Source: the human T2T-CHM13v2.0 reference genome, Homo sapiens. Taken from it: 64,000 bases of DNA. Made by a program: the position numbers and the translations under genes. The stretch lies in assembly GCF_009914755.1 (NCBI RefSeq), contig NC_060942.1. One strand, 5' to 3'. The notes below the pieces were generated by a model. It did no database searches, was not told the origin of the DNA, and was given only the letters and a program-made list of their open reading frames with translations. Positions within the stretch are counted from its first letter, which is position 1. Each line of letters opens with the position of its first letter. Positions 1-64,000 of this stretch are shown one piece after another.

Positions 1-1044
1 TAACATTATATATCTAGAATGGGTTAAAATGGATTTCTCACCTTGAGGATAAACATTTATGACTTTATTTTCAGTAGAGTAGTAAAATAAGGACAAGGTA
101 GAAATAAGGAGGCTTGGTTTCACTCCTGCCTGCACCTCTAAATTGTTCTGCAAACTTTTCTGGGTCACTGTGCTTCCTGGCCTCAGTTCCCTATCTGTGG
201 AATGAAGAAGGTGTCCTTGATGTAATTCCAAATCTAACATTCCATAACTGTAAGATGACATCCCTAGTCCTTTTATATAATTGTTATAACTATTAAAGAA
301 TAAAAGTACAGAACAGTAAACTTCTAAAAACACTGCTTCTACAGATGAACTATGGAAATACCTCATTAGTGACACTTTAAAACAATCTGCACTGTACTAA
401 GAAAATAGTACTTTGCACTATCTGTAGACATAGCAACTAACAGGATGTCTGCCACATAGCACCAGCTGAATACATTCTTGATAAATGAGTAAATGATTGT
501 TATGTGAATGCATGTTTCCATTCCTGTCATTATCCCACAACAACTCCAAAGGGAATACAATAAATTCTGTCCAATGAATGAGCCCATGTCTCAGATATTT
601 TACCTTCATCTATTTACTAATCTACCTCACAAAAAATGATATCCTTGTGGAAAGTATTTCAATAGAGAAATAATATCCAACTGTGATCTAAGTATTTTAA
701 TTAAGCCAACATGTAGTTTAAATTGTTGAGTTGCTGATTAGAGCAATCTTTTTTACTTGTTTTGGAGTGAAAGTGCTTTCAAAATGCTTCCATGAGAATT
801 GGAGGGCTGCAGACATATGGCCTTATGTGGTGAAATCCAGTTCTTGTTCTTAGACTCAGCAGAGTACAGTTTTTAAAGGGATTTGATGTTTGACATTTCA
901 GTGGGTTCAGCATAAATGCAGATGGTTGGGGCCCATCTTATGCCTAAAGGTGTTCCTACATGTCTTTTAATGCCTTTACTTTGAAGCTGACCTGATGTCT
1001 TCTCGCTGGCCTTGTGAGATGGGATTTGCTGTCTCCACAATCTC

Positions 1045-1175
1045 AGTTTTGAGTCCCAGCTCCACTACTGATTGGATGTATTTTCTTATCTATAAAATGT
1101 GGATAACCACAGGTGATTATTATATGAGGTTATACCAGTAAACTGCTTAGCATGGTACTTAACATATACTAATGA
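1045..1175 (+). mobile_element. MIR SINE fragment
   Basis: 'ttttgagtcccagctccactact...ttatctataaaatgtggataa...tatgaggttata...gcttagcatggtac' follows the MIR core consensus. Confidence 0.6.
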
Positions 1176-2686
1176 TTTCTATGAATATGTTTGCACAACT
1201 TACTGTGATTATGGTAAAGCATATCATTAAATCCTTGGAATTATTTTTTAATTTATGAAATAACTTTAGATGATTACTAAAAGTTCTGATTTTGAAATTT
1301 TGGAAGTCTACATCTCCTCTTTTATAAACTGATATAACATCAAGTAGATTTTTGTGACTAAGATGTAATTATTTCCACTGTATTTTCAAATATCCAACTG
1401 GAAAGATCACTGAGAAGTATTGCCCAAGTAAGCTGGATATCCCAAAAACTGTGAGCCAAAAAATAATATAGAGATAAGTATCTTGTAGTTGAATACTGAC
1501 TAAAGAAATTATAACATATCAGTGTACTTAAAACACTGTAGAGAAGTAGAGAAGCTAAAAATGAACTGCTCCATGTGTGAATTCTATTGCTACTTGGAAA
1601 TGCGTCTAAGAAACATTACCTGAAAAGAGCAAAATATCAAGGACTCTGAACCACCACTGTCCACAGTGGGCTGTCATGCCAAGTGTAGTTTATGCATCTC
1701 TCCACAGCTGCATTGTTGCCTACAGCCCCACAAGGTGCCTCCATGCTCCGTGGCAGCCGGAAATAGCAATGTCTTCAATCACACGCCTATAAAAGCAAGG
1801 CGACTAAGAGTTCAGACCCCTCAGGGCTAAAGGCCTGGATTATCCAATTGGTCAGACCGGCTGAAATGTTGGTTAGTAGTGAAGAATCTTGAATGGGCAG
1901 TAAAGAAAGAAAATGATAAATACTAATTAGGATCCCAGGACCAGCTGCATGAGGAGAGCCCGTAGCTTGGCTTACAGACCCCCTTTCAATCTTTACAAGA
2001 GACTGCAAATGACCCTCTCCACTTTCTGGGAAAAAGTGAAGTCATCTTATTCTCTGGCCATTTAGTTTGTAAAGAACAGAGATGTGCCAGGTTGCTCAAA
2101 TCAATTCTCCAAATGTGGTACTCAAATAGCAGCACATTTTCTTAGTGGATCTGTTCCCTTGATGACAGGCTTCCCCCCATTAAAATAAACCTATTATAGA
2201 CTGAAGTATGAAAATCAGGTACATTTTTGAGATCCTAAGAAAAAGTGAAGGGAATCTCATGCTTGCTGCCTGCAGCTCCAGCCTGGATCTCCAGATCTCC
2301 AAGGCTCCCCATCTCGACTATCAGACTGTGGGACACTTTCATTGGAAATTCTGAGAAGCACAGCCTTAGGTGTTGGAGGTTTATGATAATGAAGAAAGAA
2401 AACTCAGAGGACATCTCTGAAACTACACAGCCAGGCCTAGTGGAGAAATGAAGTAGGCTCCGTACTGTCTGAGCCCCACACAGCTCATGGTCTCTCCCCA
2501 TCTTACTGGACCATGAGGACCCTTCATCAGCAGATGCCCACGACTGCCCCTCCACTGATGCCATTATTGCCATGATGCAGCTTCTCTGTCTCTGCCCCCT
2601 CCTCCATCCAAGTCTTTCCCTTCTCCCTCTTATGATACAACCCCTTTGTTTTTACTGATTGATCTTATGACACATCCCTTTTATTT

Positions 2687-2852
2687 TTACCAGTTGACTC
2701 ATCTGACATTTTTTCAATGTAAAACATTGAAAAAAATTGGATAAAATATGTCCCTGCCATTGGATTACACATTAATTTCTGAAGTCAATCTTCCTGAGGT
2801 TACCGAGAATCTTTTATGACATTGAAAAAATGTCAGATGTGTCAACTGATAA
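2687..2852. repeat. 34-bp inverted repeat pair enclosing a 76-bp copy of 5004-5079
   Basis: 2687-2720 (ttaccagttgactcatctgacattttttcaatgt) is the reverse complement of 2819-2852 with 2 mismatches; the inner 2737-2812 matches 5004-5079 at about 88%. Confidence 0.9.
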
Positions 2853-3129
2853 CTACTCAATATGCAACCTCACCACAGAACGGCTGAAGCACCTTGTAAA
2901 CAAATTACATCTCATATTCGGCCACTGTTGGTTAATGCCCCAAGCTGGGCCAGTCAGTTTGAGGCAATGCACCTGGCCTTTGTGAGTGTGCAGCTTGTCT
3001 TGAGAAAAGACATTGGGCGTACATAAGATTCCCAAAAGTTCTCATGACTTGCAGACATGTCAACAGCATTGCTCTAGTGAAGAGTGCTTTAGAGAAGAGA
3101 GAGGCTTGTAACACCAGCTGCCATCTGCA

Positions 3130-3225
3130 CTGGTGCCGCGCCAGGCACTGTGCTGAGAACTTTACAGCCATGATCTCATTTAATTCCTCTTAAACATCCA
3201 AGTTGAAGTTGTGTCCTATTTTATA
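3130..3225 (-). mobile_element. MIR fragment
   Basis: 'gccaggcactgtgctgagaactttaca...atctcatttaattcctc' is the reverse-strand MIR 3' end. Confidence 0.7.
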
Positions 3226-4280
3226 TCATAAATGTCATTATATCAAAAAATATATTTTTCCTGTGCAACATATATGTTGTGCATATTCCAGTACATAAAC
3301 TTTTAACAGCTTGCATAGCATCCTCAGATTTCAATATGATTTTTAAATACCCCACTCAGAAGAAATTTAATGTTTCTTTCATCATACTCTGAGTCAGCTT
3401 AAATCACTATGTTTTTAATTATTCCACTTTCACGGAAAAATACAAAGTGATGAAAATTGCCTTTCTAAATATTTCTTCCATTGAAGAACAATTCTCAGGT
3501 TTCTATTCTTCTAGAATTCAAAGAGTTTTCAGTATTTAGGAGTATTTGCCCCTTTGCTGCAAAATTCATCCTCTTCAATAATTTTTTTTAAGTGAGCACA
3601 AAATGCAACAATGGTAGGGTTAATTGATTTTGATAGACCCACCAAAAATCATCAGCAAACATTTATGACTTTCCATTGAAGACAATTCCATCAACGTGTT
3701 GTTTCCAAGCATCTTTGAAATACCCAGTGATCCCTCCAGTAGAATCTCTTATGAGACATAAAAACTACTGGCACAGAGAATAATTCAGTTTTACTTCTAT
3801 CAATGAGTATTATCTAATGTTGCTTAGAGGTTTTATGAAACCAGGGAATCATCCATTCCCATCTATGTTTATTCCTGAAAATTGCGGCCTTGGTGTTATA
3901 CAGAGACCACGATTGCACAAAGAAGGCCTCAGGGGAGCAAACATGACCTCATCCTGTGAGGGAGAGCCACAGCTCACTGCCACATGCACAGAGGATTAAA
4001 AGGCAAGTGGGGAGACAAAATACTGTGATTAAAAAAAAAAGTACAAAAAATTAGCTCATCCAATGATGAAGACAAGACAGCAAATGCCAAATTAGCTTAA
4101 TTGAGCATGCAAAATTAGATGTTCACCTTGATGAACATAATTATTACAATTTCAAAACTGCAAATGACCTCAGGAAAAAAACCTAGGACAGCCTCATTCC
4201 CAATTGAAAACAAACAAAAAAACAAAACAACAACAACAACAAAAAAAAGCAGAGTTACCCCCAGTATAATGCAGAGCTGG

Positions 4281-4620
4281 TGATACGGTTTGGCTGTGTC
4301 GCCACCCAAATCTCACCTTGAATTTTAGTAATCCCCAGGAGTCAAGGGTGGGACCGGGGGAGATAATTGAATCATGGAGTTGATTCTTGTGGTAGTGAAT
4401 AAGTCTCACAAGATCTGATGGTTTTATAAATTGTGTCCCCTGCACAAGCTGTCTTGCCTGCCGCCATATAAGGCGTGCCTTTGCTTTTCCCCTCGACTTC
4501 TGCCATGACTGTGAGGCCTCCCTAGTCATGTGGAACTCTGAGTCCATTAAACCTCTTTCCTTTATAAATTACCTGATCTTGGGTACATCTTTATTAGCAG
4601 CATGAGAACAGACTAATATG
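4281..4620 (+). mobile_element. THE1C-like MaLR solo LTR
   Basis: Starts tgatacggtttggctgtgtc, ends ttattagcagcatgagaacagactaata; 5-bp TSD GCTGG at 4276-4280 and 4621-4625. Confidence 0.9.
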
Positions 4621-5003
4621 GCTGGCAATAGAATGGACAAGACCCTCACTTGCACCTTTCTGCCTTCATGGGCAAAACCCACAGCACTCACACTTTCATA
4701 GATTCTGGCAATTATATCCTAGCCCTGCAGCTTTAGAGATGCAAGAGCTGCACCTCTGATCACCTGGCCTGCTTTTGAATTTTGGCTGCAAAGACTAACA
4801 CTCAGGGCTTCTGACTGCTTTTCTTTTCGCCCACACGTAAACTTGCTACGTTTCTTCCCCACCCCATTGTTTGTCCAGAAAGCTACAAATCTTTCCAGAA
4901 ATATCCATATGGCATATCTCTGAAATCAGTCAGCCAGAGGTCAGTATGTATCTGTGCTTTAAACTTTATGATTAGTGCCCTAAAAATATTGTTATAGTCT
5001 GCA

Positions 5004-6380
5004 TTGGGTAAAACGTGCCCCTGCCCTTGGATTTCACATTAATTTCTGAAGTTAATCTTCCTGAAGTTACTGAGAATCTCTGTGTTGCTAAATCCAGTGG
5101 AATTTCTTCCCTCCTCATCTTACTGGACCATCTGTAGCTTTTGGCACCATTGACTATTATTCTCTCTCCTTGAAATACCACCTTCCTTTGGTTTCCAGGA
5201 AACTATATTCTCTTGGTTTTCCTCCTGCATGTCCCTCTCAATCTTCCTTGCTGGCTCATCCTCCTCCACCCAGTCATTAAATGTTGTAATTTCTCAAAGT
5301 TCATTTATAGTTCATTCCTTTCACACTCTATCAATACCCATGGCCATACAGAGACTCCCAAATTCCTTTGTCCAATCTTGATTACTCTTCTGAGATCCAG
5401 AGCTATATAGCTAGATGGATGTCTTTCTAGCTGTCTCTATTGGGATATCAGAAAGACACACTTCAACACTATATGCTTCTGAATTCGTAACATTTCCCAC
5501 AATAACAACCTTAGTCTGCTTCCAGTGGTTCCTCTCTGAGTAAAACCAGCATCCACCATTTGGAGATGCTTCAACGCTGGCAGTCAATCCAGTCTTTCTC
5601 TCTCTCACTGTGTGTAAATTGTCTCTCTCCCAGTCAAGGGAGATTTTCCTTCCTAGGTTTCTCTGTCTCCATCCTCACCACCACCCTCATCCTAGAAACC
5701 ATGCCTGCCCATGCCGCAACCTCTTGATTTGTCTCCATACATCTGGCCTGTCCATCTGCGTTTGTTCTCCACATGGTGAACAGAAAGTTCTTTACAAAAT
5801 GCAAACCTGATTTTACCACCCTTTGCCTAAAATCCTTCCGCAGCTTACCCCAACTCCAGGTATAAAGCCCATAGGCTCTTCGTGGTCTTCTCCTGCCTAA
5901 GTCATTCACTCCATCTGCACCCTACTCCCCCCACCCCAGGATGCCCAAGCACCGGCGACACCCAGTGCTTTCAGCTCATCAGACAAACCATTCCTTTCCC
6001 CACCTCTGCCACCTCCACCAGGCCTTGAAGACATTTTCCCTCTACTCAGAAGGTACTCCTCATCCTTCGGCAAGTTCAACCCTATTTCTCCTTCAGATCT
6101 CAGCTGAAACATGACCCCTCCAGAAAGGCTTTCCTGAGTGTCCCGTCTAGCTCAGCCCCTCACCACGCTTCCCGGCTCTCGGCCTCTCCTGGAAGCGCTG
6201 GCCACTGCTGGGCTTCCGCACTTCCTCTGTGTGTATGTGACTGCATGTTCCGAGGCTCCACATCTTTGGGCTTAGGAACCACTTCAGGTTTCATTGTTTT
6301 CTGTACAAATCACGGTGTGTAGCCAGGACCTGGCATATAGCAGGCACTTGATAAATATTCACTAATATCAGTCAATGATT
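5004..6380 (+). mobile_element. L2 LINE, 3' portion
   Basis: L2 motifs 'gttgctaaatccagtgg...ctcatcttact', 'tttacaaaatgcaaacctgat' and 3' end 'cctggcatatagcaggcacttgataaatatt'. Confidence 0.8.
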
Positions 6381-7639
6381 TCACCCTTTTTATGCAAACT
6401 TTTGCAACAGGCTGGATTATTCAGGAGGGATAGTATATTCTTGAGTTATCAGTCAAGTAGATTCCCTCTCCTCCCCTGCCCTGTCCTCAACCAGCCTGAC
6501 TTCAGCAATTTCACTCATTATTTGTCTTCTAGAAGAGACAACTTGCCTCCTAGAGATAGATGAGAGGGCGACTTACTCTGCCTACTTACAGGTCATGCTA
6601 GAAACGTTTTTCTAGGAAAGGTACTGAAACCCTTAACAAAAATCAGTTTGTGGTTCATCAATTCACATTGTTTAAATGCCTCATGAGAATGGACAAGTGG
6701 AAGTAAGCTACAGCTATTTTTGTGACTCACCAAAACTAGAGGTCACAGCTGTGCCCCAGGGCAGTCCTGCCCAAAGCTACTTGCTTTCAACCTCACATGA
6801 GTCACCCTGTGCGGCTGGAAAGAGCAAAGTCTTGACGGAGATTCCATTTTTTTTTTTTCTGGCCGAATGACTAATAAAAGATCACCTTGTCAAATTTAGC
6901 CTTAGCAACAGGCAGTAAATTTGTAAGTGTACTGTTGAATTAAGTTCCTGCTCTTAAATTTGAAAGGATAGATTTGTCACCTTAAAAAAAAAAGATTTTA
7001 ATTTTAAAAACAAGTGATTCTCTTTATCCTCTGTAAAGATTCCTGGCAAGTTATCTTTGCCAGGGCAAAAAATAGAGGCCTGGAGGCTTTCATGTATTTT
7101 CTAAAGGTGAGCAGGTCACCGGTCAAAAGTTCTTCACTATAGACAAAGGGATGGTGTATTTACTATTGCTTATACAGATAGTTGTGTTTAAACTGGTTGG
7201 CCTTTAAATATTTGACCCCAAGAAGAGGGCATCTTTTCTTTATCAGGCTAAAAGTTTTTAAACGTAGAAAAATCAAATAAAGAAAACGGAAATTTTCAAA
7301 GATTAGAAGGGATCCAGATTTAGCCACAGTGAAATTGCTCAGCACAGGGGACATCTAAGAAAGCATACTATACTAAAAAAAATTCTTCATTATTACTATC
7401 ATTCCCATATTTGAAGTTTGTCCATAAATGCAAACCACAAATATAGAACATTGCATCACAAAGATGTTCTTCATAGCCTAAGAAAGTAGAGCTGCTGGAC
7501 TTCTCTTCATTATCAAGATTTACCATTACAGGCTTTACACTTTTAAATTTGTTTGTATCCGTTTTACCAATGAGGAAATTGACAGCCAGAGAAGTTAATT
7601 AATTTGTTTAGTGGTTCCCAGAGTACAAAGAGCATAAAA

Positions 7640-7895
7640 AGCTGAGCAGGCACCATGGTGCTTAGGAGTGTGGACTCTAAAGACATGCTGCATGTGTTTA
7701 CATCCCTGCTCCATCATCCACTGTGTGACTGCAGGCAAGTCCAATGGCTACTCTAAGCCTTGGCTTCCTTGGCTATGAAACACAGATGATAATACTGAGC
7801 TCGTACCATCATTTTACATTCTAAGTGAGATCATGCATAGCAAGCAGTCGAAACAGTGCCTGGCACATCGTAAGCTCTTAAAAGCTTTAGCTGTG
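7640..7895 (+). mobile_element. MIR SINE
   Basis: 'ggagtgtggactcta...ctgtgtgactgcaggcaagt...cagtgcctggcacatcgtaagctctt'. Confidence 0.75.
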
Positions 7896-7899
7896 TTTT

Positions 7900-8035
7900 A
7901 AAATCACCTGGAGAGCTCACTAAAGATTAGGATACCTGGGAACCTCCTCAAGAGATCATGATTCACTAGATCTGGGCAAGAACCTAGGAATCTGCATTTT
8001 GATAAACACTGCCAGTGAGTTGGAAAACCACTATT
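7900..8035. mobile_element. MER5-like hAT-Charlie MITE
   Basis: 'aaatcacctggagagct...aggaatctgcattttgataa...gagttggaaaaccact'. Confidence 0.65.
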
Positions 8036-10214
8036 AGTGCAGCCAGATGTACCTAATTCCAAAGTTAATGTTGCCTCATCAGGAAGCAAATTCTTCAGTC
8101 CCTTCCCATTTTGTATTGGTATTCCTGTGATTTTTCAAATGGGCCAAGTGTTACTTCAATTTAACACCTTCCTAAGTAACACCTCGTCTACATTGCTTTG
8201 GGAAAAAAATCACTTTTTTTTGCCTCTTAGATGCTCTCTTAAGTCACAATATTTTCCATGATGTTGCTCTTCATTTTTAGAGTCCCATGGACCTGCCACG
8301 ACCAGGCCCTTATGTCCTTCCATCGTGTAGCATCAAGGACTTGACTCGTGTCCTCTCTAGGCTATAACCCAGTCTCCAAAGCCAAGCCCGTGTGACCAGA
8401 GACAGCTGAGTGTTCAGGGGTAGCTGTGTTTCAGGCCAACTCCAATTTGGTGTTTTTGTTTCCATCCCCAAACCAGGGGGCCTGCAAGCCCCACATATCA
8501 AACAACTGGTTTGTGGAATTGGCTGTTATTACAGGGAGATAACTGAGCTGCCTCCTGAAATCTGAGGTTCTTAAACCAATTGGGTATCATATATACCCAG
8601 TGCTTTCTGGAAAAGTAAAGTGTACAACTCAATTTTCACCATGTTGTTTTGGAGAGCAGACCTCAGAAACCAAAGGCAAACACTCAACATTCCAATCCAA
8701 CTCCATCGTCTTCCATGACATGGGCAGTGAAGTCACATTTGGTTAGGGCTTTAGTTGCTCTCCAGGAATGATGAACTTAGCTTGATAACAGATGTTCTAA
8801 GAAGCTAACAAAAGCTACCAAGCAAATAATTTTTTTCTAGTATCACTGTATGCAGCTTTTTCAAAATGACCAAGTGATCTGACAATAGAAGGAAAAAGCA
8901 ATAGGGTGATTCCATATTGTAAGCCAGATATTCAATTTGAACCAAGCTCTTTGAAGCCCTCAGTAGCTAAGTAATTAGTCTTTTTCTAAATTCTTATAAA
9001 ATTTCAAGACCATGAAACACTATGGAAGATGTCAGAACAGCAAGCAGCCTCAAAGTGCTGTAGATGGGATAATTGGAAAATAAGAAATAAGAATTCACTA
9101 ATCTTTTCTCTAATTTATAGTAAATTCAATTGTGTTTACATATTGGAAGACTTGTACTTTTTTCTGTTAGTAAAATATACCCCAAATGTTTCAGGATCTC
9201 CTGCTCAAAGAACCTAGAGTATGCTTAAGTACTTTGTGTTAAACAGTACCATGGTGGGTTTTTTTCTCTATCATTTCAGTAAATCCAGCCATTGCACCTG
9301 TGCACAGGTGTGAAGAGAAAGATCAATAAGTGAGACTTCTTTCCCAAGGGCCCTTCCCCTCCTCACCAGTTAAACCCAACAGCTGAGGAACTGTCAGCCT
9401 GTACTGAGCCTTTCTATCAAAGAAAGGATAGAAAGTTATTAAAAAGTGGTAAATATGGAGGTTAGGAAGCTATGTAAAGAAGGATGCATAAGATAATGTG
9501 AAATGAGAAAAAGCGGAATAAGAAAATGAATAGTTACTGATTAAAACGATGTTAAAAACCATACAGCATGCACAGTTACTGTCAGGAGACCACAATTTGT
9601 GCTCTTAAGCTATTGGCTGGAATATGATCTGCAGCAAAAAAAAAATATATATATATAAACTTCAGTTCATTCTTATAAATCGGTCCAGTGAAAACAAGAG
9701 TACCAGTATATATAAAGATAAACACACACACCAAATATACATATACATATTACATATTACATTCTTGTAAAAAAAATTTTTAAATGACCTCTGAGCCAGA
9801 AGGTGCTGAAGAGCACATACATGGCTGTTATCTCGAGGTGGGATTGGGGGCAGAGGGTGTTTATTAACCTTTGTCACAGCCTTCAGTGGTCCAAGAACCT
9901 GCTGCTCCCGGGTCCTCTCATTTGAAGACACCCACCGCCTAAGGATGAAGAGAAGCTCCTTCTTGCAGATCTGAGGCTGATTTCCCAACTCCCAGGAACA
10001 CCCTACCCACAGCCTGTTCCCCAGACCCAGGTCTGTCCCCTTATGCCTGGTCCCAAGTCAAAACCAGCTGTTCCTATTTTAGAAGACAATACTACTTCTT
10101 CCCTTGCCTTGTATTACCAGTGGTCTAGGTTGTCTGAGGCTCCTCAGGGTACAGCCCTATTCATCTCTGTGTGTCTGCAATGCCAGGCATAGCACTTGTT
10201 ACAGAGTTTTTGTT

Positions 10215-10400
10215 CCATTGTACACAGGGACTTATAGAGTGCAATAATAGACACTGGTGAGATGGGGGTGAGGGTTGAAAAATTACCTATAGGGTACAAT
10301 GTTCACTATTCAAGCAACAGGTGCACTAAACACCCAGACTTCACTACTACACAATATATCCATGTAACACATCTGCACTATACCCCCAAGTCATAAATCT
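10215..10400 (+). mobile_element. L1MA-type 3' UTR fragment
   Basis: 'gtgagggttgaaaaattacctatagggtacaatgttcactatt...cccagacttcactactacacaatatatccatgtaaca'. Confidence 0.8.
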
Positions 10401-11452
10401 ATATGATACATACAAATTAAATATATATGTATCAAACTAAATACATGTATATATTTAAACACAGGAAACTGGAACTGATTATTTTACAAAACGAAGTTAC
10501 TCTTTATCTTCATGTGACTAATACCCTTCAATGGTGGAATTCTTAAAACATAACATTTTTACTTTCTACAGAAAGCACAGAAACACAGAAGTGTTTTTAA
10601 ATGATTAAAATATTTTATAGGAATGTACTCTTTAGTCCCAATATCAGTAGGGAAATGTTTCTATACAACAGTGAATTCATAGCATAGCATTACATGCAAA
10701 GGTTGAAAAGAATTAGGATAATCTACATGTACTAACATGAAAAGATCTTTAAATGTCATGTTGTCTGAAAACAAACTGTAGAAATATAAGTAGGGCCTTC
10801 TGTCATTTTTAACTAAGGTAAGTAAATCATGTATTCAGATGAATGAAAATAAGTTTACAGAGGTCTTGCATAATTTTAAGTTTTTAAAACAGCTCCCACA
10901 TACACATACATAAATCTGATCATCTCAATAAAAACACAGAGAGAAAGAGAGACATCCCGCTCTTATTCAACAGGAATTCTTGACCAAGACTACAAATGTA
11001 GCCCATTTGACATCGAAAACATTGGGACAGGTGTGAGAGTGAGGAAAATGGGGAGAAAAAAGAACTTTGAAGACAAGGATTTGAAGTTAGCATGAAGCAT
11101 GGAAAGGAGGAAGGGCAAGCTTTCTGCAGTGAGGACAGTGCCTGCCAGAGAAAACCAGATCCTGGGGAGGGGTTTCTCCAGAAAGAGAAAGTCAAAGCTG
11201 CAGGTAGGCTCTGGAGACAAGGAGCTCGCATGCAGTGAAGGTGGCGGCCACATTGAGAAATCACTCCAGGCTGAAGGACATGCACCAAAGGCGGGAGGGG
11301 TGGCACCATGGACAGAGCTTCGGATGGGTGCAGGTGGGGCTAAGAAGGCAGCATGGGGCAGATGCTGCAAGTATGGAAGCCAGGACACGAGCTTCCTTCC
11401 AACCACCAAAGGGCAACTCACAAGCAAAATTCTTTCCTAATGCTTCACCACG

Positions 11453-11746
11453 TTTTTTTTCTTTTTTAGACAGATCTCACTCTGTTGCCCAGGCTGGAGT
11501 GCAGTAGTGCAGTCACAGCTCACTGCAGCCTCAAACTCCTGGGCTGAAAGGATCCTGGCACCTCAGCCTCCTGAGTAGCTGGGACTACAGGTGTGCGCCA
11601 TCATACCCAGCTAATTTTTTTATTTTTTGCAGATACGGGGTCTCCCTATGTTGCTTAGGCTGGTCTTGAGCTCCTAGCCTCAAGTCATTCTCTTACCTTG
11701 GCCTCCCAAAGTGCTGGGATTACAGGTGTGAGCCATGGTGCCTGGC
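11453..11746 (-). mobile_element. AluJ
   Basis: Full dimeric Alu with poly-T on the left and J-type 'cagcctcaaactcctgggct'. Confidence 0.9.
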
Positions 11747-13489
11747 GACCTCACCATTTTTGCTGACTGAATCACTTGACTAACCTAACTATAGCTTGCT
11801 GCTGAAGATGCTGGCAACCTAGTAGACAATACGTCAAGATGTGAGGATGCTCCATAGTAATGTAATACCTTCCATTCAACCAAGGTTAAAAGTGTCAACT
11901 AAATGCTAATGTCTCCACCAACCACAGATGGGGTTTGCAGGAGCAATGGCTGTAGGGACACTAAGATTTCACCCTCCAGAAGACAGCATCTTCCTGTGCC
12001 ATGGCTAGATCACCAGCTACCCACAGACAGCCTGAACTCCAATTGTCTTCCTGCACATGTGCCTTTAAAGGTTTTACTGGCATTATTGCTTTTTTACTTC
12101 TGGTAATTGCTTTAAAAGAACAAAGCTCTTTGTTTAAGGGGGGCCCAGGGATCTTATAATTGCCACGAGGCACATGAGAGGTTTCTAGACTTTCTAAACA
12201 GTTTCTCTTTTAACATTAAATATTAAGTTCATAATGTTTGGCCAAGATGTAGATGCTCCCTAGGGAGGGGGAGGTGATGCTATCAGGAAGATCGTGTAGA
12301 CTGGTAAGAGATCCCTCCTGCATAGCTGACTTCAGAACCACAAAAAAGCGCACCTGAGGAGGGGTGCTGGCCACCCTGTGCCCATGCAACCACCATGTCT
12401 TGCCAGAAGCAGGGCACACTCTAGTCCCAGCTGCGTCAGGGGCTTCAGACTCATTAATACTATTTTCTACATTAAAATAAATGATGACGTATCTGTTCAC
12501 CTGCAATGAATCACATCAAGTCAGTTCTTAAATGAGTGTTTCCAGAATCCTTAGGGGCTCCAACCCAGCTAGTGCAGGGGCTCAATGACTTAACCCTTCT
12601 TTTCCCATGGTATATTTTTCCCCAGAATTTTCCAGCCGAACTAACAGTAATTTCAGTGACATTAAATACTGTTACAGGAACTTTTCAAATGTAGAGGAGC
12701 CTTTAGAAGGAAGCCTTGAGCATGAGGACAGACCCCCCTCATCCAACCACCACCTGACTCTGTGTGAACCTGGAACTGTTAGGTGAGCCCGTCGGCTTGA
12801 GTGGACAACCCAGGCTTGCAAAAGGGGAGACTGGGGAAAGCTTTGTCTTTCCCTTTCCGGGGGAAGACCCATTTTTAAAATTACAATGTCCTATTTTCAC
12901 AGAATGTCTGTGCTGTGATAAAAGGTCATCTCCCTACAATGTTATGATACAGACCTCAAACCTACAAACATGAGGAACTTCTGCCTCCAGGTTAACTGCT
13001 TACCCACTGTACAAGACACGTTACACACAGTCCAGGAGGCGGAGCTTCTGAGATATCTAGAAACAGCTTAGAGGCAAAATGACAAAATAAAGCAGCAACA
13101 ACAAATAAAACCAATCTTCTCGAACTGGCTCTCGCTTTGGTCTAACTAGTTATGCACTACTTGGATAACTATATCAAGTTCCCTTGAGTCGTCTTTTACT
13201 TTAAAATGTTATTGTAGGACTGACTCATCCATTCCTTATCATGCCCAGTGTACTGTTCATATCTCATAGTCAACTTGGTGCTAAAAGTAGTGACGAGCCA
13301 TTTACAATGCCAGAAATCAAATTTTGTATCAGTTAGAATCAGGTTTGTCTCCAAACAATAAATAATAATGAATGTGATAACTTGGATGAAATGGCCAAAT
13401 CTGTTAAGAAATGAGAACTACCAAAATTCACTAAAGAAAAATAAGTAACCTTGTATAGTCCTGTATCTATTTGAAAGCAGGAATTATAG

Positions 13490-13818
<329 letters not shown>

Positions 13819-15778
13819 AAAGGCTACCAAATATTTAAGGAAGAAATAATACCAACTGCACACAAATTTTTCAATAAAATTAAAGAGGGAGGGATACTTC
13901 CTAACTCATTCTATGAGGCCAGCATTAATTTGATAACAAAACTAGACAAAGACCTTATAAAGAAAATACAGACCAGTATTTCAGATGAGTATAGATTTAA
14001 AATTATAAACAAAATTTCAGCAAATCAAGTCCAAAAATACATAAATACGTCATGACCAAGTATGGTTTATTTCAAGAATGCAAGACTGTTTTAACATTAA
14101 AAATCTATCAATATAATTCATTATATTATAACAAAATAAGGTAATAATTCATAGAAAAAAACAATTATGTCTATAGATTTAGAAAAAATTTTTGAAAAAA
14201 TACAAAGTGTTATTGATAAAACTCTCATAAATTAGAAATAAAAGAAAACTTTCTTAACCTGATAAAGGGTATTTATTTTAAAAACCTATATCCAACGTAA
14301 TTCATAAACGTAATAAGAATGTCAGTTTATGGTGAAAGACTGTATGGCTTCCCAGTAAGATCAGGAATAAGGCAAAGATACCCATTCTCACCACTCATAT
14401 CCAACTTTGTACTAGAATTTCTACCCTGTACAATAAAGCAAGACAAAGAAATAAAATGTGTCTAGATTGAAAAGGAGAAACATTCTTTATTCACAGAAAA
14501 CATGATTGTCTATTTAAAAAATCCCATGGAATCTCAAAAAAATAAAAGTCATGAGAACAAATAGGGGAGCTTAGCAATGTTGCTGAATATAAGATATATA
14601 AAGTCAATTGTATTTCTACATGTTAACTAACAATGAGAAATTTAAACTTTTTAAGAAATCCCATTTACAACAGAATCAGAAAACAAAAGTTACTTTGAAA
14701 TAAATCTGAGAAAAATGTAAAATACTTATACACTGAAAACTAGAAAATATTGCTGACAGAAAATTAAAGAAGACCTACATAAGTGGAGGCATATACCATC
14801 TTCATAGATCAAAAGACTCAGTATCAATAAGCAGGGATTTCTGTAGAAATTAACAAGATGACTCAAAAATTCACGTGGAATGCAAACAACTTAGAGTACC
14901 TAATTCCAACAATAACTTTGAAAAAGAATATAGTGAGAGGACTTACATTACCTGATATCAAGATTATTACAAAGCTACAATAACCAAGAGAGTCTTGCAT
15001 TCGTGAACTGATAGACATAAAGACAAACAGAACAGAACAGAGTCACAGAATAAACCCATTTGTGCTGGGCCAATTTATTTTCCACAAAGTTACAAAATCA
15101 AGTCAATGGAGAAAGAATGGTGTCTTCAACAAATGATGCTGAAACAATTGGACACTATTATGAATTTTAGAGTCGTAATTCATAATTCACACCATACACA
15201 AAAATTAGTCAAAAAAGATGATAAATGCAAAACATTAAACTATAAAACTTTCAGAAAAAAACATAAGGGAAAATCTGTAATCTGAGGGCTAGACAACAAT
15301 TTCTTACCAACAACAAAAGCCTTAGAAATATAGTCAATTGGATTTTGTCAAACTTAAGAACTCTCAAAAGACACTTCTAAGGGAATGAAAAGATAAGCCA
15401 TAGACTAGGAGAAATTATTTGCAAATTACTTTTCTGATAAAAGACGTACTAAAGGTATTCAGAACATTTAAAGAACTCTCAAAACTCTGCAAGGGAAAAC
15501 AACCCTAGTGTTTAAACATGGCAAAAGATCTTAATAGAGAGATCATCAAAAAAATATATAAGAAGGCAAACAAGCACATGAAAAGATATTCAATATCAAT
15601 ATTCATTAGGGAAATGCAAATTAAAACCTCGATAAGATCCCACTACATACATTTGAAAATGTCTAAAATTAAAAAGACTAATCACCTCAAGCATTAATGA
15701 GGATTTACAGCAATTGAGACTTCATGGACTGCTGGTGGGAATCAGCAATATTATAGCCACTTTAGAAGAGATTTTGGA

Positions 15779-16160
<382 letters not shown>

Positions 16161-16664
16161 TCATCCAGGACAAACAAAGCACATGTCCACACAAAGACAT
16201 GTACGCAAATATTCATAGCAGCTTTGTTTAGAACAGCTGAAAACTAGGAACAATCTACATGTCCATCAAAAGGTTAATAGATAATGAAATTCTACTCAGC
16301 AATAAAAAAGAATAAACTATTATTGAAACACTCAATGAGAGGGTTGAAACTCAAAATAATTATGCTGAGTGAAAGAAGCCATATCCCTCCCAAAAAAGTA
16401 CGTCTCATAAGATTTCATTTATATTAGTATCTAGAAAATTCCTGCTGCTATATAGTGACAAGAAGCACATCAACGGTTGCTGTGGGGGGGAGACAGGGAG
16501 ATAAGTGAGATGGGTTACCAAGGGGGATGAGGAAACTACTGAGAGTGGTGGAAATGTTCCTTATCTTGATTGTGGTGACTGCTTCTTGAGTGTACACATT
16601 TGTCAAAAGAGTTCACTTCAAATCCGTGTATTTTGTATGTCAATACACCTCAAGTTATTTTAAG

Positions 16665-17296
<632 letters not shown>

Positions 17297-18064
17297 CAGA
17301 TCCTTGTGTTTTTTGTAACACAGATTGAGTTCTCATGCCTAAACACATAAGGTAATAGAAAGCAGGAAATATACGTGTATTCTGTTGATGATTCTCTATT
17401 AATTATGGGAGTCATTCAGCCTTTCTGGGTTTCAATTTCCTCATTTATAGAAAGAGAAATAGATGATCTCTATGGTCTAAATGTTTGTTATTTATAATGT
17501 ACCCTTCTCAAAATTAACCTGCAGATTCATCAAAAGTATGAGACTTAGTAACTTTTAGCATATACATATACACAGTAGATTTATATGAACTGACTTGGAA
17601 AAATATACATGTCAAAACTTAAGTAAAAAGAGATGCTGTCAAATGATATGCATAGTATGATCCAACATACTAAAATACTATAAAACTAGATCTTCGCATA
17701 TATGTCCAGTGGGACACGGAGGCCTAGGGAACAGGTGGGGTGATGGCTGTTCAACTGCCAGCTGTGGTTACTTTCAGGATCAGAGGGAAAGAAAAGAGAG
17801 TTTCACTTTTTACTTCGCATGCTTCAAAACAAGAGAAGTGAAACCATTATGAAAGAGGTATTTTTTGTATTTATGTCTTTTTCTAAATTTTATACATTTC
17901 TAATTGTATACATAAAAGTGTTTTTAAAAAGCATTTTTAATTAAAACTCTTACTCCTGACCTCAAATATCCACTTCTACCAGGAAAACCTCTGTAACTTA
18001 GACTGCAGAATGCGAAGCTGTTGTTATTTTTCTGGGCCTGCAAATCACACTGAAACTAACGGCG

Positions 18065-19329
18065 TTCCAAATCTGTGTCAAGCTCACTGCTGAGTTGCAT
18101 TTAGCATGTTCCTTAAAGTGTCCTTACTCTATAGTAGAGATAAGTTTCCTCATCCTGCAGAAAAGATATAATTTCTGTGCTAAAGTGGACAAGACAGAGA
18201 GAAAAAGAGAGTCACTGGAGAAGAGAAGAATGGGAAAGGTCCTGATCTGTGATCTCGATAGCAAAGATTTCCCATTTTTTATGCCTCAGTGGTAACTATC
18301 AATGTCTGTCCTAGATCTACCAGGGACCGAATAGCAATTGTGTTGCCATAACAAAATAGCAGAGTGGACCAGATAACAGAATGGCCAACAGCTTGAGGCA
18401 GCCCCAGCGAGGCCCAGCTAGACTAAGGGAGCTGTGACATTATGAATGCATCTTGGGGCAAGTCCATAGCAAAATGGTTTTCCCTTATCTTATCGGTTTT
18501 CCCTTGCCAGGAAAGGAACCAGGCTTGCAAAACTTAGCATATCACATAACCTTACAGGGACTGGCACAGAAACACATTCTCCCAGCACACTGTTAAAAGC
18601 AGGACACTCCCCATCTTTATTACATTCTACACAGCAGTGTGGCTGATTTTATTTCACAAGGGAAGAACAGGTTGTTGAAACAACCAAGTCCAAGTATTTT
18701 TCTCAGTTGCATTCGGTTTCATTAGGTAATTTTTAGCATGGTGCATCCTCCCTTTCTAGCTGGCTTTTTTTTTTTTTCTAAAGGAAATGAGAAGATTACA
18801 CTCCTAAAATTCCAGACAGGTCCACCATGAAAATTTAGCACAACAATACCAACTTTCCTCACGATGGGATTGTTCTAGAAGGAGGTTCATGACTATCACA
18901 CAAGCTTCTAAATTCTGAGGTTGCCTCCCTCCTGTCCTGCTGACTGGCACTTGCTTTCCCATTTCTAGGGTTGCAGCTGCCACCATGTGGAAATGGAGTG
19001 TGCAGGTATGAGAGGCACTGATCCAAAAGGTTTAATATTCCAAATCTGTGTCAAGCTCACTGCTGAGCTGCATTTAGCACGTTCCCTAAAGTGTCCTTAC
19101 TCCATAGTAAAGATAAGTTTCCTTATCCCACGGAAAAGATATAATTTCTGTGCTAAAGTGGACAAGACAGAGAAAAAGAGAGTCACTAGAGAATAGAAGA
19201 ATGGGAAAGGTCCTGATCTGTGACCTCAATAGCAAAGATTTCCCATTTTTTATGATTCAGTGGTAACTATCAATGTCTTTCCTAGATCTACTAGGGACCG
19301 AATAGCAATTGTGTTGCCATAACAAAATA
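18065..19329 (+). repeat. Non-tandem direct duplication of about 293 bp (18065-18358 and 19038-19329)
   Basis: Both copies run ttccaaatctgtgtcaagctcactgctgag...gtgttgccataacaaaata; about 93% identical by eye, separated by a ~680-bp spacer. Confidence 0.95.
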
Positions 19330-22071
19330 ATCCATCTTTCAGGAGTTATATTTTCAGTGGCAGTCCAGAGATACAGCATTAATTCCAGCCGAATCTAACA
19401 GCAACAAGGGGAGGGACGTTTATAACACTAGACCTTTGTTACATGCATATGGCTTGTGAAGCAGTCACACTTCATCAACAGGTGAAAGCAAATACCTTCG
19501 TTCATGCAATCAGCATCTTTAGTCACATAGCATCCCCAAAACTAGATAACACTAATGTTGATTTGAGACATCTTAAATATTGACATACAATTTGGATACA
19601 AATTGTTTGCCATCTACATGTCTAAACAAGAAAATAAATTAGCATTCTTTCTCCAGTCCTCTATAGACAATAGTTATCTAGATATCTCGAATTACCTCCT
19701 TTTTCTAATTCATTCAGTCCTTCAACAGAAAATTAGAATAACCTTTCAAGCTGTAAAAAAGAACCAATATTCTAATAGTTATTATTTGTGTCTATGAGTT
19801 TATGCTTACAGTTGCATCTTATGGTACCTAAGAGATCATACTGAAAAAAAAAGTGTCTCTAAAAGATTAGTAAAAGCACAGGGAGTTTAATAAAGTTTGT
19901 TGCACCACTTCTGAAATGGGATCAGCAAACATTTATTAAACTGCTATGTACTTAGAGAGTACATATTAGCTGTTATTGTCCTTAAGAAAGAGTTCTGGCA
20001 GCATTTAATAATATTTGTTGTATTATACTTCATTTCCTCTAAAACATTTTGTGAATGCAAACATTGATTAGAAAATAAAGAGACATGTTTGTTACCTCTG
20101 TCTTTCCAAATATATTTTTATCCTTTTTTCCCACATTTCATCTACCAGTTGCAATCATCTCATACACATCTTTAATTATTCCTTAGTCCTGACACTCAAA
20201 TTTCCACTTCAATGGGGCCTTGTCTGCCAAAAAAAATATTCTATCACTGTTTTTATTCAGAGATTTTTTTGTCTTTGAAAGCTGGAATATAAACTTGCAT
20301 GAGAAAAAGATTCTTCCTTCACATGAGAATGATCACAAACCCTCAGCACCCACCGACAGGGTGAAGGAAACTCAAGAGGACTCACCTTAAGTGGAGACAG
20401 CAAATTAATTTATTTAGAATATGCCAGCTCTTTATCATTTGGCTAAACTATAGCCTCTCAAGGTTTGTTTCCCTGGGACTGAAGGATTCTCTAAAGAAAA
20501 ATGACATCAAGAAAATTATCTCAAGAGGCAGAACTTTCAAACAGCAATGGGAGGCTTTCCAAGTGATGTTTTGGACTTTGATCTGCAGCAGAACTACCAA
20601 GCAGCATTACTCCCTCCTAACCAAGAAAGCCACCAATGCCTAACCAATGAATTCCATCTGCTGAAATGCTTGCAAATGCTTCTGCCTTCTGAGAAGGAAG
20701 AGATGGAGGAGGCCCCATTACATGATGGAAATTAGAGAGTCTTAGTACACAGTGGGCGGGGGGTCAAGAATGAGCTGAACAGAGACAGCAGAGTGACCAA
20801 ATAGAGCACACAGCCTGGACGGCAAGGCCTGAATTCTCATCTCCATCAAGCTGGGGCTCTCTGACTTACAGGGCCCCATCTATAAAACAAAACTGTGTGA
20901 AATGATGCTGAAGTCTCTTCCTTCTCTAAAATTGTGCATCTTGAATTGCTCTCGATTCTGATCTTGGTATGTCTTTTAATGGACATGAAAAAATGCCTGT
21001 ATCTGATGCAATGTTGTCTAAGTCAACGATTACAAAAATGTTAGAATTTTATGAGCAACCTGGGAAAATCCTAACACAGAGTAAAATAAAACCATGGCTT
21101 CAGACTTTTTAAAATGACAATAAATAAAAGATTAACAAAGAGATCAATAAAAGTGAGACTCAGTTTATTTGGGGTAAGCATCTGGAGCATGCCTTGGGAT
21201 CCGGGTGGCCTGGGCAAAAGCAGGCCAGAGCCCCTTCCCTAAAAACACTCACAATCTACAAGGGAAGGCTGGTAGACATGGCCATCCCTCTGAGGATTCA
21301 TGAAACAAAATTCGTTCCTGGCACTGTGCTCAGTACTTTGAAGGAACAAGATTGTTGATGTCCCTGCCCATGATCCATGTGGACAATGATCCAATTTGTC
21401 ATAAGGACTTAAGGCTCTGCCCAGGGAAAACAAGAGGAAGCGAAGGAAACATTTTGAGTGCTGGTTTAAAGTGGCCACTGTAAGCCCTAATTGCGTTCCT
21501 GGGGAGTACCACCTGCCTAGCACAGCCCTGATGGCCTTATAAAGGGACAGGGCTGGAGCTGGACAACTCATGCACTGGATTAAAGGTGCCAAACAGGGGA
21601 AGAGGAAATGTGGCTAAGACATCAGAGTAGGAATAAACACAAAACCTTGAAGAACAGGAGAAAACCAGCCCAACACACTCAAGGATGCTGAGGACCATGA
21701 GGGTAATGTTCAGGAGGGAAAGATGGAGCTGATTATGGTGCTCTGGAAGCCAGCTGGGAGCCAAGAGAGAGGGTGAGGTAGGCCCCCCTGTGCTGCCTGG
21801 GAACCATCCTCAAGACAGAGCATTGAGTGGAAAGTCAGAGCTCAGAGCACTGACAACAGCATGCCATTTATTGCTTCTTTAGAGGGCGACACAGGACTGC
21901 GTGTGCATGTGTGGGAAAATATCTGAAAGACACAGCAAATTCTTCGTCATGATTGTCTTAGAAGTGGGGCTGTGGGAATCAGGTAGGAGGCAGAGATTAA
22001 TGTTTTAATGACTGCATTTTTGAACCATTTGAAGGAAAAGAAGGAGAGAGAAAGAGAAAAAAAGAATAAGC

Positions 22072-22352
22072 GGCTGGGCGCAGTGGCTCTTGCCTTTATT
22101 CCCAGCACTTTGGGAGGCTGAGGTGGCCAGATCAGTTGAGGCCAGGAGTTCAAGACCAGCCTGACCAACATGGCAAACCCCACCTCTACTAAAAATGCAA
22201 AAATTATCCAGGCATGGTGGCGGGTGTCTGAAATCCCAGCTACTCAGTAGGCTGAGGCAGGATAATTGCCTGAACACGGGAGGCGCAGGTTGCAGTGAGC
22301 CGAGATCGCACCACTGCACACTCCAGCATGGGCAACAGAGGGAGACTCTGTC

Positions 22353-22383
<31 letters not shown>

Positions 22384-22410
22384 GAAGAAGAAGAAGAAAA
22401 AGAAGAAGAG
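22072..22410 (+). mobile_element. AluS with an A-tail grading into (GAA)n
   Basis: Full Alu followed by about 27 A and gaagaagaagaagaagaa. Confidence 0.92.
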
Positions 22411-23834
22411 AACTGGGCAAAGGAGTGTAGACTTGAAACAAGAGGCTATTGACTTTCTTCTTCCATTTCATAGGAAATGTTGGAGACTGGTCAATCAACA
22501 TTGATCAGAAAGCTCTAGAAATAGGTAAAGAAATGTGAGAAAAGGGGAAAAAAAGAAAATTTGGGTTGACTGAATAGAGGAAGTAAAAATAGACAAAGTC
22601 TATTATTTTCACATAAGAGAAATGATGACAGTCTTACACTATTGGTGCCCAAAGAAACTGCAATTTATCAAAAAAAAAAAAGAATTCCTCAAGAAAAGGG
22701 AAACAATAATATTGAAATTTTTATCAAAGCAAATTATTGTTTTGCTGCCTTTCCAGTTTTATAGGCCACATCATTTAAAATTCCAAAGAAAAAGGAGGAA
22801 GATTATTGAAATACCATCTATAAAGCAGATTTTACTTCTTGGAAGAAAATATATGTACATACAAGTTATTGCCATAGTTTAAGCAGCCATTATCATTTTT
22901 AGACACAACCCTCCATCCATCTGAGTGATCCTGGAAGGACTCATGGAATAGTGAGACGGGGAGCGGTTCAACAGACCATCAACGGCAGGTCTGTCTTGTC
23001 CATTCCTCAACAAATGCTGAAGTGCCTCAGCTGCGGCCCCACGCTCAGGTTCCAGCCAAGGCTGACTTCACTGGAGCATGCTGCGCTCAGCAAAGACAGC
23101 GACAAGGATCCCATCATTCGACCACACAGCAATACTGGAGGAGGCAAGACCTAATTCATCTACAATACTTGGCCCACTGTTTTAATCACTGCGACAACCA
23201 AATAAAATCGTTAGGTATCTAATTGGTGACACTGGAAGTTCAGACAGCAGACATCCTAGGACTCCCAAGCTGTAGCAGCCATGACAGGAGAATTTCCCAA
23301 CCCGCGTCTGAGCTCCAGACTCCCAGGCCAGGTGCCAGTGATTATCTTCAAAGCTGGAGGCCAGCTGAGAGGAAAAGTGGCCAGTTGGGCCGTTTGATTA
23401 AGTGTTAGTTGGAGAATTTTCCATGGAACATACATTTTGCAATGCAGTTAAGGAGGGAGGGGAAAAAAGTGTCTCTCTTGCAAATATTCTATGGGGAAAA
23501 CAGCCTGTTGTATGAAGAATCCCGCTCCCCACAGGCTCACCCTAATAGACAAAATCTGAGCATCTACAGATGTGCATGAGGCATGGGCTCTGGTCTGTGC
23601 CAGATGGTGACTATGTTTTCCTGCCCTGGGAGAAGGCTGTCTGCATAAGACATCTCATTCAGCAATCTATTAGGACTTCAGAGGCTTTTAGGGGTGACAA
23701 GAGCCCACATAAGGATTTAAGAGAGTTAAAAACAGATGTCTGTCTCTTTTATTCCTGGCTCTGAGTCTTTATTGTGAGAAGGTTGCTTTATTGGCCATTT
23801 TTCTGTAGAGTTAATCTCCCATTAGAGTGGCTTA

Positions 23835-24028
23835 GAGCTACGGCCCAATGGGTCTGCCACCTATTTTTATAAATAAAGTTTTACCATAACATACACACTA
23901 TCCTTACATTTGCATATCACCCATGGCCACTTCCATGCTACATTGCTAGAGTTGAATTATTGTGGCAGAGACTGCTAAGCTTAAGACATTTACTATCTGA
24001 CCCTTTACAGAGGCCTGCCAACTCTAGA
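23835..24028 (-). mobile_element. MER58A hAT-Charlie element
   Basis: 'tttttataaataaagtttta...agagttgaattattgtggcagagac...atttactatctgaccctttacaga'. Confidence 0.75.
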
Positions 24029-26053
24029 CTACAGGCTAAGAGCAGGACTGGTAGGCTTCCACCCTATCACAGCATTCCCCCGCTCACAGCCTCTGCCCAT
24101 GTTTCACCAGATGGATGAGGCGCTCCCTCTCAGAACGAAAGCAGCCCAGGCACAGTGTTTTGGAAGAATTCCAAATTGTCATCATGTTGCTTGGAAGGTG
24201 GCTGGTTTCTTCTGACCCACTCAGCAAAGGAACAGGACTGTACTGTGGGGGACCTACTCGATGCCCATGGCTTGATATAAAATGAGAATCCAGCAAAAGG
24301 TGCTGAGGGCTTTGGAGGCTGTGGGTGTGGCAGTCCCTGCATGAGCAGACTCACGTGGCCGCCCTCACAGGTGCAGACACAGTAGGGCCATGGGGTGCCC
24401 AGCATCAATGGGAAAGGCAAAAGAAATGAGCTTCTTTATCTCATCTACCCAACAATGACAGAGTCTGACTCATCAACAGGCAACTGCAGCCATACTTTGG
24501 GTGGGGGTCCTTAGGGAGCCAATAATTTTAAATTCAAAGTTTGGAGAGGAGGGAGCCTCTGGCTCCCAGGGAAAGCATCTCAGCGACTGACACTAAGAAA
24601 CTTTCAGAGGCCACGAGCTGATCTTCGGTATCTGCTTGGACTTGGCCTGGAACACTGGGTTTGTCCAGCCCATGGGAGAACCAGAACTAAAGAGCTTGAC
24701 CACCTCAGTGAAGGGACACAGAGGCCAGGCAGAAGTTTCTCTGCATGCTGTTCTACTCTCTGCCTAGCACTGACACTACAACTCCCAATTCTTCTGTATT
24801 AAAAGGAGCACCTGCATATATGCTAACTTTTCAGGAACAGCACACTGACATCTGGCCACTTATGTTTTTTCTGGAGCAAGATACAAGTCCCCTAATTAAT
24901 TATGGATCAAACCATCAATGCCTAAAAGAGGTGAGTTTCATTCTCATAAAAGGAGCTCAGTTTTTTTAAAGGCTTTCATGTGAATTTTCAGAGCCTGGCA
25001 GCATCTTTCTGCTGTGCTTAATAGCGAAGGGTGAATGCTTCATTTTCTACCAAAACACGCCTTCCACGTGTGGGGATCTCCAACGGGCGTCTGGAGCTCT
25101 TGGCTGGAGAGGCTGCCTCTGCCCCAGTGCCAGGTGCGCTGGAGAAAACAGGCATGGGAGCACAGGAAGGATCACGGCTGTCGCACAGGAGGCATGGAGC
25201 TGACGGGACCTCCAGGGGCACAGGATGGGGTCAGGATAGGCGAGGACCTTTGGATGGCAGGAGATGGCAGAGCATTGAGAAAGAACAGATTCTGCGGAGC
25301 TGCGAGGTGAGAGCGAGGGTAGTGGGTTTGGGCTCTGCTATGCGAAGCCGGCTTTGGGTGTCCTTGCATTGCTGGGCCCTTGGGGGCAGGTTCTTGCACC
25401 TCTGTTGGCGGATGCGTGCCCTCTAGTGGCAATTTATGGCAGCCAATTCTGTCCTTAACACTGGGGGAGTTGTACATCCCATTCAGAATATGAAAGCTAT
25501 GCGTTTATCTCCCCAAACCCACACTTCTGAAAATGCACACACAGTTTTGCTGAAAATATATAAATAAGAAGATCAATGAAAGGACAACTCCACCGACGAG
25601 ACCTTGAAAAAAACACCACATGACTACAGACCCTTCCCGGGTGGCCATGGGGCAGGGCAGGTCGTCTACCCATTGGCCAACAGAATATTTTTTTAATGAC
25701 ACTTAATTTGCAGATGCATAAAAGTGTCTCTGTGAAAACAAAACCAAATTTCAAAGGGGCTCAAATCGCCTCAAATCTTGGTAGCAACGGAGCATGTTTT
25801 CAGCAATTAAAAAATGCCTTTCATTTTGGCAAATCCCCTATTTCCTTCCAACCAGTTCTGAAACTACTTTACCATAAAATAGCCCTAGAAATGTTTTTTT
25901 CTTCCAGGAAGGTAAATTCAGTTTTTAATGTAAAATAATTTTAGACCTCCCATTCAGACTCTTATATTCATGGTATGCTGTAATTTATTTATTTAAAATT
26001 TAAACCTGTTTAAGCTCTGATTTATTTTTTAATTTTTATTTAATATACACAAC

Positions 26054-26341
26054 TTTTATTTTTGAGATGGAGTCCTGCTCTGTCACCAGGCTGGAGTGCA
26101 GTGGCATAATCTTGGCTAACTAGAACCTCAACTTCTCGGGTTCAAGCCATCCCCTGCCTCAGCCTCCTAAGTAGCTAGGATTACAGGCACACGTCACCAC
26201 CCCTGGCTAATGTTTTGTATATTAGTAGAGACGGGGTTTCACCACGTTGGCCAGGATGGTCTCGATCTCCCAACCTCATGATCCTCCCGCCTTGGACTCC
26301 CAAAGTGCAGGGATTACAGATGTGAGCCACCGCATCCGGCC
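26054..26341 (-). mobile_element. AluSc-like
   Basis: Dimeric Alu with the 'tgtcaccaggctgg' and 'ggatggtctcgatctc' diagnostics. Confidence 0.88.
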
Positions 26342-27159
26342 TATATACAACTTTTAAAAACACCAGCCAGCAATGCAATTTTTTCTCTTTAAAAAAAAAG
26401 AGATTGTTTTCAACCATTCTAAAAAATTTTTAAACTGTATGCAATGTGCACCCTAAAATTCCACCAGATAAGAGAGAAAGGGGAGATAAAATTTTAAATT
26501 TTAATCAACTGTAATTTTCAGAAAATAGTAAGATTATATATTAGAAAGAGGAGAAGCTGTCTTTATTTGCTAACCTTTATCTATGTACCATTTCCAACAG
26601 AACTTGAGGTCAAAAACCATGTTTTACCTCTTTAAAACCAGTGTTCATATGTACAAAATATGCAGTAAGGCAAGAATATGTGTGGACAACACAAAACACA
26701 ACTGTATATTTATGTGCTTTAAAATGAATTAATGTCACTGCTCTCACCTTATGCAAAGCTGGAATAGGAAAAAGGAGAGTTTGCATACTGATCTCTCGAC
26801 ATGCCTATTTAGTATTGACAAGACTTCTCCTTAAACCCAGTCTGATTCCAAACCACAGCGTTATCCGAGGGGAACTCCTGGCTCAGGCATGATGAATCAC
26901 CAGGCTGGAGTCCCGATTCTTGGGGTGGGTACTCTCCTGCTTGGTGCTTTCGTGCTTCTAAGTGGAAATGGCTTCTCCTACTATGGAAAAGGTCTACGTG
27001 ATAAACAAGCAAAGAAAAACTATCTGTGATCATGGGCCCTAGAAATGAAACATGTTGCTCTTTTTATTTCTTTCATATATTACTTGTCCAGGTTCAATTC
27101 TTTCCAGTGGGGCTATTATTGTCTGAGGCTCTGAAAGTTGTACTCATAGGTCAATCAAT

Positions 27160-27990
27160 GTGTATCAGTGACCTTCATCTCTGCAGCCTGTCAGTGCATA
27201 CCAGTGACCTTCACACCCATCAGTGTGTACCAGTGACCTTCACATCTATCAGTGTATACAGTGACCTTCACACTTAGTGTGTACCAGTGACTTTCACCTT
27301 CATACCCATCAGTGTGTACCAGTGATACCTTCACACTCATTAAGGTGTACCAGTGACCTTCACTTTTATGCCTCATTACAGTGTAACAGTGACCCCCCTT
27401 CACACCACATGAGTGTGTACCAGTGACCTTCACACATATCGTTGTGTACCAGTGACGTTCACCTTCATGGCCATCAGTGTGTACCAGTGACCACCCCTTC
27501 ACACCACATGAATGTGTACCAGAAACCTTCACACCCATCAGTGTGTACCAGTGACCTCCCCTTCACGCCCATCAGTGTGTACCGGTGACCTCCCCTTCAC
27601 ACCCATCACTGTGTACCAGTGACCTCCCCTTCACACCCATCACTGTGTACCGGTGACCTCCCCTTCACACCCGTCACTGTGTACCAGTGACCTCCCCTTC
27701 ACACCCGTCACTGTGTACCGGTGACCTCCCCTTCACACCCATCAGTGTGTACCGGTGACCTCCCCTTCACACCCATCAGTGTGTACCGGTGACCTCCCCT
27801 TCACACCCATCACTGTGTACCAGTGACCTCACCTTCACACCCATCAGTGTGTACCAGTGACCCTCACTTTCACAGCCATCAGTGTGTACCTTCACAGCCA
27901 ACAGTGTGTACTGGTGACCCTCACCTTCATACCCATCAGTGTGTACCAGTGACCTTCACCTTCACAGCCATTAGTGTCTACCAGTGGCCC
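27160..27990. repeat. Minisatellite (VNTR), ~30-33-bp unit cagtgtgtacc(a/g)gtgacctccccttcacacccat
   Basis: About 25 tandem units; near-perfect core at ~27538-27850 with degenerate flanks. Confidence 0.95.
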
Positions 27991-29479
27991 CCTCCCTGAG
28001 GCCTTCTCCGCAATTACTCTAGAGTACTCATTTTTGGGAGGATGCCTCAAACAGTTCACATTTAATACAACAGTCACACACAGGACACAAAAATCGTATC
28101 CTCCAGAATGCTTAGGACAATCTCCTTTCACCAAACACTTGCAGAACCATTTGCTTTTGATGAGTGAGACACGGCCATGAGCAATCTAGTAGACAGCTGA
28201 GTTGTGACCAAAAGAATTTCATCCCTCCTTCACTCATAATGAGACTTTGAAAGACGACCTCGCTGGCCATAAAGCTTAGTCTTGGGTTTTCACTTATTCC
28301 TCTGCAAAGTAGGAACACTCTGTTACTTCTAGAAGGATCTATTGATGATATGATAGCCATGTGATTCCATGTGAAGCACACAGCAGAAAGATGATACAAC
28401 TAGGAAGATTCTAATTTAAGTGGTCCTCTACTGTCCTTTACTGCTTTCAGCGATCCATTGCCTTCCTGTCGCCTGTATACTGTATATGATTTTCCACCTT
28501 TTTTATACCATTTAACATTGGTTCTTGTACAATTCTTTTTTACTTACAAATACTGCAATGCGATTTTTCCTTTTGTTATTTATGTAACAATATAAAATAA
28601 CATGTATATTTCCATAAGTATTCCTATAATACTAATGCATTACCATAAACTATGTTCTTATTTTATTTTTGGTTATGAATCTCTTTAGGTGTTTTTTTTT
28701 TCTAGAGGCACCTCTTAAGGTAAGGTTGGGTGTACCCAACAGATGCCTAATGCCACACAGAGTTTTGCCAATCACAGCTCTTTATCCCCACTTCTTTTTG
28801 AACCAACGTTTTGAGGTTGCCAGCATTCCTAGCAATCATGACACACTTGACTCAATGATTCTTGCCTGAGAAAGTTTTCTGTTTTTTCTTCATTAAGTCA
28901 ATGAGGGGAAAGATAAGTAAGCAGCTTCACATCCTTATATTTTGTCTTCTAACAGGAAAATAAATAGAGCCATTCGCCTTCATCTCCTTGAGCTAGCTGT
29001 CAGACTATATCGACTAATATGGAGTCCGTCTAGTTGTGTATGAGTCTGTGTACAATTGCATGTGTGTATTTGCAGCTTTGATCCGGAAGCCTTCTAAAAA
29101 AGAAACTGATGGTTGGCTGCCATCAACACATTTCCTTTCCTCCAGTTCTGTATGCAACCAAGCCTGTGTGTCAAGGGTTCCCCTAAGTGTGGAGCTCCAG
29201 TTCCAGCATCAAAGACAAAGCATATCAGAAATGCATTTACATTTGTGTTCTCTTGAGTCTCGCCTTCCATCTAAAAGGCATGAGTCATGCCAATCCACAC
29301 ACACGCGTACGCTCCACACTCCCAACTCAGTCCCTTCTTGATTCTAGACAAGCAGGAAACCAGTCTGTAAGTGGCTCCCAGTCGTTGGGGAATTTCTTAT
29401 CATGTTTATCTTATTAATAGAACAATTGTCCACAGCATTCCTGCCATATTCCTGGCCTGTGCCCATGTAGACCCTCATA

Positions 29480-30330
29480 GTGGAGCTCCTCTTCCCTCCT
29501 CACTTCTCACTCACTCCTCATATGGGATCATAGCTGCCAAATCCCCATGGCTAGACATTCACCTGGATTCCAGATCCCTGTGTTCATTAAGTGGAGTCTC
29601 AGAAGTACCTCCAGCCACATGTTCAAAGGGAGCGCAGATCTTCACAGGCTTATGTGTGTCTCCACCAGAGAATGGCACAGTTATCCTTCCAGATATGCAA
29701 TCCGGAAAGTGGAGGCAATCCCTCAAAACTCCCTGTTACCCACCTGGCATAGTCAATTTGTCACCAGGTCTTGTAAATTTACATTCCCAGACAAATACAA
29801 AATCCATTTACTTTCTCCCTCTCTACCATCACCTCTCTAGTCCGAGCTGCAAGTATTACACATTTGCTCCTCTGAAAGGACCTAGGTCTGCCCAAATCCA
29901 CCCCACCTTCTAAAATCTGCCATTGATACAGCCTAGTCTCTGTGCTGCACCTGCCCAAAGCCCCCCAGCTGCTCCCCATGGCTCTCCAGGTTGAAATCTT
30001 GCACCTGACCTCAAAGTCCTGCAATGACCTGGTGTGATTCACTCCCTTCCTGCCTCCAACTCACCCTCCTTTCCCCTCCTCCACGCCCTTGCTTTTTCCC
30101 ACTTGATTTATCTTGTTAGCCACTATTAATCTGTCACTTCACAGCTCAAGATTCATAATAAACATCCTTCCTTCAGCCCTCTCAGGCTCTCACAACACCC
30201 TACAACGTCTCTCCCATGAAATTGAGCACAGTGGAGCCAAGTTCAATTTGCTCATCACTGTATGCCCAGCATCTAACACAGACTCTGGCACATAACTCTT
30301 GCATTACTAATATTTGTTGAAAAAATATTT
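29480..30330 (+). mobile_element. L2 LINE fragment
   Basis: Pyrimidine-rich L2 body ending 'cccagcatctaacacagactctggcacataa...aatatttgttgaa'. Confidence 0.7.
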
Positions 30331-30499
30331 TTGCATGAGCAAAATATAGAGGTCATTTAAAAAAATAGCTTTGCTAATGAGTCCAGGATAAGGAGGTGGT
30401 GGTATTGACGTCTCCTTTTTATGAATGTGCCCTACCACCCAATATACAGGCCAAAGAAAAACATTCTTTTTTGAATTTTCAAAAAAATTGCCTTGATTC

Positions 30500-30805
30500 T
30501 TCACTAAATGTCAGGCATTATGTGCATTATGCTGAGTGCTACATATGCACTATCTCATTGGATAAATCCAAGTTTACCAGCATTTTCAGGCATCAATCTG
30601 GGGGCTGAGCAGGAAAGCTGCACACTTTTATCTGTCATCACAGATTGTCACAATCACTCTGGGACAGGAGCCCTCAGTTTGTGGGTGATGAAAAGGAAGC
30701 TCAGAAAGTTTACAGGGTGCTGAGCTCACTCAGCCAGGTAAGTGGCAAAGCCCACATCTAATTCTTGATCATAGGCTCTAGTTCTAGCACGCACTCCAAT
30801 GCCAC
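30500..30805 (-). mobile_element. MIR
   Basis: 'atgaaaaggaagctcagaaagtt...actcagccaggtaagtggcaaagcc'. Confidence 0.6.
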
Positions 30806-31401
30806 AGTTGGTCAAAATAGTGGCAAATTATATCAAAAAGTGTGTCTCATGCTGCTCAACTGATGTGATCTAAAATGTTTTATCCCCAATTAGTGTTTTC
30901 AATAAGTATCTAGTATAAGACAAGAGTCCTTAATGAGCTCAGTAAAATAATTTAAGTACAAATATTCCCTTTACCTCCCCAGAAAAACTCGGCAACCTCG
31001 CCGGAGGCTTGGTCTGACTGGCCACCGCTGCCTTTGACCCTCTGCCATAAACTAGGAATTATAAGTTAAATCAGAGGTTATAAATGTTTCTAGAAAATTT
31101 ACTTCCTGGGTTCAAACACTACATTTTAAAAGTCCTTTTCAACTTATCCAAAAATTGACAGAAGAATTATTTTTTCACTTTCTAGACTGCTAACTTGGCA
31201 ATTTGTTCGCAATATGGAGTACAAAGAAACCAATTCAAAGGTTGTATTTATTCATGTCTGGTGCTGAAATTCCTTCGGTCAGGGTGGAGCGTGCTTTTTT
31301 TGCATCCTGAGTAGAGCTGAAATTTTTATATTTGTAAATGTTCATGTAAAAAATAATTCATAGCTTTAAAATCTAGAATGGCTCAAAAATGTCTGTGTAT
31401 T

Positions 31402-31690
31402 GGCCAGGTGCGGTGACTCATGTCTGTAATGCCAGCACTTTGGGAAGCGGGAGGATTGCTTGCACCCAGGAGTTCGAGACCACCTGGGCAACACAGTAAA
31501 ACACTTTCTCTACAAAAAAAAATTGTAAACTATCCAGGTGTGGTGGCACGTGCTTTAGTCTCAGCTACTTGGGAAGCTGAGGTGGGGGGATCCCTTGAAC
31601 TCAAGAATTTGAGGCTGCAGTGAGCTATGATCACACCACTATACTCCAGCCTGGGCAACAAAGTGAGAATTCATCTCTAAAAAAAATTAA
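31402..31690 (+). mobile_element. AluJ
   Basis: Dimeric Alu with TSD-like aaaatgtct(g/a)tgta flanks. Confidence 0.9.
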
Positions 31691-32493
31691 AATGTCTATG
31701 TACTTTTGTGATGTTTCATCAATTTTTAAACTAATAAATGGGAATAAATGCAGGGTTCAGGAGAAAACAGCATTTTCAAGAGGCTTCTTTAAAGGCTACA
31801 GTCTTATTGAAAACTTTAAAAAGAAGCCACAGTTGTCTATGGAAGGTGTGGGACTGAACAGAGCCATCCATCACTACTCTCTGCACTCTGAGTTAGAGAA
31901 ATGTCACTTTCTCTGAATTCAAGTTCTGAGCCCAATCACTAAATTATGTATCCTATCAATAGTCCTCATTTTACAGTTTTTCTAAATCTTCTGATATGGG
32001 GCCTATACTCAAATCTCTGTCACTGTTTTTAATATTTGCTCTATTTGGGACTTCCTACAAATATCATCTCTGGCAAGGGAGCAAATAAACATGTTGTTCC
32101 AACATAAGACCTTTATCTTCTGCCCCTGGTTATACTTGCTACAGACATTTGGCTGAGCCACCTAGTTGATCAGAAGCCTCTCATTCTTTCAATCCTTGCT
32201 GCTAGAAGTCTTTCTAGAATTACCCTGCTTTCCTAAGTCCGGAATTAGTGCACAAACACTTCCTAACAATACTAATAAGCTTATTCCAAAAATTCATTTT
32301 TTTGAATTACTTAGAACTTCAACTACACTATGCAACGAAAACATTATTAGAAATTGTTGCTTTTCCAAACTAGTTCATAAAAGATCATTTTACTCATGAG
32401 AAATATATTAAATATAATTTATTCAGATAATACATCTTAATAAATGCTACCATGTGCAGTATCCATGCCAGGTCTTCCTCAAAGAAAAGACTC

Positions 32494-32768
32494 TTTTTTT
32501 CTTTTTCTTTTAAAGACAAGGTCTCATTCTGCTGCCCAGGCTGGAGTGCAGTGGCGTGATCATAGCTCACTGCAGCCTTGAACTCTTGGGCTCAAGAGAT
32601 GCCTGGGGCTCAGCCTCCTAAATAGCTGGGACTACAGGCACGCACCACCATGCCCAGCTAATTTTTGTATTTTTTTGTACAGACAGAGTCTCAGTATGTT
32701 TTCCAGGCTGGTCTCCAACACCTGGCTTTAAGCACAGGGATTACAAGTGTGAGCCACTGTGCCCAGCC
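32494..32768 (-). mobile_element. AluJ
   Basis: 'gatcatagctcactgcagccttgaactcttgggctcaag'; TSD-like aaagaaa(a/g)gact flanks. Confidence 0.88.
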
Positions 32769-33133
32769 AAAAGAAAGGACTTGGTATAATACTTACCCTA
32801 CACTTAATTTAGAAACTCTGAAAGGGGTGAACACAGCTCAAACATGAAAGGGGAATTTCAGCACAGTCAACCAATGCAGAACAGTCCCTGAGTCCTAATT
32901 TTCTGTTATTCTGAACTCAGATTCATTCAAAACTTTCCGTTCAATAAACACTCAGCACCTACCATGTGCCCTGATGCTGCTGTTGCCCTTTCTCTGATTG
33001 CTGTTGTTGGTAACAAGCCCACTTCAGAGCTGTGATCTCAGACCTCCCAGTCTGTGGTCTGTGCATAGTCCCAGCTGACTGCTCATTCCTGTCTCCAGGA
33101 TATCATCCCACTGACCCAATCAATGTGTGTATA

Positions 33134-33303
33134 GGCCAGGGATGGTGGCTCACACCTGAGTCCCAGTGCTTTTGGAGGCCAAGGCAGGAGGATCTCTTGA
33201 GGACAGGAGTTGGAGGGTGCAGTGAGCTATGATTGAGCCACTGCATTCTAGCCTGGGCAACAGAGCAACACCTTGTCTCAAAAAAAAAAAAAAAAAAAAA
33301 AAA
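33134..33303 (+). mobile_element. Alu monomer (FRAM-like)
   Basis: Single ~145-bp arm plus a poly-A tail. Confidence 0.8.
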
Positions 33304-33399
33304 GGGATGGGTATGTAGTAAATGCTACTAGACACCAATGAGCTTTCTCTTCAGAGCTGAGGCAGGCTTTCTCCTCCTGCCAGGATGTTCGCTGTTGAT

Positions 33400-35700
33400 G
33401 GATCCCAGCTGTGCCCTCCCCAGGAGTGTCCTGGTTGAAGGAAGCTCTCTTGCTCATGGTCATGCCCCTTGCTGAACACAGGGACCTGTGAACACAGGAC
33501 ACAGGGGCTGCTCAAAATGGGAGCATAGAGACCGGGTGCCCAGGATTAAGTCTGGGCCATGGGAGCTCAGAGCCCCCTGAAGGAGCCAAGGACAGCTCAC
33601 CTTCTCCTCTTATGGGTGCTGCTTCCCTCTCTTCTTATGGGTGCTGTTCTGGAGGGCACTAACCCCCAAAAATCCTGCATGCGAACATCTGCCTCTTAGT
33701 TCCTTCCCAGAAGAACTCAAACTAAGACATTTGGCACTGGGGATAGTCCAGGGAAGGTCACAGGAAGCTCACTCACCTTCCTCTGGCCAGCACTGACTGC
33801 CACCCTGGGGCACCCATGCCCCCTGGCAGGTTGCGGCCGGGAAACTACTGCAGATTTCACTGTGGTGCCTTTGGGCAGGTCAGGGTGAAGGAGTCCCATG
33901 CTGGGGGTGATAGCCCAGGCAGTCAGGAGGTTCTGGTGGAATAGTAGAATCATAAGGTCTGTGGAATGAAACTCTCTTCTGGAAGCCATCAATGCACTGC
34001 AGAAAGACAATTAAGGCCGCATTAAATGAACCTCCTATTTGATGTAAAATGTGAACACTACTGGGCCACCAAGGCAATGCAGAAAGAGACTTTCATCTCC
34101 TCCAGCAGGAGGGCCGGGACAGCCAAAGGTCACACCAGGACTTAATTTTGAAGGAAGCCAAAAAGAGGCTCAACCCTGGCAAGTCTAATGTCTCAAAGTC
34201 AAGGCCCTAAATGAAAAGAAGTGAAATCCTGAGATTGAGATAGGAATACCCGGGAACACTTTGAATCTGTCTCCTTCCCTGAGCCCTCAGGGTCTGCAGA
34301 AGTGGCCCTTCCTCCCTATGAATGACTCATGTTTCCACTAGCACAAGGTTGATGCAGAGGCCTCTGCCTTGTGGGACAATGTGTACTACTCTCAAAGCTC
34401 ACCTCCAGATGCCATCCTGGCCAACAGGGTCGGTAATGAGGGTCAAACCATAACATAACTTAGCCAGGTAAATTCACGTCAGTCAGCTAAGGAAGTAAGG
34501 TAGATTAAAGATGGTGACAAACTCTTTGCTACTCTTCCCATTAAGAGCTAAATCTAATCTCTTTTGCTTGTATCTGGGCTGGTTTCATGACTTGTTTGGC
34601 CAACAGAAAATAGAAGAATAGGATTTCTGGGGCTAGGGCATAAGAAGCCTTCTAGTTTCTACCGGAGTCTCTTGTAACATACTGTCGGGTAACTGTGGGA
34701 TGCCATATGAGCAGTCTGATCACCCACAGATCATCACACTGGAGAAGCCTTGCAGATGCCTGTCGAGACACCAGACTCATGAGTAAAGCTATCTGAGACC
34801 CTCCAGGCCAGCCCACTGTCTAGATAAACACCACCAAATGAACTCCAGTGATGTATGGAATAAGACTCACCTGGCCGAGCCTGGCTTGTATTCCTAACCC
34901 TGAAATATGTAAGCTATAATACAATTGTTGTGTTGAGCCACTACATTTGAAAATTATATGCTGAAGTTACTGCAGGTCACAGCCAACTTGCACCAGCAAA
35001 AGCCAGGAGACTCTGTAGGGGACTGGATATGCTGAGGGGGCTGCATCAGGATTGGTGGAGCATAAAGTTGGAAAAGCTCACTGAAATGAGAGCACTTTCC
35101 TCTAATAAAGAACTGAATATACAGCAAGGAGCATGGTAGGATGGTTCTTGAAAGCCTGGGTAGCAATGGCCCACATTAAATGAAGTTGAAATATCAGAAC
35201 TGCTGAGGCAGAGAATGGAAGAACTCATAAAAGGCTTGCAGAGGTGAACATACAAGAGTAGATATTCTATGTAAGGCCTCAACATGGGTATTATTCAATA
35301 TTTGTGGTGTGAATGCTTCACCCGCAACATGATGCCCTCACTCACGGAGTCCAACTAACTACTTGGTGACAAGCTGATTACATGGAGCCTTTCTATGCTG
35401 GAAGGGGCAGTGATTCGCACAGACAGGAATGAATACACTGTCCAAGTAAGGTTTAGGCTTTCTTCTGCCCACAGAGCCTCAGTCAGAACATCTGTCAGCT
35501 CTCATAGGGTTTGGCCATTAGACACAGTACTTCCTGCATTATTGCATCGGACCAACGCTCTGCTTTATAACAGAGGAGGTGGGAAGAGGATCTCCTGGTC
35601 CTGTCACACATCATACTACCCAATCGCATCCGACCTTTTAGACTGACAGAATGGTCTTCAAATGTGTAGATAAGCATCAACTTGGGCAAGATACCCTTTG
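33400..35700 (+). mobile_element. Ancient ERVL (LTR16/ERV3-16A3-like) LTR plus internal remnants
   Basis: LTR-like end 'ttcccagaagaactcaaactaagaca' followed by PBS-like 'tttggcactgggga'; degenerate integrase-like tract near 35600-35660. Confidence 0.5.
34495..34960 (+). mobile_element. MLT1 (G/H-like) MaLR LTR nested in the ERVL
   Basis: 'agattaaagatggtgacaaactctttgctactcttcccatt...ttgttgtgttgagccactacatttg'. Confidence 0.75.
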
Positions 35701-35969
35701 ATAGGTCTTTTTACATTGCTGGATTATGAAATTTAGATTGTCTAATAAGGTCTCTCAATAAAATACTCAACACAAAAATATCCTTCTCCACCCCACTTAT
35801 TTTGAAACACACAATTTCTTTGGCCACTTTCCTAGACTTCAGTGACAGCCTGGGTCAGGGGCTGGTCACGAAACTGGGAGAGTCTTGTGTCACCTCTGCC
35901 GCTCTTCTTTATCTAATTGGGTAAACTTCAGTCAGTCTAGGAAAATATATTCAGTGTTTTAGCTGGAAA

Positions 35970-36101
35970 TGTTTCCATTCCTGTACTTTATCCCTGATCC
36001 CGAGACACCCTATATAAAATAGGAGCTCCCACCTCTTCTGTGTCCTTAGCCTGCTTGATTTTCTTCTTAGCACTTGCTACTATACGATATGCCACATTCT
36101 C

Positions 36102-36134
<33 letters not shown>

Positions 36135-36280
36135 GCATTTTACACACACACAGACACAAGACATAAAACTCAAGATGAGCAGAGATTGATTTTATGTATT
36201 GCTAAATTCTCAGCATTTCAAATGCTATCTGGCACGTGGTAGACAATATCTTTTGAATGAGTAAATGAATGAATGAGAAC
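35970..36280 (+). mobile_element. L2 3' end with CT/CA microsatellite
   Basis: 'tctggcacgtggtagacaata...ttgaatgagtaaatgaatgaatg'. Confidence 0.65.
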
Positions 36281-36529
36281 AAGATAGCTGTAGGACAAAG
36301 AGAAGAAGAGAACATTTGTAAATCAGGAACAGACTAGGAAAATGTAACTCTTCCATGTTAAAGGTAGATTTGGTTGTTTTCATGAGGGCTCACCACCTGC
36401 AAGCACTTTCTAGGATTCCATTTAGTAATCACTCTCTGACTCCACTTTCTTGTCAGGTCCAGCCTCTTACTTGCTGTCATTCATTCTTTCAACACTTGTG
36501 GAAGGTTCATTATGCAAAAGTCAGGATCA

Positions 36530-36700
36530 TTTAGTGGAAAGGGTCAGACGGACTTAGCATCTGTGTGCCTTTGCTCAACTTAACCTCTCTGAGCCTTTTT
36601 TTCCTCATGTGTGGAGAAGGGAAATTATAAAATAGACAATATATATATAAAGCACCTAACCTGGCGTCTGGTCCACACAGGAACTCAATAAATGCCAGGC
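36530..36700 (+). mobile_element. MIR
   Basis: 'acttaacctctctgagcct...cctcatgtgtgg...aaagcacctaacctggcgtctggtccacacaggaactcaataaatg'. Confidence 0.75.
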
Positions 36701-37689
36701 TCTTGGGAAAATGGATGTGCCTTGCTTTTGAGGACCCTACTGTCTGATGGGCAGAACAAATTAGCAAGCTCCCAATGCAAGGCAGCCAGCGGGAGGGTGC
36801 AGGTCAATGCAGAATACAAGGCAATGGGGAGAAGGCTTCCCGACGGAGACAGCTTTCTAGGTGATTATGAAGGATGTGATGAGTTTCACAGGTAGAAAAA
36901 GACATCCTCAGTTCAGGGCACACAGGGGAGGCCCAGGCTGTGCCCTGGAAACAGAAAGCCACCTGATGCTGTGGAGTGTGGTGGGGAGGAGGCAACGGCA
37001 GGCACTACCATTCCCAGCAAGGTTCCTGGGGACCTGCTCCCTGCCGTGGCCTGCGAAGGACATTTGGTTATCTGTGTCCTCTGGCTGGATGTGTTTGGCA
37101 AGTAAAGCCCTATTCCATTCTTCTTGGCATCCACACTCTAAAGGGGTGCCTTACACATGGCAGATGCTGAATGCTATTGGTTGGGTCATTTGAACCTATT
37201 CCCTAATAGGAATCATGTCTGGAACCTTCAGATGGGGCCAGGAGTACTGGTAAGGCCACTCCATGACTGGGTGAACTTGCCTGCTCATCTGACCTCCCGA
37301 TCTACAATTTGTGCTGAGCGCTGGGAGAGGTCAGCCACAGTTTGAGCTCCTGGGTGGCAAACATGTTGGGTTCATGGACTGTTGCTTTGTTCTGGAGTTC
37401 TCTTGTGCCCTTATCTGTTCCCGTTAGTCCCAGTTACACTGTCTCTGGCATCTGTCTTTAGTCCAGTTGCACTGTCTTCAGCCTCTGATGTAGCCAGGCT
37501 GGCTCTGAACAGCCCTGGGACCTCTCAGTTTGTAGCACTCACAGCTGATACCAGAATTGACTTGCTAAACAACTTCATTATCAAATTGCCTTCCTATTAT
37601 TTTCCTTTTTAAATGTTTACAAGAAGAAATCCAGTTAATCAAAAATTGGCATAACCAGCTGAGATTTTAGTGAATTTCCTGAACTAAAA

Positions 37690-37784
37690 AGGCAGTAAAG
37701 TGGCTAATTAAGAGCATGGGCTTTGGGGGTTGGCCAGGCCTGGGTACCAGTCCTTCCACTTTTGATGAGACTTTAAACAAATTA
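37690..37784 (+). mobile_element. MIR 5' half, cut at a TA by Tigger3b
   Basis: 'aggcagtaaagtggctaattaagagcatgggctttgg...gatgagactttaaacaaatta' corresponds to MIR up to ...GTGACCTTGGGCAAGTTA. Confidence 0.75.
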
Positions 37785-38728
37785 CAATCATGCATCGCCT
37801 AACGACGGGGATGCCTTCTGAGAAATGCATCATTAGGCAATTTTGTCATTGTGTGAACATCACAGAGTGTACTTACACAAACAGATAGTAGAATCTACTA
37901 CACACCTAGGCTATATGGTATTGCCTATTGCTCCTGGGCTACAAACCTGGGCAGTGTGTGACTGTACTGAGTACTACAGGCCACTGTAACATAATGGTAA
38001 GTATCTGGGCTTAAACATAGAAAAGGTACGGTATAAATATGGGAAAATAATATACCTGTAAAGGGTAATAACCATGAATGGAGCTTGCAAGACTGGTAGC
38101 TGCTCTGGGAGAGTCAGATAGTGAGCAGGGAGTGAGTGGGAAGGCCCAGGACATCATGTAAATGACTGCAGACCTTATGAACACTGTATACTTAGGCTAC
38201 ACTACATTTGTTTTTAAAATTTTCTTTCTTCAGTAATAAATTCACCCTACCTTACTGTAACAGTTTTACTTTATAAACTTTTCAATTTTTTTAAACTTGA
38301 CTCTTTTGTAATGACACTTTGCTTAAAACACAAATACATTGTACAGCTGTACAAAAATATTTTTTTCTTTATATCCTTATTCTATAAACTTTTTTCTGTT
38401 TTAAAAATGTGTTACCTTTTTTTTTACTTTTTAACATTTTTTGTTAAAAACTAACAGACTAACACCACCGGGCCGGCCCTGCAGAGTTCCTACTCCCCCT
38501 TCCTGGCCCCTGGACTTGCTGCTGCTGCCACCGCTAGCACAATGACAATACTGTACTGTGCATAATCGCACGTGCTGGATTTTATATGACTGGCAGCACA
38601 GTAGGTTAGTTTATATCAACAGCACCACAAACGAGTGAAGTAATGTGTCGCACTATGACCTTACCAAGGCTACGACATCGCTAATTCATAGGAATTTTTC
38701 AGCTCCATTATAATTTTATGGGACCATC
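37785..38728 (+). mobile_element. Tigger3b (TcMar-Tigger) copy 1: internal deletion, right end missing
   Basis: TA|caatcatgcatcgcctaacgacgggg left terminus; colinear with the copy at 61629-62797; stops at 'ttatgggaccatc' about 55 bp before the right end. Confidence 0.9.
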
Positions 38729-38891
38729 TCATGGTAACCTCAAATCAAAAACATACAAAGGATAAGCAAAAAGTAAAAAGCAAAAAAATCACATCATATT
38801 AGAGAAAATCACTTTCACTAAGAGGAAGACAGGAAAAAAAAAAGGAAGAGAAGGCCACAATGCAACCAAAAAACAAACAAGATAGTAAGAG
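38728..38891 (+). mobile_element. L1M inter-ORF fragment
   Basis: 'ctcatggtaacctcaaatcaaaaacataca...agagaaaatcactttcactaagaggaagacagg' matches the old L1 spacer upstream of ORF2. Confidence 0.75.
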
Positions 38892-39640
38892 CCGGGAGTG
38901 CAGGGAGGTGTGGGGGGCGGGATTCGGTGGTGGCTATCCGGGGCCAGACAGCCCATGAATAGAGGCCAGGTTGGGTGCACTATCGGGGGCTACACAGCCC
39001 GTGGCAAGAAGGGGTTTGGGGCGATACCCATCGCAGGGTGGTGGGGTGGGTTCTGGGCACCATCGGGGGCTGCACTGCCGTCAGCGGGGGCTAGTTAGGG
39101 GCACTATCAGCTGCTGCATTGCCTGTGGCGGGGGTCGGGTTTGTTGCGCTATTGGGACTACACTGCTGACAGTGGGATACTGCTTAGGGGCGCTGTCAGG
39201 GGCCACACTGCCCGCGGTGGGGTGCAGGTTGGGTGCACTAACTGGGGCGTCATTCCCCACGGCTAGGGAAAGGTTGGGGTTGCTATCCGCTATCCGGGGC
39301 TGCTCCCCATCGTGGGGAGCGGATTGGGGGCCTTAAGGATCCGTGGCTGCACTATTCACTGTGGGGAGCAGGCTGTAGCGCTCTCTGAGACGTCACTGCT
39401 GGGGTGTCACTGCCTTCAGCGGGGGGCTGGTTAGGAGTCCTATCCATGGCTGCATGGGTCACCGCAGGGAGAGGGTTGGGGGCGCTATCCGGGGCTGCGC
39501 TGCCCACAGCAAGAGCAGGTTGGGGCGCTATCTGGTGCTGTAATGTCGGAGGCAGGGATGTGTTGGGGTGCTATGGGCTACTACACTGCGTGGCGAGGAG
39601 GTGGGGTGTTAGGGGCGCTATCGGGCTGCCCTGCCAACAG
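38892..39640. repeat. Degenerate G-rich tandem array, ~45-bp unit (ggttgggggcgctatccggggctgcactgcccgcggc-like)
   Basis: Recurring g(c/t)(g/a)ctatc...gggct(g/a)cactgcc motif at ~45-bp spacing; roughly 15 units. Confidence 0.8.
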
Positions 39641-40740
39641 GGGCAGAGGTTGCAGCAACAGCAGTGGTCTCCAAGAAAGGAGGCTTCCTCCTCTCCCCAG
39701 ACTCCAGACTCTAGAGGGCGACCTCCTCCTGCTCCTGCTCCAGTGGCACGCGTGCACAACGTTTCCACGGGAATCCTGGGTACGGCAGGGCCCCCACATC
39801 CGCCGTGATTCCCAGGCCTGCTTCCTCTCTCTCTGTGTTGCAGAGACCGGCTGGGACCCCTGAGCATGCTGGACACGGAGTAGCGGACACCACAGGGGGA
39901 CAGGGCCCTGTGGGTGGAGGCATCAGGATCGGAAACAGCACTTGGGTGGGAGGGCTGGCTGGGTCTGAGTTCCTGCTGGTTCTGCTCCCCAAGGAGCGCA
40001 GCCCTGGTGGGCCCAGCAGTTCCTGTGGACTGGGGAGCCGGGCAATGTGGTGTTTCCAGTCCCCACTCTAGGCCCCAGTTCCTGGCCAGCTTGGGCCAAA
40101 AGGAGAGGCTGGACTTTGGTGGGTGGGTATGAGTGCCTTCATTGAAACCGGCCCCTGCCACCCAGTGGCCAGCATGACAAGGTGAGGCTCTAATGCTGCT
40201 ACTCCCTGCATCCTCCTCTAGGATTTTCTGGCTTTGCCCACCCAGCTGTTACCAGCCAGGAGAAGGGTGAGTCACCTGCATGCTGCATGCTGGAGGCTGG
40301 AGCTTGCAGATAGCCTGCGGCTGCAACTCGCCTTGCTGGGGTTGGTGGCAGCTATGAGAACTACAGCGCCCAGGAGCGGTAGGAGGGCGGCGAGCTGCGG
40401 CCACAGCAAGGGCACGGCTGGGCAGTGGCCAGGTGGTAGGAACATTGTAGGGTGGGCCAGTGCATTGAGGGAAGCAGCCATGGTTGTATTGGCATTGGTG
40501 CTAGTGATGGCAGTGACAGCAAGTATGCAGGCCGGGAAGGGGGAGTAGGAGCGCTTCGGGGCCTGCCCTGCCAGGCCTTGGATGAGTAGGGTGCTTCGGG
40601 TGGGTAGGAAGCTTTGGGTGCTGTACCTCAGGCCTCAGTGGCAGCAGTGGAGGAACAGCCAGGGCAAGGAGGAGGAGTCCTCCTTCTCCTGCAGTCTCTG
40701 CAGGGCACCCTCCTCCTGCTGGCGCTTCAGCCAGGTGTGA
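38892..40740. promoter_or_regulatory. GC-rich, CpG-island-like segment (possible decayed promoter or first exon)
   Basis: Abrupt rise in GC and CpG content relative to both flanks; function not demonstrated. Confidence 0.45.
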
Positions 40741-41031
<291 letters not shown>

Positions 41032-42120
41032 TAGGGGGTGACTGTGTATCTTTTTGCTTTTTTTGTTTGTTTGTTTGTTTGTTTATATTGGACTTACTCA
41101 AATTTCATGAATCAGGGAGGGGAAAAAAGGTATCATAATAGGTCTTCTAATTCCCTCACGTGTTCTTTTTCCTTCCTTCTAGTCTGTGTTTTCTTCTCCT
41201 TATCATCATCTTCTTGTTCCTCCTCCTCCTCTTGTTTCCTTTTTCCCAAGCAATGGCCTTAACAACAAACCAAAACTGAGTTTTAAGAATAAACTACTTG
41301 TTACTGTGTTGTATTTTAAAAATAGTCTGTCCATTACCATGTTTTAGAGATGAGGAAAAAAATTATTTGCGTAATTATTTAGTTACTTGAGTAGCTGTGC
41401 TTTCATGATCCTGTTAATGTGTTGGAAGTAGTTATTCAGGAACTTAATAAACAAAGCACAAATAAAATACTGGTAGCAAACAGCCATTTCATCTCTCTCA
41501 CATAGTAGTCTGAAGACATGCAAGAGGCAGAGGGGTAATAAGTTCCAATTTATGAGATCATTAAGTGAACCATACTCCCTTCATATTATTTCTCTGCCAC
41601 CATTTTCAGGAGTATTGTCATCTGCATGAGCAAACCTGGTTCATCACTACATATTTGCAACAGGAAAAGGAAGGGGAGGATCATGTATAACATTTTTAGG
41701 CCAAGATTCACAACCAAAAACAAGACTTTATTAATGTTGAGCCCTCTTTTATTCCTAGTATTACTACCTTTGTTATGAACCTTTTTCTTTTTCTTATTTT
41801 CATTTTCAGTGATTACTCTAGAAGTTTATGCATTTTATTGACTACTTTAAAAAATCTATATTGTATCGTATTTTTTAAGCCCACAGAAATGTGTAAGGCC
41901 TATAATTTTGACACTTTTAAATTATTTTATACTGTCAATATATGTAAGTATATGCATAAGTACAACCAGATAGCTTATTTTGAAGAGATAGTGTCTAAAT
42001 TTTTGTCCAGAGTAGATTGGTTGCAGTTTCTGAGGTGTGTTTCTCAATACATTGCCTCAGTTTTAAAGTCCATAGAAATTTGAATACTGTTTAACATATA
42101 GTCCTTTGTTTATAGGCTGT

Positions 42121-43291
42121 TATCGGGGAACCTGCCCCGATATTCAAGTAGGTTCTTTTCTATTTTCCCTAAGCATCAGCCAGCTTGAGAAATAAAGGGA
42201 CAGAGTACAAAAGAGAGAAATTTTAAAGCGGGGCAATGCCAGATATCGGGGGACCTGCCCCGATAATCACGTAGGTTCTTTTCTATTTTTCCTAAGTGTC
42301 AGCCGGCTTGAGAAATAAAGGGACAGAGTACAAAAGAGAGAAATTTTAAAGCTGGGCGTCCAGGGGAGACATCACACATTGGTAGGATCCGTGATGCCCC
42401 ACAAGCCACAAAAACCAGCAAGTTTTTAGAGGGAGTGTGTGAATAGGTGTGGGTGACAGACATCAAGTACTTAACAGGGTAATAGAATACCACAAGGCAA
42501 GTGGAGGCAGGGCGAGACCACAGGACCACATGACCGAGGCGAAATTAAAATTGCTAATGAAGTTTCGGGCACCATTGTCATTGATAACATCTTATCAGGA
42601 GTTGGTTTTGAGATCAACCAGTCTGACCAAAACTTATTAGGCGGGAATTTCCTCTTCCTAACAAGCCTGGGAGTGCTATGGGAGACTGGTCTATTTCATC
42701 TCTGCAGCCTCAACCATAAGAGACAGGCGCACCTGGGGAAGCTGTTTATAAGCCTATACCTCCAGGCACGTATTCTCTTTCTCAGGGATGTTCCATGCTG
42801 AGGAAAAGAATTCAGCGATATTTCTCCCGTTTGCTTTTGAAAGAAGAGAAATATGGCTCTGTTCTGCCCGGCTCACCAGCAGTCAGAGTTTAAGGTTATC
42901 TCTCTTACTCCCTGAATAATTGCTGTTATCCTGCTCTTTTTTCAAGGTGCCCACATTTCATATTGCTCAAACACACATGCTGTACAATATGTGTAGTTAA
43001 CGCAATTATCACATGGTCCTGAGGTGATATACATCCTCCTCAGCTGACAGGATTAAGAGATTAAAGTAAAGACAGGCATAGGAAATCACAAGGGTATTGA
43101 TTGGGGAAGTGATAAGTGTCCATGAAATCTTTACAATTTATGTTTAGAGATTGCAGTAAAGACAGGCATAAGAAATTACTAGAGTATTAATTTGGGGAAC
43201 TAATAAATGTCCATGAAATCTTTACAATCCACATTCTTCTGCCATGGCTTCAGCTGGTCCCTCCGTTTGGGGTCCCTGACTTCCCACAACA
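42121..43291 (-). mobile_element. MER11 solo LTR (HERV-K11/HML-8) with duplicated U5 end
   Basis: Minus strand starts TGTTGTGGGAAGTCAGGGACCCCAAACGG and ends CCCCGATA; 6-bp TSD GGCTGT at 42115-42120 and 43292-43297. Confidence 0.93.
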
Positions 43292-45644
43292 GGCTGTTTA
43301 ATATTTCTAAAGACTAAAGACATCACAGCCCCTTTTAAAATTCAGTAATATTAATAAAATTTGAAATATACAGTGCTAGAATACAACAAATTCAGAGGAA
43401 AAATTGTTAAACTATATAGCTGTAGAGCAGGAATGAAATCCAGGTTCTAAGCTATAAGGGGGCCATGAGCTTTATAAAATACAGGTGCATCAGTGACTGG
43501 GCATAGAGTCGGCAGAATTACAGGATAGTTAAGAGAGTGAGCTGTGGAGCTTAACTCTTGTGAACATGAATTTTTAAACTGCACAGTGCCTCAGTCTATC
43601 CATCTTTACCATGGGGACAGTACTAAGTTTTTGAGTTTTTTCCAGTTGACTGAATTGTTTCCCTAGTCTTTCTTGTTGCCACTCTTGATGCCCACATGAG
43701 AAGACCTAAGGTAATTTCTCACAGGCCTGGGACTCCTTGGCAAAACAGAAGGTGCCACAGACCCCATTTTAGGAGAAACCTCTGTTTTCCTCATGGAATC
43801 CCAGGAAGTGTAAGCAGAAAGTTCCCTCTCAAAACCTAAGGCTGTGCTCAGTTTTGCCTTGCTTTACCTGACCTTTTTGATTTGGGCAGACATCAGAAAT
43901 TAGTAGTGGGGAGAGGGCTAATAAAAGTTATGGATATGAAGATGTATCTATGGTAAGAAAGGTTAGGAAGGAAATAAATTTTATATGAGAGAGGATCTTG
44001 TATGGCCAATTCTTGTCCTAAAGTAGGACTAATTATTTAGAAAAGAGGGAAATACAGGACAAGTCAGAAATGCATAAAATGGGAAAGAAAAGGTACAACT
44101 GCTAGATCATCTCCTGCCTAGAAGTATTGAGTGATGTTTGCATAAAGAGGCTCTAATTAATTGGCTTCAAAAAAAAATGAAGGCTCTTAAATATTTTGTC
44201 AGAAAATAGAAACTCTAATGCCTTTTAGTTCATGTGACTGCAGTAATCTTTGGGAAATACAGTTTTAAAATTATTGGTAAAACGAAAATATCTTCAAAAT
44301 TTAGACATTTGGTCTAAATTAAGTCAGAGGTTAAATTTGCTAAGTGCTTTAATGTCATACACCGCTTCTTTGACTTTGGAAAATTGTCCAGTTTACCTGG
44401 TTTGAAGCCATTAGATTTCTAGGTAAGGCCTGGGGTCAGGCGGAGTTAGCCATGCCTCCTAGCTGTGCTGGAAAGAGTCAGACTTTATCTGCAGTTCTGT
44501 CTTGCTTCCTAGACTATGCACCTGGTACGTAACTAAAACTGCTTACACACACACACACACGCACACACACGCACGCACACACACATAAAAACAAAAAAAA
44601 GTGTTTTTCATTTTTAAAAGACATGGTAATATGGTTTTAAAAAAAAACCAAGTGTTGCCTAATTTAGAAAGTTAAAGAATTACTTTTAGTTGGAAGAAAA
44701 TAAAGTCTAAGCAAGTTATAGGAAGTTTATGAAAATTAACTTTGTAAAGAATTCTGTCTGTAAGAAAGTTGACAAAAATTAAAAGGGTATTATTTAGTTC
44801 TTCCATAAATTAAATATTAAAACAAAAGCATACTGAAACAGGGCCCATATGTCAAAATAATAGGGCTTTTTTGAACATTGATCCGTTCTTTAACAAGAAA
44901 AAAATATAGAGTTATAAATAGTTATGAAAATCTTACTTTATACTCAAATTAATTAAAACTAGATAGATTCATAACATTTTATTAAAAAGTAGCTTTAGCA
45001 TTAAAGATGCACTAATACAAAAATAAAATTTGGTTTTCTTTTTAAAAAGATTTTTATGTAATATTGAGAGACAATAAAAGATTTGTTTGCCTTTTGAGTA
45101 AATTAAAACAAAAAGGAGGGGAGAGAGAAGTGACAGATTTAGTTGGCCTCATGCTATCTCTACTAAGTTTTGTTTGGAAAGCTAAGTCTCCTATCAGAGT
45201 AAAGGTTTTTCCCTTTCTAAAATTTTTGAGTTATCATTTTTGGCTAAATAAATGACTTACATTGACCTGGGATTCTCTTTTGTGATATCCAGTGTTTTAA
45301 GCCTTTCATATTTGACAAACTTTCCAAGATCAAATTCTAAGGTTAAAAAAAGACTCAGCTTATTTGATATATTAAAACCATATAGAAAGCATTGTCAAAT
45401 ATAAAATGGTGTTTAACTTTAGGTTATATTCATACAAATATGTTATTGTATAAGATTTCTATAATTGTGTCTCAGCATACGTTATCAGTAATAATTATAA
45501 GTCTTATGTTAAATTGTTTTGTGTCATAGAGATGACCAGATTTCCTTGTTGATTACATACTAACTATGCCAGTCCTGAGAGTTTTGTCACCCACAGACAA
45601 TTGCTGTCTTGTTTTAATCCTTCTCAAAAGGTGGTTTATAATTA

Positions 45645-45998
<354 letters not shown>

Positions 45999-46681
45999 TT
46001 AACTAAAAGATTGTGAATAGAGAGAAGCAAAACAACAAACTTCTAAAACTCTCGTGGAAAGGTGATATGTTAAACATTGCGAATCCTTCTGTTTTTCAGA
46101 GTCAAGAGAACCTTTCGAGCTGTTTACAACTTTCAGCAATCTGAGTAAAGTATACTCCTGTAAGCAAAATTAGCATATTGCTTTCTCTCTACCTGACTTC
46201 TTCAGGGTTTAGAAACTATTTTTGAGTATTCTCAACTTACGGCAATATAGTTATTTGCGTAAGTGCAATAAAAATCTGTTTTCTTTTGTAATAGAAAATG
46301 AGTGGAGATGCTGCTTATTTTATCAAGGCTTTTACTAGAATGGCATGCTTTCAAATACAAACACATACTTTAAGGTGTCAAAGTTGAATAACAAAGCCAG
46401 TAAAACCCCTTGGAAAAACTGGCCTCATACCTTGTCTACAGAGTCCCTGTACAAGTTTCCTGGCCTGAGGTAAGTAATGAATGTCACATTCTGTCAGGCT
46501 TAGGAGCCCCAAGTCATCGTGGAACCTCAAGAGGAGAGGAATTTGCCCAACTCATCTAAATATTTATGACCTGTTGTGTCTGGCACAAATTCATGACTGG
46601 GCTCAAAGCTTCAAGGAGTATAACCTGAGATTCCTCAAGGAGAAAAGTTTTAGCAAAGCAATTTTAAAAAGGGCCAGTATG

Positions 46682-46980
46682 AGGCCAAGCACGGTGGCTC
46701 ACGCCTGTAATCCCAGCACTTTGGGATGAGGCCGAGGCAGGTGGATCATGAGGTCAGGATTTTGAGACCAGCCTGGCCAACATAGTGAAACCCTGTCTCT
46801 ACTAAAAATACAAAAAATTAGCCAGGTGTGGTGGTGGGTGCCTGTAATCCCAGCTACTCGGGAGGCTGAGGCAGGAGAATTGCTTGAACCCGCGGGGGCA
46901 GAGGTTGCAGTGAGCCGAGATAGCGCCACTGCACTCCAGCCCAGGCAACAGTGCGAGACTCCATCTCAAAAAAATAAAAA
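46682..46980 (+). mobile_element. AluS (Sg-like)
   Basis: Dimeric Alu; TSD aaaaag(g/a)gccagtatg. Confidence 0.92.
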
Positions 46981-48029
46981 GAGCCAGTATGGCAAATAAT
47001 TATTCCTACTGCACTTTATGCAAATAATCAGGTCAAATATAATAAGACTAAGACTTACTTTGCAAGTAAATTTGACTTACTATGATTTATTTTTATTAAC
47101 GGGGGACTGGAGAGAGAAACATGATGTTTGCAAAAACTGTAGTACATGTGTTGTTAGTTGTTCTTGAGTTTTTATTATTTTCTACAGTTTGAACTAAATC
47201 CTGAATTTTTTGTGGGCCGTAGGTCTCCAAACTAATGCTTTCAGATTTTTCTTCCATTTTTCTGTCTTGCACTCAATGAAATTGCTCCTACCTTTTAACT
47301 GAGGTCCTGCAAGCTTAAGCTTACTACTTGTAATATAGGCAGCAAAAAACATGTCAGATTGTCACCACCTTCCTCCTCTGTAACTGAAGAGGCATAGCCC
47401 ATCTGCGTGCCACCTCCTGATATAGAAAACAGCTGTTTAACTGAACTGATCTAGTTTCAGAACTAGGAAGCTGACTGAAAATTATGGGGCAGTATATTTA
47501 AATTTGTTCTTTCCTGTATATCCCAATCTGTCTGTCTAACAACTTCTGACCCAAGTCTCTCTCTGCTAGTAACCCCATGTCTGATTGGTTCTCGGAGCTG
47601 TCCATCTGGATCCCTCAGAGCTTAAGAGCTATTCTACTAAGACTTTCACTGTTTATCCTGGAACTTGTTATTTACCTTATAGTCCACTTTTGTGTGCTAA
47701 AACTATAGATGAGAATGCCATCTTGGGTGCTCAAGGATTCATCTTTGTAAATTGCCACCAAAGCCAAAAGGAAGAGACAATAAGGAAGCCTCTTGTCCCA
47801 CTGGGAAATGACATTGCAGAAGTTACTAAAATAAAGTCCTTTGATGGGCAGGATACTATGCTCAGGTTACTTATCTAAAGTAGCTAAAAATTTAAGCAAA
47901 GAATTATCCATTTCTTCCCTAGTCTGATATAATATTTTATGATTCAAAATAAGCTTGGGGTCAATAAGTAAGAGCTATCTGCAGGTTTAAAACAATAATA
48001 GTAATGCTAATAATAGCCACAGTAGTTTC

Positions 48030-48240
48030 AGTTAATAATGCTGATAATCATGTATGAGGCACTGGATTAAATGCCATATATACATACATTACTTATACAC
48101 AACCACCTTTGAAGGATATATTATTATCCTCTTTTTCATACAGGAAAACATACATGGTGATAAGCAATGCTCCCAAAGTCACACATCTAGCAAGTAGAAA
48201 AGCTAGGAATTAAACCCAGTCTTGTGGGAATCTAAAGCCT
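48030..48240 (-). mobile_element. MIR
   Basis: 'ttattatcctctttttcatacaggaaaaca...cccaaagtcacacatctagcaagt'. Confidence 0.7.
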
Positions 48241-48297
48241 ATCTTTTTTTCTCATTGTCAGCCACCCATGGCTTGTATTCATTAAAAAAAAAGTTTA

Positions 48298-48616
<319 letters not shown>

Positions 48617-48724
48617 TTACCCATTTGAAGCTATCTTTTTTCCCTCTGCCCATACTAATTAAAAATAGCATCAAAATACACTAGAGGTGAAAAGAAGAAA
48701 AAACCCGACGCATGTAATTGTAAA

Positions 48725-48946
48725 CAACCTCTACCTCCTGGGTTCAAGTGATTCTCCTGCCTCAGCCTCCTGAGTAGCTATGATTACAGCGCACACCATC
48801 ACACCCAGCTAAATTTTTGTATTTTTAGTACAGACAGGGTTTCACCATGTTAGCCAGACTGGTTTCAAACTCCTGACCTCAGGTGATCCTCCTGCCTCGG
48901 CCTCCCAAAGTGCTGGGATTGCAGGCATGAGCCACCGCGCTCAGCC
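48725..48946 (-). mobile_element. AluS lacking its 3' end
   Basis: Begins abruptly at 'caacctctacctcctgggttcaag' with no poly-T. Confidence 0.88.
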
Positions 48947-50326
48947 TATTGGCAGCATTTTAAACATTATCTTACTAATACATAAAATAATGGGGCATCC
49001 CATAATTCACAGTGCCTTACATTAAGTGGGATATGGTATAATAGAACAGGCAGTTCTACTCATATGATTGGCATCTAAATACATATTCATTCTTAGAAGT
49101 ACCACAAAAAAGAGGGCTGAAATGAAAATAACAAACTTTGTAAACAAAGTAATTCTTACTTTTTCAAAAAACTTAAAGCCAAAGAAAACTCAGCATTCAA
49201 ATGAATAGGTACAGCTCTTTTTTAAATACTTAGATGTATAGAATGTATTGACTCAGGTATTTCTGATAATAGTAATATTTAAGACTGTTACATATTTTCA
49301 GGAGAGCATTTAAAGGTTATTTTTTACAAATATTTTCTAACTTCAGAAATGCTTTCATTTGAAAAAAGGGAATAAAAGCTTCAATTGAGATTCAGTCCTA
49401 ATCCTCCATTTTTAAATCTCTCAGCTTGCTCAGGCTGGGCAGGTAAACATGAAATTTTTAAGGATGGAAGGGTCCTGAGAGATGGTAGAATGTGTCTGCT
49501 ACATAATAGGTATTTGGCTTATGTTGGAGAAATAAATGGATTGAAAGAATGAATACATAGAGCTGAAGAGTTCATTGTTATTGTTTGCATATGTGTAATA
49601 AACCTGTGTATAATAAAAATATATATAAAATAAAATGTATGCATAAAAATCTACAAACACACATAAAAATATCCTCTTTACTTTTGAAGAGGCTAAAAGT
49701 TCACAGAAGATAACAACAGACAAAAATAAAATAGTGAGAAATTATTTTGGCTCGTGCCAGATTCATATTCCTTCTCCTCCCAAGGATTATTTCATTAATC
49801 CTAAACTTTTACTAGAAGTTTTATACATGCTTATTGCAGAGATCCACAGATAAGAAAAAAAAATTCACTTATAATACACATGCCAAGAAAGAGCAAATGT
49901 TACCATATTTTTTTGTGTGTGTATATATGGCTAACAAAGACACATACTCTGTTTACGTGTATGTGTAATTGAACCCATTGATATACCAAAGTACATCTTC
50001 ACACACCAACTGACACCTTCAAAGTTTCCTTATTACAACATCTTGTGAATTTTATGAAATTTATTTATGGCATCCATTATATAGGTTCTTTGTAATACAT
50101 TGCTATTTTAAGCAGTACTGAGAAAAACAAATTGCATGACTCCATCTCAAAAAAAAATAAAATAAAATGGATACTGAATTTTACCTGAATAATTTTCAGC
50201 CCAGAAAATAACCTATTATGGGAATTATTTCTTTCATTATGTATATGAAAAATGAAGTGCTGTATATACTTAATTTTGTTAGTTAAATCACTTTAAAATG
50301 GTTTATAAAGTGCTCTATAAGGGAAA

Positions 50327-50825
50327 TGTTGAGTGGATCAAGAACCAGCTTGGAGCAGGAAATCAGAGAGCTGGAGAGACCAATAGGGTTACAGAAGGAT
50401 TTATTAAGGTGTACACTGGCTCAGTGGACCTGTGTCCAGAAAGTCTGAGCACCAAACAAAGAGGGCGTGCGTCTTTTATGGAAGCAAGGGTGCGGAAAAC
50501 ATGATGCAGGAAGCAAGCTTACAGAAGCAAGAACAAAGGCAGTTAATCATTCTATGACATGTCTTAATCTTGGGAAAACATGTTTTGCAGCCTATGCTTA
50601 TCTGTTTTGTGACCTTGCAGCTGTGCAGCAGAAAAAAAAAACAGGAATTTACAAACTTGCAAAATATGTCGGGGAAAGATATGGTTAATGGTACACAGAC
50701 AGGCAGTTAATATTCTTTTTAAACTTCCCACTTGGTGGGGGTTGGTTGTTTGGGGCCTTTAAACTTTAAATAGTAACTTTCTATCATAGGAAAAAGAAAC
50801 TCCTTATTTTTAATTTTCTACTTCA
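50327..50825 (-). mobile_element. 3' LTR of a class I ERV
   Basis: Minus strand TG...CA termini (TGAAGTAG...CTCAACA), preceded by polypurine tract AAAGGGGGGAA; AATAAA at 50400-50405. Confidence 0.85.
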
Positions 50826-50860
50826 TTCCCCCCTTTGGTGCTTTTTATAAAGGCAATATT

Positions 50861-53030
50861 TTAATAGAAAGCACCACTATATTCTATTTCTTCGTAGGGT
50901 GGCACACATTCCTCTTTGGGCAGTGATCGATATTTGGTCAAGGCCATTATTTGAGTAGTGGTTTGCCTGGTTACGATTGCTTCTATAGTCAACTGAATGC
51001 TTCTGATTAGGAAAGGCAAGAGACAAGACAGAATCAGGCACCTGCCCAGGATGGCTAAGAAGCCCCCTATCAAAGTCTTAAATCCACCAATAGATGAAAA
51101 CCATCCTGTGAAGAGGGAGTCTGGAGACCACCCTTTCCAGGTTTGAACTGGAACATGGGCTAGTTTTCACATTCTGGCAGTAATTTCCATGATTGCTTTT
51201 CCATTATCATCAATTTCTAGGCAGCAATTTGTTAGGTTGAATTTTCCACGTACTCCCCTTCCTGGGCAAGTAGGCAATCTAATACTAGTCTATTCTGGTA
51301 GACAGCATTCCTCATTTGTGTGGCTTGCTTGGCTAGCAAGTCTAAAGCTTTTGCTGTTTCATTACTTATGATTTCAAGAACAGCTTGTAATATTATGATT
51401 CTGTTAAGCATATAGATAGGGGTACGGTATCCCCATGACCCATCCTGTGCCCAAGTGGCAGGTCCATAATATTTGATAATCCTTTCAGGGGACCACTCAT
51501 TATCTTTCCAATCCCCTACATCTATGTCCTTTTTTCTGTTTGTGTCTATGCTTCTTTTGACTTTTATCTTCATCATAAACAGAGTATCCTAGAGCCTCTC
51601 CTTGTTTTAGGGGAATTAGGAAAAAGAATGGTCTGATTGTTCCTAATATGCAGGCTCCTGTCCATTTGGCAGGCAGTTGTCTATGCTCACGTTCCACAGA
51701 TCCAGTAAAGGCCTGAAGGTGCTTGCCAGGTGTTTAGAGCTTCTAGCTGATACCAGGAGTGGTTTAAAGTAGGAAATCTGAAGAAAAGGGTTTAAATCAG
51801 GAAATGAGGTACTATTTTCTGACATCCATAAGGTCTTCCCTTTAGTTTCATCATAATACTATTGCCCCAGACAAGTAAGTCCTCCTACTAGATCTGTGAA
51901 AGACTTTCCCCATCGAGCAATGCAGAATCTTCCTATTATGGAGGTTTTTAACAGCCAGACACTTGGACCAGAAACAGTTAGGTCGGTGGTGGAGTCAGGC
52001 AAAGTGAAATCATCTTGAGGCATTAATCCCTTGCCTGCCATGGCCATTGATCTCCCATGTTAGTTCTTCCACATACATAACATGAGGATATTCCTAGGCT
52101 GTCAGCTGTATTCTCAGGTTACGTGGGCAAACAGATTCTTTGTTGGAGAGAGGAGTTCCTTTTGGACCTGGAATTGTGGAATGGAATGGGTTTTTGCCTT
52201 CCTTATAATATGTAAGCTATCCTTTTTTGCTGACTGCATTTTATAGCATTATGGGATAACCTGTAGCTCATATAGATTGATCTGGTTCCAGGATAGTGAG
52301 ATTTATAAGACTACAGGTATCTGTTTTGCAATCAGGCTTTGCTCACAGTTTAATATATACCATGAGCTGTTTTGTGGTAGTCAGGGAACTGGTGGAGCTC
52401 GATACACAATCCCAGCAAGTTAATTCTGGCACCTTGCTGGTAGAGTTAGGAAACATGCAGTTCCTTTTTCCACAACTGCTACTCCTTGAGCTCCCTGTGG
52501 TAGTTGAGACTATAGGATAGGCAGATCCCGTGAATGCCACTTGACAAGAATTATAGTACAGAGATGAGTCTGTCTCTTTGTAGGTGAGACTCTAACTTGG
52601 TTTAGAAGCCTCCCTTCTTTCATCCCATTATGGATCTCAAACGAAATCCCAGGCTGGAATTTTGGATCATAGCATGTATAGGACTGACTGTTTCTTGGGT
52701 CACAAACTGAATAGGTTGCCTGATTGTAGATACAGGTCCCTAGGTGGGTCCTGGAGCATTCATAATATGTAAGGGACAAGATAGTCTTAATTTTTGTCTT
52801 CCCTTGCCATGTGTTATGCATACAGTAAGAACACTCTTCTAGGGGCTTTCCCTTTAGCATATGCAGGGGTGCCAATAAAAGGAAAATGGTAAACAACATA
52901 TCTATACTAAACACGGACAGGAAAGGTCCTTTCCTGGGAGGAAAGATTGGCAAAAATGATAGCATAGTGTAACAGAACAATTAATATTACTAAAATAGCA
53001 ATCAAACTTAAAACTTCTATCCACATTTAC
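50861..53030 (-). pseudogene. env: ERV env (ERV3/HERV-E-like), frameshifted
   Basis: '[55 protein letters not shown]', immunosuppressive-domain-like [14 protein letters not shown] and a TM anchor in ORF 50861-51073. Confidence 0.93.
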
Positions 53031-53039
53031 TAATCTGAT

Positions 53040-56000
53040 GAAGACTCCTCAAGCTTCGGCTGTGTGTAGACTAGTCAGCTTCCAGTGTGACTAGAGCAGG
53101 GCTTGATGACTCCTCAATCTTCAGCCTTGTGTAGACTGGCCGGCCTCCTGATTGGCCAGAGCAGGACTGTCGTCTTTCTCTGCAGTGGTTTGGTTCCATC
53201 GCAGGATCAGTCAGATCGGATGGTCTGGGTCCTGTTGACTGGTCCACTTGTCCTGTGCCGCTGGTTTCAGGTGACTGTGGTGGATCCAGGGCCCCATACC
53301 TGCAACTTTTAACAACAGTAGGGGTAGACAGTATTACAGTATGGGGCCCATCCCATATGGGTCCTAGAGTGGTTGGATTCCATTTTGTAACAGAAACAGA
53401 GTCTCTAGGGCTAAAAGGATGTACTGGGTCAACTAGACTTACAGGTATTCTTTCCTGTACCCAACCATGGACCTCTTGCATGGCTATTCCTAAAGCCTGC
53501 ATTTGCTTTCTTAAAGTTAATTCCCCTAGTTCCTGGAGATCACCTTTAATCTGATTTATGACTGGGGGTGGTCGGCCGAACATAATCTCATAGGGCAAAT
53601 ACCCAGTTTGTTTGGTAGGGGTGCACCTGACTTGGAGGCAAGACCTGATCCCATCTAAGGTGAGCTTCTTGACAGAACTTCTTCAGCACTTGCTTGAGTG
53701 TCCAGTTCATCCGTTCTACTTTTCCTGAGCTCTGCAGACAGTAGGCTGTGTACAACTACCATTTTATCTTTAACAGCCAAGTCAAGTCCTGGACTATTTC
53801 AGCCACAAATGCTGGTCTATTATCGATCTTAAAGTTAAAGGCAGTCCAAATCTGGGAATAATGTCTCTTAGCAACACCTGGGTTACCTCTTGTGCCTTTT
53901 CTGTTTGGGTGGGGAAAGCCTCTACCCATCCTGAAAAGGTGCAGACAAACACCAACATGTACCGATAGCCCCCAGCCAGAGGCAATTTGGTAAAATCCAC
54001 AAGTAGGTTCTCACAAGGTGCTGCTCCAACTTCCTGAATTCCTGGAGGCCTGGTTGGTCCCTGCCATGGGTTGTTTTGGGCACAGGTTAGACATTGCTCA
54101 CAAACAGTTTGAGTAATGGCGGTGAGTCGTGGCACATAAAAGTGTCGCCCCAGCAAAGTCTCTAGTGCTATCTTTCCCATGTGAGTCCCTTGGTGAAACT
54201 GATTAACAAATCTGGGAGCCACCATCTCAGGTATGACTAATCTCCCATCGGAGAACTTCCGCCATCCTCCTTCAATGTAGCTCCCATTCTCCTGGGCAAA
54301 CCAGGCCTTTTCACTTGGAGTGTAGCTGGGTGTCTCTGGGAGAGAAATCTCTGGGAGGAGAGGCATAACCAGAGCTTCCTCCTTAGAGGGCAAACTCATC
54401 TTTGCTGCTCACTTTGCTTCCCTGTCCACTTTCCTGTTTCCTTTTGACTCAAAAGTTCCTGCTGCCTTATGTCCTTTGCAGTGAATGACAGCCACCTTTT
54501 CTGGAGCCCATACAGCATCTAAGAGCTGTAGAATTTCTTCCTTATACTTTATTTCTTTGCCTCCTGCAGTTAGAAGTTCTCTTTCTTTATATATTGTCCC
54601 ATGGACATACAGTGTAGCAAAAGCATGCTTAAAGTCAGTATAAATGTTGACTACTTTTCCTTTTGCTAGTAGTAAGTCTCTTGTTAGGGCTATTAGCTCC
54701 ACCCTCTGGGCTGATGTCCCAGCAGGCAGTGGTTGAGCCTCTACCACTGAGTCACAGGTCACTACTGCATACCCAGCTTGGCAGACCCCTTCTGATATGA
54801 AGCTGCCTCCATCTGTGAAGTACTCAACATCTGGGCCTCCAAGGGGCTGATCTGCTAAGTCCCTTCAGCTGGAGAATACTTCGTCTACTACATCTATGCA
54901 ATAATGTTGAGGGAGGGGATCCCTCAGCTTTTCTATGGGCAGCAGAGTGGTTGGATTTTAAGTATTGACAGTTTCTACAGTTATATATGGATTTTCACAT
55001 AGGAGGTCTTGATATTTAGTCATTCTTGGGTTTGATAACCTGTGGTGCCCTCTTTGGTCCATGAGAGTTATAAATGAGTGTAGCACTCAAATGATTAATT
55101 TCTGTCCTAAAGTTAGTTTTTTGGCTTGTTGTGCCAGCAGGGCTGTGGCTGCTAGCGCTTTAAAACAAGGGGGCCAGCCTTGTGCTATGGTGTCTGTTTA
55201 GATAAATATGTCCCCAGCCGCTGCCATGACCTCATCATTTGGATCATCAGAACTCCAATAGCCATTCCTTTTTGCTCATGGACACATAGGAAGAAAAGCT
55301 TAGTCTGTTTTGGCAGCCCTAAGGCTGGGGCCTGTATTAGAGCTGTCTTGTTTTCTTTAAAGGCCTTTTTCTGGTCAGGCCCCCGCCAGAGGAGGGGCTC
55401 CTTTTCTCCCTGCTTTGTGGTTTCCATATAGCAGTTTTGCCATGAGTGAGAAATTTAGAATCCAAATATGGCAGAAACCTGCGGTGCTCCTAAAAATTCC
55501 CTTATTTGACACCGGGTGGCTGGAGTAGGTAGTGCACACACAGTCCACTTCCGTTCACTGCCAAGCTCACGTTTTGCTTGACTTATTTCAAAGCCTAGGT
55601 ACTTAACTCCTTCTGAGCATAATTTTGCCTTTTCTTTAGATACTCTGTATCCTGTTTCCCATAGGAGATGGAGGAGGTTATCAGTGCCTTAAAGGCAGTC
55701 AACCCAGGTAGGGGTTGCAAGTAAAAGATCAGCTATATACTGTAACAGGACACATTTGTCATTGGATGGGGTGAAAGCCCTAAGATCTGATGCCAGTGCC
55801 TCCTCAAAAATCACTGGGGAGTTTTTAAACCCTTGTGGGAGCCACGTCCAGGTATACTGAGTTTTTCCCCAATGAAATGCAAAGATAGGCTGGCTCACAG
55901 GGGCTAGCGGTAGACAGAAGAATGCATCTTTGAGATCCAGGCAAGTAAACTATGCAACACTCGTGGAATGTGACCCATCAACTGCCCAGTACATAACCAT

Positions 56001-56768
56001 CCAGTGGGTTAGGTACCACTGGATGAATGGAAACTGTAGCCTGGTTCACTGTGTGTAAATCTTGCACTGGCCTATATTCATCAGTTGGCTTCCATACCAG
56101 CAAAAGGGGTGTGTTCCAAGGGGACCTGCACTTCACTATGATGCCATGCTTAAAGAGCCAATCTATGTGTTTTTGAATGCCACTTATGGCCTCTATGAAC
56201 AACGGGTATTGACGAACCCATACCGGAGTCACTCCAAGTTTTAGCTCCACCAAGACAGCCAATCCGGGTGGATTGTCTTCAGCCCACACCCCCGGAATCT
56301 TTGCAAGTAATCCATACATTTCAAGTGGTCCTGGTAGTTCTAGCCTAAGTGCTGTTTCTGCATATAGCCTCCATTTATCAGCCCTTGGGAAGGTGAGGGT
56401 TAATACCATAGTCTTTGGCTGACTCAGGTTTAAAGACATGTTCCCTTGCAGCTCGAAAGAAATTTGCACCTGCAGTTTTTGGAGTAAGTCTCTTCCTAGC
56501 AAGGGGACTGGACAATTTGGAAGGTATAGAAACTCATGCTGGACTTCTCATCCTCCAATAATACACCTCCTTGACTGGCAGAAGGGTCTCCTCTCTGAGA
56601 CTCCGGTTGCCCCAATAATAGTTGTGTAATTCCTGGATAGTGGCCCTATAGGTTGCATCACTACCGAATGCTCAGCTCCGGTATCTACCATAAAATCCAT
56701 CTGTTGGCCCCCTATCTCCACTGAGACCATAGGCTCCTGGGGGCTAAAGAAATGGAGCCCAGTCTGTC
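53040..56768 (-). pseudogene. pol: ERV pro-pol (protease, RT, RNase H, integrase), disrupted
   Basis: Protease FMVDTGAEHS; [11 protein letters not shown] and QYIAD (degenerate YxDD); RNase H SAQRVELIAL; integrase HQGTH...CLTC and FSGWVEAFPT; GPY/F-type WDGPHTV. Confidence 0.95.
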
Positions 56769-58491
56769 TCAGTCCTCATAGCCTGCTGCCTCTGCTAGGC
56801 TGATTAGATTGATGACCGGTCTCAGAACACAGCGGCTGGTGGCCAGAGGCTCCAGCCAAGCTCCCTGGTCATGGCTATTGCCCTTATCTTTCTCTGGACA
56901 TTCATCCTTCCAGTGTCCTTTCTTTTTGCACAATGCACATTGATCCTTCTCCAGCCTTGTCCGGCCTTCAAAACCTGGTCTAGCCTAACCTCTTCCACGA
57001 CCACATCTGCGACCATATCTGTGTCCCCTCACAATGCCAGTCTCTCTTTCAACCAGGGCAGCCGCTAATAGCTCAGGCTTTTTCTTAAGCCTCTGCTCAG
57101 CTTCCTTCTTTTCCTCTTGTTCATGGTTAACATACACCTTAGTAGCCACCTCTGTAAGCTGAGTAGCAATTCATGCCTGCGAAACCTTCCAGTTTCTGAA
57201 GTTTCCACTTAATGTCACCCTGCACCTGGCTAAGAAATGATGTATTCACCATGAGCTGATTTTCAGTAGCCTCTGGATCAAATGGAGTATAGAGCTGGTA
57301 TGACTCACAGAGCCTCTCATAAAACTGACTGGGGTTCTCATCAGTCTTTTGGAGCACCTCTGAAATCTTTCCTATATTCATTGCTTTCTTTCCACTGGAC
57401 TTTATCCCATTTAGAAGTGCCTCCTGATACCTTTGCAGATGCTGAAGCTCCTCTGCATCATTTAGGTCCCCGTTGGGGTCTATCTCTGGGAACTCTTCCT
57501 AGGCATAATGCCAGACATCTCTTGTACCATCTGGCACATTGTTCTCTAGCCATTGGAGGGCTGCTAGAGTCACTCTCCTTTGCTCCTCTGTGTTGAACAG
57601 TGTTAAAAGGAGCTGTTGGCAGTCTGACCAGGTGGGGTTATGGGTCAGAAAAATGGATCTCATCAAGTCTATGAGGGCTTGAGTCTTTTCCGTATAGGAG
57701 GGAGTATGTTGTTTCCAATTTAGGAGGTCTGTGGCAGAGAAGGGCTGGTAGATGAAAATCTGCTGCCCTACTTGAACCTGGCCTTGCTCATCATGATAAA
57801 TTTGTGCTCAAGTCTCATGGAGGGGCATTTGTAAGGCTCGGGTGTGGCCAGACTGGAGGTGGCCCACTGCGTCACTTTGCTTTTCCTCCTTAACTTTTAC
57901 AGGCAAAGGCTCGGATTCTCCCCTGTGGGGTGATGGTTGAGACTCACTTTCCTCTGAGCCTGATTCCTCAAGGGCCATTTGCTCCATGCCTTGTCTTAGC
58001 TCTAAGAAGGATGGATATATCAGAGCATAAGGGGGAGGAAATTCCCTATCCTCTGGAGGAGCTTGTAGAACCAGCTTTTCCTAACTCTCCTGTTGCCTTT
58101 TCTTTTTTCCGAGGTTCTAAGCGTAATTGATTTTTCAGCTGCCTTAGGCTCAGCCTGGACCACCAAGGCTTTACAATAGGTTACCAGACAGGGCTGAAGC
58201 CATTTGGGGTGAGTCTAGACTACGTTTAACCAGGAGTCAATGTATGGAAACTGATCTGGGTGCTCAGGCTGTCCTCCAACTCCGGTTACTACCCTGAACA
58301 CATGGCCAATTGCTTCCCTATCTATTGTTCCTTCAGCTGGCCACCCGACATTAAAAGAAGGCCATTTTAATTCACAAAGAGTTTTCAATCTTTGCAGGGG
58401 TCAGTTGAACTCCATAATCTCCACCAAAACCTTTCTTGAAATTCTTTAACATACACTCCAACGGACTAGGTTTTGATGCTTTTCTTCCCAT
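56769..58491 (-). pseudogene. gag: ERV gag, disrupted
   Basis: Starts MGRKASKPSPLECMLKNFKKGFGGDYGV; MHR-like QKTDENPSQFYERLCESY; single CCHC knuckle CALCKKKGHWKDEC; stop TGA at 56769-56771. Confidence 0.93.
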
Positions 58492-58511
58492 TTCCACTCT
58501 TGCGACGCAAG

Positions 58512-59175
<664 letters not shown>

Positions 59176-60492
59176 AACTTATAGTATAAAGGTATTAGAT
59201 GAAGCCAAGAAGAATGTTTCTGACAGGAACAGTCACAAGAAGCAGAAGGCAAAAAAAAAAATGTATATTGATAATTAAAATTAGCATGTAGAATCTCTAA
59301 AAAATGCTTGCAAATCAACAAGGTTTTTTTCTACAGAACTTATCAGAGCTTTTCAAAATACTAAAATGCTTTGTGATGCTTCAAAGACTCTACAGATTTA
59401 CCCAAAGTTAGTGCACCTCGGTGCGTCTCTGCTGAGGCTAAACCATGCCACCCTTCAGGACATCCCACCAAGTGGATCTTTCCAGCCTCCCCTTATTTCA
59501 ATGTTTCATGGCTTTCCTTTCTACATAAACAGTATCCACTATCACTTAGGTCAGTGAGGTTTGGAGCTACATTTCATAGTCCCTGATTCAAACGCCAATA
59601 GAACTACTAATAGGAGCTTAAAGACTTGCAGCCACTTCTGGATAGAGGGAGATAATGGGAAGGTAGAGCCATCTACAGGAGACATGTGGTACTGCACAAC
59701 AAGAGCCGTGAGGAGCAGGTGGGCAAAGGGACTGAAAAATGCATCACAGCACCTGGTAGAAATGGCTCTACGCCCTCTTTATTTAACATAGAGATTTAGC
59801 AACGAGGGCAGGGTTTTCAAGAGCAGACCTTTTGTTTTTGTTTGATGGGGTTGGGTGGAGAGACGTGGTCTTGACCACAATTTATGTTATGACAACATGT
59901 GTGAAGAAGAGAGGATATTTAAAGTAGGTGTTTCCTTTGCAGGCTTGAATGGGCATTCGACTTATACACAAAAGTGCACCCATTTTCAGTGTTTCCATAT
60001 CAGCACCAATGTCATTTAACTGTAAGATTCTTTTTACCATAAACACTTGGGATGCTCAATGGTTTAAAGGACATTCTACACAAAAGTTTGAAAGCTCTTA
60101 ATTACAGCAACTAAAACCTCACAATGGTTTTCTAGATATGTCTTTTGTGTAGTATTTTGAAAAATGGATTTTTCTTCCAAAGAGGTTAGGACAATAGCAT
60201 TTATGCCATAAGAACTCTGTTTTTTTGGACCACATTTTGTGATAAAAAGCAAATGAGCTTTGCATTTAGGAGCTCCAGGAAATCCTTGTTGCCCTTAGAA
60301 ATCTGCCCCCTCACCCCGACAAAGGGCCAGACAGCTTGGAGGTAGGGAATATCCCCCTCCATAGGCTCACCAAGACGTGCAGCTGGCTGTATGTTCTTTA
60401 CTGATGTCCTGTGAGCCCTTAAGGTATTTCAACAAGGAGCATCTTGATTTTCTGTGGATTTATGGAAGAAAATGTATCTCTCCAAATGTGTA

Positions 60493-61626
60493 TAGTAGTT
60501 CCTCCTTATCTGCAGGGAATAGTTCCAAGACCCCCAGTGAATGCCTAATACTGCAGATAGTACACAACACTATATATGCTATATATTTTTTTACTATACA
60601 TGCATATATACATACCAGAAATACAGTTTAATTTATAAACTGGGCACCATACGTGATTAACAACCATAACTACTAATAAAATAGAACAATTAAGACAATA
60701 GGCTGTAATAAAAGTCATGTGACTGTGGCCTCCCTTTCTCTCTCTCAAAATATCTTACTGTTCTGCACTCACCCTTCCTGTGGTAATGTGAGATGATACG
60801 GTGCCTACGGGATGACATGAAGTGAGGCGAATGGAGACATTTTGACATATTGTTAGGCTACTACTGCCCTCCTGATGATACATCAGGGAGAGGATCACCT
60901 GCTTCACATGGCCCCAGAGCATCGCACCATGACAACGTATTTTTTGCTGGGTGTCAGGAGCAGACGATGCTGATGTTTGGGGATCCTGGAGAATTGAAGG
61001 GTTTTTCTTTTTTGTTTTTTTGTTGTGTTATTTTATTTATTTTTTTTTTTTGCCAAGACCTGCTGGAAGAACATTGCAATCAGATGTTGTGTCTTTATTT
61101 TCAATTCATCAAAGTGTTGCTGCAGAGATTATAATTCTTCAGTGAGAATATGAGTAATTTTAACACTGCATTCCATCCTAAGATATGCCATAATTTGGTT
61201 CTTTAATGTCTGTGCAATTTGAAACACTTCAGCACACTTCGATTATGTCCATATTGCTGGTTCTGCTTCATTTCTTCATCTTTCTCTGCAGACGACTCAA
61301 CAAATTCTTCCAAATCCTCATTTGTTAACACTTCTTGATGTCCTTCAATATCTTCTGCCACTTCAGCAAGCATGTCAGCAACCCTTCTCCACCAACCTGT
61401 CTTGCTGCACGAATGATTTTCCTAACTTCTCCACTGACCCCAGAGAGGCTTTTAAAATCATTCATGGCTTCACTCCATAAGTTCCTGTAGCAGGCATCTA
61501 CAATTTCTGGTTTTAATTCATCCAATGCAGCTTTGAAGAATGTTATTGCATTAGCAATAGTGAATGGTTGCACTGCATTATGTCCAGATTAGGGTCTGCA
61601 TCAATTGCTGATAAAATGTGATCACA
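60493..61626 (-). mobile_element. Tigger7/MER44-like DNA transposon with transposase C-terminal remnant
   Basis: Terminus 'tagtagttcctccttatctgcagggaatagttccaagacccccagtg'; ORF 61325-61573 (FTIANAITFFKAALDELKPEIVDACYRNLW) resembles a pogo/Tigger DDE domain. Confidence 0.75.
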
Positions 61627-61628
61627 TA

Positions 61629-62797
61629 CAGTCAGTCATCAATGAACAACATAGATACATTCTTAGAAATGTGTCATAAGATGTTTGTCTCTTTGCATGA
61701 ATGATGAAAGCGCATTTCCACAGACTTAGATGGAACAGCCTACTACACACCTAGGCTGTATGGTAGGGCCTATTGCTCCTAGGCTACAAACCTGTACCAC
61801 ATGTTACTGTACTGAATACTGCAGGCAATTGCAACACAATGGTATTTGTGTACCTAAACATATCTAAACACAGAAAAGGAACAGTTAAAAATAGGGCATG
61901 AAAGATAAAATACGATATACCTCAAGAGGGGACTTGCGATGAATGTAGCTTGCAGGACTGGAATTTGCTCTGAGTCAGTGAATGAGTGGTGGCTGAATGT
62001 GAAGGCTAGGACATTACTGTGCACTACTGTAGTCTTTATTAAACACCGTACACTTAGGCTGCACTAAATATGTTTTTAATTTTTTCTTCAATAATAAATT
62101 AACCTTAGCTTACTGTAGCTTTTTGACTTTATAAACTTAATTTTTCTTAATTTTTTGACTTGTAATAACAGCTTAAAACACAGGTTGTACAGCTGTACAA
62201 AAATATTCTATAAGCTTTTTTCTTTTCTTTTTTTTTAGCTTTTTAATATTTTTTTTTTTGTTAAAAGCTAACACACAAACACCACCTGCATTAGCCCATG
62301 TAGGCCTACACAGGGTCAGGATCATCAACATCACTGTCTTCCATCTCCACATCCTGTCCCAGTGGAAGATTTTCAGGGGCAATAACATGCATGGATCTGC
62401 CATCTCCTGGAATAACAGTGCCTTCTGAACACCTCCTGAGGGATCTGCCTGAGGCTGCTTTACAGTTAACCTTTTTTAATAAGTAGAAAGATTACATTCT
62501 AAAATAACAATAAAAAGTACAGTAAACCCATAAACTAGTAACGTAGTTATTTTCATTATTAAGTATTATATATTGTACCTTATATTGTGTGCTATAGTGT
62601 TACACCCCTGGCAGCACAGTAGTTTTGTTGATACCAGCACCATCACAAACACATGAATAATGTACTGCACTGTGACATAGAAAGGCTACAATGTCACTAG
62701 ATGATTCGTGCTTGTCCAGCTCCATCATAATCTTATGAGCCCACCATCCATACCGGGTCTGTCACTGACCAAAGCCTTGTTAGGCAGTGCATTACTG
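61629..62797 (+). mobile_element. Tigger3b copy 2, near full length, probably chimeric
   Basis: TA|cagtca... to ...gcagtgcattactg|TA; colinear with copy 1. Confidence 0.9.
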
Positions 62798-62799
62798 TA

Positions 62800-62910
62800 C
62801 TTCTATGAACCTCAGTGTCCTCTTCTATGAAAATGGAGTGATGTAGTACTATGTCAGGGGATTATGTGAGAATTAATTGGGATGATGTATGTAAAGATTC
62901 TGAGCAATTT
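62800..62910 (+). mobile_element. MIR 3' half
   Basis: 'cttctatgaacctcagtgtcctcttctatgaaaatggagtgat...ggggattatgtgagaattaattgggatgatgtatgtaaag' corresponds to MIR from CTTAACCTCTCTGAGCCTCAG onward. Confidence 0.8.
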
Positions 62911-63239
62911 TACATACAATCCTCAAGATCAGGGCACAATACATTTATATTTTAAATAACTAAAGATATCAATTGAAAAACTAGAGTCATAAATCAATAA
63001 AGTATAATATTGCTACTTTTCTAGCAAGTCCTAAATCAACCTAGCTATAAAATTAGTAAATAAAATTCTCTTTGATTTTCTTTTTTCAATTATTATAAAG
63101 CAAACCTCTGAGATTTCAGGGTCTAAGTTTTCCATTTATGTTTGTTGCTGTTTTTATTTCTGCCACTTTTTATGGGTTTGGTCCTTTTAACTGAAGAGAA
63201 GATAATGAGATGATCATGATTACTTAGATCTTGAACAAG

Positions 63240-63240
<1 letters not shown>

Positions 63241-63278
<38 letters not shown>
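63241..63278. repeat. (CA)19 microsatellite
   Basis: Perfect CA run. Confidence 0.95.
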
Positions 63279-63279
<1 letters not shown>

Positions 63280-63494
63280 GTCTAAATTTGTTTTAAAAGT
63301 GAAAGTAAATTTGTCCTAGAAGTTAAAACATTGATAATTGTCTAGCTGAAAGTAGACAATTATCTGTCAGAGAATGTATCTACTTCTGCAGGTGATAGTA
63401 AAAGTCTAAATAAAATACTAGAATTTTACAAATAAATCGATGCTGTTTTAATCCACAAATTGGTTTCCAACTACCTATTTAGCCAAGTGATTCT

Positions 63495-63797
63495 TTTTTT
63501 TTTTTTTTTTTTTTTTTTGAGACGGAGTCTCGCTCTGTCCCCCAGGCTGGAGTGCGGTGGCACAATCTTGGCTCACCTGCAAGCTCCGCCTCCCGGGTTC
63601 ACGCCATTCTCCTGCCTCAGCCTCCCGAGTAGCTGGGACTACAGGTGCCTGCCACCACGCCCGGCTAACTTTTTGTATATATAGGAGAGACGAGGTTTCA
63701 CCATTCACAGGATGGTCTTGATCTCCTGACCTTGTGATTCAACCTCCTCGGCCTCCCAAAGTGCTGGGATTACAGGCGTGAGCCACCGTGCCTGGCC
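63495..63797 (-). mobile_element. AluY variant
   Basis: AluY diagnostics, short deletion 'caccattcacaggatgg', TSD ccaagtgattctt. Confidence 0.93.
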
Positions 63798-63849
63798 CCC
63801 AAGTGATTCTTAAAATGTATAAATATGAACAGTGAGCCTCATGTCCTAG

Positions 63850-64000
63850 CTACCTGTTACTATGTAGCAAGCAGCCCCAAACCCAGTGGCGTAAGCAAGA
63901 GCAAGCATTCATGGACCTCATGAATCTACATTTGGGTTGGGCTCAGAGAGACTGGCTCATTTCTGCTGCATGTGGCATCAGTAGGGGCAGCTCCTGGGGC
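63850..64000 (-). mobile_element. MLT1 LTR (partial)
   Basis: 'ctgttactatgtagcaagcagccccaaacccagtggcgtaagcaa...catgaatct...tttgggttgggctcag'. Confidence 0.65.

What the first reader, a model, noticed from the sequence alone, without database searches (positions are those of the whole stretch)
37690..62910. One MIR split 25 kb apart: a Tigger3b-bounded cargo block inserted at a single TA
Seen: a MIR 5' half stops at ...aaacaaatTA (37784) directly before the left end of Tigger3b copy 1. A MIR 3' half starts at 62800 directly after the right end plus TA of Tigger3b copy 2. Joined, they read caaatta|cttctatgaacctcag, matching the recalled MIR consensus CAAGTTA|CTTAACCTCTCTGAGCCTCAG at the exact TA. 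Copy 1 lacks only its last ~55 bp. Copy 2 sits in a Tigger7-like element on its left, but that element never resumes on its right. Inference: 37785-62797 is foreign to the original site. Either a duplicated segment entered a resident Tigger3b, with a non-homologous left junction (38728) and a Tigger3b-Tigger3b homologous right junction, or, less likely, it moved as a composite Tigger transposon using the outer ends. Younger elements in the block (MER11, the provirus, Alus) may have inserted later.
Basis: partly seen in the sequence, partly recalled or inferred. Interest (0 to 1): 0.85.

Follow-up and report, generated by a model that had tools for sequence, protein, structure and literature searches.

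The report
Old transposon split by duplicated DNA
An ancient Tigger3-type transposon that had landed in a MIR repeat was later broken open by about 24 kb of DNA copied from elsewhere, partly from a chromosome 7 relative, and joined back through homology between two Tigger3 copies; this is a tidy fossil of ordinary repair-driven duplication, not a new kind of mobile element.

Summary
A profile built from 28 other MIR copies aligns the two flanks, once joined, as one MIR (46.7 bits). The left half ends at model position 104 and the right starts at 110. Both abut genuine Tigger3-family termini flanked by TA.

The outer Tigger3 parts are not foreign. They are the two halves of one resident element A (37785-38469 and about 62330-62797). 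The insert is 38470-62329.

Its right end (59310-62329) is a paralogue of chr7:35661026-35666184, at about 82% identity. It includes a Tigger7-like element and a nested Tigger3 (B). On chr7 the Tigger7-like element continues on both sides of B.

Copy 2 switches from B to A at 62329/62332 (max chi-square, 12 of 5000 permutations). This is in register with where copy 1 stops being A. Copy 1 is also chimeric: A's left part, an 82-bp inverted filler, then 176 bp that group with chr7's right part (bootstrap 86).

So a break in A was most likely repaired by copying ectopic DNA, with a homologous B/A right junction and a filler-bearing left junction. Composite transposition is disfavoured. No outgroup genome could be examined. 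This is a new instance of a known kind, of modest interest.

The parts
37707..37784 (+). MIR 5' half (profile positions about 18-104). Its last two bases, TA at 37783-37784, are the Tigger target site.
   Evidence: Joined-flank alignment to the HMM of 28 other MIR copies; sequence read.
37785..38469 (+). A_L: left part of the resident Tigger3-type element A (family alignment positions 52-731), with its left terminus.
   Evidence: Alignments; terminus. Not sister to copy 2 or chr7 in the segment-L tree.
38470..38551 (-). 82-bp filler: an inverted copy of a piece of the GC-rich low-copy duplicon (homologue of window 40486-40568).
   Evidence: 79.3% to the window's own piece; 84.1% to C15:18859416-99 and to C18:12208920-12209004.
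38552..38727 (+). B_R: right-hand piece (family positions 1022-1194) of the donor Tigger3 element B, out of order relative to B_L.
   Evidence: 80.5% to the chr7 element against 69.7% to copy 2. 8 shared derived sites with chr7 against 1 and 1. (c1,c7) UFBoot 86.
38728..38891 (.). Fragment of a high-copy interspersed repeat (L1-like by eye; name not tested).
   Evidence: 1435 first-look candidates, 39 scored non-self hits at 79-83%.
38890..45031 (+). GC-rich low-copy duplicon, colinear with loci on C2, C10, C22, C15, C18, C13, C21 and others at 70-87%. Interrupted by an Alu (40756-41018) and an LTR (42121-43293) that are absent from the C2:110.13 Mb paralogue.
45032..50349 (.). Rest of the mosaic: old interspersed repeats, four Alus, and duplicon pieces. 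47719-48706 is 91% identical to C18:12260025-12260677 (minus). 48969-50138 belongs to a multi-copy pericentromeric family.
50350..58505 (-). Gamma-retrovirus-like provirus remnant (gag, protease, RNase H, integrase and env traces). It has an LTR-like end at 50350-50893. No second LTR was found.
   Evidence: Pfam; no direct repeat; family edges.
58512..58997 (-). Low-copy segment, 88% identical to C18:12254831-12255319.
59310..61626 (+). Duplicon shared only with chr7 (C7:35661026-35665230), about 82-85% identity. 60487-61626 is the left part of a Tigger7-like (pogo-type) element.
61629..62329 (+). B_L: left part of donor Tigger3 element B, nested at the same TA of the Tigger7-like element as on chr7.
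   Evidence: 81.9% to chr7; 27 shared derived sites; (c2,c7) UFBoot 99; breakpoint.
62330..62797 (+). A_R: right part of resident element A with its right terminus. The start is uncertain within 62287-62332, and more loosely up to 62478.
   Evidence: Only 3 of 113 variable sites are shared with chr7 right of 62329. Copy 2 is not with chr7 in the tree. Terminus.
62798..62911 (+). TA (62798-62799), then the MIR 3' half (profile positions 110-223).

Best explanation
One Tigger3-type DNA transposon (A, about 1.15-1.2 kb) inserted at a TA inside a MIR. That step is ordinary cut-and-paste with a TA duplication.

Much later A was broken once, at about family position 731-775. The break was healed by copying DNA from elsewhere. 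The result is a block that is now 23.9 kb long (38470-62329).

The right end of the block is a copy of a segment whose surviving relative lies at chr7:35.66 Mb. That segment holds unique DNA, a Tigger7-like element and a Tigger3 copy (B) nested in it. The block joins A inside B, in register, so homology between B and A guided that junction.

The left junction is not homologous. A's left half is followed by an 82-bp inverted templated filler. Then comes a 176-bp piece from the right part of B. Then comes the rest of the mosaic: an L1-like fragment, a GC-rich low-copy duplicon and a provirus remnant.

B's right piece therefore lies before B's left piece. This permuted order is what results if both ends of the break invade B and copy outwards, and the products are then end-joined. 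It would also result from several template switches in one replication-based repair (SDSA/BIR-MMBIR type).

Shown: the two-element, four-piece anatomy, the chr7 paralogy and the in-register crossover.
Inferred: the repair mechanism, whether it took one step or several, and the date. Divergence of about 0.1 substitutions per site per lineage puts the event tens of millions of years ago.

Alus and the solo LTR came later.
For: MIR continuity across the block, and TA plus true family termini at both outer ends.

chr7 paralogy. It is colinear at 59310-59749, 60064-60257, 60255-61022 and 61031-62569, at 81-85% identity, and runs through the same Tigger7-like/Tigger3 boundary. The non-repeat parts hit only chr7 in the whole assembly.

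chr7 is the undisturbed nest. Its left and right flanks are adjacent in 4 of 4 other Tigger7-like copies. The window has no such right flank after either copy.

Segment L (61631-62286). Copy 2 and chr7 share 27 derived sites, against 6 and 3 for the other pairs. (c2,c7) has UFBoot 99. Identity is 81.9%, against at most 78.1% between copy 2 and any of the 12 family copies.

Breakpoint. Maximum chi-square falls between 62329 and 62332: 29 of 133 variable sites are shared to the left and 3 of 113 to the right. 12 of 5000 permutations reach this value.

Copy 1's A part ends at the position aligned to 62286. A_L plus A_R (685 + 468 bp) make an almost complete element.

Segment R. Copy 1 and chr7 share 8 derived sites, against 1 and 1. 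They are 80.5% identical, against 64.9% for copy 2 and chr7. (c1,c7) has UFBoot 86, and its terminal branches (0.116, 0.117) match those of c2/c7 in segment L (0.122, 0.099).

The filler is homologous to a piece lying 2 kb away inside the block.
Against: No outgroup genome was available, so the uninterrupted MIR-Tigger3-MIR site was never seen.

In segment M (62287-62568) raw identity of copy 2 to chr7 is still 80.4%. The crossover therefore rests on shared derived sites, not on identity.

The link between B_R and chr7 rests on 177 bp. One family copy (L028) is as close to chr7 there (80.6%) as copy 1 is (80.5%). Some of the shared sites lie in CpG-rich sequence.

The 12 family copies were chosen as best matches to the chr7 element. 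That makes them a small and biased outgroup set.

chr7 has no GC-rich duplicon next to the shared segment, and no locus with both was found. So the immediate donor is unknown, or the block was built in several steps.

Patches that are 88-91% identical to C18:12.25-12.26 Mb point to later events or to gene conversion.

Five MIR profile positions are missing at the junction.
Confidence: 0.65

Rival explanations
1. Integration of a circle. A circular DNA carrying B and the cargo recombined once with the resident A (Campbell-type). This directly yields A_L-B_R...B_L-A_R. The left hybrid junction later lost about 290 bp and gained the 82-bp filler.
For: The permuted order of the B pieces around the cargo. 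The breaks in A and in B fall at the same element position on the right, and within 45 bp on the left for A. The two B pieces have the same age.
Against: The left junction is not in register. B positions 732-1021 are missing and a foreign inverted 82 bp sits there, so an extra event is needed. No independent sign of a circle junction could be identified. The junctions at 38727/38728 and near 59310 are equally explained by template switches or end joining.
Confidence: 0.15
2. Composite (macro-)transposition. Tigger transposase used the left end of copy 1 and the right end of copy 2. It moved everything between them as one unit into the TA of the MIR.
For: The outer ends are true family termini with TA on both sides, and the MIR is split exactly there. 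Copy 1 lacks its own right end. That could force use of the next right end.
Against: Copy 2 is not donor-type to its right end. It stops sharing derived sites with the chr7 paralogue at 62329/62332 and is not sister to it beyond that point. Copy 1 changes ancestry at the matching position. The chr7/chr18 split lies on an internal branch of 0.047, after the star-like burst of the family. So the transposase would have had to remain active long after the burst.
Confidence: 0.04
3. The chr7 element, not the window's copies, is the recombinant, or gene conversion has blurred the ancestry. On this view copies 1 and 2 are two whole independent elements and the shared MIR is a coincidence of two MIR copies.
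For: Support for the right-hand grouping is moderate (UFBoot 86, 177 bp). The family sample is small.
Against: chr7's element sits as a simple TA insertion in a Tigger7-like copy that continues on both sides. A recombinant would carry the window's flank instead. The two MIR halves abut within 5 profile positions and have the same orientation. Random partners match that in 2 and 3 of 2000 trials.
Confidence: 0.05

Closest known systems
Repeat-guided segmental (duplicative) insertion, as in primate duplications with interspersed repeats at their junctions (recalled general knowledge; no paper read for it here)
   Same: Copied DNA from another chromosome sits in a new place. One junction lies inside two copies of the same repeat family, in register. 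The block is a mosaic of pieces with different paralogues.
   Different: The repeat is an old Tigger3-type DNA transposon rather than an Alu. Identity to the paralogue is about 82%, far below the 90% usually used to call segmental duplications. The donor repeat is present as two pieces in permuted order.
Replication- or repair-based duplication by break-induced replication between dispersed repeats or at microhomology (Payen et al. 2008, PMC2518615; only the search listing and the start of the abstract were seen). MMBIR/FoSTeS and aberrant two-ended SDSA are recalled.
   Same: One homologous junction, one non-homologous junction with a short inverted templated insert from nearby sequence, and several switches within one donor neighbourhood.
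   Different: This is a fossil inferred from about 0.1 substitutions per site of decay. Microhomologies at the junctions can no longer be judged. The number of steps is unknown.
Nested transposon insertions used for relative dating (recalled practice)
   Same: MIR, then Tigger3 A. On chr7, Tigger7-like, then Tigger3 B. Alus and an LTR lie inside the block and are absent from paralogues.
   Different: The main interruption of A is not a transposon insertion. It is a copied mosaic block without target-site duplication.
Composite transposons / macrotransposition by two element copies (recalled: bacterial composite transposons, maize Ac/Ds macrotransposition)
   Same: Two same-family copies in direct order bracket cargo. 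The outer termini are flanked by the family's TA duplication.
   Different: The inner ancestry of both copies switches in register between two different elements. Transposition of a composite would not produce that.

Membership tests
MIR SINE (one copy split in two) | Both flanks match a MIR family profile, in the same orientation, at adjoining profile coordinates. | tested here: met
   HMM from 28 other copies. The joined flanks give one hit over model 20-220, at 46.7 bits. The left ends at 104 and the right starts at 110. Controls: 2 of 2000 and 3 of 2000. The left flank alone is not reported as a hit.
MIR SINE (one copy split in two) | Both halves belong to the same named subfamily (MIR, MIRb, MIRc, MIR3). 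| not testable with these tools
   No Dfam, Repbase or RepeatMasker library was available.
Tigger3-type (pogo, Tc1/mariner) DNA transposon | Terminal inverted repeats of the family, flanked by a TA duplication. | tested here: met
   The 12 family copies end TA|CAGTCATGC...GCATGACTG|TA. Copy 1's left end and copy 2's right end fit this and have TA outside. The outer ends match 18 of 30 as inverted repeats, without gaps.
Tigger3-type (pogo, Tc1/mariner) DNA transposon | Homology along the element to other genomic copies. | tested here: met
   6376 first-look candidates, 40 scored, at 71-77% to the chr7 element. Alignment with 12 copies. The subfamily label '3b' was not tested.
Composite two-copy transposon | Each bracketing copy is one element from the donor, so copy 2 should be donor-type to its outer end. 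| tested here: not met
   Breakpoint at 62329/62332. Only 3 of 113 variable sites are shared with the chr7 paralogue beyond it. Copy 2 is not sister to chr7 in the tree of 62330-62797.
Composite two-copy transposon | An empty target site (an intact MIR with no Tigger3) in lineages that predate the event. | not testable with these tools
   Only the human assembly is held.
Segmental duplication (usual working definition: at least 1 kb and at least 90% identity; recalled) | At least 1 kb shared with another locus. | tested here: met
   About 3 kb is colinear with chr7:35661026-35666184.
Segmental duplication (usual working definition: at least 1 kb and at least 90% identity; recalled) | At least 90% identity. 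| tested here: not met
   81-85% identity. It is an ancient duplication below the catalogue threshold.
Campbell-type integration of a circle by one crossover | Both hybrid junctions are in register at the same element position. | tested here: inconclusive
   The right junction is in register. The left junction lacks family positions 732-1021 and carries an 82-bp foreign insert.

The most novel reading that the evidence does not exclude
The permuted order of the donor Tigger3 pieces (right piece first, left piece last) is the footprint of a germline extrachromosomal circle. On this reading the circle re-entered a chromosome tens of millions of years ago, by one homologous crossover between two Tigger3 copies. 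It would be a dated fossil of circular-DNA reintegration seeding a duplication.
Probability: 0.15. Interest if true: 0.55.

Novelty: new member of a known kind. Interest (0 to 1): 0.33.

Why it matters
It shows in base-level detail how an old, dead DNA transposon can supply the homology that lets foreign DNA be copied into a break. That event started a mosaic of duplicated segments in 18p11.21.

It is also a caution for repeat annotation. What looks like 'two Tigger3b copies' is four pieces of two elements. Nested-repeat dating or composite-transposon claims that ignore this would go wrong.

No gene or known regulatory element is involved, so the biological consequence is probably nil.

Tried and rejected
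MIR detection:
- Single-sequence nhmmer with the joined flanks found no other MIR in 94 kb.
- Sensitive blastn gave only alignments of about 50% identity.
- A whole-genome search with the left MIR half found only itself.
- All of these were replaced by the iterative profile.

Whole-genome search with 38729-50300 was swamped by an LTR of about 1050 bp and by Alus. I then searched repeat-poor pieces separately.

Provirus LTRs. No direct repeat was found by the repeat finder or by sensitive blastn of 49000-52000 against 57500-60300.

Extra chr7 paralogy. None was found for 38729-50500.

Naming the GC-rich duplicon. Its paralogue places recall the ANKRD26/ANKRD30/ANKRD62/POTE gene family, from memory only. 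Pfam found no ankyrin or other host domain in 4 + 27 open frames. One weak sub-threshold viral-glycoprotein match is taken as noise. The name is therefore not used.

Microhomology at the filler junctions is at most 1-3 nt. After this much decay it is uninformative.

Simple crossover models were rejected. Unequal crossing-over or deletion between two direct copies does not give the observed order of flanks (reasoning only). They also predict duplicated MIR 3' or Tigger7-like right flanks, and none were found.

Unavailable resources:
- A paper on the ages of human DNA transposons was not held.
- One paper search was malformed.
Full report
**What is there**

The window is human chr18 (T2T). At 37783-37784 a TA precedes a Tigger3-type left terminus (37785). 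At 62797 a Tigger3-type right terminus is followed by TA and then by flank. Twelve other family copies fetched from the same assembly end TA|CAGTCATGC...GCATGACTG|TA. Both outer ends are therefore true termini. Copy 2 begins at 61629, after its own TA.

**Are the flanks one MIR?**

I avoided any recalled consensus. Direct searches with the flanks failed. An iterative nhmmer search of 294 kb (the window, 200 kb of neighbours and 30 kb of chr7), with the two flanks masked, converged on 28 copies, all with E below 1e-3. These were re-aligned de novo and turned into a 226-position HMM.

- The joined flanks align as one hit over model 20-220, at 46.7 bits and E 9.7e-16.
- The right flank alone scores 23.4 bits, starting at model 110.
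- The left flank ends at model 104.
- So the halves share orientation and do not overlap, and five positions are missing. This copy has several other small deletions.
- 25 of the 28 family copies run through that zone.
- With 2000 random left partners and 2000 random right partners, 2 and 3 reach 40 bits across the junction.
- The left flank alone is not reported by nhmmer. This is a weakness.

**The two Tigger3 copies**

They align along the element at about 74-75% identity. Copy 1 stops at family position 1194 of about 1247. It also has positions 732-1021 replaced by 82 bp of unrelated GC-rich sequence.

**A paralogue on chr7**

A whole-genome search with 59000-61630 found one colinear locus, C7:35661026-35665233. 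It matched parts of the query that hit nothing else. After fetching 30 kb, blastn showed four colinear matches at 81-85% identity: 59310-59749, 60064-60257, 60255-61022 and 61031-62569. They run straight from a Tigger7-like element into the Tigger3 copy, at the same TA. Homology starts at 59310-59312.

On chr7 the sequences left and right of the Tigger3 are adjacent in 4 of 4 other Tigger7-like copies. Neither 62800-63200 nor 38729-39100 of the window matches those copies. So chr7 keeps the original nest (Tigger3 'B' inside a Tigger7-like element). The window holds a copy of its left part only.

**Both window copies are chimeras**

I used the 12 family copies as outgroups.

- Segment L (61631-62286). 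Copy 2 and chr7 share 27 derived sites, 14 of them found in no family copy. The other pairs share 6 and 3. Identity is 81.9%, against at most 78.1% between copy 2 and any family copy. (c2,c7) has UFBoot 99.
- Segment M (62287-62568). Only 3 such sites are shared.
- Segment R (62569-62745, aligned to copy 1 38552-38728). Copy 1 and chr7 share 8 derived sites, against 1 and 1. Identity is 80.5%, against 64.9% for copy 2 and chr7. (c1,c7) has UFBoot 86, with terminal branches of 0.116 and 0.117. Those match the 0.122 and 0.099 of c2/c7 in segment L.
- A maximum chi-square scan places the switch in copy 2 between 62329 and 62332. To the left, 29 of 133 variable sites are shared; to the right, 3 of 113. 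12 of 5000 permutations reach that value.
- Copy 1's outer part ends at the position aligned to 62286.

The pieces are therefore:

- A_L: 37785-38469
- filler: 38470-38551
- B_R: 38552-38727
- B_L: 61629-62329
- A_R: about 62330-62797

A_L plus A_R make an almost complete element that was broken once.

Caveats:

- Raw identity in segment M is not lower (80.4%).
- One family copy equals copy 1's similarity to chr7 in segment R (80.6%).
- Some shared sites lie in CpG-rich sequence.
- The outgroup copies were picked as best matches to chr7.

**The rest of the block**

- The filler is an inverted copy of a piece that also lies at 40486-40568. It is 79% identical to that piece and 84% identical to paralogues on C15 and C18.
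- 38728-38891 is a fragment of a high-copy repeat.
- 38890 to about 45031 is a GC-rich low-copy duplicon, colinear with loci on C2, C10, C22, C15, C18 and others at 70-87%. The Alu at 40756-41018 and the LTR at 42121-43293 are missing from the C2:110.13 Mb paralogue, so they came later.
- 47719-48706 and 58512-58997 are 91% and 88% identical to C18:12.25-12.26 Mb.
- 50350-58505 is a gamma-retrovirus-like remnant on the minus strand. It has one LTR-like end and no detectable second LTR.
- No part of 38729-50500 resembles the chr7 locus.

**Mechanism**

The core anatomy is a resident element broken once, with copied DNA inside, a right junction in register between B and A, and a left junction carrying a templated inverted filler and an out-of-order B piece. 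This fits repair of a break in A by ectopic copying.

Either both ends invaded B, synthesised outwards and were then end-joined, or one replication-based repair made several template switches. Circle integration by a single crossover gives the same topology, but it needs an extra event at the left junction.

Composite transposition is disfavoured, because copy 2 is not donor-type to its end and copy 1 changes ancestry at the matching point. It is also disfavoured because the chr7/chr18 split sits on an internal branch of 0.047, after the family's star-like burst.

Divergence of about 18% between the paralogues means roughly 0.1 substitutions per site per lineage. By commonly quoted mammalian rates (recalled), that is tens of millions of years.

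**What remains open**

- The empty site in outgroups.
- The immediate donor of the GC-rich part.
- Whether the block arrived in one step or several.
- All repeat subfamily names.

Literature: only a Repbase overview was read in passages, for the names Tigger3/3b and Tigger7 (PMC5753468). A yeast study of replication-based duplications was seen only as a search listing (PMC2518615).

**Verdict**

This is a real and carefully resolvable structure. It is a new instance of repeat-guided duplicative insertion, not a new kind of element.

Noticed in passing
window 50350-58505 (minus strand): Gamma-retrovirus-like remnant with gag p30, protease, RNase H, integrase and an env HR1-HR2 trace, in many short frames. 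There is an LTR-like end at 50350-50893 but no matching second LTR. The internal part stops at about 58505, next to a segment 88% identical to C18:12.25 Mb. So the provirus looks truncated by, or carried in, a rearrangement rather than simply inserted.
   Followed up: partly
window 42121-43293: LTR of about 1050 bp (42244-43293), 89-92% identical to at least 39 scored copies. It is preceded by a 114-bp partial duplicate of its own start (42121-42234; 93% to 42244-42357, 95-97% to other copies).
   Followed up: partly
window 38890-45031 and 47719-50138: A GC-rich low-copy duplicon family whose other copies cluster near centromeres and in known duplication-rich regions (C2:89-98 and 130-132 Mb, C9:40-44 Mb, C10:37-43 Mb, C13, C14, C15, C16, C18:12.2 and 14.3-14.9 Mb, C21, C22). 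All paralogues start at window 38890-38894. The places recall the ANKRD26/30/62-POTE gene family, from memory only. Pfam found no ankyrin repeat in the open frames.
   Followed up: partly
L026 (C15:18859680-18860547): In the C15 paralogue the GC-rich duplicon ends directly against the right end of another Tigger3-type copy in inverted orientation. This is a second association of this duplicon with a Tigger3 element and is unexplained.
   Followed up: no
window 36552-36626: A separate MIR copy on the + strand, 1.1 kb upstream of the split one (E 3e-10 with the profile).
   Followed up: yes
window 59750-60063 and C7:35661653-35663895: Lineage-specific differences inside the shared chr7/chr18 segment. 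314 bp is present only in the window, and 2.2 kb only on chr7. Neither was characterised.
   Followed up: no

What the first reader, a model, noticed from the sequence alone, without database searches (positions are those of the whole stretch)
38470..38551. Inverted 82-bp copy of the downstream GC-rich block replaces ~280 bp inside Tigger3b copy 1
Seen: this insert is the reverse complement of 40486-40568 (about 78% identical by eye, many CpG-type changes). It sits where copy 2 has its intact internal segment (~62287-62568), about 180 bp before the left breakpoint of the 25-kb block. Inference: a template switch into the incoming sequence during the same event (FoSTeS/MMBIR-like), tying the cargo to the rearrangement. 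The divergence implies an old event or a paralogous donor.
Basis: partly seen in the sequence, partly recalled or inferred. Interest (0 to 1): 0.7.

Follow-up and report, generated by a model that had tools for sequence, protein, structure and literature searches.

The report
Junction scar of transposon-guided duplication
This 82-base inverted piece is real and lies where two dead Tigger transposon copies carry swapped halves around a 24-kb patchwork of duplicated DNA, so it is likely a repair scar from an old event in which a probably circular piece of DNA recombined into chromosome 18; it has no apparent function.

Summary
Confirmed: 38470-38551 is the reverse complement of 40486-40568 (65/83, 78%) and stands in place of 281 bp of Tigger3b. 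But it belongs to a low-copy GC-rich repeat: the local copy ranks 36th of 39 genome hits. A tree puts the insert in the small 18p/chr15 subgroup that includes the local copy, without naming the template. One native Tigger3b split a MIR-like repeat (37784|62800). The block's right end is copied from chr7:35.66 Mb with its own Tigger3b. The two window copies are reciprocal hybrids: copy 2 is chr7-type to about 62302, then not (17/48 against 1/38 rare letters); copy 1 turns chr7-type at about 38455 and, more weakly, again at 38552-38727. So the insert starts at the exchange point itself, not 180 bp before the breakpoint; 38729 is the head-to-tail joint of the incoming DNA (5-bp microhomology). 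Best reading: a circular (or tandem) donor entered by Tigger-Tigger recombination, and repair synthesis slipped for 82 bases. Precedent: SVA-SVA circle integration (PMC9132208). Timing needs primate genomes. Intergenic, no function seen.

The parts
37743..37784 (+). Left half of a MIR-like repeat, ending in the TA target site; native single-copy flank
   Evidence: Profile of 46 local copies reads across 37784|62800, positions 56-195, 36.0 bits; 3 of 1500 random joins reach this; 33320-37780 has no long paralogue. The name MIR is recalled.
37785..38454 (+). Left part of the native Tigger3b (acceptor)
   Evidence: Shares 4 of 52 rare chr7 letters, like unrelated copies (61 of 811)
38455..38469 (+). 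Short donor-type (chr7-type) Tigger stretch: left exchange zone
   Evidence: Letters at 38455 and 38466 shared with chr7 copy and copy 2, absent from 16 and 15 outgroup copies
38470..38551 (-). The 82-bp insert: inverted piece of the GC-rich low-copy repeat, in place of 281 bp of Tigger3b
38552..38728 (+). Right part of the donor (chr7-type) Tigger3b, cut about 65 bp before its end
   Evidence: Sister to chr7 copy 91/95, unstarred; 4 of 14 rare letters against 20 of 235 pooled
38729..38733 (+). Head-to-tail joint of the incoming DNA, 5-base microhomology TCATG
   Evidence: Present at the matching place in both the chr7 Tigger and the chr9 L1-like copy
38728..38891 (+). L1-like fragment from the spacer in front of the GC-rich repeat in this duplicon family
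   Evidence: Best non-self hit chr9:106645809, 170 bits against next 156, lies beside GC-repeat and spacer sequence shared with chr18:12.22 Mb
38890..40754 (+). Left-truncated arm of the GC-rich low-copy repeat (REP522-like by recall)
40486..40568 (+). Local counterpart of the insert (candidate template)
40755..41014 (-). Truncated Alu at the same site as in chr18:12.225 Mb (and, at its left end, 12.209 Mb)
41018..45031 (+). Duplicon sequence continuing from the arm, with an inserted LTR-like element at about 42121-43293
47719..50095 (-). Pieces of an ANKRD-family locus; 47719-48706 is 91% identical to chr18:12.26 Mb (ANKRD62 region by recall)
58512..58997 (+). Fragment of an NFKB2-like processed pseudogene whose longer copy is at chr18:12.255 Mb (88%)
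59310..61629 (+). Segment duplicated from chr7:35.661-35.665 Mb, including the host transposon of the donor Tigger3b
61630..62302 (+). Left part of the donor (chr7-type) Tigger3b
   Evidence: 17 of 48 rare letters; tree 100/99; 4-base insertion near 62298-62302 also in chr7
62303..62799 (+). Middle and right end of the native Tigger3b, with TA
   Evidence: 1 of 38 rare chr7 letters; flank is not the chr7 host element
62800..62898 (+). Right half of the MIR-like repeat; single-copy flank

Best explanation
The 82-bp piece sits at the point where two Tigger3b copies carry swapped halves, and it is likely a template-switch scar made while a probably circular (head-to-tail) 24-kb piece of DNA recombined into a native Tigger3b on 18p. 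Steps. (1, shown) The flanks at 37784 and 62800 are halves of one older repeat, so one Tigger3b stood here. (2, shown) Copy 2 is chr7-type up to about 62302 and not after. (3, moderately shown) Copy 1 is native up to about 38420-38454, then chr7-type, and its right piece is chr7-type: the donor element is split, right end first. (4, inferred) The donor was closed head to tail at 38729 through a 5-base microhomology. (5, inferred) A break or gap in the native element was repaired on the donor element, then roughly 87-93% identical; both ends took donor letters at 62272-62286. (6, inferred) The left end, after about 15-50 bases, switched through a 2-base microhomology to the opposite strand of a GC-repeat arm about 2 kb away on the donor, copied 82 bases and re-entered the Tigger 281 bases further on. 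Whether the template was the arm now at 40486-40568 or a sister arm of the 18p donor region is open, about even.
For: Hybrid copy 2: 17 of 48 rare chr7 letters on the left, 0 of 24 in the middle, 1 of 14 on the right; Fisher p 1e-4. Trees: left copy 2 + chr7 100/99, right copy 1 + chr7 91/95. Non-CpG difference of copy 1 right to chr7 13.4%, like copy 2 left to chr7 12.7%, against 19.3% between copy 1 left and copy 2. At chr7 the host element runs on across the Tigger in 4 of 4 host copies compared; in the window it does not. Split MIR-like repeat. Insert falls in the 6-row 18p/chr15 clade, 98/96, also without its first 10 bases; two other placements rejected, p-AU 0.01 and 0.0005. Random co-location of such a piece within 2.1 kb of a copy: 5e-5 to 4e-4 for 40-300 copies. 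Lower bound in time: donor letters in copy 2 run to about 62302, inside the stretch missing from copy 1, so a single-copy donor did not yet carry the deletion. Upper bound: no non-CpG private change shared with the local arm.
Against: The chr7 origin of 38552-38727 rests on 4 of 14 letters (p 0.026 against background; 0.056 against copy 1 left and 0.33 against copy 2 right); chr7 is only 10th of 39 hits for that piece. AU tests did not reject the opposite pairings (p 0.09 right, 0.08 left, 0.34 middle). The donor-type zone in copy 1 is 2 letters. No intact donor exists in this genome: chr7 parts differ 11-13% and 18p parts 5-8% at non-CpG sites, so the block was built in stages. The left flank alone gave no profile hit and the join skips 5 profile positions. 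The right joint of the insert shows no clear microhomology. Insert + local arm is not the best tree (p-AU 0.063 and 0.055).
Confidence: 0.6

Rival explanations
1. No circle: one replication event with serial template switches (FoSTeS/MMBIR) laid down short pieces (donor Tigger, inverted arm, donor Tigger right end, L1 piece) before a long copy that ended by homology in the native Tigger.
For: Four joints within 420 bp, with 2, about 0, 5 and possibly 4 bases of microhomology. Template switches over 7-32 kb are described (PMC4888836, passages). The insert is still a scar of the same event.
Against: Needs two jumps of over 20 kb that happen to restore the donor element's order; a head-to-tail donor gives this with one exchange.
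Confidence: 0.17
2. A separate, slightly later gap-filling repair inside the left Tigger hybrid captured 82 bases from the arm 2 kb away, as in single-copy Pack-TIRs.
For: Pack-TIR fillers mostly come from under 5-15 kb away with a median 2-base microhomology, and Tigger3b cases exist in human (PMC8277862). The start inside a 130-base exchange zone would occur by chance about 15% of the time (own arithmetic).
Against: Rare: about 2 per 10,000 elements in that survey. Shares none of the local arm's non-CpG private changes, so it cannot be much later.
Confidence: 0.15
3. The insert and deletion were already in one of two Tigger copies of a tandem donor, or are the remnant of an inverted second arm of the repeat.
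For: These arms often stand as inverted pairs (chr18:12.209/12.224, chr22:32.58 and 32.67 Mb), and the insert has the orientation of a left arm. It is 84% identical to both 18p arms against 79% to the local one.
Against: Tigger sequence lies in order on both sides; no other scored locus carries the joint; a single-copy donor is excluded by donor letters to 62302.
Confidence: 0.05
4. Two unrelated Tigger3b insertions and a chance fragment of a dispersed repeat.
For: Copies 1 and 2 are only 70% identical; the best matches of the insert lie on other chromosomes.
Against: Hybrid pattern, split flank, subgroup placement, co-location odds.
Confidence: 0.03

Closest known systems
[quoted passage not shown]
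   Same: Cassette flanked by two reciprocal chimeric elements, acceptor target site at the outer edges, donor order permuted.
   Different: Dead DNA transposons instead of SVA; far older; patchwork donor no longer present; a deletion with an inverted templated insert at the exchange point; no gene carried.
Circular-DNA-mediated segmental duplication pairs (Chicote 2020, PMC7450558; parts 1-2 of 4 and a supplement search)
   Same: A-B to B-A flip in the same orientation; closing joint with microhomology only.
   Different: Those integrate without homology and are 93% identical or more; here entry is through a homologous repeat and identity is 81-91%.
Single-copy Pack-TIRs (Tan 2021, PMC8277862; parts 1-2 of 10, passages, supplement searches)
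   Same: Inner part of a TIR element replaced by nearby sequence, short microhomology, no transposition needed.
   Different: Filler is 82 bp (their floor is 100), is itself a repeat, and the flanking element is a hybrid whose right end lies 24 kb away.
MMBIR/FoSTeS templated insertions at breakpoint junctions (review PMC4888836; passages)
   Same: Short, inverted, copied from rearranging DNA, at a junction, microhomology at one end.
   Different: A fixed, tens-of-millions-of-years-old germline case; begins from homeologous invasion rather than microhomology alone.

Membership tests
TE-recombination circle integration (NPIPB9 type) | Two reciprocal chimeric elements flank the cassette | tested here: met
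   Strong for copy 2 (17/48 against 1/38), moderate for copy 1 (4/52 left, 4/14 right)
TE-recombination circle integration (NPIPB9 type) | Acceptor target site and flanks at the outer edges | tested here: met
   TA at 37783-84 and 62798-99; split MIR-like repeat
TE-recombination circle integration (NPIPB9 type) | Donor element's own flanks at both inner edges | tested here: inconclusive
   chr7 host element present left of copy 2; the donor's right end is cut about 65 bp short, so the other inner flank is absent
TE-recombination circle integration (NPIPB9 type) | Empty site with one element in an outgroup species | not testable with these tools
   Only this one human assembly is held
Circular-DNA-mediated SD pairs (cSDP) | A-B to B-A flip, same orientation | tested here: met
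   Donor Tigger right end precedes the block, its left part ends it; (moderate support)
Circular-DNA-mediated SD pairs (cSDP) | Closing joint without long homology | tested here: met
   5-base microhomology at 38729-38733, longer than their 1-2 bases
Circular-DNA-mediated SD pairs (cSDP) | Integration without homology | tested here: not met
   Exchange lies in register inside two Tigger3b copies
Circular-DNA-mediated SD pairs (cSDP) | One intact ancestral copy, over 90% identical | tested here: not met
   Pieces map to chr7, 18p and a dispersed duplicon at 76-91%
Single-copy Pack-TIR | Internal non-TE sequence of 100-5000 bp | tested here: not met
   82 bp of a repeat with at least 39 other places
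Single-copy Pack-TIR | Flanked by two parts of the same element | tested here: not met
   Flanks form a hybrid without its right end
Single-copy Pack-TIR | Parental copy nearby and unambiguous | tested here: inconclusive
   Same subgroup 2 kb away, but template not resolved
MMBIR/FoSTeS templated insertion | Short copy of rearranging DNA placed at a breakpoint | tested here: met
   Starts 15 bases after the first donor-type letter
MMBIR/FoSTeS templated insertion | Microhomology at the switches | tested here: inconclusive
   2 bases at the left joint using sister arms, none clear at the right
MMBIR/FoSTeS templated insertion | Made in the same event as the rearrangement | not testable with these tools
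   Only bounded indirectly
REP522 repeat | Match to the Repbase/Dfam REP522 consensus | not testable with these tools
   No repeat library; name recalled from size, GC content, inverted pairs and ANKRD neighbourhood; papers found give no sequence or coordinates

The most novel reading that the evidence does not exclude
A circular duplication intermediate entered the primate germline by recombination between two dead Tigger3b DNA transposons, and the 82-bp insert records a polymerase template switch at the crossover itself. This would extend repeat-guided circle integration from SVA to DNA-transposon fossils, show homologous entry and microhomology switching in one event, and imply a hidden class of old duplications recognisable by reciprocal chimeric repeats.
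Probability: 0.45. Interest if true: 0.55.

Novelty: new variant of a known kind. Interest (0 to 1): 0.38.

Why it matters
How circular duplication intermediates re-enter chromosomes is unsettled: one survey found no homology at entry, and the SVA-SVA case was left as possibly unique (PMC7450558, PMC9132208). This locus would be a further, much older case through a different repeat class, and it suggests a simple screen: same-family repeats at both ends of a duplicated block, tested for swapped halves. The insert itself is an ordinary kind of scar, lies between genes and shows no sign of function.

Tried and rejected
Local copy as best match: rejected. Copies 1 and 2 as a duplicated target site: rejected, 19% non-CpG difference and unrelated flanks. 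The Tigger-type piece beside the chr15 arm as the source of copy 1's right end: rejected, 68% identity and no better than copy 2. A third human copy of the chr7 segment (the missing donor): none among hits. Structured RNA: no Rfam match in 37500-41500. First attempts to show the split MIR failed: wrong left edge and one weak hit, a 3-copy profile with no hit, genome searches that returned only self; the 46-copy profile worked. chr18:12261001-12271000 had no non-Alu match to the window. A 1155-column tree of 13 arms left local, 12.209 and 12.225/chr15 as an open fork, and dropped the insert as too short. Naming the GC repeat from papers led nowhere. PMC3821386 was not held, so no rate of templated inserts at junctions is cited.

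Full report
Observation. The inverted match is real: 38470-38551 against 40568-40486, 65 of 83 columns, E 5e-11; 0 of 500 shuffles reach its score. It replaces 281 bp that Tigger copy 2 has at 62287-62567. Of 17 substitutions, 3 touch a CG in either copy and 9 under a wider filter. The family names Tigger3b (from the finding; its 1231-bp consensus length is), MIR, L1, Alu subfamily, REP522, ANKRD62 and ANKRD20A/36 are recalled, not from a library call.

What the insert is a copy of. A genome search gave 39 other places (40 of 41 candidates scored); the local copy is 36th, behind chr15, chr21, chr14, chr13, chr2 and chr18:12.225 Mb at 83-86%. The source is a GC-rich, roughly 2-kb low-copy repeat that often stands in inverted pairs and heads an ANKRD-type duplicon. 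The window's arm is cut at about 38890, since three paralogues run on to the left. I aligned 37 paralogous stretches plus the local one and kept 20 non-redundant rows for a tree. The insert falls in a 6-row clade with the local arm, chr18:12.209, 12.225 and two chr15 copies (98/96), also when its first 10 bases are dropped. Placement with two other groups is rejected (p-AU 0.01, 0.0005; 0.028 after trimming). Insert plus local arm as sisters is neither best nor rejected (0.063, 0.055). The insert shares none of the local arm's non-CpG private changes. So the template was an arm of this subgroup, near the time the subgroup split; which arm is open.

The surroundings. Left of 37785 and right of 62799 the DNA is single-copy. 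A profile of 46 MIR-like copies from local DNA, built without these flanks, reads across the join 37784|62800 (positions 56-195, 36.0 bits against 24.9 for the right flank alone; 5 positions skipped); 3 of 1500 random joins score as high. One Tigger3b therefore stood here. Between the two present copies lies a patchwork: an L1-like piece whose best hit lies in the spacer of the same duplicon on chr9; the arm, with an Alu at the same site as chr18:12.225 Mb; further duplicon; inverted pieces from chr18:12.25-12.26 Mb at 88-91%, including a fragment of an NFKB2-like pseudogene that is longer there, which gives the direction from 12.25 Mb to here; a proviral stretch; and 59310-62302, copied from chr7:35.66 Mb together with its own Tigger3b. 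At chr7 that Tigger sits inside a host transposon that continues on both sides (4 of 4 host copies), so chr7 keeps the older order.

The two Tigger copies are hybrids. I aligned them with the chr7 copy and 16 outgroup copies (12 picked by likeness to copy 2, 4 by likeness to copy 1's right piece; L070 was left out of the left and middle trees because its left part is not Tigger). Counting letters of the chr7 copy found in at most 1 outgroup: copy 2 shares 17 of 48 on the left, 0 of 24 in 62303-62567 and 1 of 14 on the right (Fisher p 1e-4); copy 1 shares 4 of 52 on the left and 4 of 14 on the right; pooled outgroups share 7.5%, 4.7% and 8.5%. Trees give copy 2 + chr7 on the left (100/99) and copy 1 + chr7 on the right (91/95). 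Against this: the AU tests did not reject the opposite pairings (0.08-0.34), the right-piece contrasts are weak (p 0.056 and 0.33), and chr7 is only 10th of 39 hits for that piece. In the exchange zone, copy 1 has native letters at 38267, 38290 and 38419 and donor letters at 38455 and 38466, while copy 2 keeps a 4-base insertion found also in chr7 near 62298-62302, with 2 of the 4 bases differing. Both hybrids thus carry donor letters at the same short stretch, and the insert begins at its edge.

Junctions. Left joint of the insert: CC shared with sister arms. Right joint: no clear microhomology. 38729-38733: TCATG in both the chr7 Tigger and the chr9 L1-like copy. 38891: possibly 4 bases with one paralogue.

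Mechanism. A donor whose ends were joined at 38729 (circle, or tandem copy: the two cannot be told apart) exchanged with the native Tigger3b; repair synthesis at the left end slipped to the opposite strand of a repeat arm, copied 82 bases and returned 281 bases on. The hybrids and split flank are shown; circle, break and same-event timing are inferred. Non-CpG differences are 5-8% for the 18p pieces and 11-13% for the chr7 pieces, 10% for the L1 piece and 12-15% for arms and insert. With recalled primate calibrations this is roughly 30-55 million years; the spread is unexplained and points to staged assembly or conversion among arms.

Known cases. Damert 2022 (PMC9132208, passages) describes the same layout with SVA elements and leaves open whether it was unique. 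Chicote 2020 (PMC7450558, parts 1-2 of 4) describes circles entering without homology; its chr18 supplement rows are at 15.16-15.24 Mb. Tan 2021 (PMC8277862, parts 1-2 of 10 and passages) describes gap-filled TIR elements; its human chr18 row is a MER2 in LINC01255, not this element. I found no description of this locus in searches on REP522, circular intermediates, templated insertions, ANKRD62/18p11, Tigger and Tigger3b (listings and abstract starts only, except papers named). Not seen: Tan's relaxed list of 199 human cases, Damert's supplements, bioRxiv supplements and most subscription papers; these could hold the locus. A preprint on circle transposition was read in passages (10.1101/2022.06.22.497135) and added nothing specific.

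Verdict. Real feature, ordinary kind of scar, but it marks an unusual and readable event. New variant of a known kind; interest 0.38.

Noticed in passing
window 58512-58997: Broken NFKB2-like processed pseudogene fragment (ankyrin repeat; best single-stretch natural match NF-kappa-B p100); the copy at chr18:12254831-12255319 runs on at both ends.
   Followed up: partly
window about 50350-58500: Old endogenous retrovirus-like stretch, 70-78% to many dispersed copies; an LTR-like part at its left end, none evident at the right, where the pseudogene fragment abuts.
   Followed up: no
window 42121-42234 and 42244-42357; 43053-43228: Tandem duplications (93%, 86%) at the start of and inside an LTR-like element that the paralogues lack.
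   Followed up: no
window 48970-50095: ANKRD-family piece that matches chr2, chr9, chr21 and chr18:14.34 Mb copies at 70-79% but not the fetched chr18:12.195-12.271 Mb, though its neighbours match there at 91%.
   Followed up: partly
L010 693-1555 (chr15:18.86 Mb) and L007: A separate Tigger3-type piece with an Alu sits directly after the GC arm in both chr15 copies, 200 bp from the stretch matching the insert; appears to be an independent insertion.
   Followed up: yes
window 38894-40754 against chr18:12.225 Mb: The arm differs 15% at non-CpG sites while the adjoining Alu and flank differ 6-8%, and the 12.225 arm groups with chr15, which lacks the Alu: sign of exchange among arms.
   Followed up: partly
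window 18065-18358 and 19038-19329: Direct repeat of 294 bp at 93.5%.
   Followed up: no
window 27154-27992: Degenerate tandem array, C-rich on the + strand.
   Followed up: no
just left of the window, inside LINC01255: A published Pack-TIR (MER2 carrying RARB intron sequence, hg38 chr18:11492932-11493536; PMC8277862 supplement).
   Followed up: no
L012-L017, L049 (chr18:12.20-12.26 Mb): Three arms of the GC repeat in both orientations, an inverted 1.7-kb pair at 88% and a degenerate tandem array at 12.249-12.252 Mb.
   Followed up: partly
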